A DNA stretch of 63,851 nt from a virus (lineage: Duplodnaviria > Caudoviricetes), in IMG/VR virus record IMGVR_UViG_3300030419_006697, positions 1 to 63,851 of that record. One strand, 5' to 3'. The position numbers were made by a program, and so were the translations under genes. A model generated the notes under the pieces. The model did not search any database. It saw nothing but the letters and a program-made list of their open reading frames with translations, and was not told the DNA's origin. This document shows, in pieces, positions 1-63,851 of the stretch (position 1 is its first letter; the number at the start of each line of letters is the position of its first letter).

Positions 1-1
1 T

Positions 2-754
2 GGCCAAGCCAAGCGTCTTGCCGGCGGAAACTGCGGCCCTAAGGGTTCGGGAGTTGGTTGTCTTGTGCCCTGTTTTCAAGGAAATTGTGCCAAATATAGA
101 CAAATGGCTGGCCACGACCCGGTTTGTCGCGGAGGCCCGGGCGATTTTAGCGCTGAAGGGTGTAGAGGTTTAAAATTAAATAGACTCCCGCAAGGTAGAA
201 TCGCTTCTTCTTGTCAAAATCCAATAATGGGGAGATTTTCCCGACGCAGATCCAAGCCAAGATTTATCATATTTCATACTGGTGCTTATCCAACAATAAA
301 TAAAACAATTTGTACTTTAGCCAAGAAAGGATTGAGCACTCATTATGAGATTGCTAGAGATGGCACAATATATGAATATTTTGATGCCGGCATATATCAC
401 ACTGCACACGCCGGCAAGTGGAATAAATTATCGATCGGTGTTGATCTTAATCAGCCAACTGCTAGTAGAAAAGGTGGAGCACGATTTGTACAAACACCAA
501 CATCTGCACAAATTAGGGCTTCACGAATATTAGTGGCTTATTTGTGCAACAAGTATAAAATACCAAATGTTGGCGTTCCAACAATACAGAAAAGTACGCC
601 AACGAAAAAAAGATTAATGTTCAGAGATGTTAACCATTTGTTATCTTCTGGTGTAGGTGTCGTCGGGCACTTAAACTTAAGTGGTAACCGCGCGGACCCA
701 GGAAGCCTTTTTATAATGGAAAAAGTTGCTAAAAAGGTAATATATAAGATATAA
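2..754 (+). CDS. 5'-truncated protein with C-terminal N-acetylmuramoyl-L-alanine amidase (Amidase_2-like) domain; probably baseplate-hub-associated muralytic protein
   Basis: Frame of the 65..754 ORF is open back to the window edge (GQAKRLAGGNC...). Amidase motifs IIFHTG, STHYEIARDGTIYEY, AHAG..N..SIGVD, GH......DPG. Lies directly before spike/gp25/gp6 genes. Confidence 0.8.
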   Translation, partial: GQAKRLAGGNCGPKGSGVGCLVPCFQGNCAKYRQMAGHDPVCRGGPGDFSAEGCRGLKLNRLPQGRIASSCQNPIMGRFSRRRSKPRFIIFHTGAYPTINKTICTLAKKGLSTHYEIARDGTIYEYFDAGIYHTAHAGKWNKLSIGVDLNQPTASRKGGARFVQTPTSAQIRASRILVAYLCNKYKIPNVGVPTIQKSTPTKKRLMFRDVNHLLSSGVGVVGHLNLSGNRADPGSLFIMEKVAKKVIYKI

Positions 755-779
755 ATAACATATTCTAGGAGAATGGATA

Positions 780-1733
780 GTGTTAAAAAAAGCAATTGAC
801 AGAAGCGCTATGACCAGCGAATTAAAGCAAAGTCTTAACGAGCAGCCAACAGTATTAGCTGCAGATCGAGTCGGGATTCAAGGAGATCCAATGATCCAGC
901 CACTTCCCGAATACAACAGGGGAGATAAAGACAGCATAATTGATGGTCACAATGGTGGTCAAATTGTAATGACCAGTGATCGACCAGGCGAAAAAGGCAG
1001 TGGCTACGGAAATGAAACTGGTGCAGCAACAATTGACATTGTCACAGGTAGAGCTTCGCGCGATGTTAAGGTTGGGGTGATACAGAAAAAAAGTTTACGA
1101 TTTGAAAACTTATCGATAGATCCAAATTTAGCAGCCGATGCATCAAGGATCTATATAAGCCAAAAAACAGACGTAGACGAGAACTTTGCCCTTGCGAAAG
1201 GCACAGTAGGTAACTCAAAGGCTAAAGCTGCAATTATGCTAAAGTCAGATGCAATTCGTATTGTGGCAAGAGAGGGTATAAAACTTATAACAAAAACAGA
1301 CGCGCTTAATTCGGCCGGCGCCCCAATTCGCTCTGTACCTTCAATTGATATTCTTGCAGGAAATATTGATGAAACTAGAGAACCAGCTGTTAAGGGAAAG
1401 ACCTTAAGAGTTGGTTTAGAGACAGTAATGAAAAGGATAGATGAACTTAATTCAGTGTTGGATAAGTTTATGCAGTATCAAGTTGAATTTAATACGGCGA
1501 TTCAATCGCACGATCACCCAGATTTTTTTGCTATGTTTCTCAATGGCTTAAATGGAGGCAAGTGCCCATTGAGTCCGGAGCTATTAGTGGCCGGCATTAA
1601 GGCCTCGGCCGGCCATCAAATTTCTAAGCATGACGGCGCAATGAATAAAATGAAATTAGCAGCTTCCAATAAAAACATTTCAAAGGTTTTTGGTGCAATG
1701 GAGGCTAGCAGTACAAGAGTTAATATTAATTAA
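780..1733 (+). CDS. Putative baseplate central spike protein (gp5 C-terminal/gpV-like)
   Basis: Beta-rich repeats (AIMLKSDAIRIVAREGIKLIT), HxH motif (SHDHP) near the C-terminus as in iron-binding spike tips, position in baseplate module. AGGAG 8 nt before the GTG start. Confidence 0.55.
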   Translation: MLKKAIDRSAMTSELKQSLNEQPTVLAADRVGIQGDPMIQPLPEYNRGDKDSIIDGHNGGQIVMTSDRPGEKGSGYGNETGAATIDIVTGRASRDVKVGVIQKKSLRFENLSIDPNLAADASRIYISQKTDVDENFALAKGTVGNSKAKAAIMLKSDAIRIVAREGIKLITKTDALNSAGAPIRSVPSIDILAGNIDETREPAVKGKTLRVGLETVMKRIDELNSVLDKFMQYQVEFNTAIQSHDHPDFFAMFLNGLNGGKCPLSPELLVAGIKASAGHQISKHDGAMNKMKLAASNKNISKVFGAMEASSTRVNIN

Positions 1734-1745
1734 AAAGGTTGTATT

Positions 1746-4700
1746 ATGGCTAAGGAATTATCAGTTGAAACTGCTGCCATTGGACGATGGTACGTTGGGA
1801 AAGAGTTCGAAAAACTAACCAATAAAAAAGCACTGGCTAGTCTAGGAACTTCAAAAGCAGACAAGGATCAGTATACAGTATTCAACACGTCACAAGACAC
1901 AAAAGCACCTTATTTGGCTTTACGAACCAAGCCAACGAGCGGAAAATCAGCCAAAACTATCGCACAAATGGCTGATGGAACTATAGTCCAAAAGCTTAAG
2001 GGAAAAAATACCAAAAAAGGCTCTTGGATAAAAGTAAAGATGCTGCTAGGAGTAGAAGTCGACGTCGAAGGTTGGTGTAATGCTTTTTGGCTTAAGCCTG
2101 GCGATGCAGATGGTTATTCGACCAAGCCAACTCATGAGGTATTTAACACGTCAAAAGACACAAAAGCACCTTATTTGGCTTTACGCACATTCCCAACTTC
2201 TGGCGCCGGCTCAAAAACTGCACCGGCCAAGACTATAGCCAAAATGCCTGATGGGACAAAAGTCTTCAGATTTGAAGGACCGGGCTCCAAAAAAGGAAAA
2301 TGGGTAAAAATACAAATATTATCATCTCCGGAGGTTGATCAAATTGGCCTGGCTGGATGGGCGCATAGTAAATGGTTAAAATCTATATCAGGCGACAAAG
2401 CTATAATTAGCGGAGATATATACAAAATAATAGTCCGAAATGTAGACAAAACAGATAAGAAAATCACCAAAGAATCTTTGAAAGCTTTAGAGTCTTCAAT
2501 AGAAGAAGAAGCTATACATATAATTTTATCAAATGTTAGCAAGTTAAATAAGAAAAAGATTGATGAAAATCCTCTAGGAATCAAAGAGGCGCTTAAGCCT
2601 AGCATTGATATAACTAGCGAATATGATATTTCAACTAGTAATCCAACGCAAATCAGTCATTTAGTGATATTTAAATACGGCGAAAAAGAAAAGAAGCTGA
2701 TTAAAGAAGCAGAGAACTTTGTACCACCAGAAAAGATAACACCAGTCACAAAAGAATACAGACTTTTTGAACACATCGATAATGTTAAAAAATTAGAAAC
2801 TATTGTCTCACAGGTTGTCGAAAAAATAAGAAATTCAGAGCGCGAGAAGGGTCCATATGCTTTTGATTTTAGAGCCATAGTGAGCAATGCTAAAGTTTAT
2901 TCACAATATATAGAGTCTTTAGAGGACCCTTTTCAAAATGCTGTAGATCAAGGCGTTAAAGAATTTGATTTAAGTAATCCAACGTTAAAAGGGTCTTATA
3001 AGAAATATGTTAGCGATTATGACGGCGGCGACATATCAGATGACTTTGAAATATATATTAAATATAGTTTTTCAGTTCCAGAGACTAGAAAACCAGAAAT
3101 TGAATTACTTGAAGTTCGCTATAATGAGCCTTCTGAAGAAAACAAAATTAAAACTTCAATAAAAGATGGCGCCACACATCAAGTGGCCAATACATCAAAA
3201 GATACAAAAGCACCTTATTTAGCTTTACGTACAAAACCATCTGGCGCGACCGGCGCCGCAGCAAAGAAGAAGAATGTCAAAACAGTTGCTAAAATGCCTG
3301 ATGGAACAAGAATAAAGCAATTAAAAAGCAAAAAAGGAAAGCCAATTAGCAAAGGAAACTGGATTAAGGCACAAATAGTGGACCTTAACAGCAACGACAA
3401 GGGCCTAGAAGGCTGGGCAAGCCAGGGTGGAAATTTTTTAACAAAAGTAGAATCTTCAGAAGTAGAATTGTGGAGACCTTGGAAAGATCCTTCACTGGTG
3501 GTATTGGGTTTGGATATCAAGAAACACCTTGATCCTTATTTTGTTAATTTAATTTTCAACATTCAGGATATTATGTCAATTGACCCTAATTCAATTACAG
3601 AAACGATAGCGGAAGAATTTGTAGAAAAGTATTTTATTAAGCCATCTCTAACAAGATTTGAAGCCCCTGAAGAAGCAAAGCGAGTTTACAATAGCGGTAA
3701 AATAAATTACAAAAACGAAACTGATCTAGAAAGAGAAACTTTAAGTGATGAGATAAAAAACAAGATACACAAAAGACTATTACTCAAGTATAACAATGTA
3801 GCTGATCAAGCCTTTTTATCTATGCTTAAGGATGTTGCATCAATTAAAACGCTGGAAGATATCTATGAAAAGGTTTTAAATGCCATTCCAACAACGGAAC
3901 TTATCAAGATGGTGGCAGAATGCTTGATGAAGGCTATTCCACTGCCTGATATTAAGCGTATGATATGTGATAGCGTATTTAGTGTTTTATCGCAAGATGA
4001 TTTAAACAAACTGCTGAGCTATTTAGGCACTTCTAATTCTGAAGTAGCACAGAAAATTAAAACAAAAATTGATCAATTGATAATAGAAAAGGGAGGTTTC
4101 AATGATCAAATTGGCTCTCTAATATCAGAGTCTATAACAAATCTTGAAGAAAAAGATGTTTTATGTGCAGCTGTATTAGCTGCGATTCCAGCAGCTATAG
4201 CTCTCTTGGCAACTATGACTGATCAAGATTTGGAAAAGCTTGGCAGAGACTTGTTGACTAATAAGATACTAAACCCTGCGCAGGACTTTTTAATTACATT
4301 ACAAAAAAGGATCGATCAATATTCAATAACTGGTATTACTGACGGCTGGAAGACTTTAATAGAACAGTTGATTGATAGCTTTATAGAAGAATTCATCGTT
4401 AAAACAACACAGCAAATATTGCAAGAATTGGCTTATTTATGTGAAGGTTCATCAAAATCAGATTTATCCGGAATGGGAAAAGCAAGTGATTTGCCACAAT
4501 CCATTAATGGTTTTCCACCGACTTTCCCATACCAGCCATTTGACTTAACGGAAGCTATTGATGCGACTGATAATGATGAAGCATATAATGACATAATCGA
4601 TGCATTATTGGATGAAGATATATCTCCCGAACTCATTAAAGAGTTTCTAGATGACTTAACATCACTGTTAACGGTGTCCGAGATATGTACCTTGTTGAAT

Positions 4701-7700
4701 GAAGATTCTAATAGTATCAACAGGGATTATATTCTTAATAAAGTTTGGTCATTTTTATCAAGTGAAGAAAAATATAAAGTTTTAGTTTCGAAACTTGGAA
4801 ATATCTCTCAATTGAGGCAGTTGTTTTATTTACTGTCTTTACGGCTTGATCTGGATTACTGCGTGCAGCAAACTAGAGCACTAGACGCAACAAAAAAAGT
4901 GTTAGCAGATATCTGTGGGCCTATTTCCAATGATGATTATATTGATCGTTTAAATGACAAGGCCGCTCAAGAAGTTATTGATGATTTGTTAAACAAAGAA
5001 GATGCCATAGCGTCAGGACTATTGGACAACTTGTTGAATTTTACAGATCCGTCTAGAATAACTGCTCAATTACCTCCTTTATTTTGTGGACCAGAAACGC
5101 AAGTTAATTCGAAGCCTCCTTTGTTCCTCTCACATCAACACGACAGTGAGAAATATTTAGCAGAAAAAATTATAAAACAAACTTTAAGCGGTATAGAAAA
5201 GCAATTTGAGCAAGATATATCATTTTTTAAAGGTATATTTCTTGCGCCTACAAATGAATTGACCAAAGTCATTGGAGATGCGAATAGTTTTAAAAATGCA
5301 ATGGCTTCGATTTATTCGTTAGCTGAATTAGTTAAAGGCATTAGTCCTCCAGAAAATCCTGAAGCATTTTACAACACACTCACTGAAAAGGGCACATTTA
5401 TTGCCCAATCAGTATATGACTTGCTTGTAAGTGCAGCAAATACAATAACAGTGTCTGGTCAAACAAATGAAGATTTTTTGAGAATTTTCGCGCAGCCTTC
5501 AATCACTGATGATACTCAATTATCGCTTAATTTTAATTACGGGGATGATGTACAGGTAACGTCTGGTCAAATAGAAGTAGAACCAAAGACGTCAAAGATG
5601 ATTGTCAACATTGTTGATGAAGAGCTTGATAGTGATTTGAGCGATGATCCATATAACAATTTTGCCAATAATGTTATTAATTCCTTTGGTTCCGGTGAAT
5701 ATGATCAAGAAATAAAAAGTACCGTAGTTGATGGTTTAGAATTTTATGGCTTTTTGTTGAAAACTATCATTATAGAGCACGCGGAATATATAACCCAGCA
5801 AGATTTATTTAAGCGAGCCAATTTTGACAAACTACAGCTGAATAAAGAAATTTGCACCAAATCCATATTATTTGGTGATGATATTTTAGAGAAAACACAA
5901 GAATACACTGATATGTTGGAATGTAAAAAAGACTTCACTAGTGTTCCTTTGGTCTTTGAGATAGTGCAAATTAATATGTATGTTCAAATTCTTATAAGGC
6001 TCGTTCTTATAGAAGAAATGCTAAAGAGTATATTTGTCTTCGCAACATTTAACATCGATTCTTTGCTCCCAGAAAATAATATTGAATCGTTCTATTATAG
6101 ATATTTATCTTCTCAAGTTGACAAGCGATTGTATGGCTTTTCTGAATTTGAGACAGTAAATTACAACATCAGCCAAGTAATAGCTAAATATTCTACACAG
6201 GTATATGCCGCCACGCAGAATTTAGACATTAAAGCAGATATTTCACAAGATGAAGAAATGTTTATGAAAACCAAAGAATGGCTTTTTGCCGAAGCCTTTT
6301 TAGCCGTTAGAAACGAATTTGCTGAAAAGCTAAAAGAATCAAATTTATTCACACCAGCCACATCCGATGCGGTTTTGGAAGAAGAATTTATTGCTGATGG
6401 GGATGCTCCATCATTTGAAGTGTTAACAAACATAATTTCTCCGAAGCGCTATAATCCTCCAACTATTAAAGACTTGGATTATAAAAATAAAAAGATAATT
6501 GTAGGAAAAGGTACTTATTCGTCAGATCAGAGATTGGTTAATGGTGGTTTTTTTGTTGAAACTGGTTATAAGATTGTGCCTAAATTATCATATGATGCAA
6601 GTCCGCTTGTTAATGAGGAATTCCCGGGATTATTGTTGACGATTGCGGACGTTGTAGCTTTAGCACCTGCAAAAAACCATCCTTATAGACAATTGTTTAA
6701 TATTTTTAATTTAAACGCATTAACCAAAGATGTTGAAAATTTGTATTTTAATGTAACAAAAAAATCAGTTAAAGAGAAACTGGTAGACACAGAAGATGTA
6801 CAATATTTTAATAATATCGGGAATATAAGCTCCGATTCGTATGGAATAGCTTTTCCAACTAGTCCTTTAAATGCGGATTATCTATTGGAACAGCACACAC
6901 AGCTGCAAAAACAAACAGCGCTGAACGTGGGCTTCCCGGAAGATCTTTTAGGTCAGTTAGAAGTGGCTTTGAGCGAAAACAAGGTTTTCAAACAATATAC
7001 CGATTATTATAGCCTAAATCTTCTTTTAAGAGTTGATGATCCTGCAGGCATAATGTTTGAAAAATATAACCAGCTGGTCAATAAAATTGTAGAATTGGAA
7101 CTTGGTGATTTACCGCTTCTTAATGAATTTGTGTCTTTTCACGATTCAATATTGGATAAAAAATATTTTATTCAAGAAGAAGATGGTCCACTGTATTTTA
7201 AATTGCCAATATTGGTTTATTATCCGTTTGAAGAAAATAATTCCGGTCTTTCTGATTTAGGCAAGATAAACGTCCTAGCATCTGAATTTTCAGATGCCGT
7301 GGATGATGAAGTTAGTCAAAGCTTAAAAGAAGACATTGCAACACAAGTATTGTTCAAAGATTTGATTAAGGTTATAAACTATAAAGATATTTTGTCTTAT
7401 CTGTCGATGATTATAACTGAAACTTTAGAACAGCAATACCCCAAATTAAGCACTGTTTTTGACAAGTCTTTTTTGACTACTTTAAGTGCATTAACTCCGC
7501 TTTTAGCGAATGCTGAAAGAGATATTAACCCAAATTATTATCAAGAAGATGCCACTTCTCAAATAGATGCTAGTGATCCAAGCGCAGATTGGCTGCCTTT
7601 AATAATGAAAGAGTTTTTAAAAACCATAGCCAATATGGTTGACCCCACTTGGAAAACGCCTTGGTTCGCACCAGGCCCATTTACACCTTTTGGCATAGCA

Positions 7701-7820
7701 GCAAAAGTATTAGATGGCGAAATGGGAGAAAATGATCCCGCCAATACTGCTGGCCCTGCATTGATAAAAACAACTTCTTTAGAAGATGCCGATTGTTTAG
7801 ACTCTGATAAAAAAGAATAA
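1746..7820 (+). CDS. 2024-aa virion/baseplate-associated protein with three SH3b-like repeats
   Basis: Three copies of V.NTS.DTKAPYLALRT.P...K..A.M.DGT....W.K......GW (SH3b signature). Remainder helical/acidic, no recognisable family. Confidence 0.65.
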   Translation: MAKELSVETAAIGRWYVGKEFEKLTNKKALASLGTSKADKDQYTVFNTSQDTKAPYLALRTKPTSGKSAKTIAQMADGTIVQKLKGKNTKKGSWIKVKMLLGVEVDVEGWCNAFWLKPGDADGYSTKPTHEVFNTSKDTKAPYLALRTFPTSGAGSKTAPAKTIAKMPDGTKVFRFEGPGSKKGKWVKIQILSSPEVDQIGLAGWAHSKWLKSISGDKAIISGDIYKIIVRNVDKTDKKITKESLKALESSIEEEAIHIILSNVSKLNKKKIDENPLGIKEALKPSIDITSEYDISTSNPTQISHLVIFKYGEKEKKLIKEAENFVPPEKITPVTKEYRLFEHIDNVKKLETIVSQVVEKIRNSEREKGPYAFDFRAIVSNAKVYSQYIESLEDPFQNAVDQGVKEFDLSNPTLKGSYKKYVSDYDGGDISDDFEIYIKYSFSVPETRKPEIELLEVRYNEPSEENKIKTSIKDGATHQVANTSKDTKAPYLALRTKPSGATGAAAKKKNVKTVAKMPDGTRIKQLKSKKGKPISKGNWIKAQIVDLNSNDKGLEGWASQGGNFLTKVESSEVELWRPWKDPSLVVLGLDIKKHLDPYFVNLIFNIQDIMSIDPNSITETIAEEFVEKYFIKPSLTRFEAPEEAKRVYNSGKINYKNETDLERETLSDEIKNKIHKRLLLKYNNVADQAFLSMLKDVASIKTLEDIYEKVLNAIPTTELIKMVAECLMKAIPLPDIKRMICDSVFSVLSQDDLNKLLSYLGTSNSEVAQKIKTKIDQLIIEKGGFNDQIGSLISESITNLEEKDVLCAAVLAAIPAAIALLATMTDQDLEKLGRDLLTNKILNPAQDFLITLQKRIDQYSITGITDGWKTLIEQLIDSFIEEFIVKTTQQILQELAYLCEGSSKSDLSGMGKASDLPQSINGFPPTFPYQPFDLTEAIDATDNDEAYNDIIDALLDEDISPELIKEFLDDLTSLLTVSEICTLLNEDSNSINRDYILNKVWSFLSSEEKYKVLVSKLGNISQLRQLFYLLSLRLDLDYCVQQTRALDATKKVLADICGPISNDDYIDRLNDKAAQEVIDDLLNKEDAIASGLLDNLLNFTDPSRITAQLPPLFCGPETQVNSKPPLFLSHQHDSEKYLAEKIIKQTLSGIEKQFEQDISFFKGIFLAPTNELTKVIGDANSFKNAMASIYSLAELVKGISPPENPEAFYNTLTEKGTFIAQSVYDLLVSAANTITVSGQTNEDFLRIFAQPSITDDTQLSLNFNYGDDVQVTSGQIEVEPKTSKMIVNIVDEELDSDLSDDPYNNFANNVINSFGSGEYDQEIKSTVVDGLEFYGFLLKTIIIEHAEYITQQDLFKRANFDKLQLNKEICTKSILFGDDILEKTQEYTDMLECKKDFTSVPLVFEIVQINMYVQILIRLVLIEEMLKSIFVFATFNIDSLLPENNIESFYYRYLSSQVDKRLYGFSEFETVNYNISQVIAKYSTQVYAATQNLDIKADISQDEEMFMKTKEWLFAEAFLAVRNEFAEKLKESNLFTPATSDAVLEEEFIADGDAPSFEVLTNIISPKRYNPPTIKDLDYKNKKIIVGKGTYSSDQRLVNGGFFVETGYKIVPKLSYDASPLVNEEFPGLLLTIADVVALAPAKNHPYRQLFNIFNLNALTKDVENLYFNVTKKSVKEKLVDTEDVQYFNNIGNISSDSYGIAFPTSPLNADYLLEQHTQLQKQTALNVGFPEDLLGQLEVALSENKVFKQYTDYYSLNLLLRVDDPAGIMFEKYNQLVNKIVELELGDLPLLNEFVSFHDSILDKKYFIQEEDGPLYFKLPILVYYPFEENNSGLSDLGKINVLASEFSDAVDDEVSQSLKEDIATQVLFKDLIKVINYKDILSYLSMIITETLEQQYPKLSTVFDKSFLTTLSALTPLLANAERDINPNYYQEDATSQIDASDPSADWLPLIMKEFLKTIANMVDPTWKTPWFAPGPFTPFGIAAKVLDGEMGENDPANTAGPALIKTTSLEDADCLDSDKKE
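1878..3445 (+). repeat. Three intragenic SH3b-like repeat units (~1878-2096, ~2139-2380, ~3183-3445)
   Basis: Near-identical DNA acaaaagcaccttattt(g/a)gctttacg at the start of each unit. Confidence 0.85.
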
Positions 7821-7848
7821 AAAACTACTTATTGAGAGAGGTTGATAT

Positions 7849-8244
7849 ATGGCAATCGGTTATGATGCAGAATTACCTTTAAAGTATAATTCGGTCGACG
7901 GTTTTTACGCATTAAGCAAGACAATAAAAGACAACATTCAGCAAAACATTCGAATGCTGATGCTAACTACACCAGGTGAAAGAATGATGCTACCAGGATA
8001 TGGTGTTGGTCTTCGAAATTATTTATTTGAAATCGCCCCGGAAAGACAAATATTTGACAAAATCAAAGAACAGCTTGATTTGTTTTTGCCTGAAATTCGT
8101 GTAGTATCTTTGAATATAAAAAAAGGTCAAAATTTAATGTCAAGTACCGGCCAAGATAATTCATTATTCATTCGTATGGAATATTTAATACCAGATACAG
8201 ATTTGCTTCAAACATTTCAACTGCTAGAAACAAGTATAATGTAA
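7849..8244 (+). CDS. Baseplate wedge subunit, T4 gp25/GPW-like
   Basis: LTTPGERMMLPGYGVGLRNYLFE signature, 131 aa, precedes gp6-like gene. Confidence 0.9.
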   Translation: MAIGYDAELPLKYNSVDGFYALSKTIKDNIQQNIRMLMLTTPGERMMLPGYGVGLRNYLFEIAPERQIFDKIKEQLDLFLPEIRVVSLNIKKGQNLMSSTGQDNSLFIRMEYLIPDTDLLQTFQLLETSIM

Positions 8245-8261
8245 ATTTAAGAGGATGAGAG

Positions 8262-10055
8262 ATGTCCAACAAAAAACCAGCAATTGATTACACAAGTAGA
8301 GACTTTACTAGTCTTAAGTTAGATTTAGTAAATTATGCAAGAAGATATTATCCAGACCAGTTTAGAGATTTTACTGCTAATTCATTTGGATCATTAATGT
8401 TAGACACCGTATCGTATGTTGGCGACATTCTCTCTTTCTACCTAGACTATCAGACAAACGAATCATTTTTGTCTACTGCAATAGACTACAACAATATTCT
8501 TAAGCTGGCTAGACAGTTTGGGTATAAACCACGCTTATCACCATCTTCATATGGAGTATTGACTTTTTTCTTACTAATACCGTCAACTAATGGGACGCCA
8601 GATTATGATTACGCGCCGATCTTGAAAAGAGGTAGTGTTTTTAGAACTGGGACTGGAAATTTATTTACATTACTTGAAGATATTAATTTTGCTGATGTAA
8701 CCAAGACTGAAACAGTGGTTGGAGACGTTGATTCTGCCACCGGTGTTCCTACAAGCTTTGCAGTTAGAGCCAGAGGCCAAGCTGTATCTGGAGAATTAAA
8801 TACAATTACTATAGAGGTTGGAGAGTATGAAAAATTCAGAAGGTTACCCATTTCAGATAGTAACATTACAGAAATTGTCTCTGTTGTAGACTCTGAAGGA
8901 AATGTGTATACCGAGGTGGATTATTTGACACAAAATACAATATACGTTCCGATAATAAATCGAAACGAAGATAGAACCACTGTTGCAAACATTCTAAAGC
9001 CAATATCAGTACCTAGAAGATTTGTAGTGGAGAAAGAACAAGATCAGGTAATTTTGCAGTTTGGGTTTGGTACAAATGAAGATGAGGAAAGAATAATAAA
9101 TCCAAGTAACGTGATTATAGAACAACACGGCAAGCAATACATCTCCGATGACTCTTTCGATCCGGCTGCCTTGATCAAGACTGATCGTTTAGGTGTTAGC
9201 CCTTCCGATACTGTTTTGGTTATAACATATCGTGTTAATTCTGCGGAAGACACAAATGCTTCAGTTGGTATTATAAATCAAATAGTTGATCCTTTGTTTG
9301 AATTTAATTCATCTGCTAACTTACTATCAACATCAATTGCGGACGTTCGGTCTAGTTTGGAAGTTATCAACGAAGAAGCGTTTATAGGAGATGTACCATT
9401 TCCCGATTCTCAAGAAATAAAAACTAGAGCTTTTGGGGCATATAGTATGCAAAATCGAATTGTTACAAAACAAGATTTTATGGCAGCTGCTTATGGAATG
9501 CCTTCTAAATTTGGTGCAATTAAGAAAGTTAATGTACTACAAGATAGCGATAGCTTTAATCAACGAAATATAAATATGTATGTGCTTTCTGAAGACAGCA
9601 TTGGCGATCTAACTATTGCCAACAATACCATTAAAAATAATTTAAAAACTTGGCTCTCTAGGTATAAGATGATCAACGATACGATTGATATTTTGGATGC
9701 TAATATTATTAATTTGCAAATTGGCTTTAAAGTGGTGTCGTTTCCAGATACTAACAAATTCTCCTCTTTGCAGGTTGCGAAAGACGATTTACAATCCTTT
9801 TTTGTTAACAGGAATGGTTATGACATAGGCGAACCGTTTAGTATAACTGACATATATGCCGTGCTCAAAAATTCATTAGCAATACTTGACGTTATAGAGG
9901 TCAATGTTGAGGTATTATCTGGCGGTGTTTATTCTGATTCGAATTTTTCTGTGGCTATTAATAAATCTGGCGACGGCCGTAAAATATTTTGCCCAGAAGA
10001 TTCTTGTTTCGAAATCAAATTTCCTGATTCGGATATTATAGGAACCATAGTATAA
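8262..10055 (+). CDS. Baseplate wedge protein, T4 gp6/baseplate J-like
   Basis: N-terminal IDYTSRDFTSLK..L..Y...YYPD.F.DF and later QNRIVTKQDF motif. Confidence 0.88.
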   Translation: MSNKKPAIDYTSRDFTSLKLDLVNYARRYYPDQFRDFTANSFGSLMLDTVSYVGDILSFYLDYQTNESFLSTAIDYNNILKLARQFGYKPRLSPSSYGVLTFFLLIPSTNGTPDYDYAPILKRGSVFRTGTGNLFTLLEDINFADVTKTETVVGDVDSATGVPTSFAVRARGQAVSGELNTITIEVGEYEKFRRLPISDSNITEIVSVVDSEGNVYTEVDYLTQNTIYVPIINRNEDRTTVANILKPISVPRRFVVEKEQDQVILQFGFGTNEDEERIINPSNVIIEQHGKQYISDDSFDPAALIKTDRLGVSPSDTVLVITYRVNSAEDTNASVGIINQIVDPLFEFNSSANLLSTSIADVRSSLEVINEEAFIGDVPFPDSQEIKTRAFGAYSMQNRIVTKQDFMAAAYGMPSKFGAIKKVNVLQDSDSFNQRNINMYVLSEDSIGDLTIANNTIKNNLKTWLSRYKMINDTIDILDANIINLQIGFKVVSFPDTNKFSSLQVAKDDLQSFFVNRNGYDIGEPFSITDIYAVLKNSLAILDVIEVNVEVLSGGVYSDSNFSVAINKSGDGRKIFCPEDSCFEIKFPDSDIIGTIV

Positions 10056-11557
10056 TGAGCATAAAAAGATATTACGCCACAAAAGATAATACAATTACAA
10101 ATGCCTATAAAGCTAATCTTACTACGCGCGGCGTAAGCGGAAATATGGGCCAATCTGATATTTTAGAAGTTTTTAGCATTTATGGACAAGTTAGTTCTAG
10201 CTCTGGCTTGTCTTCCGAGCTTTCAAGGGTCCTTGTTCAATTTGATACATCACAAATTTCAACAGACAGAACAAATGGTGCGATTCCGGCGTCAGGAAGT
10301 GTTAATTTTTATTTAACAATGTATGACGCAGAACACACTCAAACAACTCCAAAAGATTATACATTAGTAGTTTCCGCAATTTCACAGTCTTGGGATGAGG
10401 GCCTAGGCCTCGATATGGAAAATTATACAGATGAAGATTCATCAAACTGGTTATCATCTAGTGGCGTCACAAAATGGGTCGATGATAACGGCAACATACT
10501 TGAAGGGGGAAGCTACAAAACCGGCTCAAATGCGGCACCATTGGAATACCATTTCACTCAATCATTTGATACTGGATTTGAAAATTTAGAAATCGATGTT
10601 AGCCACCTTGTCGAAGATTGGATCAAAGATGTTTCAGGAGGAGGATGGACAAATTATGGTTTCGGCGTCCATCTTACAAGCTCTGATGAAACAGCTACTG
10701 ATTCATATTATACTAAAATGTTCTTTGCAAGAGGTTCTCAATTTTTCTTTAAAAGACCAGTTATTGAGGCGCGCTGGGATGATAGCAAAAAAGACAATAG
10801 AGGTAATTTTCTTTTAAGTTCTTCGTTAGTACCGGCATCTGATAATTTGATGAATCTATATCTTTATAACATCGTGCGTGGAAATTTAACAAATATTCCT
10901 GCAGTTGGAACTAGAGATATGCTTGTCAGTATTTACAGTGGAAGTCAAGCCGGTGCCCCAACAGGGGATAAACTATTTTCACCGGTTGGAGGAGGTGTTG
11001 TAGCGACTGGTGATGTAAACATTACTGCATCGTGGGTGGAAACTGGTATTTATTCTTGCTCTTTTGCTTACGTCTCTTCTAGTATTACAAAAATATTTGA
11101 TGTTTGGCACAGTGGCTCTATTGAATATCATACTGGTTCATCTATTTCTGTTGGCACTTTTGACAGCAAAGATTACAATTTTGATCAAAAATATGTCTCA
11201 AAAGTTACCAATTTAAGAGCAATATATTCAACTAATGAGACAGCTAGGTTCAGGCTTTATGTAAGACAAAAAGATTGGTCTCCAACTATTTATACAGTAG
11301 CGTCGACCGAGATTGAAACTTCAATAATTGAGGATGCTTACTACAAGCTAGCTAGAGTATCTGATAATTTAGAAGTCATTCCTTTTGGCACAGGCTCTTT
11401 AAATCATACACGGCTTTCATATGACACTAGTGGCAGTTATTTCGATTTAAAAATGAATTTGCTAGACACAGACGAGATATATGAATTAAGTTTTGCATAT
11501 GTAATAAACGGTAGCTACGTTGAACAACCCGAAAGATTTAGATTTAGAGTGGAATAA
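10055..11557 (+). CDS. Baseplate-associated virion structural protein (DNRLRE-like beta-sandwich N-terminus)
   Basis: ATKDNTI...SRVLVQFD...SWDEG...P.IEARWDD pattern; TAATG-coupled to the gp6-like gene. Confidence 0.55.
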   Translation: MSIKRYYATKDNTITNAYKANLTTRGVSGNMGQSDILEVFSIYGQVSSSSGLSSELSRVLVQFDTSQISTDRTNGAIPASGSVNFYLTMYDAEHTQTTPKDYTLVVSAISQSWDEGLGLDMENYTDEDSSNWLSSSGVTKWVDDNGNILEGGSYKTGSNAAPLEYHFTQSFDTGFENLEIDVSHLVEDWIKDVSGGGWTNYGFGVHLTSSDETATDSYYTKMFFARGSQFFFKRPVIEARWDDSKKDNRGNFLLSSSLVPASDNLMNLYLYNIVRGNLTNIPAVGTRDMLVSIYSGSQAGAPTGDKLFSPVGGGVVATGDVNITASWVETGIYSCSFAYVSSSITKIFDVWHSGSIEYHTGSSISVGTFDSKDYNFDQKYVSKVTNLRAIYSTNETARFRLYVRQKDWSPTIYTVASTEIETSIIEDAYYKLARVSDNLEVIPFGTGSLNHTRLSYDTSGSYFDLKMNLLDTDEIYELSFAYVINGSYVEQPERFRFRVE

Positions 11558-11560
11558 TAT

Positions 11561-14500
11561 ATGGCTTTAAAAGATTTATTTAAAGAGGCAAAGACACAAT
11601 ATCTAGCCGCTACGTCATTAGATCAATTAACAGGCAATCTTGAATCTGCAGATTATATAAAATTTTATTTAAGAAATAAAGATCGATTTGTCCCGCTTGT
11701 TGATTATTCAAAACCAGAAAATTTTGCTCGTTTTGGATCGGCAGAGAAATATTATTATGATAGCATTAACTGGATAGCGGATAATTATCCATATGATGGC
11801 TCTAAAAAAGAGCAAATATTATGGGAACTTTCCTCTTCTTACCTAGATCTTTACATTTTTGAAAATGACTATCCTAGAACTACTGGTTATGCCGTTTTTA
11901 CAACTGCTAGCTTAACTGCAACAGATGTATCTACTGGCAATTGGGGATCATATGGCGCAGCCGGAACAGCTTCATATGAATACGTTTTTGTAAATGGTGG
12001 CCCCAATGAAGGTATAGGAAATGCAATTTATCTAGATCCCGATTCAGGTGAGGCTAAATATCGTAAAAATGCAAATATATGGGATACTTCAAAAAATAGA
12101 GAATGTAATCTTAAGATAGGCGGAACAGATGGAAATACTGTTGAATTTTGGTTAAAAAAGGCCGCCTTCAATCCAGCAGCTACCAGAAAAGAAGTCATAT
12201 TTGATATTCACACTACATCTTCAATTTCTTCAAGTGCTGATTATGGTCGCCTCCGAATTGAGATGTCTGGTCACGGTGTGGCGACTAATACGCAGTCTCC
12301 ATTTTATATCACATATGTATCTGGAACATCTGGTGTAGCCAATTACAGCATAGGTAGCTCCATTACAACAGCATCTGTTGCTGATAACGAATGGCATCAC
12401 TATGCCTTTCGTATGAAAAATAGTGGCACTGATCTTATTGCTGATTTGTTTATTGATGGCGAACATAATCACCGCATCACTCGATCAGGAGCCGCAATTA
12501 ATTATGTTAGTGGCACTATAGTTGGCAATATTGCTGCATTAGCTACACATCCTTCAGGCACACACGCCGGCGCCCCAGCTGCCACAAAAGGATGGGGAAA
12601 ATTATCTGGCTCAATTGACGAATTTAGATACTGGAAGATTTGGAGAAATTCAGAGCAGATACAGACTAGATGGTTTGATCAATACGGCGGTGGTACGAAT
12701 ACCGATGACGCCAATACGGATTTAGGCGTGTATTACAAGTTTAATGAAGGTATCACTCTTACATCTTCTATTGATTCTAGAGTTTTAGACTTTTCTGGTC
12801 GAGTAAGTAATGGAACCTGGACTGGCTATAGTTCTGAATATTCACGAAATACTGGTTCTGCTATTAATAGCGCAAACATTACTTTAACTAACTTTACAGG
12901 TAGTGAATTTAGAGATCCCATTGTATATAAACAGCATCCAGCTTTTCGAAATCTAGTGAGTTCAAAGCGCCGTGTAGGAAAAGAATATGATTTCACAAAT
13001 TCATCCAATATATATTATAGCTTACCAGCTTGGATAATCGAAGACCACGATGCAAATAATCCTGATAATGATGGTATTATTGATAATTCACTGTGGAATT
13101 TAACGCAAATAATAAGTAGTTATTTTGATGTTGCCGCATCACAAATACAATCTCTGCCTTCATTAGCTCAACCTAATTATCCAAGTGCATCGATGAAACC
13201 AGTTCCGTTTATTGATAGAATATTAGAATCCAAGGGCTTTATAAGCCCGGAGATATTTTCAGCTATTGATGCTCTAGAGTCTTTTGAAAATAGAGACAAC
13301 AACTCTCTTTATAGTCAAAAGATATATGACATCAAGAACACTATTTATCGAAATATATATAACAACTTAACATACATCAACAAATCAAAGGGAACGGAAA
13401 AGTCTTTTAGAAACCTCGTTAGATGCTTTGGCATTGATGATGAGATTTATAAGTTTAATATGTATGGCAATAATGTTGAATACATATTGAGAGATAATTT
13501 TAGAACAATATCTGAAAGATATAGGCTCATTAATTTTAATGACACATTCAACAGCGATGCTGTTGTATATCAGTATTCTAGTAGTGCAAATCCCAATTCT
13601 ACAACTTTTATTTCCGCTAGTAATGTATACGACTCAACACAAGAAGGTGCAGGCTTGCCTTTCACTGTTGAAGCAAATATCATCTTTCCAAACAGAGTTG
13701 ATCAAGGGGATTATCATTCTTTAAGGAAAGACGACACAGCTGTTCGAAATCAATATCCACTGCTGCTGACTTCAAGCTTGTTTGGTATGCATACGGCTAT
13801 CGATACTGACCCAGCTGAAACCACTTGGAATCCTAATGATTACGCTAATTTTATAGTGAGAGCGGTAAAAACAGAAACGTTTACAAATAAGGCATATTTT
13901 GTACTTACAGGCTCTGCCGGCGGCTTTATGCCCGAACTATCCTCTTCTGTCTTTGACGAAGTTTATAGCGATAAAAATTGGCAATTTATGGTATCTTTAT
14001 ACCCATCTGCATATCCGAATGCGAATGAAGTTAGTGGTACAGCTGATAAAGACTATACAGTGCAGTTTTCCGGTATACATAGCATCACAGACACAACAAT
14101 AAATGAATTCACAGTTACTGGAACTATGACATCTACACAAGCAGCTCAATTTCTAGCTAGTCCGAAAAGATTATTTGTAGGCGCTCATCGCACCAACTTC
14201 ACTGGATCCTTAATAACCAGAAGCGATGTCAAGTTTAATACTTTACGTGTTTGGCAAAATAAATTAAGTATTGATGATCTTCGAATGCATTCTCGGAATC
14301 CAAAGAATTATGGATTCTCTGATCCTGAACAGAATGCATATTTGTTCAATACTTCTATAAACAAGGTTTATGTCCCAAATAAAGAGACTCTTCTACTTCA
14401 TTGGAATTTCGATAATGTAACTGGTTCCGATGCTAGCGGCGAATTTATAGTTGAAGATTTAACTTCTGGATCAGTTAGTCAAATTAATAGGTATGGATGG

Positions 14501-17500
14501 TTAGGTAATCTCGCCAAACAGCAATATATTGGAAAGGCATTTGAATTCAGCACCAGCAGTGCTGATGTTGTGGTTATTGATGAAATAGTCACTGCAAGGC
14601 CAAATTTACCGGAGGTAATGAGTAGTGATGACACTATCACTGTAATGCAGAATGACGATGTATACTTTACCAGAGAGAAAAGGCCAATATTTTTCGATCT
14701 TTATGTAGAAAAAAGCGCTTATCAAAATATTTCTGAAGAAATGATGAAATTTATAGCCACCATAGTTGACTTTAACCAACTAATTGGTCAACCGGTTGAT
14801 AGATATCGTGACGAATATAAAGCGCTAGCACAATTAAGACAACTATTCTTTCAAAGAGTCACAAATCCACCAGATATCGATAAATACATAGAATATTTTA
14901 AATGGTTTGATGTTGCCATCTCCGCAATGATACAGCAAATAGCTCCAATGTCTTCTGGACTTTCCGAAAGACCGTTGAGAAATATAATTGAGTCTCACAT
15001 ACTAGAGCGAAATAAATATCGGAGCAAATTCCCATCATATGAATTCAAACAAAGCGATCCAGAAGGGTCTTTGCTTGGTGTTAATGAAATGCTTTATGAG
15101 TGGGATTCTGGACACGCACCGTTAAATGAAAGTCAAAATACAAATTGCAACTGGTGGAAAGACCGAGCTGATCGATCTGGAGTAGGCATTACTTCTGGTG
15201 ATACCGGAGTAGATTCAGATAGAAATACAATATTGACAGTTTTAAATAACCAAAACAACGCATCGGCTCCAAATTTAAGCGGATCAACTGGTACTTATTC
15301 TGGCTCTGTTTTTGCTATTAGAAGATTTGCCAGGCCTTATAAGATCAGAGCTGCTGAAGCGCGCGGCTATGGCGGTGGTGTAAACTTTTCTAAAAATAAA
15401 AATCTAGATTATATTGACCCAATAGTAAAAATATTTGATACAAATACGGCAGTCACAAGAACAAACGAATTACGATTTAATAAGTCAGACTTTTTCTCAT
15501 CCTCTTGCGAAGACGATAGTGCATTAAACGATAAGCCTCCTGTTGATTTCTGGGTAAGAGATTCTGGCCCAGATGCTAATCCAATTGGAACCGGTGAGCA
15601 ATATGCACCATTTAATATTGTTAGTTCCTCTGCGCAAGACACTTTGTTTACAAATGTCAATGTTGTCAACTTACATAATGATACATATGGACCAAACAAA
15701 GAAGTTCCAATGCAAGGTCCGTTTACTGAAAAGTTTGTTGGAGGTAAACAATATCGCCATATTTGGACCAATTTTGATGCATCTGATACTAAACAAAATA
15801 GACCAGAAGGTTGGCGATATGAGGATGGTGCTGCTACTGCGTATATCATTCCTGCTGCCCAAACAGCTCCACAAGTTTTCGATGCAGACTTGCCTCGTGC
15901 TGTTTATTATCGCGACGAAGTAGCTAAAAGACCTGTAAATATCAAAAACCTTCTACAAGGAACTGGTTCAACAGAGGAAGGATTATACACAGTTCTTGGT
16001 AACTATTCGAAAGGCTATGAAATAGTAATGACCAATGGTCGTTCCATCAACAATAGATATCTTGCAGAGTCTGATGGTGAACTTCCAACAACTAGTACTG
16101 ATAATTTTTATATTTCCGGAGCAGTTGATTATACCCTTCCCAGGAGAGACCTAACTGGTAGTAATTCTTTTATTATTGTTAATCGCTTTGCCGCTCCTGG
16201 CGGCCCAGCAACAATGGGCGAAGGAATGCTCGATGTTGAAGCTGCAGAATATAGTGTCTATAATGCTTTGCCATTTAGAAATTTAGAAGTTATTCAACCA
16301 CTAAACGAATTATATTCTGATCATAGCAAACAATTTGGATATTTCAGCGATGCATTCAATTCTGCTAGTTATGTCAGAGCTGGGCTAGCCTATCCCGGGA
16401 CTAGTGGCTCTGTAACTGAAGATAATTATGACGGTAATCCGCCTTCTGCTTCTTTCCACAAGGTCAACAGAAACACAAGAAAACAAATTAAATATGGGAA
16501 TGAATATGCTGGCGATCTTGCCACTATTATCACTGCATCTGTATATGATAATTGGTTTGTGCAACATCAAATTCCACAAACGGATGTTCGATATGCTTGG
16601 ATTACATCTAGCTTGATCGATAACTATTCTGGCCCCGGTCTTTATTGGTTCGAACAGCCAGACTTCAGCAATGCCAGTTTAGCTTCTACTGATCTTACAT
16701 TCTTGAGTGCTAGCGATTCTGGAAGCGGTGATTTTAAAGTTGATTTTGCTGGGTTAAACACTCTTGTTGTTGATAATGTGTTGTCTGCTTCAAATTTGCT
16801 ATCTAGTTCAAATTACTTCAATAATTCATTCTCTACTTTAAACAGCCTAATGGAGACGAATGCGCTAGTATTACACAGAAATGGGCCATATGGATCTGCG
16901 AATTGGAAGCTTTATAAGAAAGATAATCACCCAATTGTGAGAGCACATAGAAGCGAAAATAGATTAAGTTACATAAAACCGCTCACAGTAAAGAACACTG
17001 TAAACAACTTTACATTACAAACTAGAGAAATTGCTTCCGTATTTGAGCCCCCAATAACCAGTAAATATAAGCCATTGGTTCACGATTTGCTAGCAAAGCA
17101 AAGTCAAATAATGCCATTGCCAAATGCTGATGGGACATTTCCGAAGACGAAAACACAAAAAACAGTAATTAACCATTCATATGGAAATAATGTTAACTTT
17201 TTCACAGACCATTCAGAGGATGAGATTGATTTAGATTCATTATTACTCGGCAAAGAAAATAAAGATATTCCACAACAAACAGTGGATATAATAAACTACT
17301 ACATCAATTCGCCTCAAATACCAGAATTTCAGAATCCAATTGCGCAATTCAATTCATTAATGATATCAGAGACTATATTCCCGAAAGGGCAATATACTTA
17401 TCTCTCTAAAATTAGGCAACGTGAAAACTATGTTAATGGGTTTTGGAGAGATAGTCGCACAATTAGAGCCTCGCGAGGCGAAGAAAACCTTGTTCCATTT

Positions 17501-20500
17501 CTGGACTTAACCGTTGTTGAAAATCCTGCTGAATTAAGTGATTATGGTTTAAATATTACTGCTAGCATTTGGGATTTAGATGCCCGTTTGAATTATGCGA
17601 CAGCTTCACCGGGTCGAATTAAATCTGGAACCTTGGAAGGGTCGATATCGAGTGGTGAATTGATGCCAATAATTTCTGGTACTTCTGATCAAGCTGGTTT
17701 GTTGCAAAACTCTTTATACCCCTACAGCCCATATTTATATATCACTGGAGCCTCTGCCCCAGTAAATACAGGTGAGAAATTCGCATTTTATTCGATATTG
17801 GTTCCTCAATACAACAGAAGAGTTGCTAGTGTTATACCGTCAGACACTACTCACGAATATAAATCTGGAGACACTAAATGGGAAGCAGGGGAACAAGCTA
17901 GCCTATCGCCATTTTATGATACATATTCTGATTATGTCGATGACATAAAAAGAACTGGGAAAGGCCATGGCCTGATGCCTGAATTTAGAATGTCAGAACA
18001 TATGGACTTCTATCTTAATCAAGCCTCTGGAGATTTCTTGGTGGACAACACCGCTTCATTCAGTATAACAGGTTCAATTGTCTCTTCTAGTGCGAACAAT
18101 GATTTTTATAAAACCTATTCGAATACTGATTTTCTAGAAACTTTCAGTGTCATAAATGATGATTATAATGAAACAGCCGATGCTACTAAAATTACGCTTT
18201 CTGTGGATGCACTTATAAAATTCTTACCTTATGATGGATTTTATCCTTCAGAGAGAACAACTCAATTATCAAAGATGTTTTTTGAAAGCTATCAGAATAA
18301 TTTTGCGATCACAGGAAACATTTTTAATCGTAGCGGAGAGGGTTTGGAAATTGGAGCTGACTTAAACAATGCGCAAGCAGGATTTATTGGTCCAATTTGG
18401 AAATCACTATTTGCGCCTGGAATTCTTTATAATAGCGTTAAATCAGGAATGGCGGTTGATTATCCGGTACATACAACCAATAACCCCACTTTACCCTTGA
18501 GAATTAGCGGCTCTCCTAATCAAAGAAACAGCTTGGGATATCTAGAAGATATTCCTAGAATTGCTACTGATTTTGATTATAGAATTCCGTTTGAAGCACT
18601 GTTAGATCCAGAAGGAGAAATAGGCCCAGCTGGTCAAATAATAGACAACGAACCTCATCCTTCATCAAGTTTAAATTTAACTGCTTCTTTAGCCGGCACA
18701 GGCAAGAATAATTACAAATTGGCAATGAATAACTTCCTAGCATCAACAATTGACTTTTTCAAAGCCGATGGTAAACTTACTACCTTATCTTCGCTACCAG
18801 ATAATGATCCGAATTTTGGAAATTTTGATTTAAATAAAGAATATAGAATGAGAATTGTTTGTTCGCACGCAAAATTCAAGAGACAATCAGATATAACAAA
18901 ATACTTTTCTACTCTTAATTCTAAAACAACTGCTTCCTTTATTTGGAATCCGCAAAGCTTGGTGATGTATGCCAGAACAGGAAGTGATCCAACAGCTAGA
19001 GCTGATTATTATGGCTCTTCTTTTGGGCCGCCAATATGGAATGGCACATTGTTACAAAATAGCGATTATGGCCTGAACAATGGTTTGTTATATGGTAGCG
19101 CATCTTATGAACCATATACTCCTTCTTATTATGACGGATATAGTCACATTGAATTAATTTACAGGCCAGAAGTAGAAGGCGAGTCGTTGCCTTCAATAGT
19201 ATCTCAATTATCACAAAGTTTTGTCAGATACAAGACAGGATTCCATCAAGGGACAATATCCGGATCTGCAGAAAAATCTGCGATGAACTTGAGTGCTAGT
19301 TTAAATTATCTTCAATTGGCTACCGAGCCAAATGTAATATTTGATCAACTAGGAAACCCAATTCAAATTGGCGGTGATTCTGTTGGAGCAGGAACTAAAT
19401 TGGTAATTCAGCCAAAATGGGAATCACCGGTGTTGAACTTTAAAGACGTAACTGTAACACTGCCCTCAATTGGCTCTGGTTCTGTGGCGCGCGGTATGTG
19501 GCATCAATATGGTTCCATCCCAGTTGGCCAAGAAGGTCTAGTGTTACAAATACAAGATCTAGATAGCTCTGAACTTTCAAATCCAAAACTTACTGGGTCG
19601 CTAGCGGATGTAATGGGATTCAAAAAGACCCCGGTTAAGATCGGCACAATTGCTGAAAGTAAGACAATATCTGAAGCTGTTGTGGCTATACCTTATTACT
19701 TTAGTCCGACTGGAATTCAAAGCAAGTTTTTAATTGAAAGGGATACTGTCGATATGGCTATTGAAATAGTGGATAGCGGCGGCATTTCGCCTGCATTTAA
19801 AGAGATTATAACTGCCTTCCCTGAAAGAAAGCCGACCGAAGAAGTAATCGATATGGTTCGGAAAATGAAAAAATTTGTTATACCTCCAAAATTTGACTTT
19901 GTCACCAATAAAAACATTAAACCTTTTGCTATGTTTATTTTTGATTTTGAGGTTACATTAAGCCAACAAGATTTGGCTAATATTTGGCAAAATTTGACTC
20001 CTAAAGTTGGAACTTCATTCCAAAAAACATCAGTATCTTTACCAGTAGATATTTTTATGCCAAATGAGCAGAAGGGGACTGGTCTTATGGGTGATCGTGT
20101 TAATCCGCTTTTCCCCAATGATGTCAGGAATTTACCAGATACTACTCGCTGGATGGTTTTCAAAGCCAAACAGAGAGCAGCTTATAATTATTTTGCAAAG
20201 ACAGCACAATCTACGGATGATGATCGATATAAATTTAAATTTAATATTGGTGCAGCTGGCGCCGAAAAAGAATCAGTTCCAAACTACAGTTATAATTGGC
20301 CATTTGATTTCTTTAGTTTGGTGGAATTGGCTAAAATAGACACCACAGTTGAAATAACTCCACAAAACACAACAGTAAATTCACCACCTGACAAGGCAAT
20401 TAAGAATGATTATTTTGCGACAGAGGTGTTTGAAGAAGCTTCTGGACAGCCTTCTGCGGTTGCAGCATTTGAAAGTGGACCTTCAGATACTGTTAGCAAA

Positions 20501-20794
20501 GTAGAGAAAAGCCTAGGCTCCGCCGCCTCACCCTTTCAGCAGACTGCCAGTAAGAGCCAATTTGACTCTTCAGATGCAGCCTTTACTGATCAGGTTAATC
20601 AAGAATTGAAAAAATCTGCTCAAGAAGCTGCTCAATTTGAAAAAGAGCAGCAGCAAAAACAGCCAGTGACAAAAGAGGAAGAGTTAGGATTAGGCACTTC
20701 ATTTGCTGCTGCTGGCCAGCAAAAAAAGAAGAGACCGGGAGCAGGAAAGGGAGTAAAAAAATATCACTCTACGCCAAAGAAAAAAGGAAGATAA
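11561..20794 (+). CDS. 3077-aa baseplate wedge protein (gp7/P2 I-like segment) with LamG/concanavalin-like domains
   Basis: NNLTYINKSKGTEKSFRNLVRCFG (gp7/gpI-like K.KGT motif); LamG motifs TVEFWLK, EWHHYAF, GSIDEFRYW. Confidence 0.65.
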   Translation: MALKDLFKEAKTQYLAATSLDQLTGNLESADYIKFYLRNKDRFVPLVDYSKPENFARFGSAEKYYYDSINWIADNYPYDGSKKEQILWELSSSYLDLYIFENDYPRTTGYAVFTTASLTATDVSTGNWGSYGAAGTASYEYVFVNGGPNEGIGNAIYLDPDSGEAKYRKNANIWDTSKNRECNLKIGGTDGNTVEFWLKKAAFNPAATRKEVIFDIHTTSSISSSADYGRLRIEMSGHGVATNTQSPFYITYVSGTSGVANYSIGSSITTASVADNEWHHYAFRMKNSGTDLIADLFIDGEHNHRITRSGAAINYVSGTIVGNIAALATHPSGTHAGAPAATKGWGKLSGSIDEFRYWKIWRNSEQIQTRWFDQYGGGTNTDDANTDLGVYYKFNEGITLTSSIDSRVLDFSGRVSNGTWTGYSSEYSRNTGSAINSANITLTNFTGSEFRDPIVYKQHPAFRNLVSSKRRVGKEYDFTNSSNIYYSLPAWIIEDHDANNPDNDGIIDNSLWNLTQIISSYFDVAASQIQSLPSLAQPNYPSASMKPVPFIDRILESKGFISPEIFSAIDALESFENRDNNSLYSQKIYDIKNTIYRNIYNNLTYINKSKGTEKSFRNLVRCFGIDDEIYKFNMYGNNVEYILRDNFRTISERYRLINFNDTFNSDAVVYQYSSSANPNSTTFISASNVYDSTQEGAGLPFTVEANIIFPNRVDQGDYHSLRKDDTAVRNQYPLLLTSSLFGMHTAIDTDPAETTWNPNDYANFIVRAVKTETFTNKAYFVLTGSAGGFMPELSSSVFDEVYSDKNWQFMVSLYPSAYPNANEVSGTADKDYTVQFSGIHSITDTTINEFTVTGTMTSTQAAQFLASPKRLFVGAHRTNFTGSLITRSDVKFNTLRVWQNKLSIDDLRMHSRNPKNYGFSDPEQNAYLFNTSINKVYVPNKETLLLHWNFDNVTGSDASGEFIVEDLTSGSVSQINRYGWLGNLAKQQYIGKAFEFSTSSADVVVIDEIVTARPNLPEVMSSDDTITVMQNDDVYFTREKRPIFFDLYVEKSAYQNISEEMMKFIATIVDFNQLIGQPVDRYRDEYKALAQLRQLFFQRVTNPPDIDKYIEYFKWFDVAISAMIQQIAPMSSGLSERPLRNIIESHILERNKYRSKFPSYEFKQSDPEGSLLGVNEMLYEWDSGHAPLNESQNTNCNWWKDRADRSGVGITSGDTGVDSDRNTILTVLNNQNNASAPNLSGSTGTYSGSVFAIRRFARPYKIRAAEARGYGGGVNFSKNKNLDYIDPIVKIFDTNTAVTRTNELRFNKSDFFSSSCEDDSALNDKPPVDFWVRDSGPDANPIGTGEQYAPFNIVSSSAQDTLFTNVNVVNLHNDTYGPNKEVPMQGPFTEKFVGGKQYRHIWTNFDASDTKQNRPEGWRYEDGAATAYIIPAAQTAPQVFDADLPRAVYYRDEVAKRPVNIKNLLQGTGSTEEGLYTVLGNYSKGYEIVMTNGRSINNRYLAESDGELPTTSTDNFYISGAVDYTLPRRDLTGSNSFIIVNRFAAPGGPATMGEGMLDVEAAEYSVYNALPFRNLEVIQPLNELYSDHSKQFGYFSDAFNSASYVRAGLAYPGTSGSVTEDNYDGNPPSASFHKVNRNTRKQIKYGNEYAGDLATIITASVYDNWFVQHQIPQTDVRYAWITSSLIDNYSGPGLYWFEQPDFSNASLASTDLTFLSASDSGSGDFKVDFAGLNTLVVDNVLSASNLLSSSNYFNNSFSTLNSLMETNALVLHRNGPYGSANWKLYKKDNHPIVRAHRSENRLSYIKPLTVKNTVNNFTLQTREIASVFEPPITSKYKPLVHDLLAKQSQIMPLPNADGTFPKTKTQKTVINHSYGNNVNFFTDHSEDEIDLDSLLLGKENKDIPQQTVDIINYYINSPQIPEFQNPIAQFNSLMISETIFPKGQYTYLSKIRQRENYVNGFWRDSRTIRASRGEENLVPFLDLTVVENPAELSDYGLNITASIWDLDARLNYATASPGRIKSGTLEGSISSGELMPIISGTSDQAGLLQNSLYPYSPYLYITGASAPVNTGEKFAFYSILVPQYNRRVASVIPSDTTHEYKSGDTKWEAGEQASLSPFYDTYSDYVDDIKRTGKGHGLMPEFRMSEHMDFYLNQASGDFLVDNTASFSITGSIVSSSANNDFYKTYSNTDFLETFSVINDDYNETADATKITLSVDALIKFLPYDGFYPSERTTQLSKMFFESYQNNFAITGNIFNRSGEGLEIGADLNNAQAGFIGPIWKSLFAPGILYNSVKSGMAVDYPVHTTNNPTLPLRISGSPNQRNSLGYLEDIPRIATDFDYRIPFEALLDPEGEIGPAGQIIDNEPHPSSSLNLTASLAGTGKNNYKLAMNNFLASTIDFFKADGKLTTLSSLPDNDPNFGNFDLNKEYRMRIVCSHAKFKRQSDITKYFSTLNSKTTASFIWNPQSLVMYARTGSDPTARADYYGSSFGPPIWNGTLLQNSDYGLNNGLLYGSASYEPYTPSYYDGYSHIELIYRPEVEGESLPSIVSQLSQSFVRYKTGFHQGTISGSAEKSAMNLSASLNYLQLATEPNVIFDQLGNPIQIGGDSVGAGTKLVIQPKWESPVLNFKDVTVTLPSIGSGSVARGMWHQYGSIPVGQEGLVLQIQDLDSSELSNPKLTGSLADVMGFKKTPVKIGTIAESKTISEAVVAIPYYFSPTGIQSKFLIERDTVDMAIEIVDSGGISPAFKEIITAFPERKPTEEVIDMVRKMKKFVIPPKFDFVTNKNIKPFAMFIFDFEVTLSQQDLANIWQNLTPKVGTSFQKTSVSLPVDIFMPNEQKGTGLMGDRVNPLFPNDVRNLPDTTRWMVFKAKQRAAYNYFAKTAQSTDDDRYKFKFNIGAAGAEKESVPNYSYNWPFDFFSLVELAKIDTTVEITPQNTTVNSPPDKAIKNDYFATEVFEEASGQPSAVAAFESGPSDTVSKVEKSLGSAASPFQQTASKSQFDSSDAAFTDQVNQELKKSAQEAAQFEKEQQQKQPVTKEEELGLGTSFAAAGQQKKKRPGAGKGVKKYHSTPKKKGR

Positions 20795-21826
20795 ATGAGC
20801 TATTTAGATCCAAAAGAAAGAGTAATAGATTTACAACTAACTTCTTACGGTAAATATTTATTATCAATAGGAAAGTTAAATCCGGTGTATTATGCATTCT
20901 TTGATGATGACGTTTTATATGATGGTCAATATGCAAGCATTTTAGAGTCACAAAGTGATATTGAACCAAGAATTCAAGAAGGCACGCCACGACTGTCAGT
21001 GCAAACTGCATATTCAGGCAGGGATTTGGAAATATTTAACAAGAATCCAAACATAATAAACAATTTAATAATTGGCAGTGATATCGAAGATGAAGAAAAA
21101 CTTAAACAAGGACTTATAAAAATAGCAGACGAACCAGAAGCTGCCGAAATACTACAACAGCCTTTGGGCAAATCAAATCCACAATATGATTTTGCCCCTG
21201 CGTGGAGTATTAATTTTCTAAAACAGCCTTTATCTTCATCAACTAATTATTTAAGTATTAGTAGCTCTAGAGGAGAACAATTCCGAAACATACCACAGCT
21301 AGAGGCTGATGTTTTATTTGAAATAAAGAAAAATTCAGCCAATGTGGCTTCTTCTGATGTGTCAGATATGGGCTTTTTGTCTGCTGAAACAGAATATATC
21401 AGCCAATTGGAGTTTTCGGATGGTTCTAATATAGTAGTAGATAACACTTCTTTCATCGCTTTAAAGATAGAAGAGGACAACACCTTTTTTGAAGATGAGA
21501 ATTTTGAGGTGGAATTTTTTAGGGTGCTGACTATTAATGGCGAGGAAACATTGATTCCTTTAACATATTTTGATGCAGGAGTCGATGATCCAGAAGAACT
21601 AGAAGAGGAATTGGGCGTTCACGGCAACACTCAATGCGTTCAGAGCTATTTAACTGTTCGCATTGATGAAGAAATCGATTTAGATGTTATATGTCCTTTA
21701 ATAGGCAACGATCAAGTAAAAAACATCTATCAAGATGGTATATTCAAATGCGAGGACAAGGGAGAAGATCTTGATACGCTTGATATATATGAAGATACCG
21801 ACGACACAGAGGATATATGTGACTAA
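20795..21826 (+). CDS. Virion structural protein; N-terminus paralogous to 28460..29398
   Basis: MSYLD...IDLQLTSYGKYLLSIG...AFFDDDVLY aligns by eye with MAFLD...LDAVLTDTGRARLAKG...ALGDDEIDY. Confidence 0.55.
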   Translation: MSYLDPKERVIDLQLTSYGKYLLSIGKLNPVYYAFFDDDVLYDGQYASILESQSDIEPRIQEGTPRLSVQTAYSGRDLEIFNKNPNIINNLIIGSDIEDEEKLKQGLIKIADEPEAAEILQQPLGKSNPQYDFAPAWSINFLKQPLSSSTNYLSISSSRGEQFRNIPQLEADVLFEIKKNSANVASSDVSDMGFLSAETEYISQLEFSDGSNIVVDNTSFIALKIEEDNTFFEDENFEVEFFRVLTINGEETLIPLTYFDAGVDDPEELEEELGVHGNTQCVQSYLTVRIDEEIDLDVICPLIGNDQVKNIYQDGIFKCEDKGEDLDTLDIYEDTDDTEDICD

Positions 21827-24800
21827 TGATATCAAAACAAAGTTTAACTGAAAATATCATACCAAACATTTATTTAAAAAAAATAATTTTAAATAGCGAT
21901 TATAAAGATGCAAAAAACAAGAAGACCAGAGAGTATACTGTTTTTGGATCGACCATATCTACGATAAAGCCAACACAGACGCTTTCTGACATTGGAATAT
22001 CCAATATGCTAATATCGATGAAATTTGTCAAAACGCAAAGCATCGAATCAGAAATGTTACAGCTTTTAAATACGGAATTAAAAGAATATATCAATGTATA
22101 CATTCATCAAATAACAGATAAAGACGTATATGAAGCATATGCAACTGATTCCAGTCTGGCTGCAACTGAACAATCTCCGTTTGACTCTGAACTAATAAGT
22201 ACTAAAAAAATTAATTTGACTGAATTAATGGATTTCGGCGCCGACATTCCAATTGGGTCAAAAAGCTTGTTGTTTAAAAACGAGCAAACGTTATCAGACG
22301 GTACGCAAATATTGGAATTGGTTCAGAGTTTAAGCTTTAATTTTGATAAAGATGTAGATTTTCTTGGATATGTGATGCTTGTTGTTCTAGAACCTCTTGG
22401 TGCCGAAGGAATTGCTGAAAATTTTACTAGCAAAATAACTTCTGATATTATTATTTTAGACGGTCAATTCCAAAATGAAGGACTTATTTTTACAATTGCG
22501 CCATACGATCCAAGCGACAAAGAGTTGGCCAAATTTGGCAAACCTGGAGATATTTGGTCTGGCGGTGTTCATTTGTTTGAAGGTCAGTTTATGGCTGGAG
22601 ATGTGCATAGTGATAAGCCACATCCATTTTTAAATTATGATGTTGTTCCGGTAACAAAATTTGTCGATAATCGAGTAAAAGCAAAAATAGAAAAGAAGAT
22701 AATAAATTTAACAAAATCTTATGAAAAGGTTTCATCACTAGGGACAGCATACAACAATACTTTTTTGAATTTATTGGATTTTGAGGAATATAAAAATGTT
22801 AGCTACATCAGTGATTTATATCTAGCACAAGATTCTAAAGCTAATGTTAACGGACTAGTCTCTGTTGATAAGCATATGCTGTTAAAAAACAAAGGTGCAA
22901 TGTCTTTCATTTTTGATAATATTCAAAAAGCATTCAAAGACGATCCAGAAAAAAGAGAACAATTGCTCAACATAGTATATGACAGTGCGCGTCTAGAAAG
23001 GTTGAATATATACGAAAACAATCTTTTAATGGGCACCATTACTTACAATACGCCAACAGATATTACTGTCTTCAACAACTCGATGACTGAATTTAACAGT
23101 ACAAAAGATGCTGAATTTGCAAATTTTTCCATTACGATGGAAAATGACATAAAATTAAATGATAATTCTGGCTTACAACATTTCTCTTTTAAAAAAATAA
23201 ACAAAGGGAAGAGTTCCGTTTCAGGCAAGTTTCATTATAGACTGGAAGTGGAATATCGTGATCCAACAGTTGAATTTGTAAAAAGCGTACTTCCGTCTAT
23301 TGCAAGCGCCTTGGAGGATATTGAAAAACTTTTAGCAATTGCCAACAAGAAAGAAATAACTAGCACTGGTTTAAAATCTGGATTTAATCCGTATACACAA
23401 ACTTTAAATGAAAATACGATTAATAAAATCATCAACAAGGCTAGTGGCGATATTAAAATAACATCCGATAACGTATTGAGCAATGTAGCAAAATTAGTAG
23501 AAAATGATAGGTTTGTTTCTTACGTTTACAATGAAGACTTGAATTATAAACAAATTGTAAGTGAAATTAAAAAAATGGCTCGGATTACAGTTGCTAGTTT
23601 AGAGGAATTTCTACTTTTACAAGATTTGTTAAATAATATAAAATCACAAATTGAAGCCCATTTGGCCTCTTTTGGCTCCAAGCCAACAAAAGATCTTGGC
23701 GGAACTGCTGATCAAAATTCATACGCCACAGCTAAAGGTGTGACACCAGGCGAGCATTTTTTCTCTTCTAGGGTACTTACGGAAGAGGCAGAAGCTCATA
23801 TTATTATAAACAGCTACGGTTATGATTTTTTAGGGTATATGCCAATAATATCTAATGACGATTCTGTTACGGCAATACTAAATAATGATTATAAAAATAC
23901 TGTTTTGAGTATGTTAAAACAAATAACTACGTCAGATCAACTTTCAGAGGTTGAACTAAATTCAGATTTCCAAGCAAAAGGATTTATTACATCAGAGAAT
24001 TTAACTAAAGATGGATTTTCTTTTTTAAACATACCAATTGAAATACCGAACAATAATTCTTTAAAAAAATCAATTGTATTGCCTGCGTCAGCTATAGACA
24101 TTAATGATGATAAAGTTCAAGAAGATGATATCTTCAACGCTATAATCAAATTTAAAACTATGCTTTCTGGAGATGATTCGGATCATAAAAGCTTTGATAA
24201 GCATAAAACTAGAATTGATAAACAATTAAGTGAAATATTAGCCTTTAATCATAACGCATCTATTGGCCCAGTTTTTCGAGCCTCCTCTGAAACAACAAAA
24301 AAGAATCAAGAATTTGATCTTTTTGGCGATTCTTCTAAAAGAGGCTTTAAAAGCCCTTCGAAAAATCGAGGCACTGTTGAAAAAGCACCTCCAAATAACT
24401 TTAATTATAATTTTTTAAAAACAGCGTTATTAAGCAAAGGGCTGATGTCGAATATGGAAGGGTTTATCCCAAATATGAGCAAGCCAACTTTTAAACCATT
24501 TGGCGATCTAGGGTTGTTTGCCCTCGCGAAATCCCTTCCAGTTCAGGTGAAATGTTTATCTATTAAAAATAACAATCTTGGCCCATTTAAGGATTTCTTA
24601 AAAACAGATCAATTTTACATCAACACTGGTATTATAAATCCTTTATATTTGTGTTATTTTTGGTTTATACATCAAAATATTGTCGGAGTGGAATATTTAG
24701 ACAATTATGAAGTAATTAATGATAATGTTGTATTAAAGAACGTTGATAATCCATATGAAAAAGGTATGATTATTAACACTAAAACAAGAAATATTAAGCG

Positions 24801-25041
24801 ACCAGTTTGGAAAAAGGTTGATTTGAAAGTTTTAGACTCATTAGCCGGTAATGAAAGATTGATATGCAGACTAGTTAGATTTGAAGATAAAAATTATATT
24901 AATACTGACTTACTTAAGAGCCTAGAAATGCCTTTAATTAATAATTTTTTCGTCCTAGAAGGACAGGGCATTCAGACTGGACCAGGCGTGACTTTTGAGG
25001 GCATTGGCGCCCTTGAAACCGGCCCCGCTTTCGAAATATAG
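21826..25041 (+). CDS. Hypothetical 1071-aa protein, probably virion-associated
   Basis: Long ORF, TAATG-coupled, inside the baseplate cluster; no motif recognised. Confidence 0.6.
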   Translation: MISKQSLTENIIPNIYLKKIILNSDYKDAKNKKTREYTVFGSTISTIKPTQTLSDIGISNMLISMKFVKTQSIESEMLQLLNTELKEYINVYIHQITDKDVYEAYATDSSLAATEQSPFDSELISTKKINLTELMDFGADIPIGSKSLLFKNEQTLSDGTQILELVQSLSFNFDKDVDFLGYVMLVVLEPLGAEGIAENFTSKITSDIIILDGQFQNEGLIFTIAPYDPSDKELAKFGKPGDIWSGGVHLFEGQFMAGDVHSDKPHPFLNYDVVPVTKFVDNRVKAKIEKKIINLTKSYEKVSSLGTAYNNTFLNLLDFEEYKNVSYISDLYLAQDSKANVNGLVSVDKHMLLKNKGAMSFIFDNIQKAFKDDPEKREQLLNIVYDSARLERLNIYENNLLMGTITYNTPTDITVFNNSMTEFNSTKDAEFANFSITMENDIKLNDNSGLQHFSFKKINKGKSSVSGKFHYRLEVEYRDPTVEFVKSVLPSIASALEDIEKLLAIANKKEITSTGLKSGFNPYTQTLNENTINKIINKASGDIKITSDNVLSNVAKLVENDRFVSYVYNEDLNYKQIVSEIKKMARITVASLEEFLLLQDLLNNIKSQIEAHLASFGSKPTKDLGGTADQNSYATAKGVTPGEHFFSSRVLTEEAEAHIIINSYGYDFLGYMPIISNDDSVTAILNNDYKNTVLSMLKQITTSDQLSEVELNSDFQAKGFITSENLTKDGFSFLNIPIEIPNNNSLKKSIVLPASAIDINDDKVQEDDIFNAIIKFKTMLSGDDSDHKSFDKHKTRIDKQLSEILAFNHNASIGPVFRASSETTKKNQEFDLFGDSSKRGFKSPSKNRGTVEKAPPNNFNYNFLKTALLSKGLMSNMEGFIPNMSKPTFKPFGDLGLFALAKSLPVQVKCLSIKNNNLGPFKDFLKTDQFYINTGIINPLYLCYFWFIHQNIVGVEYLDNYEVINDNVVLKNVDNPYEKGMIINTKTRNIKRPVWKKVDLKVLDSLAGNERLICRLVRFEDKNYINTDLLKSLEMPLINNFFVLEGQGIQTGPGVTFEGIGALETGPAFEI

Positions 25042-25049
25042 GGTTTTAA

Positions 25050-25214
25050 ATGGAATTAATAGACGACTATATAACAACCAAATACAACGTCTTGCTGGCA
25101 GAATTGAAGCAGAAAAATGACAGTATTAGCGTTTTGGGTTCCGATGTGCTACAAGAAAATGTTGAGAATATAAATAAATCTAACAAAACAGAAGATAATA
25201 AAGATAAAAAATAA
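25050..25214 (+). CDS. Small hypothetical protein (54 aa, MELIDDYITTKYNVLLAELKQKND...), not in ORF track
   Basis: ATG at 25050, TAA at 25212-25214; fills the gap between two large genes. Confidence 0.5.
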   Translation: MELIDDYITTKYNVLLAELKQKNDSISVLGSDVLQENVENINKSNKTEDNKDKK

Positions 25215-25236
25215 ATTTTATAGTTGGGTGTAAAAA

Positions 25237-28200
25237 GTGATTATTATTGATAAACAAGAAGAAGTGGTAATACAAAATGTAATTTCAGCCAAGGCACAGC
25301 CTGGCGCCAATAATTTTTTAAATTACATTTATCTGTTCAACAATAATTCGGACATAAGGATTAAGTCAGTTTCTAGTGTTCTTGATGATTTCTCTTCAGA
25401 TATAAATAAATTTTATGATAAAAATGTTAGTATCATTCTTTCACAAAAAGTACTGCAAGAGTTGTCGCCTCACCCAGTGCCAGACGATGGCGAGATTTAT
25501 TCCGATGCTACTGAAATTCCAAGACAAAACTATATCGGCCAAGCTAACGGTTCTTTATTCGACAAATTTAAGCAATACAATGTCGATCTTGATTCTTCAA
25601 TTAATTTAAAACCAACTAACGATCCAGGCCAAAGCCCTTATTCGATTCATTTTTTAGATATGTTAGGTGCAAATAGTGCTTATAATTTTATTATAGACAA
25701 AAAAGGTTCATATCTTTTCAATTTTCAAACAATTAAGCTAGATTTGAGACAAATTGAACTAGAGCCAATAGCATTTCCCATTGCAAATGCTTATTATACT
25801 AATTTATCACAATTAGAAGATCAGAACTACATTTATCAGCAAGAGATGCCTTTTAAGGTTCACTTCGTAGATTCTGCAAACGGATCAAGTTCAGACAACG
25901 AAGATAAAATTGAAGAATATATTCAGTCGTTTTTCAATGAATATGGACTTTACAATCCTGTATCTGAATATTCGGCAATAAGAGTTGGTGTTCCATTAAA
26001 TTTTGAAAACTATAGTTATGGAATCAGTAAAAGCCAAGAGCTGGGAATAAATTTGAAACAGCCAGAGTATAAAAAAATATATAATTATTATGACGAGGAA
26101 TATGAGACAACAATCACGGAATTAGTTAAGAACCTAAACTTTGCGGACGAAAGAATTTTACCTAGTGTATATGATTTTCTATATGCTGAATCGCAAAAAG
26201 ATTTAAATCTGTTTTTAAATATTCCAAATTATTCTCAAGAAAATATAAACTTTTCATCGATAGATAATTACCTAAATGCATATGCACAATTTTACTCAAA
26301 AGAAGTTCTAGCCAAGCAAGACGTTTTTAATCTCGAAACAGTTGATTTAGAGGCACTTAAATCACTTCTTGCCAATATGATTAATCATGCCGATAAACGT
26401 GATAAAGCAGCTCTAGAGAATATTATTAAGGATGTAATTAAAATCACTCCATTATCGAAAGTACTTCCTGTAGATTTAATATCTCCTGAAAATAAAAATA
26501 AAATACACTTCTATTTTTCCAAATTAAGCAATAAGATTATTACTATACTAAAAGAACAAGGCTATTGGCATCTTTTTGACTCGATTAAGAGTGCAATATA
26601 TTTTTCTGAAAAGTCAATGCACATTTTTGATCAAACTCTTGGCAGAGAATCTACTTTTCCGTTTTTGGTGAAGCTTAACATTCCATCTGAAACAATGGGG
26701 CCGTTAGCTAAATTATTTAGTAAAAACAACTTTTTAGACGAAATAAATGCCTATACTGCTACAAATTCAACTTATCCAAAAGAAAATAAGGCAACAATTC
26801 AAAATTATTGGGGTGCTGGAGTCCTCAATCCAGCACCAGGTAAAGATAGAAAAATAAATCTTTTAAACGATTATGAGTTGTTTAGCTATAAAATCTTTTT
26901 AACCCCTAAAGAAAAATCAATTGCTGAACCTGACGTTCCAGAACTACCTACTGCATTAGGCGCTACAGCTGCTGATCCAGAACAACTTATAAGTGAATTT
27001 GAGTTAAAAGATTATGATGTTGACGTTCATATGGACAATTTTGATAAAGATTTCAACAACCATACTCTAATATATGGAGAGAATGACGAGAATGAATCTG
27101 GAACTAAAAGCCCAATACAGCAGTTGATTAACAAGCTTAAGTCCTCACAAGCTCTAGAAGAATTAAAGAGTTTAGTATTTGCAAAAACTCTTGGCCCCGG
27201 TGAAATTAATGATGGACAATTTTGTTATCAAGAAACATTAATGTATGAAATAGCAAAATACAAAGTGTCTGCCAATGGCAGTTTAGATCTTGTTCAAAAC
27301 ATATTTCTGCCAATTAGCGAAACAGAGCCTGGCATTGCTAGAGACTTGTCTTATTTTGATACACAGATTGTTCCATTTCAAAAATATGTTTACAAGATTT
27401 TTGTGCATAAAGCGGTAATAGGAAGTAGATATAAGATTTCAAATGTAAAAAAATACGTTTTTGATCAGAATATTAGACTAGAGTACGAAATTGAGCCTTT
27501 TATTCAAATGGTGCGAGTGCCATATTATAATGTGGCCCCCCTTAGCTTCGATTATATAGACTATTGGAATTTGAAGTCAAATTTTACTGAAGTAGTAGAT
27601 GCTCCTCCACTTCCGCCGGATATTAATTTTGTTCCATTTCGCAATGTAAAAGATAGAATATTAATTCTGCTTAATAATACGATTGGGGAGCAAGTAACGC
27701 ATTTTATACCAATTTTCCCAGAAGAAAAAGCAATGGGAGATGCAATTGCGCTATCTCAAGATGTAAAGCCTGGAAAAGAAATAACATTTAAATCAGACGA
27801 CTCGCAGGGTACTTTTCAAGTAATAAGATTGAACGAAGAACCATCTGATTATAAAGATTTTGCAGAAGCAAATTTCCAAGATATAATAGAAATATTTTCT
27901 AATAGTGAGCAGAAAAATGACTCATTAGTACAAGACATAATGCCCAATAAAGATTATTATTATATAGCTAGATTTATTGACATACACGGCAACATCTCCA
28001 ATCCTACTGATATTTTTAAAATTCGTATGCATTATGAAACAGGAATTCTCCCGTATTTAACGGTAAACTCTTTGGATATGAGAGAGTTGCAGAAAAAGGC
28101 TCATCAGGCCCATTTTCTGCCTTTTGCGAAAGCAAAAAAATATATATTAATAAAACCAAGCAACGAACAATCATTATTATTTGCTGGTAATCCTGATGTT

Positions 28201-28428
28201 GAGGCGGATAATCCTTTGGGCGGCGCAGGCGTCCCTCCTGAAAGTTTAGAACCAGAAATATTTGATAAATTTAACTATGCTACTTATGATGTCAAACTTG
28301 GCTCGAATAAGGTCAAAGATAGTGTTTTTGGGAAAAGATTTAAAATACGAGTTACGTCTAAACAGACAGGTAAAAAAATAGATATCAATATTGATGTTAA
28401 ACAACCTAATGTCATTATTAATGATTAA
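25237..28428 (+). CDS. Hypothetical 1063-aa protein, probably virion-associated (beta-sandwich-like C-terminal part)
   Basis: Long ORF; C-terminal YYYIARFIDIHGNISNP resembles the end of an Fn3-like strand. Confidence 0.55.
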   Translation: MIIIDKQEEVVIQNVISAKAQPGANNFLNYIYLFNNNSDIRIKSVSSVLDDFSSDINKFYDKNVSIILSQKVLQELSPHPVPDDGEIYSDATEIPRQNYIGQANGSLFDKFKQYNVDLDSSINLKPTNDPGQSPYSIHFLDMLGANSAYNFIIDKKGSYLFNFQTIKLDLRQIELEPIAFPIANAYYTNLSQLEDQNYIYQQEMPFKVHFVDSANGSSSDNEDKIEEYIQSFFNEYGLYNPVSEYSAIRVGVPLNFENYSYGISKSQELGINLKQPEYKKIYNYYDEEYETTITELVKNLNFADERILPSVYDFLYAESQKDLNLFLNIPNYSQENINFSSIDNYLNAYAQFYSKEVLAKQDVFNLETVDLEALKSLLANMINHADKRDKAALENIIKDVIKITPLSKVLPVDLISPENKNKIHFYFSKLSNKIITILKEQGYWHLFDSIKSAIYFSEKSMHIFDQTLGRESTFPFLVKLNIPSETMGPLAKLFSKNNFLDEINAYTATNSTYPKENKATIQNYWGAGVLNPAPGKDRKINLLNDYELFSYKIFLTPKEKSIAEPDVPELPTALGATAADPEQLISEFELKDYDVDVHMDNFDKDFNNHTLIYGENDENESGTKSPIQQLINKLKSSQALEELKSLVFAKTLGPGEINDGQFCYQETLMYEIAKYKVSANGSLDLVQNIFLPISETEPGIARDLSYFDTQIVPFQKYVYKIFVHKAVIGSRYKISNVKKYVFDQNIRLEYEIEPFIQMVRVPYYNVAPLSFDYIDYWNLKSNFTEVVDAPPLPPDINFVPFRNVKDRILILLNNTIGEQVTHFIPIFPEEKAMGDAIALSQDVKPGKEITFKSDDSQGTFQVIRLNEEPSDYKDFAEANFQDIIEIFSNSEQKNDSLVQDIMPNKDYYYIARFIDIHGNISNPTDIFKIRMHYETGILPYLTVNSLDMRELQKKAHQAHFLPFAKAKKYILIKPSNEQSLLFAGNPDVEADNPLGGAGVPPESLEPEIFDKFNYATYDVKLGSNKVKDSVFGKRFKIRVTSKQTGKKIDINIDVKQPNVIIND

Positions 28429-28459
28429 TGCTACTATTTATAGATAAAGGAGAATTGTA

Positions 28460-29398
28460 ATGGCTTTTTTGGATAATTCTGGTGACATTATTTTAGATGC
28501 TGTTTTAACTGATACTGGCCGCGCCAGACTTGCAAAGGGCGACGGTTCCTTTAAGATAGCTAAATTTGCTTTGGGAGATGATGAAATAGATTATACATCT
28601 TACAATCCGGATCATTCATCCGGTTCGGCATATTATGATTTGGAAATTCTACAAACTCCTATTTTTGAAGCATTCACAAATAATACTTCTAATATGAAAT
28701 CAAAATTATTGAGTTTAAGTAATAATAATCTTTTATATCTACCAGTAATTCAACTAAATGATGTTGGAGATCTATACAAGCAAACTGCTGCTGGTAACGA
28801 ATATGGATCAGGATCTCACGTAGTATTAGTAGACACTTCAACTGTGAATAACGTTACTGATGCGGTCGGGATTATTGACGGAGTGGCTGCTAACAGCGCC
28901 GCGCGGCATATCCGCGTAGATCAAGGCCTTAATACGACTGAAATTTCTCCAGATAATATATTAAATCCAGAGCTTAAAGAGACCCAATATATTGTAGAGA
29001 TTGACTCTAGGTTCGGCAAGCTTTATGATGTAGTTGGAGGAGGCGATCAACCGGCTGCCCCATCTTTTATAGATGATGATTTAATCGCTTCTTATTATTT
29101 TACACAAAATGTTGGCAGCTATGTTGCTGATTCTGAAGCGGGAAATTCAGCTCTGGAATCCGGTGCCAAGGCAAAGGCAAATTTTGAATCAATTGATGGG
29201 CCACGGGGCACCAACTTAAGATTTGGTATTTTAGCTTCAGTGGACTTGGTTACTAGTGATTATTTATTTACAACTATTGGAAATACTTTAACTGCAACAG
29301 GCGGTCCATACCGCTTCATTGATTCTACAGTCAAAGTAACAGGCGTGACAACTGGCTATAGAGTTGACATACCAATAAGATTTTTAAAGAAACAATAA
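28460..29398 (+). CDS. Virion structural protein with tail-collar/fibre-attachment-like N-terminus
   Basis: VLTDTGRARLA...IAKFALGDD resembles the N-terminal half of phage tail-collar domains; AAGGAG RBS and ACTATTTA upstream. Confidence 0.6.
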   Translation: MAFLDNSGDIILDAVLTDTGRARLAKGDGSFKIAKFALGDDEIDYTSYNPDHSSGSAYYDLEILQTPIFEAFTNNTSNMKSKLLSLSNNNLLYLPVIQLNDVGDLYKQTAAGNEYGSGSHVVLVDTSTVNNVTDAVGIIDGVAANSAARHIRVDQGLNTTEISPDNILNPELKETQYIVEIDSRFGKLYDVVGGGDQPAAPSFIDDDLIASYYFTQNVGSYVADSEAGNSALESGAKAKANFESIDGPRGTNLRFGILASVDLVTSDYLFTTIGNTLTATGGPYRFIDSTVKVTGVTTGYRVDIPIRFLKKQ

Positions 29399-29408
29399 GG
29401 GATAAAAG

Positions 29409-30473
29409 ATGGCTAATACATTTAAGACTTTTATGAATAGCGATATCGCTAATACAAGAACTTTGCTTCACGAAGCAATTCCGGTTACAGGTACAATAGT
29501 TTCTGGAACTTATACTAGTGATGGAAATATTAAAACATTTGCGCACGGTATGTTTGAAGCTGTTTATGATTATCCTTACTTAAGTTCTTCTGCAAATCAC
29601 ATTTTTGATATCACCGCCGGCTATTCGGCAAACAGTAGCCTATCTGCTTCTGCAAACACTCAAAATGCCAAAAAGATTAATATATACAACCAGCACGCGC
29701 AAGTGTTATATGGTTATGATGTAACAGGTTCCATTCAGGAATTCGATTTGGATGGAGATATTGCGGGCGGCGGTACTAAAATGAGAGAGTGCTTCTTTTT
29801 AAATTTCTCTCGTTTGCTTACGAAAGATGAAATCAAAAAAGACAGTTTTAGACTAGAAATGTATTCTACAGCTAGTAATGTGTTTGGAGAAAACAATAGA
29901 GGTGGCCGAAAAGTTATCGGTGATTACGGCGCCGCCACGAGCTACAAAGTTAATTCTCCAGCTGGAGAATATGGCTTGCTATATACAGCTTCCGCAGCAC
30001 CTTTGGGCGATATTGTAGGACACGTATATTATCAAGCAGGTATTGCTGTAATTACCGCATCATTCTTTAGCGGTGCTTTTGGAGATCCTGCTAATGTACC
30101 AACTGGCGCTCTCAAGAAGACCAAAACAGCTGTAAATTATGCCTTAACTTCATCAACAATCACTGAAATTGCAAATGGGTTGAGATTTACTTGGGATAAT
30201 CTAGATTTTAACAACACAACGGAGTTAAATTCAACAATCTATTTTTGTCGTGCAAATACTCAAAACTTCAACTATAGTGCGAATCCCACTTATCTTACTG
30301 CTAGTAAGATTAGAGTTAAGAATGAAAATCCAAAAGCTGAACCAGTTTCTTATGTTACTACGGTTGGTCTTTATTCTGCAGATAATGAATTACTAGCAGT
30401 AGCTAAATTATCAGAACCTCTTAAGAAGTCACCTTCAAACGAGCTTACTTTGAGGGTCAGACTAGACTACTAA
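29409..30473 (+). CDS. Virion structural protein with tail-collar-like C-terminus
   Basis: C-terminal YVTTVGLYSADNELLAVAKLSEPLKK...LRVRLDY. Confidence 0.6.
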   Translation: MANTFKTFMNSDIANTRTLLHEAIPVTGTIVSGTYTSDGNIKTFAHGMFEAVYDYPYLSSSANHIFDITAGYSANSSLSASANTQNAKKINIYNQHAQVLYGYDVTGSIQEFDLDGDIAGGGTKMRECFFLNFSRLLTKDEIKKDSFRLEMYSTASNVFGENNRGGRKVIGDYGAATSYKVNSPAGEYGLLYTASAAPLGDIVGHVYYQAGIAVITASFFSGAFGDPANVPTGALKKTKTAVNYALTSSTITEIANGLRFTWDNLDFNNTTELNSTIYFCRANTQNFNYSANPTYLTASKIRVKNENPKAEPVSYVTTVGLYSADNELLAVAKLSEPLKKSPSNELTLRVRLDY

Positions 30474-30474
30474 A

Positions 30475-31677
30475 ATGGCTTTCTTTAAATTTGGCCCAAA
30501 AGACATATTAAGGAATAGGATTAAAACTCATCCGAAGAGTGCTTTTTTTGTCAATGATGGGAAAATCTATTACAACAATCGAAATGATATTTCCGGCGCT
30601 TATGTTGAAAATGCTGGACACATTCCATCAGGCTTTATAAGTCTTTATGAAATGAATATTGATAGAGACTTTTCTAAACATACATATGATCCTGATACTG
30701 ACACCGGTGTAAAAGCAAAGATATTTCCGTTCATCACCAAAGACTCTTCTTTAAATTCTTTTGGAACTGTTTCGACCAACGATTTTAATCAATTTCAATA
30801 CGGGGATATTATTACCGGCAGCTATCCTTTGTCTTCTTCGATAATTCGTTCTGCTTCTGCAGAAAATGAGCCTCGACCGGAGATTAATGCTCTTCAAAAT
30901 ACTTTAAATTTCTATACACCATTGAGCCCTAATTATGCCTATTCTTCTTCTTTGGTGGGAGATAAATCAACGCAGGCACTTACTCTAATAAGCATACCAA
31001 GTATTTTTTATGATTCATCGATAAAAAAGAATTCAATAAAATTAAATTTCTATATATCTGGGACTTTAGTTGCTGCTTGCGAAGATATATATAGAAACGG
31101 AGAATTAATACAAACTAGTGGAACCGCCTTTGCACAAGCAAACGGAACTGGTTCAATCGCCGGCCTGGCATTGTATAATGAGGGTTTTATAATTCTTACT
31201 GGTAGTTGGGATTTAACAGAAGATTCGTATCAATTTGGAAGTGCCGGCGCAACTCAAGGCACGTGGCTTGATTTTGCGGTTGGAGCTAATGATGGCGCCA
31301 CGCCGATAACCCCATCAGCCAGTTTTTCTTTAGAATTTGAGGGCACAAATTATATTAATGTTATCTCAATGCTGGCAGATGCGCCGCTCGGAGACCTTAA
31401 TTTTTCCCCTAATCCAACATTTGCAGAATATCAGGAAACCTCTTCAACGCCTTTTTCCTCTTCTTTTGGCTATTTTGAAAACAACAAGGTACAGTTGAAA
31501 AACTGTATAAGCTCCTCTTTTTATGATTATAATGCAAAATTTAAACGACAAACATTTATTAGCAAAATAGGAATATACGACGAGAATAAAAATCTTATTG
31601 CTGTTGCAAATCTTTCTAAACCAATTAAAAAATTAGAAGATATAGATTATACTTTCAAACTCAAGCTTGACATTTAA
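30475..31677 (+). CDS. Virion structural protein, paralogue of 29409..30473
   Basis: C-terminal FISKIGIYDENKNLIAVANLSKPIKK...FKLKLDI; shared G...Y..G....T internal motif. Confidence 0.6.
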   Translation: MAFFKFGPKDILRNRIKTHPKSAFFVNDGKIYYNNRNDISGAYVENAGHIPSGFISLYEMNIDRDFSKHTYDPDTDTGVKAKIFPFITKDSSLNSFGTVSTNDFNQFQYGDIITGSYPLSSSIIRSASAENEPRPEINALQNTLNFYTPLSPNYAYSSSLVGDKSTQALTLISIPSIFYDSSIKKNSIKLNFYISGTLVAACEDIYRNGELIQTSGTAFAQANGTGSIAGLALYNEGFIILTGSWDLTEDSYQFGSAGATQGTWLDFAVGANDGATPITPSASFSLEFEGTNYINVISMLADAPLGDLNFSPNPTFAEYQETSSTPFSSSFGYFENNKVQLKNCISSSFYDYNAKFKRQTFISKIGIYDENKNLIAVANLSKPIKKLEDIDYTFKLKLDI

Positions 31678-31695
31678 GGAAAATAAGAATATGAT
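31667..31695 (+). promoter_or_regulatory. Sigma70-like promoter TTGACA-N17-TATGAT
   Basis: TTGACA 31667-31672, TATGAT 31690-31695; overlaps the ruvC start codon. Confidence 0.4.
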
Positions 31696-32203
31696 ATTGG
31701 GACTCGACATAAGCACCAGTATGACTGGGTTTTGTATTTTAGATTCACAAACAGAAATAATTCGTTCTGACGTTTGGGATATGCGAAATAAAAAGTATTT
31801 TCCCGATATTTTCTGCAAAGCAGAAAAGATTAAAAATGACTTATTAAGCATAAAAGCACAGTATCCAATAGACAAAGTGTTTATTGAAAAGCCATTTATG
31901 TTTTTTGGATCTGGAGGTTCGACAGCCAAAACAATGGCAGCTCTTCAAAGATTTAATGGAATTATTTCTTGGATTTGTTACGATACATTTGGTCAACCAC
32001 CAATCTATTTCACGGCTCAACAAGCTAGAAAGCTTAATGAAATCAAGCTTGTAAAGGGTTCTAACACAAAGAAAGAAATTTTAAAATGGGTTCTTGACAA
32101 ATACCCTAGCTTTAGTATAGAATACACTAGTCACGGTAATCCAAAACCAAAATATTTTGATATTGCCGATGCCATTGTTATTGCTAATGCTGGGCTAAAA
32201 TGA
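31691..32203 (+). CDS. ruvC: RuvC-like Holliday junction resolvase
   Basis: ILGLDISTSMTG, VFIEKP, DIADAIVIA catalytic pattern. Start moved to ATG 31691 (AAGGA upstream). Confidence 0.85.
   Translation: MILGLDISTSMTGFCILDSQTEIIRSDVWDMRNKKYFPDIFCKAEKIKNDLLSIKAQYPIDKVFIEKPFMFFGSGGSTAKTMAALQRFNGIISWICYDTFGQPPIYFTAQQARKLNEIKLVKGSNTKKEILKWVLDKYPSFSIEYTSHGNPKPKYFDIADAIVIANAGLK
32094..32123 (+). promoter_or_regulatory. Sigma70-like promoter TTGACA-N18-TAGAAT inside ruvC
   Basis: TTGACA 32094-32099, TAGAAT 32118-32123, ~75 nt upstream of the YkuK-primase-SbcCD genes. Confidence 0.45.
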
Positions 32204-32661
32204 ACTGGATCACTGGATCAAACAAACAAATCACTTTTTACGAAATTCTTCAAAAAATAAAATCACATAATAAATTAAATGGCCATGTCTATGTGGGAAC
32301 TGATTCGCTCGTTCATAAAGACTGTTGTGTGTTTACTACGAGCATTGTACTATTAGGGGCAAAAAACCAACATGGCGGCCTTTATTTTTATACTAGAGAA
32401 AAGTATAATGAACCAACTCGACTTTATAATCGAATATTAAGAGAAGTAGAAAAGACAATTAATCTTGCAATACGCATCACTGAAGTTTGCCCAGATGTCA
32501 ATTTGGAGGTTCATTTGGATATATCTCCTGAAGAGAAAAATGAAAAAACTTCACAATTTGCTCGTTCATTAATGGGCTATGCTGCAGGTTCTGGCTTTAA
32601 ATGTAAAATGAAACCAGAAGCATTCGCGGCTTCGGTTGTGGCTGACAGGCATACTAAATGA
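32200..32661 (+). CDS. YkuK/DUF458-family RNase H-like protein
   Basis: YVGTDS, EVHLDI, KPEAFAASVVADRH motifs. Confidence 0.85.
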   Translation: MNWITGSNKQITFYEILQKIKSHNKLNGHVYVGTDSLVHKDCCVFTTSIVLLGAKNQHGGLYFYTREKYNEPTRLYNRILREVEKTINLAIRITEVCPDVNLEVHLDISPEEKNEKTSQFARSLMGYAAGSGFKCKMKPEAFAASVVADRHTK

Positions 32662-33578
32662 TAAAGAGGCAAAACATACTATACAGTATATTTGGAGACT
32701 TTTATAGAGCGAAAGATGAGCTTTTATTTTATTGCCCCTTTTGCAAACATCACAAAAAGAAACTTTCCATTAACTTGGATAAATCAGTATATCGATGTTG
32801 GGTATGTGATACAAAAGGTGGAGTTTCTTATCTTGTTAAACGATTTGGAACTGCTGAAGATAAACATAAATGGGAACTTCTTAATCAAGAGATTGATATG
32901 TCTTCGCTTGAGTCAATGTTTGAGATACAAAAAGAAGAAGAAAAACAAACAGTTAAACTTCCAAAAGAGTATTTTTGTTTAGCTCGCAAAGACTTGCCTT
33001 ATTCGGCTAAAGAGCCTCTTTCGTATCTTATGGCTCGTGGAATTTCTTCTGCTGATATTCTTTATTACAAAATTGGATATTGTGATAGAGGACAATATAG
33101 AAAGCGAATAATCATACCATCCTTTAATCAAGACGGAGATTGTAATTATTTTGTAGCTAGATCATATTGGAAGGATTGGTTAAAATATAAAAATCCACCA
33201 GTATCTAAAAATATCATCTTCAACGATCTTATGATTGACTGGAATAGTCCAATTACATTAGTTGAAGGCGTCTTTGACGCCATAAAAATAAATAACTCTA
33301 TTCCATTGTTGGGATCTACGTTACAAGAAAATACACAGCTCTTTAAAAAGCTAGCTGTAAAACAACCAAAAATATATATTGGCTTAGATAAAGATGCTTT
33401 GCTAAAATCGTTACAAATAATTAATTCTATGTTAGAATATGGCCTAGAAGTATATCGACTGGATACATCAAATATAGAAGATATTGGAGCCATATCTAGA
33501 TCAGAAGCAGAGCGGTTAAAAGAAGATTCATTAGCAATGAACACAGAGAATATATTTAATATTTATTGGAGAAATTAA
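32658..33578 (+). CDS. DNA primase (zinc-binding domain + TOPRIM)
   Basis: CPFC...CWVC zinc finger, RIIIPS, LVEGVFDA and LDKD TOPRIM motifs. Confidence 0.88.
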   Translation: MIKRQNILYSIFGDFYRAKDELLFYCPFCKHHKKKLSINLDKSVYRCWVCDTKGGVSYLVKRFGTAEDKHKWELLNQEIDMSSLESMFEIQKEEEKQTVKLPKEYFCLARKDLPYSAKEPLSYLMARGISSADILYYKIGYCDRGQYRKRIIIPSFNQDGDCNYFVARSYWKDWLKYKNPPVSKNIIFNDLMIDWNSPITLVEGVFDAIKINNSIPLLGSTLQENTQLFKKLAVKQPKIYIGLDKDALLKSLQIINSMLEYGLEVYRLDTSNIEDIGAISRSEAERLKEDSLAMNTENIFNIYWRN

Positions 33579-36500
33579 TGACCAGAATCGCACATATTAG
33601 TGACACACATATACGCAACTTACGATATCATAAAGAATATCGACAAGTATTTAAAACACTATTTGAACGACTGCGTGAAGAGAAAATTGACTATATTGTT
33701 CATTGTGGAGATATTGCACACTCAAAAACTCATATATCTCCAGAATTCGTAAAATTGTGTTCTGAATTTTTAATTGGGCTTTCTGCGGTTGCACCAACCT
33801 ATTTAATATTAGGAAACCACGATGGCAACCTTAAGAATAGCAGCCGGGAAGATGCTATATCACCCATTGTAAAAGCTTTAAATTTGCCTAACTTGTTTCT
33901 GCTCAAGAATTCTGGAATAGTGTCCATTGACAAAAAGATTGATCTTAATGTATTTAGCGTGTTTGATGATAGCAATTGGCATGTCCCTGCTAATAGTGAT
34001 TCTATCAATATCGCTTTATATCACGGGTCTATTTCAAACTGCAAGACAGATCTTGGCTGGGTTATGGAAAATGGCGATAACGATATCACTATCTTTGATG
34101 GCCACGATTTCGCGTTTTTGGGAGACATTCACAAAACCAACCAAGTGCTACAAGAGCAAGGCTGGGAAAACGGAATAAGAAAGCCAGTAGTAGTTTATCC
34201 AGGCAGCACTATTCAGCAAAACTTTGGAGAAACCGACGACAAGGGCTTTCTTGTATGGGATATCAAAAGCAAAGATGAATATTCAGTTAAGCATATTGCT
34301 ATACCCAACCCGAAACCATTTGTCACAATTCAACTAACAAAAACAGGACGGATTCCAAAAAACACAAAATGTCCAGAAGGTGCTAGAATTCGTTTAGTTT
34401 CAACAAATAACTTGCCGCTACACGTAATGAAGCGCGCTATTTCTATTGCTGAACATCGCTTCAAACCAGAACGAGTAACGTACCTTAACAGAGCAGCGGG
34501 AGAACGCGGTAATATTGAAGAGGGCACTAATAATCTTGCCATTGACAATCTGCGAGATTCATCAGTACAGAAAACACTTATTGAAGAATATCTGAAAGAC
34601 TACAATCCAACAGAAGAGCAGTTAAGTAAAGTGTTTAAACTAAACAAAAAATACAACACTGTTATTGAAGAAGCCGAAGAAGTTCAACGTAATGTAAATT
34701 GGCATTTGGGGAGCCTTTCGTGGGATAATCTTTTTAACTATGGAGAGGAAAACAGTATTGATTTTGATAAGTTAAACGGCATCGTTGGCATTTTTGGCAA
34801 GAACTATTCAGGCAAATCATCAGTAATAGACAGTTTGCTTTATATTTTATTCAATTCAACAAGTAAAAATGAAAGAAAAAATCTTAACATTATTAATCAA
34901 AATAAACAAGATGCGACCGGGCAAGCTGTTATTACGGTTGGCAATAAAGAGTATACAATTAAAAGAAAAAGTGAAAAGTACATTAAGAAACTTAAAGGTG
35001 AAGAAACATTAGAAGCCAAAACAACTGTTGATTTTTATGTAAAAGATTTAGTAACTGAAGATATCCAGATTTTAAACGGCACGACTCGCAATGAAACAGA
35101 TAAGATAATCCGTAAGCATTTCGGCACATTAGAGGATTTCTTGTTGACCTCTATGTCCTCGCAACTTGGTGCCCTTCAGTTTATCAGCGAAGGCTCAACA
35201 AAGAGAAAAGAGATTTTAGCAAAGTTCCTTGACTTGGAAATATTTGATAAGAAATATAAACTAGCAAAAGAAGACGCTACAGATTTGCGCGGAGCACTAC
35301 GAAGAACAGAAGATATCAATTACGATGATGAAATCTATGAAATAGAAAAACAGTTGATGTTTTCCGAGAACGAAATTAAAGAGCAGAACAATATCTGCGA
35401 ACAGATAAATAAAGATTTAATGAGTTTGCATACCGAGAAGAACGATCTTGAAATAAAGATTGATTCTATTCCAGCAGATATTATTGATATTGATAAAATT
35501 ATGAAAGAACGTTTGCTGGCAGAACGCAACGTTCAGACATATAATCTAAACGCCTCACAATGTCAGGCAATACTTGACAATAATAACCAACTTTTAGACA
35601 AAATAAGCAAGTTTGAGGAAACATTTGATGTAGGCGAGGTTCAAACTCAAAAAGATCAAATAGATCAAAAACTTCTTACAATAAACAAACTTTTAACAGA
35701 ATTGGAAAATGCAGAGAAGTTAAAGAAATTAAACGAAAAGAAAGTTAAACTTCTTGGAGAAGTTCCTTGTGGTGACCAGTTTAAGTCCTGTAAGTTCATC
35801 AAAGACGCTCACTCTTCTAAAGAAACTCTTGTTGACCTCGTTGGCCAAGTGAAAGCAATATCAGAGCAAAAGCAAAGAGAAGAAAGCCTTTTAAATCAAA
35901 CTGATAAAGAGAAGATTAATTCTCATCTTGACAAATATAAGAAGTTGATGGAAAAGAAATCTAACGCTGAAAAGGCAACAATGAAGGCTACTTTGGAAAA
36001 AGGCAAATGGGAGAACTCTATTCTTTTAGCCCAGAATGAAATAACCAGACTTTTGAGAATAGAAGAGGATTACAATAAAAACAAAGACCTTATCGAAAAT
36101 AAAGAATCGTTTACTTTGGAACTATCAAAAGTAACGAATGCTTTATTAAAGAAAGAACAAGAAAAGGCCGACTGCCAAAGAACACTATTAAAGTGCTATA
36201 AAGATAACGGTTCATTGGAACAAAAACTTAAGTCTTTAAAAGAACAAAAGCAAAACCTTATACTACTACAAGAGGAATTTTCAGCCTATGATCTTTTTAT
36301 GCGTTGTATGCATCCAAATGGAATTGCATATGATATCATTAAGAAACAATTACCCATCATCAATGAAGAGATTTCGAAAATTTTAGCTAATGTAGTCGAA
36401 TTTGAGGCTTTTTTCGAAACTGACGATAAGCATTTGAAAATCTTCATTAAGCACCCAAAACACGAACCTCGACCAGTTGAAATGGGTTCAGGGGCAGAAA

Positions 36501-36757
36501 AGACACTGGTAGCAATGGCTATTCGCTTGGCGTTGCTTTCTGTTTCATCTTTGCCGGTTGGTTCAGTCTTTATTTTGGATGAGCCGGGAACTGCTCTTGA
36601 TGCAGAGAATATGGACGGTTTTGTTGACATTTTACATATGATAAAAGAGCGGTTTAAAACAGTTTTGCTTATTTCTCATTTAGATTTTCTTAAAGACTGC
36701 GTAGATCAGGAAATTCCAATTGAAAAGGATAATGGGTTTGCAAAAATAAATATTTAA
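33578..36757 (+). CDS. sbcCD: Fused SbcD(Mre11/gp47)-SbcC(Rad50/gp46) recombination nuclease-ATPase
   Basis: Phosphoesterase motifs HISDTH, GDIAH, GNHD, GDIH; then Walker A GKNYSGKS, coiled coil, signature GSGAE, Walker B FILDEP, H-loop LISH in one ORF. Start set at the TAATG overlap (33578). Confidence 0.92.
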   Translation: MTRIAHISDTHIRNLRYHKEYRQVFKTLFERLREEKIDYIVHCGDIAHSKTHISPEFVKLCSEFLIGLSAVAPTYLILGNHDGNLKNSSREDAISPIVKALNLPNLFLLKNSGIVSIDKKIDLNVFSVFDDSNWHVPANSDSINIALYHGSISNCKTDLGWVMENGDNDITIFDGHDFAFLGDIHKTNQVLQEQGWENGIRKPVVVYPGSTIQQNFGETDDKGFLVWDIKSKDEYSVKHIAIPNPKPFVTIQLTKTGRIPKNTKCPEGARIRLVSTNNLPLHVMKRAISIAEHRFKPERVTYLNRAAGERGNIEEGTNNLAIDNLRDSSVQKTLIEEYLKDYNPTEEQLSKVFKLNKKYNTVIEEAEEVQRNVNWHLGSLSWDNLFNYGEENSIDFDKLNGIVGIFGKNYSGKSSVIDSLLYILFNSTSKNERKNLNIINQNKQDATGQAVITVGNKEYTIKRKSEKYIKKLKGEETLEAKTTVDFYVKDLVTEDIQILNGTTRNETDKIIRKHFGTLEDFLLTSMSSQLGALQFISEGSTKRKEILAKFLDLEIFDKKYKLAKEDATDLRGALRRTEDINYDDEIYEIEKQLMFSENEIKEQNNICEQINKDLMSLHTEKNDLEIKIDSIPADIIDIDKIMKERLLAERNVQTYNLNASQCQAILDNNNQLLDKISKFEETFDVGEVQTQKDQIDQKLLTINKLLTELENAEKLKKLNEKKVKLLGEVPCGDQFKSCKFIKDAHSSKETLVDLVGQVKAISEQKQREESLLNQTDKEKINSHLDKYKKLMEKKSNAEKATMKATLEKGKWENSILLAQNEITRLLRIEEDYNKNKDLIENKESFTLELSKVTNALLKKEQEKADCQRTLLKCYKDNGSLEQKLKSLKEQKQNLILLQEEFSAYDLFMRCMHPNGIAYDIIKKQLPIINEEISKILANVVEFEAFFETDDKHLKIFIKHPKHEPRPVEMGSGAEKTLVAMAIRLALLSVSSLPVGSVFILDEPGTALDAENMDGFVDILHMIKERFKTVLLISHLDFLKDCVDQEIPIEKDNGFAKINI

Positions 36758-36762
36758 ACTTT

Positions 36763-36945
36763 TTAGATGAGCCAGGAACTGCCCTTGACGCAGAGAATAT
36801 GGACGGTTTTATTTCTATTTTAGAACTAATTAAGACATACTTCAAAACGGTCATTTTGATTTCTCATCTTGACCATTTGAAGGATTGTGTCGATTTACAG
36901 GTCGTGATAGACAAAAAGGCTGGATATGCACATATGTGTATATGA
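36763..36945 (+). pseudogene. Diverged tandem copy of the last 60 codons of sbcC (orphan 3' fragment)
   Basis: Translates LDEPGTALDAENMDGFISILELIKTYFKTVILISHLDHLKDCVDLQVVIDKKAGYAHMCI*; 41/60 aa identical by manual alignment to 36575-36757, same length, no indels, no upstream start. Confidence 0.9.
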
Positions 36946-36954
36946 GGAGTGCAA

Positions 36955-37824
36955 GTGGGAATCTACAGAGAAACTGATGACAATTTAATGGTTAGATTTA
37001 AACTCAATGAGTCTTCTGGTACGAGCGCCGCCGATTCATCAGGCAATGGTCGAACTGGAACATTAGCTAATTTTACAAACACTACAACATGTTGGGTCGG
37101 AGGAAGACGAGGCGGGGGCCTGGACTTTGGACAAGGTTCTGACGACACTTGCACTTTTGCTTTTACAGATCCTGGCAATTTTACCACAATGATGGCTTTT
37201 GTTAGATGGGATAGTGATGCCGGTACATCACCGCGTATAATTCATTTAGGAAACAATATGCCTCCTTATCAGCTTATGTATTTTGATGCCACCAATAAGC
37301 AGTTGAGATTTGGTCTTACTTTTGCCGGCGGCGCGCAGTGGTTTAGAACCGCTAGCGATACTGTTGATACGGATAGCGTCTGGAGACATTTAGCGGTAAC
37401 CTATGATGCCTCTGATTACGAAAATAATCCTATTTTTTATATTAATGGAGAGGTTTCTGCAACCTCCCTAATCACAAGAACGAGCGGAGCTAGAACATCG
37501 CTAACAACTAATTTTGGTGCTTTGGGTCAAGTTTACAATGCAACTAATAGAGGATTAGATGGAGTGATATCAGATGCTAGAGTCTATAATCGGATATTGA
37601 CTCAACAAGAAATTTCTAGAGTTGCTAATTTCAGAGAGCCGGAAACATACACACAAAGCAATTTTAGTGATAATTTTGTGATAAATAAAAAGGATCAACT
37701 TTCTAGTCAACAATACACCAGAGATGATGGTACCATCACAGTAGATGAGGTCCCCTTTTCACTAGGAATAAAAGGGCCAATAAACTTAAGAGGTAGAAGA
37801 ACAGCCTATAAGGTAACTAAATAA
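36955..37824 (+). CDS. LamG/concanavalin A-like lectin domain protein (putative receptor-binding/decoration)
   Basis: FKLNESSGTSAADSSGNGRTGTL, WRHLAVTYD, FYING, GVISDARVYNRILTQQEI. GAGGAG precedes GTG 36955. Confidence 0.85.
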   Translation: MGIYRETDDNLMVRFKLNESSGTSAADSSGNGRTGTLANFTNTTTCWVGGRRGGGLDFGQGSDDTCTFAFTDPGNFTTMMAFVRWDSDAGTSPRIIHLGNNMPPYQLMYFDATNKQLRFGLTFAGGAQWFRTASDTVDTDSVWRHLAVTYDASDYENNPIFYINGEVSATSLITRTSGARTSLTTNFGALGQVYNATNRGLDGVISDARVYNRILTQQEISRVANFREPETYTQSNFSDNFVINKKDQLSSQQYTRDDGTITVDEVPFSLGIKGPINLRGRRTAYKVTK

Positions 37825-37835
37825 AGAGGTATAAA

Positions 37836-38027
37836 ATGATGAAACAAATTATAGACAAGGGCTTAAATAAGCTAGTATCTCGTAAGCTTATGGTTTGGGC
37901 AACCGCAACATATTTAATGTTATTCACATCTTCACTTGCAAGTGAAGATTGGGTTGCTGTGTCATTAGCTTATATTGGCATACAAGGCTTGGCCGATATT
38001 GCTTCTCAATGGAGACACGGCAAGTGA
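37836..38027 (+). CDS. Small membrane protein, holin-like
   Basis: 63 aa, SRK motif followed by two hydrophobic segments; precedes spanin-like pair. Confidence 0.55.
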   Translation: MMKQIIDKGLNKLVSRKLMVWATATYLMLFTSSLASEDWVAVSLAYIGIQGLADIASQWRHGK

Positions 38028-38428
38028 TCACTCTCCTGACTCTAAAAAAAGTCTTAAAAAAAAGCTGGATATGGATAAAACACAACTGGTATGTTCCGGT
38101 AGTCATTGCATATACTCTTGTTCTTTGGCTTTTATTTAGAAAAAAAGACGCTGCTTATAGCGTTTTGGAGGCAAGAAATGATAGTTATAAACGGCAAATG
38201 AAGGCAATTGATGATGTACACAAGGAAGAAATAGATAAAAGAAATAAAATTTTAGAACGATACAATGAGATACTTAAAGAACTGGAAGAAAAATACAAGA
38301 GAGATAGTTTAGAATTGGATGCTAAAAAGACAAAAGAAATAAAAAAGCTGGTTGAAAAGTACGATGAAAGACCAGATGAGTTAGCAAAATTGCTAGCAGA
38401 GAAATATGGATTAGAATATGTTGAATAA
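38024..38428 (+). CDS. N-terminally membrane-anchored coiled-coil protein (i-spanin-like)
   Basis: GTG 38024 overlaps the upstream TGA; TM segment WYVPVVIAYTLVLWLLF then long charged helix. Confidence 0.5.
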   Translation: MITLLTLKKVLKKSWIWIKHNWYVPVVIAYTLVLWLLFRKKDAAYSVLEARNDSYKRQMKAIDDVHKEEIDKRNKILERYNEILKELEEKYKRDSLELDAKKTKEIKKLVEKYDERPDELAKLLAEKYGLEYVE

Positions 38429-38882
38429 ATCTATAGCGTTATTGATGTCGTTTTGCTTAATCACGATGCCGCTAGTAGCATATGCGAATGATCCTGTGTT
38501 GCCTCCAAAAGGAAAAATAACTGGATTAAACTATGGACAAAAGGCACCTTATACTGGTGTGCTTCTTAACAGCATTGCGGCTGCAAAGTTATTAACAGAT
38601 AAGCGCTTCTCCGAAGAGCAATGGAAACTGAAATTAGAATTTGAATTAGCAAAAGAATCAGCACGCTTAAACTTAATCATTAACTCTCAAAAGGCTTCAA
38701 TTGAGGCACTAAATAAAAAACACACGACACTAATGAAAATCAAGGATGATGAAATAGAGCGTCTTTCTGAAATAGCTTCTAATAAAAATGATTATTCGGT
38801 CTGGTGGGCCACCGGCGGGGTCATCGTTGGAATCGGCCTCACCATTGCCGTTGTCTATGCTGTACAGGCTGGAACAAAATAA
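38418..38882 (+). CDS. Signal-peptide + coiled coil + C-terminal TM protein (spanin-like partner)
   Basis: N-terminal signal peptide ending AYA; C-terminal TM WWATGGVIVGIGLTIAVVYAV; overlaps the upstream gene. Confidence 0.5.
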   Translation: MLNKSIALLMSFCLITMPLVAYANDPVLPPKGKITGLNYGQKAPYTGVLLNSIAAAKLLTDKRFSEEQWKLKLEFELAKESARLNLIINSQKASIEALNKKHTTLMKIKDDEIERLSEIASNKNDYSVWWATGGVIVGIGLTIAVVYAVQAGTK

Positions 38883-39842
38883 ATGGCCAAAAGTAGCATT
38901 GGGCATTATAGTCACGCAAAATTAATAAAGCTAATTGATAACCGTTCCTCTGAAGGCATTACATTGCCAGGACCAGCTGGTTCAAGTCGAGAACTTCAAT
39001 ACAACAATAATGGATCTTTTGGTGGCATATCTGCAATTACGTGGGATGGAAGTGACTTGCAGCTAGCAGACGATACCAAACTTATGTTTGGAACGTTTGA
39101 TGAGGCTTATATAGAATATAATGAAAATGGAGATAATTTTCTTGTTATCTCTGGCTCTTCTAATGGAATAGTGCTATCAGGAAGCACAGTTCAAATAAGA
39201 GGCACTCTTGAAGGGGCATCGCCTCTTAAAATTGCAGGCGGTATTCAAATTGTCCCTTCGTCAAACGGCGGCGAGACATCTGCAATGTCTTTTGGAGACG
39301 ACATTAAACTTTATTTTGGAGACGATGACGATTCATATATTCAATTTAACGATGGTGTTGGAGAGTATTTGGAAATATCTGGTTCACACAACGGTATTAT
39401 ATTATCTGGGTCGTCTGTATACGTCGACAATTATCTTGGCATTGGAGTGCCACCAGCAAGCATAACTCACGCCATCACGTTGCCTGAAAGTGATACCAAT
39501 AGCGGTAAAATAAAAGCAACAGCTTATACAACATATTCTTCAATTAGGTACAAAGAAAATGTTGAATCAATTGACAATCCGTTGGAGATATTAAAAAACA
39601 TTAATGGCGTAGTCTTCAATTGGAAAAAAACAAAAACTAAAGATGTAGGATTCATTGCTGAACACGTAGGCAGACATCTTCCAGAAATTGTAGAATGGGA
39701 TGAAAGCGGCTTGTATGCAGAGTCTATGGATTATGGAAAAATGGTCCCAATTTTAGTCGAAGCAATTAAAAATCAACAATCTCAAATAGATAAACTAGAA
39801 GGTCAAATTTTTTCTCTAATCGACATACTGAAGGACAATTAG
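38883..39842 (+). CDS. Fibre protein with C-terminal peptidase S74 intramolecular chaperone domain
   Basis: SSIRYKENV...GFIAEHV...PEIV...DYGKMVPILVEAIK plus terminal coiled coil; internal duplicated F.....YI..N......L.ISGS.NGI.LSGS unit. Confidence 0.85.
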   Translation: MAKSSIGHYSHAKLIKLIDNRSSEGITLPGPAGSSRELQYNNNGSFGGISAITWDGSDLQLADDTKLMFGTFDEAYIEYNENGDNFLVISGSSNGIVLSGSTVQIRGTLEGASPLKIAGGIQIVPSSNGGETSAMSFGDDIKLYFGDDDDSYIQFNDGVGEYLEISGSHNGIILSGSSVYVDNYLGIGVPPASITHAITLPESDTNSGKIKATAYTTYSSIRYKENVESIDNPLEILKNINGVVFNWKKTKTKDVGFIAEHVGRHLPEIVEWDESGLYAESMDYGKMVPILVEAIKNQQSQIDKLEGQIFSLIDILKDN

Positions 39843-39901
39843 TCTACTACTTACTCCGAACCCATCCCTTGATAAGGGTGGTATAAAGGAGAAAAAATAT
39901 A

Positions 39902-42100
39902 ATGGCTAAAATACAATATTCACGTTATGAGAAGGGTATTGATCTTCAGGATCACTCCAGTTCTTACTCTAGTAATGCTGGTGCAATCTACCTTTCTGGT
40001 ACGTACATGAACTTTCGAACTGATTTAAGTTTGAACTCATCAGGTATCAGCAATATGTCTGATCCCGAGAGCGCGCAGGATGCCGCAACAAAGGCGTATG
40101 TTGATGCGCAAATCACCGCTCAAGACTTGGATTTCCAAGGCGACACCGGTGGTGCCCTTAGTATCGATCTAGACAGTGAGACACTCACTATCGCTGGTAC
40201 TGCAAACGAAATTGAGACTGCCGGTTCTGGCAACACTCTCACAATCGGTCTTCCCGATAGCGTTACTATTGGAGATGCTCTAACAGTAACCGGACTGCTC
40301 ACCGCCAATGGCAGTGTTGATCTTGGTAATGCTACTAGCGACACCATCACAGCTACTGGTCGTTTTGATTCCGATCTTGTTCCTTCAACTGACAGCGCCC
40401 GCAAGCTCGGTTCTTCGGCACTTCAGTGGTCCGAACTTCACGTTGATGTTGGTTACATTGATCGTCTTGCTGCAGCAATGGACTGCGACAGTCAAGCAAT
40501 GACTAACGTTAACGTTGACTCTGGTAACATCGATGGTACTATCATTGGTGCTGCTTCTCGTGCAGCTGCTAGTGTTACAACTCTAGACGCTAACTCAACC
40601 CTCAACGCTGATGGCGCTGCCACATTTGGTAGTACTGTTAGTGGTTCCGGTGCTGCTCAATTCGCTTCACTTCACTGTGACAGTGTAAATCTCGATGGCG
40701 GTAACATGGACGGTGTCGCTATCGGTGCTGCAGCCCGCTCAACAGCACAATTCACCACAGTTGATGCTAACTCAACTCTTAACGCTTCTGGCGCTGCCAC
40801 TTTCGGTAGCACAGTTAGTGGTTCTGGCGCAGCCCAGTTCGCTTCACTTCACTGTGATAGCGTAAACCTTGACGGTGGTAACATTGATGGTATGACCATC
40901 GCAACTTCCGATGTAACTGTTGGTGCCGGTAAAACACTCGACGTTTCTGCTGGTACTCTAACCACTTCAGCCGCACAGAAACTTGCTATCATGCAGGGTG
41001 CCGCTTCTAACGTTGATATCGGTTCCTATGACCTCCGCGCTGCAACTCTTACTGCCGATGGTCTAACTTCCGGTCGCGTAGTCTTCGCTGGTGCTAACGG
41101 TGTCCTTTCTGATGATTCCGATATGTCTTTCAGCGGTGACACACTTACAGTCACCAAGCTCGGCGCTTTCCAAGCTGCTGGTGCAATTGACTTTGATGAC
41201 CAAAACATGACCAACGTCGACATCGACAGTGGTGCTATGGATGGTGTTGTTATTGGTGCTGCCAGCGCTGCTGCCGCTTCATTCACTACAGTCAATGCTT
41301 CCGGTCAGGTTTCCGGTTCTGCAGCTGGTAAGTTCTTGAGTCTAGCTCTCAACACCGATTCTTTCGAGGTTGATTCATCAGGTAACCTTGATTCCAGCGG
41401 TTATGTCATTGTTGACGGTCGTGGTATGTTTGGTGGTCGTTTGGATGTTACTGGTGCTTTCGTTGCCAAAGGCAACGTTGAACTCGGTGACGCCACAAGC
41501 GACACTATTACAGCAACTGGTCGTTTCGCTTCAGATCTAGTTCCATCAACTGATGGTGCTCGTGACCTAGGTTCTTCCGCTCTAGAGTGGAAAGACCTTT
41601 ACCTAGATGGTGTTGCCTATATGGATGCTGTAGAGGCTGACACACTAAAGGTTGCTGATCTAACTGATAACCGCCTCGTCATCGCTGGTGCAAGTGGTGA
41701 GTTAGAGGATAGTGCCAACCTTACTTACGATGGTACAACTTTCGATATTGCTGCCGCAGTATCGGTTGATGGTAACATCACTCTGGATAACGATCACGAT
41801 GTAAAGGCACGCGCCTTCATCACTTATTCAGACGTCGCCCTTAAAGAGAACGTTGAGACTGTCACAAATGCAATGGAGATGATCCAAGGTCTACGTGGCG
41901 TTTCATACGATCTCAAAAGTGGTGGCAAGCGAGAGTTTGGTTTCATCGCTCAAGAGGTCAACAATGTTGTCCCAGAAGTGGTTCACACCAATGACGGAAT
42001 GATGGGTATCGATTATACTCGTATCACTTCGCTTCTCGTTGAAGCAGTAAAAAGCCAACAAATTGAAATTGCTGCTTTAAAAGCCAAACTAGACAAGTAA
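39902..42100 (+). CDS. 732-aa repetitive fibre protein with C-terminal S74 chaperone domain
   Basis: QDAATKAYVD motif, internal repeats, SDVALKENV...GFIAQEV...PEVV...DYTRITSLLVEAVK. Confidence 0.85.
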   Translation: MAKIQYSRYEKGIDLQDHSSSYSSNAGAIYLSGTYMNFRTDLSLNSSGISNMSDPESAQDAATKAYVDAQITAQDLDFQGDTGGALSIDLDSETLTIAGTANEIETAGSGNTLTIGLPDSVTIGDALTVTGLLTANGSVDLGNATSDTITATGRFDSDLVPSTDSARKLGSSALQWSELHVDVGYIDRLAAAMDCDSQAMTNVNVDSGNIDGTIIGAASRAAASVTTLDANSTLNADGAATFGSTVSGSGAAQFASLHCDSVNLDGGNMDGVAIGAAARSTAQFTTVDANSTLNASGAATFGSTVSGSGAAQFASLHCDSVNLDGGNIDGMTIATSDVTVGAGKTLDVSAGTLTTSAAQKLAIMQGAASNVDIGSYDLRAATLTADGLTSGRVVFAGANGVLSDDSDMSFSGDTLTVTKLGAFQAAGAIDFDDQNMTNVDIDSGAMDGVVIGAASAAAASFTTVNASGQVSGSAAGKFLSLALNTDSFEVDSSGNLDSSGYVIVDGRGMFGGRLDVTGAFVAKGNVELGDATSDTITATGRFASDLVPSTDGARDLGSSALEWKDLYLDGVAYMDAVEADTLKVADLTDNRLVIAGASGELEDSANLTYDGTTFDIAAAVSVDGNITLDNDHDVKARAFITYSDVALKENVETVTNAMEMIQGLRGVSYDLKSGGKREFGFIAQEVNNVVPEVVHTNDGMMGIDYTRITSLLVEAVKSQQIEIAALKAKLDK
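40586..40890 (+). repeat. 177-bp (59-aa) tandem repeat within fibre gene
   Basis: DANSTLNA.GAATFGSTVSGSGAAQFASLHCDSVNLDGGN.DG twice, starting 40586 and 40763. Confidence 0.9.
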
Positions 42101-42127
42101 TTAATTATTTAATTATGTAGTCTTATA

Positions 42128-42155
42128 AAGGAGGGCCGAAAGGCCCTCCTTTTTT
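42128..42155 (+). terminator. Intrinsic terminator after fibre gene
   Basis: AAGGAGGGCC-GAAA-GGCCCTCCTT perfect stem with GNRA loop followed by a T run. Confidence 0.9.
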
Positions 42156-42200
42156 ATTTAAATTGATATTTTAAACTATTTATAATAATTACAACAAAGT

Positions 42201-42602
42201 ATGTCACAAAAAGATTTAAATAAAATAGCAAAGATAGAAAAGGCCATCGCTAAAAAGTTTGGCCAAGAAGCAATCATCAATCCCAAATCAAAATGGGACG
42301 ATGAAAAGGAGAAAGACTACCTTCAGCAATTAAAAGAGTTTTATTCAAAAAAACGCAAAAAAGCAGATAATAATGAGAAAATTAATGAAGAAGGTTTTTT
42401 ATTGTCTAAAAATCTAATTAATAAGGAAAGTAAACGAGTTTGCACTGCGTGTAGTGAATATTCGTTTAACATAAAAGACGATCTTTATATGAATAAGTTT
42501 GACTGTTGCTGGAAATGCTACATTCAATGGGTAGAAGATAGAGAAGAAAGATGGCTAAACGGCTGGAGACCTAACAATGAAATTAACAAGAACAAAACTT
42601 AA
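42201..42602 (+). CDS. Hypothetical protein with putative Zn-binding C-terminus
   Basis: CTAC...CCWKC cysteine cluster; ACTATTTA upstream. Confidence 0.6.
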   Translation: MSQKDLNKIAKIEKAIAKKFGQEAIINPKSKWDDEKEKDYLQQLKEFYSKKRKKADNNEKINEEGFLLSKNLINKESKRVCTACSEYSFNIKDDLYMNKFDCCWKCYIQWVEDREERWLNGWRPNNEINKNKT

Positions 42603-42831
42603 ACAACTTATCGAAGAAGAGATAAAATCAACCATGACTGAAATTAAACCAATGGCTAGAGTTACGGCAACACATGATTTACCGACGCGACCTGAAGATA
42701 CAGATATTAACAACAAGTTTGTAACAGCAATTGATCTTCTCAAGCGCACCGGTGACCCAAAGTTTGAGGAAACTCTTGAGCTAGTGCGTCAGGCCCAAGT
42801 GGCTTATCAGCAAGCATTACGAAGTGCATAG
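42577..42831 (+). CDS. Small hypothetical protein with MKLTRTKLKQLIEEEI N-terminus
   Basis: 84-aa ORF with AAGGA-type context absent but overlapping upstream gene; amphipathic N-terminal helix. Confidence 0.6.
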   Translation: MKLTRTKLKQLIEEEIKSTMTEIKPMARVTATHDLPTRPEDTDINNKFVTAIDLLKRTGDPKFEETLELVRQAQVAYQQALRSA

Positions 42832-42855
42832 AATTAACAATAGGAGCAAAACTAA

Positions 42856-43398
42856 ATGGCTACAGTATATGACATAGTAAGAGGAATCAATCAAGCAGCA
42901 GCAAATGCTTATGATGGTTCGCACGATGAGAGATTTGTTGAAGAAGATGAAGACAAAGTTGTAGGTCTTAAAAGAGAACAAGGATGCGCTATTAATGATT
43001 CTAGAGTTATGGACGGATTTAATGTTCGAATGAGTGGCCCAAAGCTAATTGTCTCCTATCAGTCAGAGATGCCTATGTCTGCTTTTCATAATACGAAACT
43101 TGATCAAGAACTTGAGCAGATTTATGCTGACATTATTAAGTTTCTGAAAAAGGAATTTAAGAAAGTAACCGGCGACACCCTCTCTCTTAAAGAAGATGGT
43201 CCGTGTGACTTTATACTTCAAAATATGTCTCGAATTAGAACTTGGGTGCAATGTACAAAGACATACACAGTTGGCAATATGACAGATGTCATTGAGGTTG
43301 GAGAGCCTTCAGAAGATCGATTAGAAGACAATTTCCGTAAGTTTCTTGAGTTAAGCACAGACAAAAAGCCAGAGAATGTAACTAGAAAAGATGCCTAA
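42856..43398 (+). CDS. Hypothetical protein upstream of terminase
   Basis: 180 aa, AGGAG RBS, TAATG-coupled to terminase. Confidence 0.65.
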   Translation: MATVYDIVRGINQAAANAYDGSHDERFVEEDEDKVVGLKREQGCAINDSRVMDGFNVRMSGPKLIVSYQSEMPMSAFHNTKLDQELEQIYADIIKFLKKEFKKVTGDTLSLKEDGPCDFILQNMSRIRTWVQCTKTYTVGNMTDVIEVGEPSEDRLEDNFRKFLELSTDKKPENVTRKDA

Positions 43399-44975
43399 TG
43401 GCCTACAAACTCACCAAAGAAAAAATAGTCAAAGAGATAGTCAAATCTGGTAAGAAACCAGTTTATTTTATCAACACTTACGCCAAGATTCCTCATCCCG
43501 GCAAAGGCTTAATCCCATTTAAAACATACGATTTTCAAGGAGATTTAGTAGATAATCTTGCCCTTCATCGATTTATTATAGTTTTAAAAGCACGACAGTT
43601 AGGGATCTCAACAATTACGGCAGCTTATATTGCGTGGCTTGTATTGTTTCATCGTGACAAAAATGTTTTAATTGTTGCAACTAAACTGTCAACAGCTGCG
43701 AACTTGGTAAAAAAAGTAAAAGTAATTCTTAAAAACCTTCCTGAATGGATTCGGATTGCAGATTTTGCTGTTGATAACAAGAACAGTATCGAGTTAAGTA
43801 ATGGAAGTCAAGTCAAAGCATCATCAACTTCTGGCGATGCTGGGCGTTCAGAGGCACTATCACTTCTTGTTATTGATGAGGCAGCACATATTGACGGACT
43901 TGGCGATTTGTGGACTGGTCTTTATCCTACAATCTCTACTGGTGGCCGATGTATTGCTATTTCAACTCCAAATGGCGTTGGTGATTGGTTTCACGAAACA
44001 TATGTTGGAGCGGAAAGCGGAGATAATGAATTCTTTCCTGTAAGTCTAAAATGGGACGCCCATCCGGATAGAGATCAAAAGTGGTTTGAAATTGAAACAA
44101 AGAATATGAGCAAAAGACAAATTGCTCAAGAATATGAATGCAACTTTAATACTTCAGGTGATACCGTTGTACATCCAGATGATATTATGCGTATTAAAGG
44201 AATGATTAAAGAACCGACTCATCGTGTTGGGTTTGATAGAAATACTTGGATTTGGGAAGAGCCGAAAAATGAAAACACATATTTACTGGTTGCCGATGTG
44301 GCTAGAGGCGACGGTGCTGATTCTAGCACATTTCACGTCTTTAAATTAGAAACAATGGAAATAATTTGTGAATACAAAGGAAAGCCTACTCCTGATATAT
44401 TTGCCGAAATTGTTCACACAACTGGTTTACAATATAACACAGCAATGGTTGTAATAGAAAACAATTCTGTTGGGTTCCACGTATTGGAAAAATTAAAAAA
44501 TCGAGGATATTCTAATATATATCATTCTAAAAAAGGTACCCATCAATACGTTGAACAATATGCAGCTGAAGGCAATTCAGCAGTAGTTCCAGGTTTTACC
44601 ACTTCAATGAAAACAAGGCCTTTGATTATTGCTAAATTTGAAGAGTTTATAAGAAATAAAGTTTTAACTATTTATTCTAGAAGATTGGCAAACGAATTGG
44701 ACACTTTTATTTGGAAAAACGGGAGACCAGAGGCTCAAAGAAGCTATAATGATGATTTGATTATGGCCTGCGCAATTGGCTGCTGGGTAAGAGATACTGC
44801 AATTATTGAAAATAAAAGGGATGTTGAGTATAAAAAAGCATTTTTAAATGCTATAATAACCAATAAAACTACTTTAGATACAAGAGTGCCGGGTCAAGCA
44901 AAGCCAAACATACAAGATAGAGCATTTGATGAGCGTAAAAAAATGAAAGACCTTGCTTGGATATTCAAAGGATAA
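43398..44975 (+). CDS. terL: Terminase large subunit (T4 gp17-like)
   Basis: KARQLGIST Walker A, LLVIDEAAHI Walker B, ISTPNG, nuclease ADVARGDGADSS and NDDLIMA. Confidence 0.95.
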   Translation: MAYKLTKEKIVKEIVKSGKKPVYFINTYAKIPHPGKGLIPFKTYDFQGDLVDNLALHRFIIVLKARQLGISTITAAYIAWLVLFHRDKNVLIVATKLSTAANLVKKVKVILKNLPEWIRIADFAVDNKNSIELSNGSQVKASSTSGDAGRSEALSLLVIDEAAHIDGLGDLWTGLYPTISTGGRCIAISTPNGVGDWFHETYVGAESGDNEFFPVSLKWDAHPDRDQKWFEIETKNMSKRQIAQEYECNFNTSGDTVVHPDDIMRIKGMIKEPTHRVGFDRNTWIWEEPKNENTYLLVADVARGDGADSSTFHVFKLETMEIICEYKGKPTPDIFAEIVHTTGLQYNTAMVVIENNSVGFHVLEKLKNRGYSNIYHSKKGTHQYVEQYAAEGNSAVVPGFTTSMKTRPLIIAKFEEFIRNKVLTIYSRRLANELDTFIWKNGRPEAQRSYNDDLIMACAIGCWVRDTAIIENKRDVEYKKAFLNAIITNKTTLDTRVPGQAKPNIQDRAFDERKKMKDLAWIFKG

Positions 44976-44978
44976 CAA

Positions 44979-46928
44979 ATGGCTGATAACAAAAATACTA
45001 GAAATCCTGATTCACCGTTGTTCAAAAGATTAACGCGCCTATTTTCAGGTCCAATAATCAATTATAGAACACAAAACACAAGACAATTGCGACGCCGGCG
45101 CCTCGACAAGTATGCAAGAACATTCAAAGATGTAGCAGGGCAAAAGTTTGAGCGCGCCGGCTACAATCCATTAGACAACTTTTCTTCTTACAATATGGAT
45201 ACTCAAAGTCGGCTCACTCGTTATGCCGATTTTGATCAAATGGAATATATGCCGGAATTAGCATCTGCTTTGGATATTTACGCTGACGAGATGACTACTT
45301 TTAATGTCTATAATAGAATGTTGAGAATTCAATGTCCGGACGAAGAAATTAAACAAATCCTTGAAACTTTATATTACAAGGTATTGAATATTGAATTTAA
45401 TCTTTTTGGCTGGTCGCGAACTATGTGTAAATATGGAGATTTTTATCTCTATTTAGACATTGATGCCCATTCCGGTGTCAAAAACGCTATTGGCCTGCCT
45501 TCGCGAGATATAGAAAGAATAGAAGGCCAAGATAAAAATAATCCAAATTATATCCAATATCAATGGAACAGTGCTGGTGTCACATTTGAAAACTGGCAAG
45601 TGGCACATTTTAGAATTTTAGGAAATGATAAATTTGCGCCATATGGCACTTCTGTCTTGGACTCATCCAGAAGAATATGGAGACAATTAATATTACTAGA
45701 AGATGCAATGATGGCCTATCGCATTGTTCGTTCGCCCGAAAGAAGAGTGTTTTATGTAGATGTCGGGAATATTCCAGCACAGGATGTTGAACAATTTATG
45801 CAGCGTTTTATCACCTCTATGAAACGCAATCAGGTAGTTGATCCAGATACTGGTCGCGTAGACTTGCGTTATAATCCTATGTCCGTAGAGGAGGATTATT
45901 TTATTCCTACACGCGGCGATTCCAAAACGGAAATTGTTTCATTGCCAGGCGGCGCGTATACTGCTGACATTGATGATGTTAAGTATTTGCGTGAAAAACT
46001 CTTTGCTGGAATCAAAATACCACAATCTTATTTGGTAAGAGGCGAGGGCGGCGAAGAGGATAAGGGAGCTTTGGCTCAAAAGGACATTCGCTTTGCAAGA
46101 ACAGTTCAAAGACTGCAGCGTTCAATAATATCAGAATTGGAAAAAATAGCCACTGTTCATCTTTATACATTAGGCTTTAGAGGGGATGATCTTATCAGTT
46201 TTACTTTAAGATTAAATAATCCATCTAAAATATCTGAACTACAAGAACTGGAAACTTGGGACAAGAAGTTTTCTGTGGCCACTGCGGCTACAGAAGGATA
46301 TTTCTCCAAACGTTGGATTGCTCATAACTTATTTGACATATCTGATGAAGAATTCTTACGTAATCAGCGTGAACTGTTTTATGATCGCAAGATTGCTACA
46401 CAACTCGATCAAGTTGCCGAAGAAGCAGCTGCAGGAGCTGTGGGCGGACTAGGCGGTGAGTTTGCCGACGAAGAATTTGGCGAGTTGGGCGCTGAAGAAG
46501 AGCTTGATCTTGAAGAGCCAGCCGCTGAAGAAGCACCAGCCGAAGAAGAGCCAGGCGAAGCAGCTCTTTTAGGAGCACCAGATATGCCAGCTGGTAAACG
46601 CGATGATAAACCAACAGTTTATCAAGCTACTGATGGAAGAACAACAACCAAAAAATCTAAACACAAAATGTACAGGCCGGTTAAACACGATAAGCGAAAG
46701 AGCGCAGGACCGCGCTCACGTCAAATGAAAGCACTTTCAGGTCACGAAATAGCAAGAATGCCCTCTCGTCAAGTGAGAATGAACCTACCAGCTGGCGCCA
46801 AAGAGCTGCTTGGTCTAGGCAATGGCATTTTTGAGAATAAAGAAACTAATTATGACAAAGAAGAGAAAGAAATATTCGAAGTAAAAGAAGAAGTAAAGAA
46901 GATTTTTGAAGATTTGGAGCGCATATAA
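44979..46928 (+). CDS. Portal protein (T4 gp20-like) with acidic/basic C-terminal extension
   Basis: LLEDAMMAYRIVRSPERRVFYVDVGN, EEDYFIP.RG, DIDDVKY motifs. Confidence 0.95.
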   Translation: MADNKNTRNPDSPLFKRLTRLFSGPIINYRTQNTRQLRRRRLDKYARTFKDVAGQKFERAGYNPLDNFSSYNMDTQSRLTRYADFDQMEYMPELASALDIYADEMTTFNVYNRMLRIQCPDEEIKQILETLYYKVLNIEFNLFGWSRTMCKYGDFYLYLDIDAHSGVKNAIGLPSRDIERIEGQDKNNPNYIQYQWNSAGVTFENWQVAHFRILGNDKFAPYGTSVLDSSRRIWRQLILLEDAMMAYRIVRSPERRVFYVDVGNIPAQDVEQFMQRFITSMKRNQVVDPDTGRVDLRYNPMSVEEDYFIPTRGDSKTEIVSLPGGAYTADIDDVKYLREKLFAGIKIPQSYLVRGEGGEEDKGALAQKDIRFARTVQRLQRSIISELEKIATVHLYTLGFRGDDLISFTLRLNNPSKISELQELETWDKKFSVATAATEGYFSKRWIAHNLFDISDEEFLRNQRELFYDRKIATQLDQVAEEAAAGAVGGLGGEFADEEFGELGAEEELDLEEPAAEEAPAEEEPGEAALLGAPDMPAGKRDDKPTVYQATDGRTTTKKSKHKMYRPVKHDKRKSAGPRSRQMKALSGHEIARMPSRQVRMNLPAGAKELLGLGNGIFENKETNYDKEEKEIFEVKEEVKKIFEDLERI

Positions 46929-47740
46929 TGATCAAGCACAATAAAAAAAGAAACACTGCCTTTATTTATGAAGCTCTAGTAAGAGAGGTCGTAAAGCAGT
47001 CAATTAACAAAAACAATGTAAAAAGAGATATCACCATTAAGATCATTAAAGAAAGTTTTTCAAATGGCTCTCAACTCAAAAAAGAACTTAAACTTTACAA
47101 GACCCTTTTAGAAACTAGAAATCTAAATGAAAGAATTGCTGAAAAACTAATATTTGAAGTAGTCAAACAACATAAGACAATAAATCAAAAGCAATTATTT
47201 AAAGAGCAAAGCATTGTCATTTCAAAAATCAACAAGCAGATTTCGAAAAGCGTCTTTAATAATTTTGTTCCAAATTATAAAAACCTAGCTACAATAGCAC
47301 AAATGTTTGGCAACATTGATAGCCCAAAGGCAAAAGTACTGCTAGAGACAAAACTCATAGCTAACCTTACAGAAAAGAAACAAGCACCAGAACAGCAAGT
47401 CAAGGTCCCGGGCTTGGTTGTGAACACTTTTGTTAAGCGTTTCAATAATACATACGATGATCTCCTACAAGAACAAAAAGAACTATTATCAAAATATGCT
47501 ATGTCGTTTCAAGATAGTGGGACTGAATTTGCTTTCTATATTAACGAAGAGATTAACAGACTAAAGTCTTTTATTGCCGAGTCATATGATCTGGAAGAGA
47601 TAAAAGAAGATAAAAAATTAAAAGAAAAACTTACATCAGTGTCAAGCTTGCTGGAAGATATTAGCAAAGAGCCTTTAGACAAAAAGGCAATTCTTCAAAT
47701 AATGAAGATTCAAAACCTAGCGCAAGAGTTACAAAGTTAA
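46928..47740 (+). CDS. Hypothetical head-module protein
   Basis: 270-aa helical ORF TAATG-coupled to portal. Confidence 0.65.
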   Translation: MIKHNKKRNTAFIYEALVREVVKQSINKNNVKRDITIKIIKESFSNGSQLKKELKLYKTLLETRNLNERIAEKLIFEVVKQHKTINQKQLFKEQSIVISKINKQISKSVFNNFVPNYKNLATIAQMFGNIDSPKAKVLLETKLIANLTEKKQAPEQQVKVPGLVVNTFVKRFNNTYDDLLQEQKELLSKYAMSFQDSGTEFAFYINEEINRLKSFIAESYDLEEIKEDKKLKEKLTSVSSLLEDISKEPLDKKAILQIMKIQNLAQELQS

Positions 47741-48285
47741 TGTCCAAATTTACACTAACTGTAGACAAGCCCGATGCAATTGTTAATCTAAAAGCACGTA
47801 AAACAATTGCTGGCGATGTAATGATTTACGACCACCCAGAAATCGATATTGTAGTTTCTCCGAAACATAATAAGATATTTGCACTGGCCAAAAGAGAATA
47901 TGGCGATCACGTATACGCCACTCAATCCAGAATGTTTGAATTTCTCTCCAAAAGAGGCGTCGTTGATTCAGCTTTAATAAGAGGGGGTAACGTCTTTGGC
48001 TCTTTAGAGGCACCAGTACTGGTAGCAGAAGAAGCACAAAAAGACAAAGTTGATCCTTTACAAATAGCAATATATTCAATTGCAAAATTTTTACACGACG
48101 AGGCCCCAAGTGTTAAAGGCTATAAAGAATATGAGCAAGACTTTGACAAACAACTAACCGAGCCCGATGACGAAGACACCACCGCTCTTGGTAAAATTCC
48201 ACACGAACCAAGACAAGGCACAAACAATACATATCCAGGCTCTACTGCGGCTTATGGATTGGTTGGCTATTACTACGAGGAATAA
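47740..48285 (+). CDS. Hypothetical head-module protein
   Basis: 181-aa ORF, TAATG-coupled. Confidence 0.65.
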   Translation: MSKFTLTVDKPDAIVNLKARKTIAGDVMIYDHPEIDIVVSPKHNKIFALAKREYGDHVYATQSRMFEFLSKRGVVDSALIRGGNVFGSLEAPVLVAEEAQKDKVDPLQIAIYSIAKFLHDEAPSVKGYKEYEQDFDKQLTEPDDEDTTALGKIPHEPRQGTNNTYPGSTAAYGLVGYYYEE

Positions 48286-48642
48286 ATGGATTTATTATAT
48301 TTTGTTTTATGTTCTTATGGCATGACCATGATTATAGTTTATGGTTCTATTTTTAGAGGTATAAAGCCAGCACCAGACTGGTTGAGAGGTTTCGGGCAGC
48401 TTTTCTATTGCCCTCTATGTATGGGTTTTTGGGTAGGCTCGTTTTTATTTTGCATTAACAAATGGACGGAACTATTTACATTTGAATACACATTAGCCAA
48501 TTTTTTGATTTTAAGTTGTGTAAGTTCTGGTACAAGTTATTTGTTGGCTATGTTGATAGGGGATATGGGTATTAGAGCTGAAGCGCGCACGTATTCAAAC
48601 AGCGAGGTAATACATCACAATGCTTATACAGAATCAGAATAA
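48286..48642 (+). CDS. Membrane protein with CPxCxGFW motif (DUF1360-like)
   Basis: Three hydrophobic segments and FYCPLCMGFWVG. Confidence 0.6.
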   Translation: MDLLYFVLCSYGMTMIIVYGSIFRGIKPAPDWLRGFGQLFYCPLCMGFWVGSFLFCINKWTELFTFEYTLANFLILSCVSSGTSYLLAMLIGDMGIRAEARTYSNSEVIHHNAYTESE

Positions 48643-48742
48643 AAAATGGAAACTGCAGCCTGTTCGTAGATGTTGCAGCGGTTCTAATATCAAGCGGGTG
48701 GCGCCCGCTACAAGGAAATATCAATGTCTAAACAACTTTTAA
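48620..48742 (+). CDS. Possible 40-aa peptide MLIQNQNKKWKLQPVRRCCSGS..., not in ORF track
   Basis: GAGGT ~11 nt before ATG 48620; open to TAA 48740-48742; bridges the DUF1360-like and protease genes. Confidence 0.3.
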   Translation: MLIQNQNKKWKLQPVRRCCSGSNIKRVAPATRKYQCLNNF

Positions 48743-49374
48743 GAGAATTTTTTGAACTCAAGTGTGACGATCGCGGCTGTCAAGATCTTTTGACCGAGGG
48801 CGAAAAGAAGATGGCAAATGAAGGGTTTACTATATTTCCAGCCAAATTGCAACAATGCGATGTGAGAAATGGCAATGGTAGATCATATCCACGCGACATT
48901 TTAGAACGAGAGATTGAAAATTATCAAAAGCTGGTAAGAGAAAATAGAGCAATTGGCGAGTGCGATCACCCGGACGATAGTGTAATTAATCTTAAAAACG
49001 CTTCTCATATGGTCACTCGCATTTGGTGGGAAGGAGATTCTGTTCTAGGGACAATTAAGGTTTTAAAAACACCAGCTGGCAATATTCTTAAAGGTTTGTA
49101 TGAAAGCGGAGTTTTGTTTGGCTTTTCTTCAAGAGCAATGGGCTCACTGCAAGAAGGTCAAGATGATCAAGGCCCAATACAGGTTGTGCAAGACGACCTT
49201 CAGCTTATTTGTTTTGATGCAGTATCGGAACCTTCTTCTCCACAAGCTTATTATCTAGAGCCGCATTATGATCAAGTTAAGTTAAATGTTACCGAGGGAA
49301 ACAAGCATTTAAATAATTTTTTCACCAAGAGTGATAAAATCAATCGCGCATTAAACGAAATCCTCCGAGGTTAA
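48724..49374 (+). CDS. Prohead core protease (T4 gp21-like)
   Basis: NGNGRSYP, GECDHP, ASHMV, GFSSRAMGS (catalytic Ser), FDAVSEPS. Confidence 0.93.
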   Translation: MSKQLLREFFELKCDDRGCQDLLTEGEKKMANEGFTIFPAKLQQCDVRNGNGRSYPRDILEREIENYQKLVRENRAIGECDHPDDSVINLKNASHMVTRIWWEGDSVLGTIKVLKTPAGNILKGLYESGVLFGFSSRAMGSLQEGQDDQGPIQVVQDDLQLICFDAVSEPSSPQAYYLEPHYDQVKLNVTEGNKHLNNFFTKSDKINRALNEILRG

Positions 49375-49375
49375 A

Positions 49376-49819
49376 ATGAAAAAATCCCAATTAAAACAAA
49401 TCCTTAAACCTATTGTAAAAGAATGTATTAATGAGGCTCTAATAGAACAAGGCCTTCTTTCTAATATTATTGCTGAAGTGGTAAAAGGATTACAACCTAT
49501 CCATACACAGCCTTCTGTTGCCGTGCCAAGTAAACAGCTGGTATTTCAGCAACAACAGCTGAAAGAGCAAAGAATGCAACTTGAAGCAGATAAACAACAG
49601 CAATTAAAAGAACAAAAAAGAAAGCTATTAAACGCAGCTGGGTTTGGAACTGATATTTTTGCTGGTACGGAGCCAATCTCCGGAGGCATTACAGCTGAAA
49701 GCAAAGATCCATCAAGCGGCCAAGCTGGCGCCTTATCTGGCGTAGCTCCAAATGATCCCGGCGTTGATATTGCCGGTATTATGGCTCTTGGCGGAAGAGA
49801 CTGGAGCAAAATGATTTAA
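49376..49819 (+). CDS. Hypothetical head-module protein (MKKSQLKQILKPIVKECINE N-terminus)
   Basis: 147-aa ORF between protease and bS21. Confidence 0.65.
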   Translation: MKKSQLKQILKPIVKECINEALIEQGLLSNIIAEVVKGLQPIHTQPSVAVPSKQLVFQQQQLKEQRMQLEADKQQQLKEQKRKLLNAAGFGTDIFAGTEPISGGITAESKDPSSGQAGALSGVAPNDPGVDIAGIMALGGRDWSKMI

Positions 49820-49838
49820 TAAAAAGCAGGAGTGAATT

Positions 49839-50063
49839 ATGGGTAACAAAAGACCAGTTATAGTAGAAGTTCGCGCCAAATATCTTGATGAGCCAATTGA
49901 AAGAATGATCAAGCGTTTTAGCAAAAAAGTAAAAAAACAAAGAATTAAGGAAGGTTGCGTAGAGCGAAGAAGATTTACAAAACCCTCTGATGAGCGACGT
50001 TTACAGAAAAAGCGTCGTAAAAAAATATTACAAAAACTACAATCAACAAAAAAGCGTTTTTAA
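49839..50063 (+). CDS. rpsU: Phage-encoded ribosomal protein bS21 homologue
   Basis: 74 aa, very basic; V.V....E.IERMIKRFSKKV......E...RRRFTKPSDERR fits the S21 pattern (E...AL.RFK.....F.KPS..R). Confidence 0.85.
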   Translation: MGNKRPVIVEVRAKYLDEPIERMIKRFSKKVKKQRIKEGCVERRRFTKPSDERRLQKKRRKKILQKLQSTKKRF

Positions 50064-50133
50064 AGACTGGTGTAACTATAAGGTATTTCCTGGTTTTATA
50101 TACTAATTAATGTTAGCAATAAGGAGAGAGCAT

Positions 50134-51183
50134 ATGTCCTCAATGTTAGAGCAAGCCATTATCGATGCCGAGCAATTAAAAGAAACAGCCAAAGCAACTG
50201 CTGAAGAAGCAATAGTTGAGAAATATCAACACGAAGTCAAAGAAGCGATTGATAAAATTCTAGAGCAAGAGGAGCTTGACCTAGGAGAGGATACAGAGAC
50301 AGCTGGAATGGTCATCGACCCAGAAGGCAATCTTGAAATCATTGAGGATTTACCAGCAGCACAAACTGCTGATATGGAAGAAGTAGTTGAGATTGACCTT
50401 AATAAGCTGGAAGAAATGATGGCCGAAGAGTTAGAAGAGGGCGAACTCGACCCAGCTGATATGCTTCAACGCGAAGAAGTCGCTGAAGAACTTGAAGCAT
50501 TAACGGAAGATGAAGAAGAAGTTGATCTAGAAGAAAGCGATCTTATAGAATTAGCAGAAGAAGAACTGGAAGAAGAAATCGAACTTGATGAAGAAAATCT
50601 AGCTGCAATTATTGCCGAAATGCTTGGATCTGAAACAGAAGAACTTGAAGAGAGTGATGTAGTAGAGCCAAGTATTGAAGAAGAAGAGACAATAGAGGCA
50701 CTTCCCGCTCCAAAGCGCGATGAAAAAGCTAGGAAATTGGCACAAGAATCTAGACTGCTTAATAACAAAAACAAGCAGCTCTTAAAAGAGCAAAAAGAAC
50801 TTAATAATAAAGCCCGTCTACTACAAGAAAAAGTAGATAAGTACGGCACAGTCATTAATACGCTTAAAAATAAGCTTAATGAAAGCAACCTAACAAATGC
50901 TAGGTTGTTGTATCAAAACCGCATTTTAAGTAGCGTCTCCTTGAATGAGCGACAAAAAGATAAAATTGTCGAAGCTATCTCGAATGCAACTACAGTTGAA
51001 GAAGCAAAATTAATTTTTGAAACTCTTCAAAGTGCAGTGGGAAGTCTTAAAAACACAAAGACATCAGAATCACTGAACGAAGTTGTAACACGTAGCTCTT
51101 CAGCGTTTATTCCTCGTAAAGAGGTAAAACCCAAAACAGATGCTTTTTCTGAAAGGATGAGGCGTCTTGCAGGATTAAAATAG
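50134..51183 (+). CDS. Prohead scaffold/core protein (gp22-like)
   Basis: Very acidic middle, coiled coil, C-terminal ERMRRLAGLK; directly upstream of the capsid gene. Start moved to ATG 50134 (AAGGAG upstream). Confidence 0.8.
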   Translation: MSSMLEQAIIDAEQLKETAKATAEEAIVEKYQHEVKEAIDKILEQEELDLGEDTETAGMVIDPEGNLEIIEDLPAAQTADMEEVVEIDLNKLEEMMAEELEEGELDPADMLQREEVAEELEALTEDEEEVDLEESDLIELAEEELEEEIELDEENLAAIIAEMLGSETEELEESDVVEPSIEEEETIEALPAPKRDEKARKLAQESRLLNNKNKQLLKEQKELNNKARLLQEKVDKYGTVINTLKNKLNESNLTNARLLYQNRILSSVSLNERQKDKIVEAISNATTVEEAKLIFETLQSAVGSLKNTKTSESLNEVVTRSSSAFIPRKEVKPKTDAFSERMRRLAGLK

Positions 51184-51205
51184 AATAAACAAAGGAGATA
51201 AAATA

Positions 51206-53002
51206 ATGTCTATTTTACAAAAACTTACAGAGGGTGTCGTAAATCGCGACATGCGTAAGGAAGGTGCTGCTCTCCTCGATAAGTGGGAGAAGACAGGTCT
51301 TCTTGAGGGCCTCAATAGCGATTCAGCCAAGAATGGTATGGCTCGTCTACTTGAGAACCAAGCAAAGCAGCTTCTTAAAGAGGCAGCTTCAACAATGGCT
51401 GGTGGAGACGTTGAAGGTTTCGCCGCCGTTGCATTCCCAATCGTTCGCCGTGTTTTCGGTGGTCTTATCGCCAACGATCTCGTCAGCGTTCAACCAATGA
51501 GTCTACCTAGTGGTCTCATTTTCTTCCTAGACTTCACATTTGGTGGTACCGGTACTGGTGCCAACAATGAGAATCCTCGTCTGGGCTTTGCCAATGATAC
51601 TTCCTTGTATGGTGGTGGCAAAGTTGGTTCAGAGATCACCGGAGGTGTCAATCTTAGTGGTGATGAGGGTACCGCCGGCGGCCAGTTTTATAACTTGACC
51701 AATGGTTATGCATCTCCAACCGGTTCAGCAGCGTCTTCAGCTGTTACAGTTAGAATGTCTGGTACTCTTGGTGATAACGGTACAGTTGCCAATAACGGTA
51801 GTACTCCACTCCCAGGTCATGATTCTGGTTATCTAGATGTTGGCGAAGATGGTATGAATTCCATTTTGAGATTTGATCCCGATCTGACTTCTGGATCAGC
51901 CTTTGCTGTTGCAGAATGGACTCCTAGCGATGCAAATCAATTCAATTATGACGATCTCGCATCGATTGCTCATAGCTCCAGTATGGACGGAACCACTTCT
52001 CCGATTACTCTAGTTCGACGCCTTAGTCAACTAAGTAAGAGTGTCGACGGCAGCACTACTAGCCAAACAATTATACGTCTAGTATTCGTTGGTACTGGTA
52101 GTGCAATTGCGGTTAAGGCCCAAACCCAGCTCGGTACCCTTTCTTGGGCCCAAACTGACGACATCGCCGCCGCAAGCGCTACTGGTGCAGTTGTCGGTCA
52201 AGACACTTGGGGTCTAGAGAATAATACCGAAATTCCCGAGATTAACCTCAAAGTCGATTCTGTAAGCGTCACAGCAATGACCAAGAAGCTCAAGGCTAAG
52301 TGGACTCCAGAACTCGGTCAAGACCTTAACGCATACCACAACTTGGATGCAGAGGTTGAGCTTACTTCGCTTCTCTCCGAGCAGATTGCTCTAGAGATTG
52401 ACCGTGAGATTCTTGAGGATCTCGTAAAGGGCGCCACTGCCGGAACTTATTACTGGTCACGTAGTCCTGGTCTATTCGTAAATAAGACAACTGGCGCCGA
52501 AGTTGGTGCTTCCGCAAAAGCTCCTGACTTCACTGGTACTGTTTCTGAATGGTATGAGACTCTTGGTGAGACCATTAACGACGTATCGGCACAGGTCCAC
52601 AGAAAGACACTTCGTGGTGGTGCCAACTTCATCGTTACTTCACCAGAGGTTGCCAACATTCTTGAGTTCACTGCCGGTTTCCGCGCCAACGTAACTGTTG
52701 ACGATGCAAAGGGAACTGCTGGTACTCACCAGGTTGGTACTCTTAGCAAGCGTTACGATGTCTATGTTGATCCTTACTTCCCACGTAACCTAGTTCTCGT
52801 TGGACGTAAAGGTAACAGCTTCCTAGAGAGCGGTTATGTATACGCTCCTTACGTACCACTACAGGTCACTCCCACCATCTTTGGTGTCGAGGACTTCGTA
52901 CCACGTAAGGGTGTCATGACCCGCTACGCCAAGAAGATGGTCCGTCCTGATATGTACGGTCTCGTCGTCGTGCGTGGTCTTCTAGGTGAGAGTGGCGAGT
53001 AA
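51206..53002 (+). CDS. Major capsid protein (T4 gp23-like)
   Basis: AFPIVRRVFGGLIANDLVSVQPMSLPSGLIFFLD, KLKAKWTPELGQDLNAYH, EIDREIL, YAPYVPL, KGVMTRYA. Confidence 0.97.
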   Translation: MSILQKLTEGVVNRDMRKEGAALLDKWEKTGLLEGLNSDSAKNGMARLLENQAKQLLKEAASTMAGGDVEGFAAVAFPIVRRVFGGLIANDLVSVQPMSLPSGLIFFLDFTFGGTGTGANNENPRLGFANDTSLYGGGKVGSEITGGVNLSGDEGTAGGQFYNLTNGYASPTGSAASSAVTVRMSGTLGDNGTVANNGSTPLPGHDSGYLDVGEDGMNSILRFDPDLTSGSAFAVAEWTPSDANQFNYDDLASIAHSSSMDGTTSPITLVRRLSQLSKSVDGSTTSQTIIRLVFVGTGSAIAVKAQTQLGTLSWAQTDDIAAASATGAVVGQDTWGLENNTEIPEINLKVDSVSVTAMTKKLKAKWTPELGQDLNAYHNLDAEVELTSLLSEQIALEIDREILEDLVKGATAGTYYWSRSPGLFVNKTTGAEVGASAKAPDFTGTVSEWYETLGETINDVSAQVHRKTLRGGANFIVTSPEVANILEFTAGFRANVTVDDAKGTAGTHQVGTLSKRYDVYVDPYFPRNLVLVGRKGNSFLESGYVYAPYVPLQVTPTIFGVEDFVPRKGVMTRYAKKMVRPDMYGLVVVRGLLGESGE

Positions 53003-53026
53003 GCCAACTGACTTAGAGTAAATCAT

Positions 53027-53061
53027 AACCCCGTGCTTCTTATGAGGTGCGGGGTTTTTTT
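53027..53061 (+). terminator. Intrinsic terminator after capsid gene
   Basis: AACCCCGTGCTTC-TTAT-GAGGTGCGGGGTT stem (G-U pairs) followed by a T run. Confidence 0.85.
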
Positions 53062-53105
53062 ATATCTAAAAACTAATTACTATACCTATTGAGGAGGAAT
53101 ATATA

Positions 53106-53321
53106 ATGGGCAAATCATACACTAGATGGAAACGTCGTCAAGAAAAAGCTGCAGCTACTGATACCACAACTACAGCTACTGATACAACTACCGATACAGC
53201 TACAACTACTGCAACACCAGTTGTTGAAGATGTTCCAATAACCATAGCTGCAAAGCCAACTACAAAAAAGAAGACAACCACCAAAAAGAAGTCAACTTGG
53301 TCTAGAAAGAAAAGCAACTAA
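53106..53321 (+). CDS. Small Thr-rich/Lys-rich low-complexity protein
   Basis: GAGGAGG RBS and ACTAATTA upstream; ATDTTT repeats flanked by basic ends. Confidence 0.7.
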   Translation: MGKSYTRWKRRQEKAAATDTTTTATDTTTDTATTTATPVVEDVPITIAAKPTTKKKTTTKKKSTWSRKKSN

Positions 53322-53370
53322 TATGCCGTTTATTGTTCCCTCAACTAATTACTAGGAGGAGAACTGTTGA

Positions 53371-54633
53371 ATGTCTTATCCTACTTTAACGCCAGTATCG
53401 CAAACAAGCGCCATTGTTTTGCCTACGGGCAGCGATCCAGGTATTGCTGAAGCGTCCCCTTTTCCATTTAGTGTATACACCACTGATCGATATTTCCTAT
53501 CAGGCGCAGCAGACCAAGTACAATATACTTATAGAAAACTTGGTGGTGATGTATTAGACATTGAACTTACAAAAGAGCAGGTATTTGCTGCATATCAAGA
53601 GTCTGTTTTAGAATACTCATATCTTCTTAATATTCATCAAGCAAAGAACTCTATTAGTGATCTTTTGGGCGCCAAAACGGGCTCTTTTAATGAAGAAGGA
53701 CAATTGCAGGATACAACTGATTTAGAAGATGTAGCCTTAAAATTTCCCAAATTTAAGTTTGAATATGCTCGCCGTGTTGCGCACGGATATACAACAGAAG
53801 CTGGTCTTGGAGGAACAGTTCCTATATATTCTGCTAGTTTTACAACGTCAACAGACAAGCAAGACTATGATTTACAAAGTATCATATCGTCATCAGCAGC
53901 AGACGATACAGATGCCCTATATTACAACAAAATTGGAGACAGCAGAGTAAATATTACAAAAGTTTATTATAAAACACCACAAGCAATGTGGAGATTTTAT
54001 GGATATTACGGTGGCTTGAACACAGTAGGCGATTTGGCTAGTTATGGCCAATATTCCGATGATAGCACATTTCAATTGATTCCAACTTGGCAGAATAAAG
54101 CACAAGCGATGGCTTTTGAGGATGCAATATATACTAGAAATAGTCATTATAGCTTTGAAATAAAAAACAATCGATTAAGAATATTCCCTAAAACAGTAAA
54201 CGTTAGCCCAAAAACAATGTGGGTTGAATTTTTTATAGATAGCAATACTCCTTGGAAAGAGGATAGCAATATAGATAATGGTGTAAATGGAATTAACAAC
54301 ATCAACTCGTTGCCATTTGAAAACATACCCTATCAGAAAATCAATTCAATCGGAAAGCAATGGATAAGACGCTTTGCGCTTTCTTTATGTAAAGAAATGT
54401 TAGGCAATATTAGATCTAAATTTACAACTATTCCCATTCCCGGTGATAGTGTAACTCTAGACGGTCCCGCTCTTTTAAGCCAAGGGCAAACTGAACAAGA
54501 CAAGCTTCGTGAAGAATTAAAAACCATTTTTGATGAATTGACATATAGTAAAATAGCTGCGGGCGACGTTGAGCTTTCTGATGCCGTTAACAACGTCCAA
54601 AAACGCATACCTATGCTCATATTTACAGGATAA
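53371..54633 (+). CDS. Neck/head-tail adaptor protein (T4 gp13-like)
   Basis: LGGDVLDIELT.EQ N-terminal and WIRRFALSLCKEMLGNIRSKF...PG..VTLDG C-terminal motifs. Confidence 0.82.
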   Translation: MSYPTLTPVSQTSAIVLPTGSDPGIAEASPFPFSVYTTDRYFLSGAADQVQYTYRKLGGDVLDIELTKEQVFAAYQESVLEYSYLLNIHQAKNSISDLLGAKTGSFNEEGQLQDTTDLEDVALKFPKFKFEYARRVAHGYTTEAGLGGTVPIYSASFTTSTDKQDYDLQSIISSSAADDTDALYYNKIGDSRVNITKVYYKTPQAMWRFYGYYGGLNTVGDLASYGQYSDDSTFQLIPTWQNKAQAMAFEDAIYTRNSHYSFEIKNNRLRIFPKTVNVSPKTMWVEFFIDSNTPWKEDSNIDNGVNGINNINSLPFENIPYQKINSIGKQWIRRFALSLCKEMLGNIRSKFTTIPIPGDSVTLDGPALLSQGQTEQDKLREELKTIFDELTYSKIAAGDVELSDAVNNVQKRIPMLIFTG

Positions 54634-54640
54634 ATGATGA

Positions 54641-55132
54641 ATGTCTGATAACAACGAATGGTCACAGCCACCACAACCACCACCACCGCTGTTTTTGGGA
54701 GAAAAAGAACGTGATCTCGTTAAGCAAGTCAATGATGAACTTATTGAGAGAGTAATTGGACAAGGTATATTCTATTACCCTATCAGCGTAGAGCATACTA
54801 ATTTTCATCCAATTTATGGTGAAGCATTAAAGAAAACATTTTTACCCCCAGTACGAGTATATGCATTGGTAATGTGGGAAGGTTTTGTCACTGAAACAAC
54901 AAATTTAGGAATTGATAGAAGACCTTCTGTATTGATTCATTTTCACAAAAGAAGACTAACAGAGGATCAAGACCTTTTTGTAAGAGAAGGTGATTTCGTT
55001 AAATATGGCGATACTTATTACGAAATAGTACAACTTAATGAACCAAAACAAATATTTGGCCAAGTGGATCATAAGATGGAAGTAGAAGCAAAATGCATTA
55101 AAGCGCGTAAGGGAGTTTTTGATGCCAAGTGA
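54641..55132 (+). CDS. Neck/head-closure protein (T4 gp14-like)
   Basis: YGEAL.K.F...., REGDFV.....YEIV pattern; follows gp13-like gene. Confidence 0.72.
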   Translation: MSDNNEWSQPPQPPPPLFLGEKERDLVKQVNDELIERVIGQGIFYYPISVEHTNFHPIYGEALKKTFLPPVRVYALVMWEGFVTETTNLGIDRRPSVLIHFHKRRLTEDQDLFVREGDFVKYGDTYYEIVQLNEPKQIFGQVDHKMEVEAKCIKARKGVFDAK

Positions 55133-56021
55133 TGATCAATACAGGGGTGTTAAAAATGCCAAGCAAAACATAAAGTCAGAAGAAATACAACCTTCAACTT
55201 TAGAAACCATTGATATGGCGTTTTACGATTTCGTCAATGATAAAATGAACAATCACGCTTCAGATAATGATGGATGGGCAAAAACGCCTGTTATATGGAC
55301 ATCAGCAGAAAGATCTTTTTTGATTAAAAATGATAAAGATTTACACGATTCAGATGGCACTTTGGTTTATCCTTTAATATCAATTGAGCGAACTTCTATG
55401 CAAAAGAGCTTAACCAGAAAAGGTCAATATTTCGGCTTGTCAGGGGACTTATTAGAGGATAATCGCTTTGGCCGGATTACGTTGGCCAGAAGGATAGTCA
55501 AGGATAAGACAAATAACTATAGTGTTGCGGACAATAGGAAAATATATGCATCTGTTAAAAAAACCCCAAGACAGCAAAGTTATTATCCAAAAAAAGAAAA
55601 CAAAAAAGTAGTATACGAAACTTTAAGTATGCCAATGCCCATTTATATAGATATGACATATTCAGTTTCAATACGAACTGAATATGTACAACAAATGAAT
55701 CAACTTTTGGCACCATTTATCACTCTTGGTGGCGGAATAAGCTATTTTGTTATCAAGAAAGATGGTCACAGATACGAAACATTTTTAAAAGAAGACTTAT
55801 CTCAAGACAATAACATTTCAAATATGGGAACAAACGAAAGAACATATGTGACTAATTTAACCTTTGAAGTTTTAGGATATATTATTGGCGAGGCTCCAAA
55901 TGGAGAGAGGCCACGTTTGATCAAAAGAGAGAGCGCTGTAGAGGTTAAAATAGGCAGAGAGCATACAATATTGGGTGATATACCTGATTACGGTGATGGC
56001 AAATCTAATTATAGAGACTAA
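55119..56021 (+). CDS. Tail terminator/sheath stabiliser (T4 gp15-like)
   Basis: YPLISIER, P.PIYIDMTYSVSIRT...QMNQL, LTFEVLGYI; position before sheath. Confidence 0.72.
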   Translation: MMPSDDQYRGVKNAKQNIKSEEIQPSTLETIDMAFYDFVNDKMNNHASDNDGWAKTPVIWTSAERSFLIKNDKDLHDSDGTLVYPLISIERTSMQKSLTRKGQYFGLSGDLLEDNRFGRITLARRIVKDKTNNYSVADNRKIYASVKKTPRQQSYYPKKENKKVVYETLSMPMPIYIDMTYSVSIRTEYVQQMNQLLAPFITLGGGISYFVIKKDGHRYETFLKEDLSQDNNISNMGTNERTYVTNLTFEVLGYIIGEAPNGERPRLIKRESAVEVKIGREHTILGDIPDYGDGKSNYRD

Positions 56022-56101
56022 ACAAGGATTTTGCCTAAATGATTTACTAATTAATAGAGAAACTTACTCATTATAACGTTTCGAGAAAGGAGAGTAATAA
56101 G

Positions 56102-59011
56102 ATGCCAGCAAAAGATTTTAAATTTATTTCCCCTGGAGTATTTGTCAATGAGATCGATAATTCTCAATTACCAGCCACTCCAGAAGGCGTTGGACCAGTC
56201 ATTATCGGTCGCGCCGAGCGTGGCCCAGGGCTTATCCCAACACAAGTTGAGTCATTTTCTGAATTTGTGCAATTATTTGGTAATCCAACGCCTGGTGGCC
56301 AAGGAGGAGATATTTCTAGAACTGGAAACTCTTTAGGTCCAACATACGGCGCATACGCTGCACAAGCTTGGCTAAGAAATAACTCTCCTGTTACATATGT
56401 GCGTTTGGTAGGCAGGCAGAATTCAGCTGCTACTAGTGGGGATGCCAAAGGTTTTGCTGGCTGGGACACTCTTCGCACTGATCCTGATAACGGCGCTACA
56501 CAAGGTGGTGCATATGGTCTTTTCGTGTTTCAGTCCGGATCCGGCACATCTCAATCCGCGCAGCTAGCAGCTATATGGTATGTTCAAACCGGGTCGGTTG
56601 CCCTTTCTGGTACTTCTTACAGCGCCTCGGCTGGTGGTGTTCTTGCCGCAGCTTCCGACGAGGAGCACGCCAAAGGTTCATCAATTTATTTTGGCGCCAC
56701 TGGCGATAAAGAATTTAAAGCAATTGTCACTAGTGCTAGTCCATATGATGCTGGTGAGATTATTGACACTAAATTCAATTTTGATTCGACTTCCGAAAAC
56801 TTCATTAGAAAAGTTTTCAATACAAACCCAGTATTAACCAATACTGATATTAGTGCTACTGGCTCTAACTATTGGCTTGGAGAAACGTTTGAGGATGAGG
56901 TTAATAACCTTTTAGGATCAGGCCCAGCCAATCAATACGGCGTCTTGCTTCCGCTATTTTCTGGCACCATTCCAGGCGGCAGTTTCAGAAGAGACTTTAG
57001 CGATCCTCGCACTGGTTGGTTTGTTTCACAAGATCTTTCTACAAATACAGGCTCTTTTGATGCGGCCACACAAACAAAGCTTTTCCGCTTGGTAGCTAAA
57101 AACACAGGCCGATGGGCCTCTAGAAATCTTAAAGTCTCCATTCAGGATATTCGAGCATCAAGCGATCCAGCAAATGCTTACGGCTCTTTCACTGTTGCAG
57201 TCCGCTCAATGGGCGATACTGACAATAGACCACGAATACTAGAGCAATTTAACAATTGCAATCTTAATCCGAATTCGGAAAACTACGTAGCTAGGAAAAT
57301 TGGTGATAAATTCCTAGAATGGGATGATACTGATCGTAGATATCGCTTATATGGAAACCATAACAGTAACTCCAACTATCTTTATGTAGATATGGCCACC
57401 AACGTTGATGAAGGTTTAACCAATCCAGAGTTTCTACCATTTGGTGTCTTTGGGCCACCAAGATTCAGTTCTTTTACGGATTACGAATCACCAGCTAACG
57501 TTGATACTTTGGTCACTGGAGCAACAAATTTCTTGGATGGTCAGTCTTTTGATGAAAGGGTTGTATCCGGTTCCACTAGCGTCACGGCCGTTACCCTTAA
57601 TTTCCCAAAACTTCGCTTAAGGGTGTCGGCTTCAGAAGGCAACCCAACTGATCTTCGCGATGTATGGTTCGGTGTTGATACAACTTTTAATCGCCAAGGT
57701 CGACCTTCTGAAACGATTGGAGATTATACCGGTCCAAAGCCACTTGGCGTAGATATGTTTGTAGCTGACAGCGAAGCAGGCACTGTGGATTCGTGGGTAT
57801 TTACACTGGACGATATGATGAATACCGATGCAATCAGTACTACAAATATTCTAACCGGTACAAATGTGTACGTATCTGGCTCCAGACAGTCGGATCCCAA
57901 AACAAGCGCCGGAAGCCTTCGCGCTGCAAACCCAAATCTTACATATGTTAACTCTTCAAGTTATAAAAACGTTTTGGACAATGGAGCAGATCAATTCACA
58001 ACAGTGCTCCATGGTGGGTATGACGGTCTAGATATCACAGAGTCTGAACCTTTCAGAAATGAATATATACTAGACGGCACAGAGATAACAAACTATGCAT
58101 TCAACTCTCTTAAAATTGCGATTGACTCTTTGAGAGATCCAGAAGTAGTTGAGTTTGATGTTGCTGCTATGCCTGGTATCACAAACAATGTTCTTAACAG
58201 AAATCTTGTTGATATGTGTGAGAATCGTGGCGATGCATTAGCAGTTATCGATCTTAAAGGTGGCTATGTGCCCGAAACAGAGAATACCCAGTCGGTGCAA
58301 GATCGTTTAGGTTCGGTTGCTTCAACGATAAACAACAAAAGACAAAGTTTGCAAATTAACTCAAGTTTTGGTTGCGCATACTACCCATGGGTACAAATTC
58401 AAGACACCATCAATGGAGCGCTTTTATGGGCACCACCTTCAGTAGCGGCTATCGGAGCAATGTCCTATGGCCAGGCGACACAAGAGTTGTGGTTTGCTCC
58501 AGCTGGTTTTACAAGAGGCGGCTTGTCAGTGAACAATGCTGCTGGTGTCCCGGTAGTCGGTGTTCGCGAACGATTGGTTTCGAAAGACCGCGATAAGCTC
58601 TACGAAGCAAACATTAACCCAATTGCGCAATTCCCAGCAGAAGGTATTGTAATCTTTGGCCAAAAGACGCTACAAGTTACTCCATCTGCTTTGGATAGAA
58701 TTAATGTCAGAAGATTGCTAATCTTTGTTAAACGACAAATTTCTAGAATTGCAGCAACATTGTTGTTTGACCAAAATGTTCAGAGCACTTGGAACCGCTT
58801 CCTTGGTAGAGCGGAGCCATTCCTAGCTTCAGTGCAAGCTGGTCTAGGATTAACTGACTATCGCATTATTCTGGATGAGTCAACAACAACTCCAGATTTG
58901 ATTGATAGAAACATTATGTATGCCAAAATTTTCCTTAAGCCGGCTCGCGCCATCGAGTTTATTGCGATTGATTTTGTAATTACAGATTCAGGAGCATCAT
59001 TTGAGGATTAA
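56102..59011 (+). CDS. Tail sheath protein (T4 gp18-like)
   Basis: FISPGVFVNEID N-terminus; YYPWV, WFAPAGFTRG, INPIAQF, FGQKTLQ, DRINVRRL, KPARAIEFIAIDF. Confidence 0.97.
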   Translation: MPAKDFKFISPGVFVNEIDNSQLPATPEGVGPVIIGRAERGPGLIPTQVESFSEFVQLFGNPTPGGQGGDISRTGNSLGPTYGAYAAQAWLRNNSPVTYVRLVGRQNSAATSGDAKGFAGWDTLRTDPDNGATQGGAYGLFVFQSGSGTSQSAQLAAIWYVQTGSVALSGTSYSASAGGVLAAASDEEHAKGSSIYFGATGDKEFKAIVTSASPYDAGEIIDTKFNFDSTSENFIRKVFNTNPVLTNTDISATGSNYWLGETFEDEVNNLLGSGPANQYGVLLPLFSGTIPGGSFRRDFSDPRTGWFVSQDLSTNTGSFDAATQTKLFRLVAKNTGRWASRNLKVSIQDIRASSDPANAYGSFTVAVRSMGDTDNRPRILEQFNNCNLNPNSENYVARKIGDKFLEWDDTDRRYRLYGNHNSNSNYLYVDMATNVDEGLTNPEFLPFGVFGPPRFSSFTDYESPANVDTLVTGATNFLDGQSFDERVVSGSTSVTAVTLNFPKLRLRVSASEGNPTDLRDVWFGVDTTFNRQGRPSETIGDYTGPKPLGVDMFVADSEAGTVDSWVFTLDDMMNTDAISTTNILTGTNVYVSGSRQSDPKTSAGSLRAANPNLTYVNSSSYKNVLDNGADQFTTVLHGGYDGLDITESEPFRNEYILDGTEITNYAFNSLKIAIDSLRDPEVVEFDVAAMPGITNNVLNRNLVDMCENRGDALAVIDLKGGYVPETENTQSVQDRLGSVASTINNKRQSLQINSSFGCAYYPWVQIQDTINGALLWAPPSVAAIGAMSYGQATQELWFAPAGFTRGGLSVNNAAGVPVVGVRERLVSKDRDKLYEANINPIAQFPAEGIVIFGQKTLQVTPSALDRINVRRLLIFVKRQISRIAATLLFDQNVQSTWNRFLGRAEPFLASVQAGLGLTDYRIILDESTTTPDLIDRNIMYAKIFLKPARAIEFIAIDFVITDSGASFED

Positions 59012-59056
59012 TATCAGGTTAGACTACTTATAAATAGAACAAAGGAGATTCAGTAG

Positions 59057-59614
59057 ATGGCATTTTGGAATAGTAACGCAGTGGAGCCTAAACGAGCTTT
59101 TAGGTTTTTAATGGATATCGGAGCAGCAGGCACAGACGTTTTAGCTTCATATTACGTTAAATCGGTTAAAAAGCCAAACTTTACTATGGATGGAGCACAA
59201 GAAGTTAGGTACATTGGACATACTTTTAAGTATCCCGGCCGCATTAAATGGGAAGATATCTCAATAACAGTTATCGATCCTGCTAGTCCAGACGCTACAG
59301 CCATCATGATGAATATATTAAGCAATTCTGGATACTCTATTCCTGTTAATGTCGGAGCTGCGGTTGAAACAATTTCCAAGGCCAAAGCAAATGCTGCAAT
59401 GGGGCAAATGAGAATACGACAAATTAATGATGTGGGTCAAGAAATCGAAGTTTGGACTCTTCATAATCCATTTTTTCAAGGCGTAGACTTTGGAGAGGTC
59501 AACTATGAAACTGATGATATAGTTTCTTATACACTTACAGTTACATATGACAATGCCACTCTAGGAAAAACTTCCACCACAGTCAACCCTGATGTAGCTT
59601 CAAAATCCACCTAA
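59057..59614 (+). CDS. Tail tube protein (T4 gp19-like)
   Basis: EPKRAFRF, YPGRIKWEDISIT, EVWTLHNPF...VDFGEVNY, LTVTYD; follows sheath. Confidence 0.88.
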   Translation: MAFWNSNAVEPKRAFRFLMDIGAAGTDVLASYYVKSVKKPNFTMDGAQEVRYIGHTFKYPGRIKWEDISITVIDPASPDATAIMMNILSNSGYSIPVNVGAAVETISKAKANAAMGQMRIRQINDVGQEIEVWTLHNPFFQGVDFGEVNYETDDIVSYTLTVTYDNATLGKTSTTVNPDVASKST

Positions 59615-59632
59615 AATACTATTTAATATAGT

Positions 59633-60295
59633 ATGACCTTTTGGAATTCAAATCGTGTAGAGCCTAAAAGAGATTTTCGATGGATAGGTTTAATCGAACT
59701 TAATTCCCCAGATGAGACTTCAAGCACCAATATTGATTTGTTTACAATATCTAGCTGGTCTGCTCCGGAATTAAATGTGGAAAAGAAAGAATGGATTCAT
59801 CCTTTATCCGGAATAAGAACAATTTTGCCCAGTGAAGCAAAATGGTCGGATATAGAAATTTCTATAGTTGATGTGGAACCACTTCTTGCTCCGATTAAAA
59901 ACATTCCAATAGTAGGAGAAGCGGCTCATCAGATTAGCAATCAAAATAATAGCGCAAAAATATATAAGTGGCTTGTGTCTAACGGATACGATCCAGATGG
60001 CGATATTAGAAAATTTGTGACACAAGCAAGTCAACCGGCCCTTTCAAATTTAACATTATTAAAGCTTGATTCTAATGGCGCCATTTATGAAGAATTTCTA
60101 TTTTTAGGCCCTAAACTTAATAAAGTGACTTTTGGCAATAAAATGGATTATAATTCAGATAATATAAGTATGGTTACATTGGGCTTTTCAGTCGAGTCGG
60201 TAGCTTATAATCTAATGGCGGATAAACCGGGTGCGCGACCGACTGGTATTACTGAAGCCATCAAAAAGAAAATAAAAAAACTATTTGGTTCTTGA
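59633..60295 (+). CDS. Second tail-tube-fold protein (tube paralogue/initiator)
   Basis: MTFWNSNRVEPKRDFRW vs MAFWNSNAVEPKRAFRF; KWSDIEISIVD; V.FG...DY.S motif. Confidence 0.72.
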   Translation: MTFWNSNRVEPKRDFRWIGLIELNSPDETSSTNIDLFTISSWSAPELNVEKKEWIHPLSGIRTILPSEAKWSDIEISIVDVEPLLAPIKNIPIVGEAAHQISNQNNSAKIYKWLVSNGYDPDGDIRKFVTQASQPALSNLTLLKLDSNGAIYEEFLFLGPKLNKVTFGNKMDYNSDNISMVTLGFSVESVAYNLMADKPGARPTGITEAIKKKIKKLFGS

Positions 60296-60349
60296 TTGAT
60301 AATTTAAAAAAGTTTCGAAATATATTATAATACACAAAATGGAGGAAAT

Positions 60350-61186
60350 ATGAGAAACAACCACAACAGGCTTGGGCTAGAAGATCCAACAAACAACCTT
60401 CAGTTAAATACGGATGTGCCACCAACGACTCAAGCAATGCAGTTTATTGTTCCAACAGAAATTGTTGAATTGCCAAGTAAGGGTCTTTTTTATGATGAAG
60501 GCCACCCGCTTCACGAAAAAGACACTGTTGAGATTAGACATATGACTACAAAAGAAGAAGATATTTTAATCAATCAAAGTTATATCAAAAATGGCATTGT
60601 AATTGATAAATTAATTCAATCAGTGTTGATAACTCCACAAGTTAACGTTAAGGATCTTCTTGTTGGGGACAAAAATGCCATTACAGTGGCTTGCCGAATA
60701 CACGGTTATGGCCCAGAATATGAGACAAAATACACTTGTCCATCGTGTAATAATTCTCAAACATATGTATTCGATTTGAATGAAGTAAGCAATAATGATT
60801 TTGCTTCATATTTAGAAGAATTTGATGCTCAAGTCGATTATGACAGGAAAACCATCACATTGCCCATCCCAAGAACTAACACAAAATTAGAGTTAAAAAT
60901 TCTTAAAGATGATGCTTCCTCAAAGAAAGCAAAAAAGAAAAATACTGGTACTATTACAAGGCAGTACGAAAAAATGATTTACTCTGTTAATGGGAATTCT
61001 GATAGACAATATGTAAAATCCTATATTGCTTCAATGTCGGCTTTAGACAGTCGATATCTCCGTGCTGCGTATGCCAAAATTGTTCCTTCTGTGGATTTTA
61101 CTTGTGATTTTGAATGTGAACAGTGTAGCTTTACAAGTGAAGTGGAGGTTCCGCTTAATGCGGACTTTTTTTGGCCTCAAGCCTGA
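60350..61186 (+). CDS. Baseplate hub/tail assembly chaperone (T4 gp26-like) with two CxxC motifs
   Basis: TEIVELPSKGLFY, MTTKEEDIL, LLVGDKNAI, CPSC, CEQC, terminal FFWP. Confidence 0.8.
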   Translation: MRNNHNRLGLEDPTNNLQLNTDVPPTTQAMQFIVPTEIVELPSKGLFYDEGHPLHEKDTVEIRHMTTKEEDILINQSYIKNGIVIDKLIQSVLITPQVNVKDLLVGDKNAITVACRIHGYGPEYETKYTCPSCNNSQTYVFDLNEVSNNDFASYLEEFDAQVDYDRKTITLPIPRTNTKLELKILKDDASSKKAKKKNTGTITRQYEKMIYSVNGNSDRQYVKSYIASMSALDSRYLRAAYAKIVPSVDFTCDFECEQCSFTSEVEVPLNADFFWPQA

Positions 61187-61382
61187 TTACGTAAGAGCCG
61201 TGTATGAACAGTTCTTTTATATGAAATATTATGGAGGATGGAGTTTGTTTGAATTATACAGTTTGCCTGTAGGCCTCCGAAATTGGTATTTTGAAAAGCT
61301 ATCAGACCACAAGGCACAGGAAAACGAAAGTATAAAAAAAGCCACAACAAAAAATAAGTCATACGGGCCGCCTGGTTTTTAA
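61158..61382 (+). CDS. Small tail-assembly chaperone partner (overlaps gp26-like gene in +1 frame)
   Basis: GGAGGT 8 nt before ATG 61158; MKYYGGWSLFELYSLPVGLRNWY resembles the pre-tape-measure chaperone C-terminal segment. Confidence 0.65.
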   Translation: MRTFFGLKPDYVRAVYEQFFYMKYYGGWSLFELYSLPVGLRNWYFEKLSDHKAQENESIKKATTKNKSYGPPGF

Positions 61383-61402
61383 AATTAAAACTATTTATTT
61401 CT

Positions 61403-61726
61403 ATGGAAGAAAAGGTAATTATCGATCTCAATGAAGCAAAGCTGCTTAACGAAAGCACTTCTTTGATTCGCTTTGGAGCCAAAGTCAAACAAGCTCTTTA
61501 TTATATGTTTGCGCCTTCCGGTGTTTCTTTTTCACAATTCTATCTTAAAGGTAGTCCTGGTGATATCCAAGCATTTACTGCCGTTTTAGCATCTGAAAAA
61601 AGATATATGGATTCTTATTTGCAAAATGGATTAAATGATCCAAAAGTCTTAAATAATCGATATGCTTTGGACAGAGCAGTTCAAAAATTTGAACGAGAGA
61701 CAGGTATTAAGTGGCCATTGAAATAA
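61403..61726 (+). CDS. Hypothetical protein preceding tape measure
   Basis: 107-aa ORF, ACTATTTA 5 nt upstream. Confidence 0.65.
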   Translation: MEEKVIIDLNEAKLLNESTSLIRFGAKVKQALYYMFAPSGVSFSQFYLKGSPGDIQAFTAVLASEKRYMDSYLQNGLNDPKVLNNRYALDRAVQKFERETGIKWPLK

Positions 61727-61738
61727 GGAAACTAACCA

Positions 61739-63851
61739 ATGGCTGATGATATTACGAAAACCACAGAACAAATCAAACAACAAATAGAAAATGTTAAACT
61801 TCTTAAAGCCGCAATGGAAGATCTTGAAATTGCCGGATCTTCTGCTTTTGCAGAATTGTCTAAAGTTTTAAGGCCAGGTACGGAGTCGCGCGCGGCCTAT
61901 GATGAAATAGCACAAAGCATACAAGAGGCTCTAGGAAGCCAATTTAAATATGCTACTGAATTAGAAAAAACCTTACTTCTTAATCAAGAGATTGCCAAGG
62001 CAGAAAACCTTCGCTTGCAAAAGTTAACAGAGCAAGAACAAATTCAAAAACAACTTAATTCCATTGAGCAGATTAGAAATGCTCGGAAGGAGGAAGAAGA
62101 AGAATTAAATAATAAAATTACAGAAGCTCAAAAAAAACTACTTGATGTTAATGAAAGTGTTGTAAACAAAGCTAAAGAAGAATTAGAAGAATTAGAAAAA
62201 CAAAAAAAAGAGTTAGAAAAACAATGGGCCTTATCCAAGCACAAAGAAAAGGCTCAAGAACAACTACAACAAGATTTAGAAAAACAACTTATAACTCTTA
62301 AGGCCATCACAGGCTTTGATGGCGAGGATCTAGAGACACTTCGGGCTAAAATAGAAGCATTGCGCGCTGAAAACCAAGCCCGTTCCGAGGCAAATACATT
62401 ATCAGAAGAAGCTCGCAAGCTTGAAGAGACAGCGGAAGCTATAACACAAAATCGCCTAGAATCAACTTTAGGAATAAAAGACACAACAGCTGATTTTGTT
62501 GATTTGCTGATCGACGCGCAAGGCGATGCTGAAAAGCTAGCTAACGTAGCTGCCGGTGTGGAGAAGGCTTTTAAAAAGGCATTTGATCCAAAAGTTCTTA
62601 TAAAATCACTTAAGAACTTTATACAAGACCAATCAGCTGCTGCAACAAAAAACATATTTGGCCTAGATGGCCTTATTATGAGATATGCTGAATTGGGAAA
62701 AAGATTAACTCAAACTACCGGTGCCACAAAAGAGTTTGGCGTTGCTGCACAACAGTTAACTGATCGCCTTCGAGCGCAAGGATTTACTTTAGCTGAAACT
62801 GAACAGGCTATGGGTGGTTTATATATGTCTTCTGCTGCCTTTACTAGGCTAGCGGCTGCCGAGCAAAAAAATATGGGAGAATTTGCAGCTCAACTCACCA
62901 GTTTAGGAGTTGCTACAGATAATTTTGCTGTTTCTATGGATAAGTTGTTAAAAGTGTTTAAATTTACACCTGCACAAACTAGAAAAATTACAACAGAATT
63001 GTCTAATTTTGGAAGGACACTTGGTATTGGACCAAATAAAGCATTACAGCAATTTAATCAACAAATGCCATTATTAGCAAGATACGGAAGAGAACAAGGC
63101 ATAGAAATATTTAAACAATTGGCGACAACAGCACATATGGCCGGCATTGAAATGAGCGATTTAGTTAACGTTGCTAAACAATTTGATACATTTGAAGGAG
63201 CAGCGGAAGCAGCAGCTAATTTAAATTTTGTTCTTGGGGGTCCTCTTTTAAATTCAATGGATTTGATTAATGCAAATGAAGTAGAAAGAATTCAAATACT
63301 TAAGGATGCGATGGCTCAAAGTGGTAAGTCATTCAACCAGCTTGGAAGATTTCAAAAAGACTTAATTGCACAGCAGCTTGGCGTCGGTGTTGATGTTGCC
63401 CAGGCGCTCTTTTCTGATGAGAACGTTAATACTATAGAAGAAGCCACTGCTAAAATAAAAGAACAGGCAGGGGAATTAGGTTCCTTGAAAAACCAGAGTA
63501 AAGATGTACGAACTGAAGCCCAAAAGCGAGCTGCAGCAGAAGAAAAATTATTAGACACTGCAAAAGAACTGATTCCACTTGCAAAGACGTTCAATGAATT
63601 GCTAACAAAGTTAAAGGGAGCGTTAGCTCTTCTTGGGCCTTTGTTTATAGGTTTAAATCTTACTATGAAGATTATGGCCGTTGCGCGCCTGGGCGTGCTA
63701 TCTAAAGCTATGAGTGGATTGACGACTGCTATGACAGGCGGTGGTGGTGCCGCCGGCGGTGTCGCCGGCGCCCTCAATCAGACTACTAGAAATATGTCTG
63801 GCTTTGGTGAAAGCGCCGGTCGTACTGTTAATCAAGTTAATAATGTCGGTA
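61739..63851 (+). CDS. Tape measure protein, 3'-truncated (absent from ORF track)
   Basis: ATG 61739 (MADDITKTTEQIKQQIENVKLL...) after AAGGA; appears open to the window end; long helical Ala/Glu/Lys/Gln-rich sequence with KQFDTFEGAAEAAANLN; follows tube and chaperones. Confidence 0.85.
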   Translation, partial: MADDITKTTEQIKQQIENVKLLKAAMEDLEIAGSSAFAELSKVLRPGTESRAAYDEIAQSIQEALGSQFKYATELEKTLLLNQEIAKAENLRLQKLTEQEQIQKQLNSIEQIRNARKEEEEELNNKITEAQKKLLDVNESVVNKAKEELEELEKQKKELEKQWALSKHKEKAQEQLQQDLEKQLITLKAITGFDGEDLETLRAKIEALRAENQARSEANTLSEEARKLEETAEAITQNRLESTLGIKDTTADFVDLLIDAQGDAEKLANVAAGVEKAFKKAFDPKVLIKSLKNFIQDQSAAATKNIFGLDGLIMRYAELGKRLTQTTGATKEFGVAAQQLTDRLRAQGFTLAETEQAMGGLYMSSAAFTRLAAAEQKNMGEFAAQLTSLGVATDNFAVSMDKLLKVFKFTPAQTRKITTELSNFGRTLGIGPNKALQQFNQQMPLLARYGREQGIEIFKQLATTAHMAGIEMSDLVNVAKQFDTFEGAAEAAANLNFVLGGPLLNSMDLINANEVERIQILKDAMAQSGKSFNQLGRFQKDLIAQQLGVGVDVAQALFSDENVNTIEEATAKIKEQAGELGSLKNQSKDVRTEAQKRAAAEEKLLDTAKELIPLAKTFNELLTKLKGALALLGPLFIGLNLTMKIMAVARLGVLSKAMSGLTTAMTGGGGAAGGVAGALNQTTRNMSGFGESAGRTVNQVNNVG

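Follow-up and report, generated by a model that had tools for sequence, protein, structure and literature searches.

The window, by which we mean the whole stretch of 63,851 nucleotides that was analysed, carries a baseplate module, a fused nuclease and fibre, capsid, neck and sheath genes (Table 1), several of whose products contain the tripeptide [ST][GAS][ST] repeatedly. The 500-aa protein encoded at 10055 has an AF2 model (pLDDT 90.1) which matches the CBM 8wab in a Foldseek search (TMt 0.67-0.71), the 3077-aa protein has a single LamG-like domain (PF13385, residues 189-368), and 29409 and 30475 encode a paralogous pair (E 5e-10). The original prediction held that the carriers have unrelated folds, which is only partly right considering this paralogy and the beta-sandwich chain of the 10055 protein. 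The 39902 fibre contains a Peptidase_S74 chaperone domain, and no Pfam family was found for the 2024-aa protein.

Table 1. Features of the window, with motif counts given as observed vs shuffle expectation
Feature	Position	Strand	Motif count or other evidence
First genes of the baseplate module	2..1733	+	synteny with relatives G001, G003/G004/G006, G017, G027
2024-aa protein, motif absent, depleted	1746..7820	+	0 vs 7.0, z -2.7
gp6-like baseplate wedge protein, internal negative control	8262..10055	+	2 vs 3.1
500-aa baseplate-module protein, beta-sandwich domains (Ig/FN3-like and CBM-like module)	10055..11557	+	15 vs 6.0, z 3.8
3077-aa giant baseplate protein, strongest carrier	11561..20794	+	63 vs 20.8, z 9.6
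Long non-carriers, 1071 aa and 1063 aa	21826..28428	+	1 vs 3.9 and 3 vs 2.0
354-aa carrier, paralogue of 30475	29409..30473	+	11 vs 3.1, z 4.9
400-aa carrier, paralogue of 29409	30475..31677	+	13 vs 3.4, z 5.7
Fused SbcD-SbcC nuclease, non-virion, motif absent	33566..36757	+	0 vs 2.0; Metallophos and SMC_N/AAA_23
Two fibre proteins (38883, 39902)	38883..42100	+	4 vs 2.2 and 7 vs 10.2, at chance
Capsid-protein insertion (residues 114-302)	51545..52111	+	6/8 capsid sites
Tail sheath	56102-59011	+	15 vs 6.8, z 3.4
Variable middle of sheath (residues 145-618), ambiguous carrier	56534..57955	+	15/15 sheath sites

Order-specific excess of the tripeptide

The motif was counted in 42 ORFs of the window, each of which was compared with 1000 composition-preserving shuffles. 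Five of the 42 were enriched: four baseplate proteins (10055, 11561, 29409 and 30475), in which the excess is about 3-fold under composition-preserving and local shuffles alike, and the sheath, where it is weaker. An excess over shuffled sequences, on which the original prediction was to be judged, is therefore present in these five. In the 3077-aa protein it is kept when residues are shuffled within blocks of 40 (z 8.6) or 20 residues (z 8.4). The excess is also specific to the order of the residues, since the permuted and control patterns [GA][ST][ST] (12 vs 12.2), [ST][ST][GA] (17 vs 12.1) and [ST][DN][ST] (11 vs 12.4) are flat, and an unbiased scan of reduced-alphabet tripeptides gave [ST][GA][ST] as its top outlier (71 vs 19.1, z 11.8). 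The preferred form is hydrophobic-[ST]-[GAS]-[ST], with mostly Ser at position 3 and uncharged flanks; each of the three genomes scored has too few Asp and Glu residues at position -1 (0.2-0.4x). A hydrophobic residue precedes the motif 37 times in the 3077-aa protein (6.5 expected, z 12.9), and the motif is enclosed by hydrophobic residues 7 times in the 30475 protein (0.4 expected, z about 10).

The tetrapeptides listed earlier from the 10055 protein and from the proteins of capsid, neck and sheath are all present, and neither SGS nor TGS occurs in the 2024-aa, 1071-aa, 1063-aa (25237) or SbcCD (33566) proteins, as had been read by eye. Of the carriers then named, the five enriched proteins stand, but the 38883 protein and the 39902 fibre, the sites of which sit in internal repeats, the neck (53371; 5 vs 2.5) and the capsid protein taken whole (51206; 8 vs 4.8) are at chance. 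The reported clustering within the capsid protein was borne out, most of its sites falling in a non-core insertion outside the alignment with T4 gp23. The sheath C-terminal core, of which residues 768-969 align to T4 gp18 and 673-967 to the sheath of Flavobacterium phage immuto, contains no site. The enrichment is restricted to the lineage: none of 29 T4 structural proteins reaches z 3, and the four giant structural proteins of cyanophage S-RIM4 all have z<=2.4. The gp6-like wedge protein does not reach z>=3 at any of the 69 loci where it was found (maximum 2.3).

The sugar island of relatives and its link to the motif

The earlier statement that no modifying enzyme is encoded in the window was correct, glycosylation genes being absent from it. 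In relatives, a conserved nuclease-GT4-GT4 block (79/79, 79/79 and 75/79 loci, respectively) is followed by a hypervariable island, which has the baseplate module on its other side. Both the island and the GT4 genes precede the homologues of 2..1733 by a few kb; the gene order was verified. The position of the window's own phage in the tree suggests that it has such an island as well, which, by synteny, would sit just upstream of base 1.

The islands contain soluble sugar-nucleotide, nonulosonic-acid and transferase genes, with epimerases, DegT, GT2, FkbM, CTP_transf_3 and NeuB as abundant families, and CMP-sugar cytidylyltransferase, dehydratase, aminotransferase and methyltransferase genes were also seen. 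NeuB and CTP_transf_3 are both present in the relatives G001 and G024. PF01973, which we take to be the Maf domain, was found in 3 of 148 sampled island ORFs and in none of the 34 proteins scanned from the island region of G001. No flippase, polymerase or polyprenyl-phosphate priming transferase and no kinase or other modifier was found among the 25 Pfam families that are most frequent in the islands, a list beyond which lie 54 rarer families. A search for a transferase reading the motif gave no candidate, as no island-specific family is common to all 10 islands compared. The conserved GT4 pair is retained in genomes lacking the island; the best solved-structure match of its proteins is chlorovirus B736L (PDB 3oy2, E 1.5e-7 and 0.02), and their look-alikes in the Atlas are almost all viral.

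The motif co-varies with the island. Among 31 relatives, all 21 island-bearing genomes have a motif-rich orthologue of the 500-aa protein (z 2.1-7.6), and none of the 10 island-less genomes does (z -1.7 to 2.4; rho 0.79, p 1.7e-7, kinship being ignored). The island-less state corresponds to two changes on the tree, and to at least two independent losses. When 70 loci were scored for two unrelated carriers, 12 were motif-poor in both and the others rich (Spearman 0.57). In island-less genomes the excess is gone from orthologues of similar length that are 33-39% identical to those of the window (BLAST matches). The density of the motif in the giant protein is 19.0 per 1000 aa in rich genomes vs 7.5 in poor ones, in which the amino-acid composition of the protein and the GC content are alike. 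The island-less G017 keeps a residual excess in its 29409 and 30475 orthologues (z 2.0 and 3.0). Among cultured phages, immuto, RM378 and Mel-JY01 come closest to this lineage. Immuto, although only 24-44% identical, shows the same motif pattern and has a GT cluster of its own; the available part of its paper reports fdPreQ1 in DNA by LC-MS and contains the word "glycosyl" 0 times.

Candidate readings of the motif

The density of the motif is maintained while the positions of its sites turn over. A z>=2 is reached by 47 of the 51 homologues in the 500-aa family, whose sites are spread over 112 alignment columns; 2 of these columns are occupied in at least 80% of the sequences. The orthologues of the window and G001 have nearly equal numbers of sites in 11561, 10055, 29409 and 30475 (63/63, 15/16, 11/11 and 13/12), of which 24, 9, 6 and 7, respectively, share an alignment column. 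Conservation, one of the points on which the sequon was to be judged, is thus seen for density and not for most positions. In the 29409 family, each of the 63 aligned homologues has more sites than its shuffles have on average (10.4 vs 3.6 as means over the family). At 13 columns where the motif occurs in 40-96% of rich orthologues, it survives in 10 of the 130 cells of poor-clade proteins, with charged or proline tripeptides such as KRK, EDE, EGE and PDP as replacements (SSS to KRK, SGS to EDE), which indicates that it is dispensable for the fold. The sites may be exposed at the surface: those of the sheath and capsid lie in non-core insertions, and replacement by K, E, D and P is tolerated. 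The 15 sites in the model of the 500-aa protein, on the other hand, have the same secondary-structure surroundings as background (coil 10/15 vs 48%, p 0.2).

Since the motif is dense in outer tail proteins and fades where the island is absent, it probably marks the virion for coating with sugars. We consider it somewhat more likely than not that the motif is the acceptor at which exposed proteins of the virion are O-glycosylated in the cytoplasm by enzymes of the phage. Hydrophobic-[ST]-[GAS]-[ST], lying on exposed loops and at the ends of strands in fibre proteins and peripheral proteins of the baseplate, would receive sugars supplied by the soluble sugar-nucleotide enzymes and glycosyltransferases of the island; the glycosylation of Ser/Thr and its dependence on an enzyme that reads the motif are what we infer from these patterns. 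The sequon originally proposed gains strong, if indirect, support from the co-variation in 31 relatives, the agreement of two carriers, the repeated losses and the radical polar substitutions. Points against it are the sheath signal, which ignores the island, the retention of the GT4 pair in island-less genomes, the residual excess in G017, the partly discordant RM378, three invariant sites in the 29409 family, the small number of independent losses (two) and the published reading of such islands as modifiers of the host O-antigen.

It is unlikely, in our estimation, that the motif is instead an unmodified structural habit of the lineage, a preference for Ser/Thr-small-Ser in hairpin turns, in edge strands and where strands end in beta-sandwich and fibre proteins, which gives an uncharged polar surface. 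Motif and island would then have been lost together because ecology or host changed, with no mechanistic link between them. Indeed, 13 of the 15 sites in the model of the 500-aa protein contact coil or a strand end. The motifs of G001 fibres lie within tandem repeats, and three sites are invariant in the 63 homologues of the 29409 family and may be structural. The sheath signal is independent of the island (z 2.7 in the island-less G017, 1.3 in the island-bearing G001 and 2.5 in T4 gp18), and the alternating pattern [GA][ST][GA] is likewise enriched (z 4.1) and is the top robust pattern of S-RIM4. Such a preference does not, however, account for island-less orthologues of comparable length without any excess, for sites replaced by charged or proline tripeptides, or for a density maintained despite turnover. 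G, A and S are interchangeable at the middle position, which is therefore not a positive-phi turn glycine, and the beta-rich proteins of T4 and S-RIM4 are without the excess.

That the motif is functional without being the target of the island seems quite improbable. It could be the acceptor of a host enzyme, carry another Ser/Thr modification, or contact a factor of the host surface or of assembly, and lineages without the island would infect hosts in which it is no longer needed. The motif is selected as a class, in variable and probably exposed regions, and the islands yielded no transferase reading it; RM378 has the GT4 pair without an adjoining island and yet three enriched structural proteins, its 29409/30475 orthologue not being one of them. 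Against this stand the tight and twice-replicated link to the island, a dose relation, albeit weak, when the genomes with an island are taken alone (rho 0.46, p 0.04), and the content of the islands, which are sugar pathways whose commonest families include no other modifiers. The possibility that composition, low complexity or repetition of a single domain family created the excess is largely refuted, and its chance of being the explanation is negligible: the carriers are richer in Ser, Thr and Gly, two are paralogous and fibre sites lie in repeats, but the excess withstands the 20-residue shuffles, permuted motifs are flat, the 500-aa protein and 30475 are not significantly similar (best E 0.29), and poor-clade orthologues of similar composition have the motif at expectation.

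Returning to the acceptor reading, chances are about even that an abundant lineage of ocean myoviruses covers its distal virion surface with strain-specific glycans, including nonulosonic acids, attached in the cytoplasm to dozens of hydrophobic-[ST]-[GAS]-[ST] copies per baseplate protein, as a viral counterpart of O-antigen diversity whose sequon decays to random after island loss. Should this hold, no O-glycosylation sequon of a phage virion would have been defined by sequence before, and the GT-rich hypervariable islands of marine myophages would be factories for the virion coat and not modifiers of the host surface. It would bear on host range, on the stickiness and decay of particles in seawater and on the evasion of defences or grazing, and a short cytoplasmic sequon would be of use in glyco-engineering.

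Comparison with known systems

Chloroviruses glycosylate their own capsid with their own enzymes, and the similarity of the conserved GT4 proteins to chlorovirus B736L is weak. The GtfA/GtfB pair, adjacent GT4-fold proteins, O-GlcNAcylates serine-rich-repeat adhesins at Ser-small-Ser acceptors, which is reminiscent of the adjacent GT4 pair and the Ser-small-Ser candidate acceptors described here. The phage pair is not assigned to this system, its sequence matches to Gtf1 structures being marginal (E 0.04 and 0.45) and those to the chlorovirus glycosyltransferase the best. The general O-glycosylation of Bacteroidota uses the sequon D-[ST]-[AILVMT] with transfer in the periplasm; it does not fit the depletion of acidic residues before the motif, and its membrane components were not found in the G001 and immuto clusters. 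A lipid-linked O-antigen or capsule pathway, as which phage GT islands are usually read, was likewise rejected: a scan by hydropathy only found no polytopic membrane protein (no ORF with at least three TM-like segments) in the G001 and immuto clusters, and the 25 most frequent island families include none of its flippases, polymerases or priming transferases.

As described in the available part of PMC7591256, the O-glycosylation of flagellin with nonulosonic acids (Maf, FlmG) uses soluble nucleotide-sugar donors from NeuB/CMP-transferase pathways, without oligosaccharyltransferase or flippase; its Ser/Thr acceptors lack a consensus sequence and belong to domains exposed at the surface of a structure that assembles itself. 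The phage clusters resemble it in having NeuB and CTP_transf_3 and, in the two clusters examined, no polytopic membrane proteins; they differ in that the candidate acceptors are virion proteins with a short, statistically defined motif, and that few island ORFs are Maf-like. Pelagimyophages and cyanomyophages have a large island without conserved synteny, which adjoins the tail genes and abounds in genes for glycosyltransferases and sugar metabolism, and which the accessible portion of PMC7029224 reads as modification of the host O-chain (O-antigen) and avoidance of coinfection. Unlike in that reading, the island considered here, from a different lineage, co-varies with a motif of virion proteins and is without export machinery. 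Finally, phage-encoded glycosyltransferases decorate virion proteins of mycobacteriophages, with glycans on the C-terminal ends of the subunits that build capsid and tail tube (Freeman et al. 2023 as cited in PMC12619734, seen in excerpt), whereas the candidate sites in the present lineage are dozens of internal motifs, mainly in the baseplate, tied to a hypervariable sugar island.

Motif excess among the proteins of the window

The window is a fragment of 63.9 kb that spans the structural module of a far-T4-like myovirus (gp6-like wedge, sheath, gp23-like capsid protein, portal and terminase). Judged by the capsid protein, its closest relatives in culture are Rhodothermus phage RM378, Flavobacterium phage immuto and Microcystis phage Mel-JY01, and a blastn search of the window against phages gave no match. 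The lineage is abundant in marine metagenomes: of the 29409 protein alone (proteins are named by the start position of their ORF), more than 7,900 homologues were found among 8,000 candidates scored.

The [ST][GAS][ST] tripeptide, which the original prediction had proposed as a sequon for virion modification, was counted in 42 translated ORFs and compared with 1000 shuffles of each. The examples quoted there are all present, and five of the 42 proteins exceed these composition-preserving shuffles, namely 10055, 11561, 29409, 30475 and the sheath. The other proposed carriers (38883, the 39902 fibre, the neck protein and the capsid protein taken whole) stay at chance. Within the capsid protein, the sites do cluster in the non-core insertion as described (6 of 8 in residues 114–302), and all 15 sheath sites fall within residues 145–618, outside the T4-alignable core.

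Features in the window and in relatives (G numbers, genomes; L numbers, loci), with motif sites observed and expected where counted
Feature	Position	Observed / expected	Remarks
2024-aa protein	window 1746–7820	0 / 7.0	
500-aa protein	window 10055–11557	15 / 6.0	module resembling a chondroitin-sulfate-binding CBM (TMt 0.67–0.71)
3077-aa giant	window, from 11561	63 / 20.8	z 9.6
354-aa protein	window, from 29409	11 / 3.1	
400-aa protein	window, from 30475	13 / 3.4	
SbcD–SbcC protein	window 33566–36757		Metallophos and SMC_N/AAA_23 fused in a single 1063-aa ORF
LamG/ConA-like protein	window 36949–37824	4 / 2.5	PF13385, E 5e-18; not enriched
Sheath	window 56102–59011	15 / 6.8	
Long protein	G017 76155–78284 (L218)	1 / 11.4	significantly depleted; Ser/Thr/Gly-rich
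Long protein	Mel-JY01 L024 28583–35350	2 / 11.8	significantly depleted
Sugar island	G001 96.3–118.7 kb		three epimerase/dehydratases, two UDP-Glc dehydrogenases, DegT aminotransferase, NeuB, CMP-sugar cytidylyltransferase, PIG-L, formyltransferase, carbamoyltransferase, methyltransferases, two GT2 genes, several GT1-type glycosyltransferase genes
224-aa protein	G001 123139–123813 (L012:3139–3813)		beside the nuclease; conserved in 73/79 loci; PF07737 metalloprotease-type match under the cut-off (24.0 bits vs 27.4)
Minimal island	G024, L233 959–2557		ends with a GlnA-like ligase and an S-adenosylmethionine lyase gene

When the shuffles of the giant are confined to blocks of 40 or 20 residues, z is still 8.6 and 8.4, respectively, which rules out local low complexity as the source of the motif. 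The statement that the carriers have unrelated folds holds in part, 29409 and 30475 being paralogues. The permuted motifs [GA][ST][ST], [ST][ST][GA], [ST][DN][ST] and [ST]T[ST] are flat. In an unbiased reduced-alphabet tripeptide scan, [ST][GA][ST] ranks first by far in the four baseplate proteins (71 vs 19.1, z 11.8) and is the top robust pattern in sheath, capsid and neck combined, while it is among the most depleted tripeptides in four long non-carriers. Hydrophobic residues are favoured 1.6–1.8-fold at position –1, where charged residues are excluded, and 1.5-fold at +3, where charged residues are mostly depleted; the third motif residue is mostly Ser, all of this being the same in three genomes. 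The codons at the sites are varied, so the signal does not lie at the DNA level. For motif Ala, GCT is the codon in 69% of 32 cases, compared with 37% at other positions of these genes, and T-ending codons are likewise favoured for motif Ser (window 10055–20794, 29409–31677 and 56102–59011). Since the LamG/ConA-like protein is not enriched, the LamG fold as such is not the carrier. The 2024-aa protein of the window is significantly depleted of the motif, like the long proteins of G017 and Mel-JY01. The depleted G017 gene occupies the genomic position of the motif-laden fibres of G001.

Occurrence in other phages and turnover of sites

The excess is not generic to such structural proteins. None of 29 structural proteins of T4 reaches z 3 (gp34, 13 sites vs 10.0 expected; gp37, 10 vs 9.6; gp7, 3 vs 3.2), and in the giant structural proteins of cyanophage S-RIM4 (6026, 2407, 1804 and 1380 aa) z does not exceed 2.4, nor is the hydrophobic-preceded motif in excess there. 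The S-RIM4 giants (L025/L026) are enriched instead for the complementary [GA][ST][GA] (106 vs 60.3, z 6.6). In G001, which is syntenic with the window at 30–70% amino-acid identity, the same orthologues are enriched, two fibre proteins carry the motif inside tandem repeats, and no non-structural protein of at least 250 aa shows enrichment. The pattern is repeated in immuto, at just 24–44% identity, where it is limited to the baseplate, fibre and spike module; in Mel-JY01 it is found in the sheath and the neck, and in RM378 it is weak, with the 29409/30475 orthologue not enriched. The enrichment is real and lineage-specific.

Among 63 homologues of 29409, sites are conserved as a class while their residues drift (TAS, TSS, SAS, SSS and SGT in one column), G, A and S being interchangeable in the middle. 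Enrichment is seen in 47 of 51 diverse homologues of the 500-aa protein (mean 13.3 vs 4.7), but their sites are spread over 112 alignment columns, of which just 2 are occupied in at least 80% of the sequences, and the motif columns are conserved no better than average. Likewise, site counts in window/G001 orthologues are near equal (63/63, 15/16, 11/11 and 13/12), with just 24, 9, 6 and 7 sites sharing a column. Density is therefore maintained more than position. Many homologues of the 500-aa protein have large insertions after about residue 150–200, with lengths up to 1288 aa. The 500-aa protein is modelled (pLDDT 90.1) as beta-sandwich domains in a chain, including a CBM-like one. In this model 13 of 15 sites involve coil, a hairpin turn or a strand end, a context not significantly different from background. 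The 29409 model is poor (pLDDT 62) and Foldseek gave no match for it at E ≤ 0.001.

The sugar island of relatives and its covariation with the motif

The window encodes no glycosylation gene, as the original prediction had stated. In G001, a gene-dense stretch of about 22 kb lies between the baseplate module and a GT4 gene pair (see table), and a cluster of immuto's own holds a different set of sugar genes; both clusters lack polytopic membrane proteins. The 427-aa GT4 occurs in just 7 of 50,697 phage records, which are the phages nearest by capsid protein. It matches 158 IMG/VR stretches, from which 79 other loci, 61–70% identical, were kept (G003's GT4 as query returned 3 loci). In G001 (L011, L012 and L020, 96.3–122.1 kb) and these 79 loci (L028–L106), the order is PhoH, small genes, PD-(D/E)XK nuclease, 427-aa GT4, a second GT4 of about 400–700 aa and the island. 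The nuclease–GT4–GT4 block is conserved (79/79, 79/79 and 75/79 loci), and the region following it is hypervariable, G001's island genes recurring in 0–24 of the 79. The ORFs tallied there (148 of 520) are mostly sugar-nucleotide enzymes, GT2, FkbM methyltransferases and CTP_transf_3, with 3 PF01973 ORFs. Among solved structures, a chlorovirus glycosyltransferase matches both GT4s best; kinship with GtfA/GtfB was rejected. The 427-aa GT4 homologues of G021, G026 and G031, two of which are island-bearing, have one in-frame stop each (TAA, TAG and TAA, respectively), for which pseudogene formation, sequencing error and recoding are all possible causes.

Two representatives of the 500-aa family are almost without sites, and in their genomes both this protein and the giant (>3300 aa) are at chance. 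The 70 loci with both carriers are bimodal, 12 being poor in both and the rest rich, and motif levels in the two carriers are correlated (Spearman 0.57, p 2e-7); at none of these loci is the gp6-like neighbour enriched. In a second sample of 54 loci, sharing at least three contigs with the first, 53 are rich and L286 is the one near-exception. The GT4 was located in 31 genomes having it on one contig with a carrier. The 500-aa z is –1.7 to 2.4 in all 10 genomes whose GT4-to-carrier distance is 13.6–17.9 kb and 2.1–7.6 in all 21 with 22.5–41.9 kb (rho 0.79, p 1.7e-7, uncorrected for phylogeny); for the island-bearing genomes taken alone, rho is 0.46 (p 0.04). Gene order shows the island to be precisely absent from the short-distance genomes. 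Four of these lack an epimerase gene, and a GT2 is present in just one, at a different location; in G017 (145 kb), none of the island genes of G001 or immuto has a homologue. When the gp6 tree is rooted with immuto, which is motif-rich, the 12 poor genomes group in a single clade (SH-aLRT 98), itself embedded in rich genomes. L286 falls outside it, so that two changes are needed to account for the island-less state. The genome of P0224, a possible third low-motif lineage, was not found in the viral collection (best identity 43–44%). From its position in the tree among rich genomes, we infer that the window's own phage would carry an island.

Possible meaning of the motif

The simplest interpretation makes the motif a candidate sequon, the acceptor of a phage-encoded cytoplasmic O-glycosylation that would act on exposed virion proteins. 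The hypothesis of the original prediction thus comes out as the best-supported explanation, although unproven, and we rate it as somewhat better than an even chance. GC content is the same in rich and poor genomes and composition-based expectation mostly similar, but in the giant the sites observed per 1000 aa number 19.0 and 7.5, respectively. At 13 columns bearing a site in 40–96% of 47 rich orthologues, a site remains in 10 of the 130 cells of 10 poor-clade proteins. Replacements include KRK, EDE, TDE, EGE, PDP, IGT and LGS, so these positions tolerate radical polar change. The motif is dispensable for the fold, yet it is strongly retained in genomes that have the island. An unmodified structural or surface preference is unlikely, and service in some other motif-dependent function is more doubtful still. 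Two observations count against a sequon: the sheath signal is independent of the island, and island-less G017 keeps z 2–3 in the 29409/30475 orthologues.

Further points against the sequon reading are that the conserved GT4 pair survives island loss, that no island family is universal among the 10 islands compared, that RM378 is partly discordant and that independent island losses number just two. Since the GT4 is also present in island-less genomes, it cannot alone explain the motif. The length of the second GT4 does not discriminate rich from poor genomes, and the C-terminal domain of G001's 696-aa GT4, present in just 6 of 10 islands, is no universal reader; the minimal island of G024 holds no recognisable extra transferase. 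DNA seems an unlikely glycan acceptor, at least in immuto, since LC-MS of its DNA found fdPreQ1 and the available portion of the immuto paper does not mention glycosylation.

In the accessible part of the literature searched, no virion sequon and no nonulosonic-acid glycosylation of a phage particle was found; a known precedent is mycobacteriophage C-terminal glycosylation, as cited in the available text of PMC12619734. Islands of similar kind have been published as host O-antigen modification, according to the part of PMC7029224 available, which also speaks against a sequon. The relatives' island does resemble an O-antigen locus, but differs from it by the absence of export genes. In flagellin glycosylation, as described in the available part of PMC7591256, donors are soluble, no oligosaccharyltransferase is involved and the acceptor domains are surface-exposed. 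The proposed phage system would be alike in all three respects, and would differ in that a short motif can be defined.
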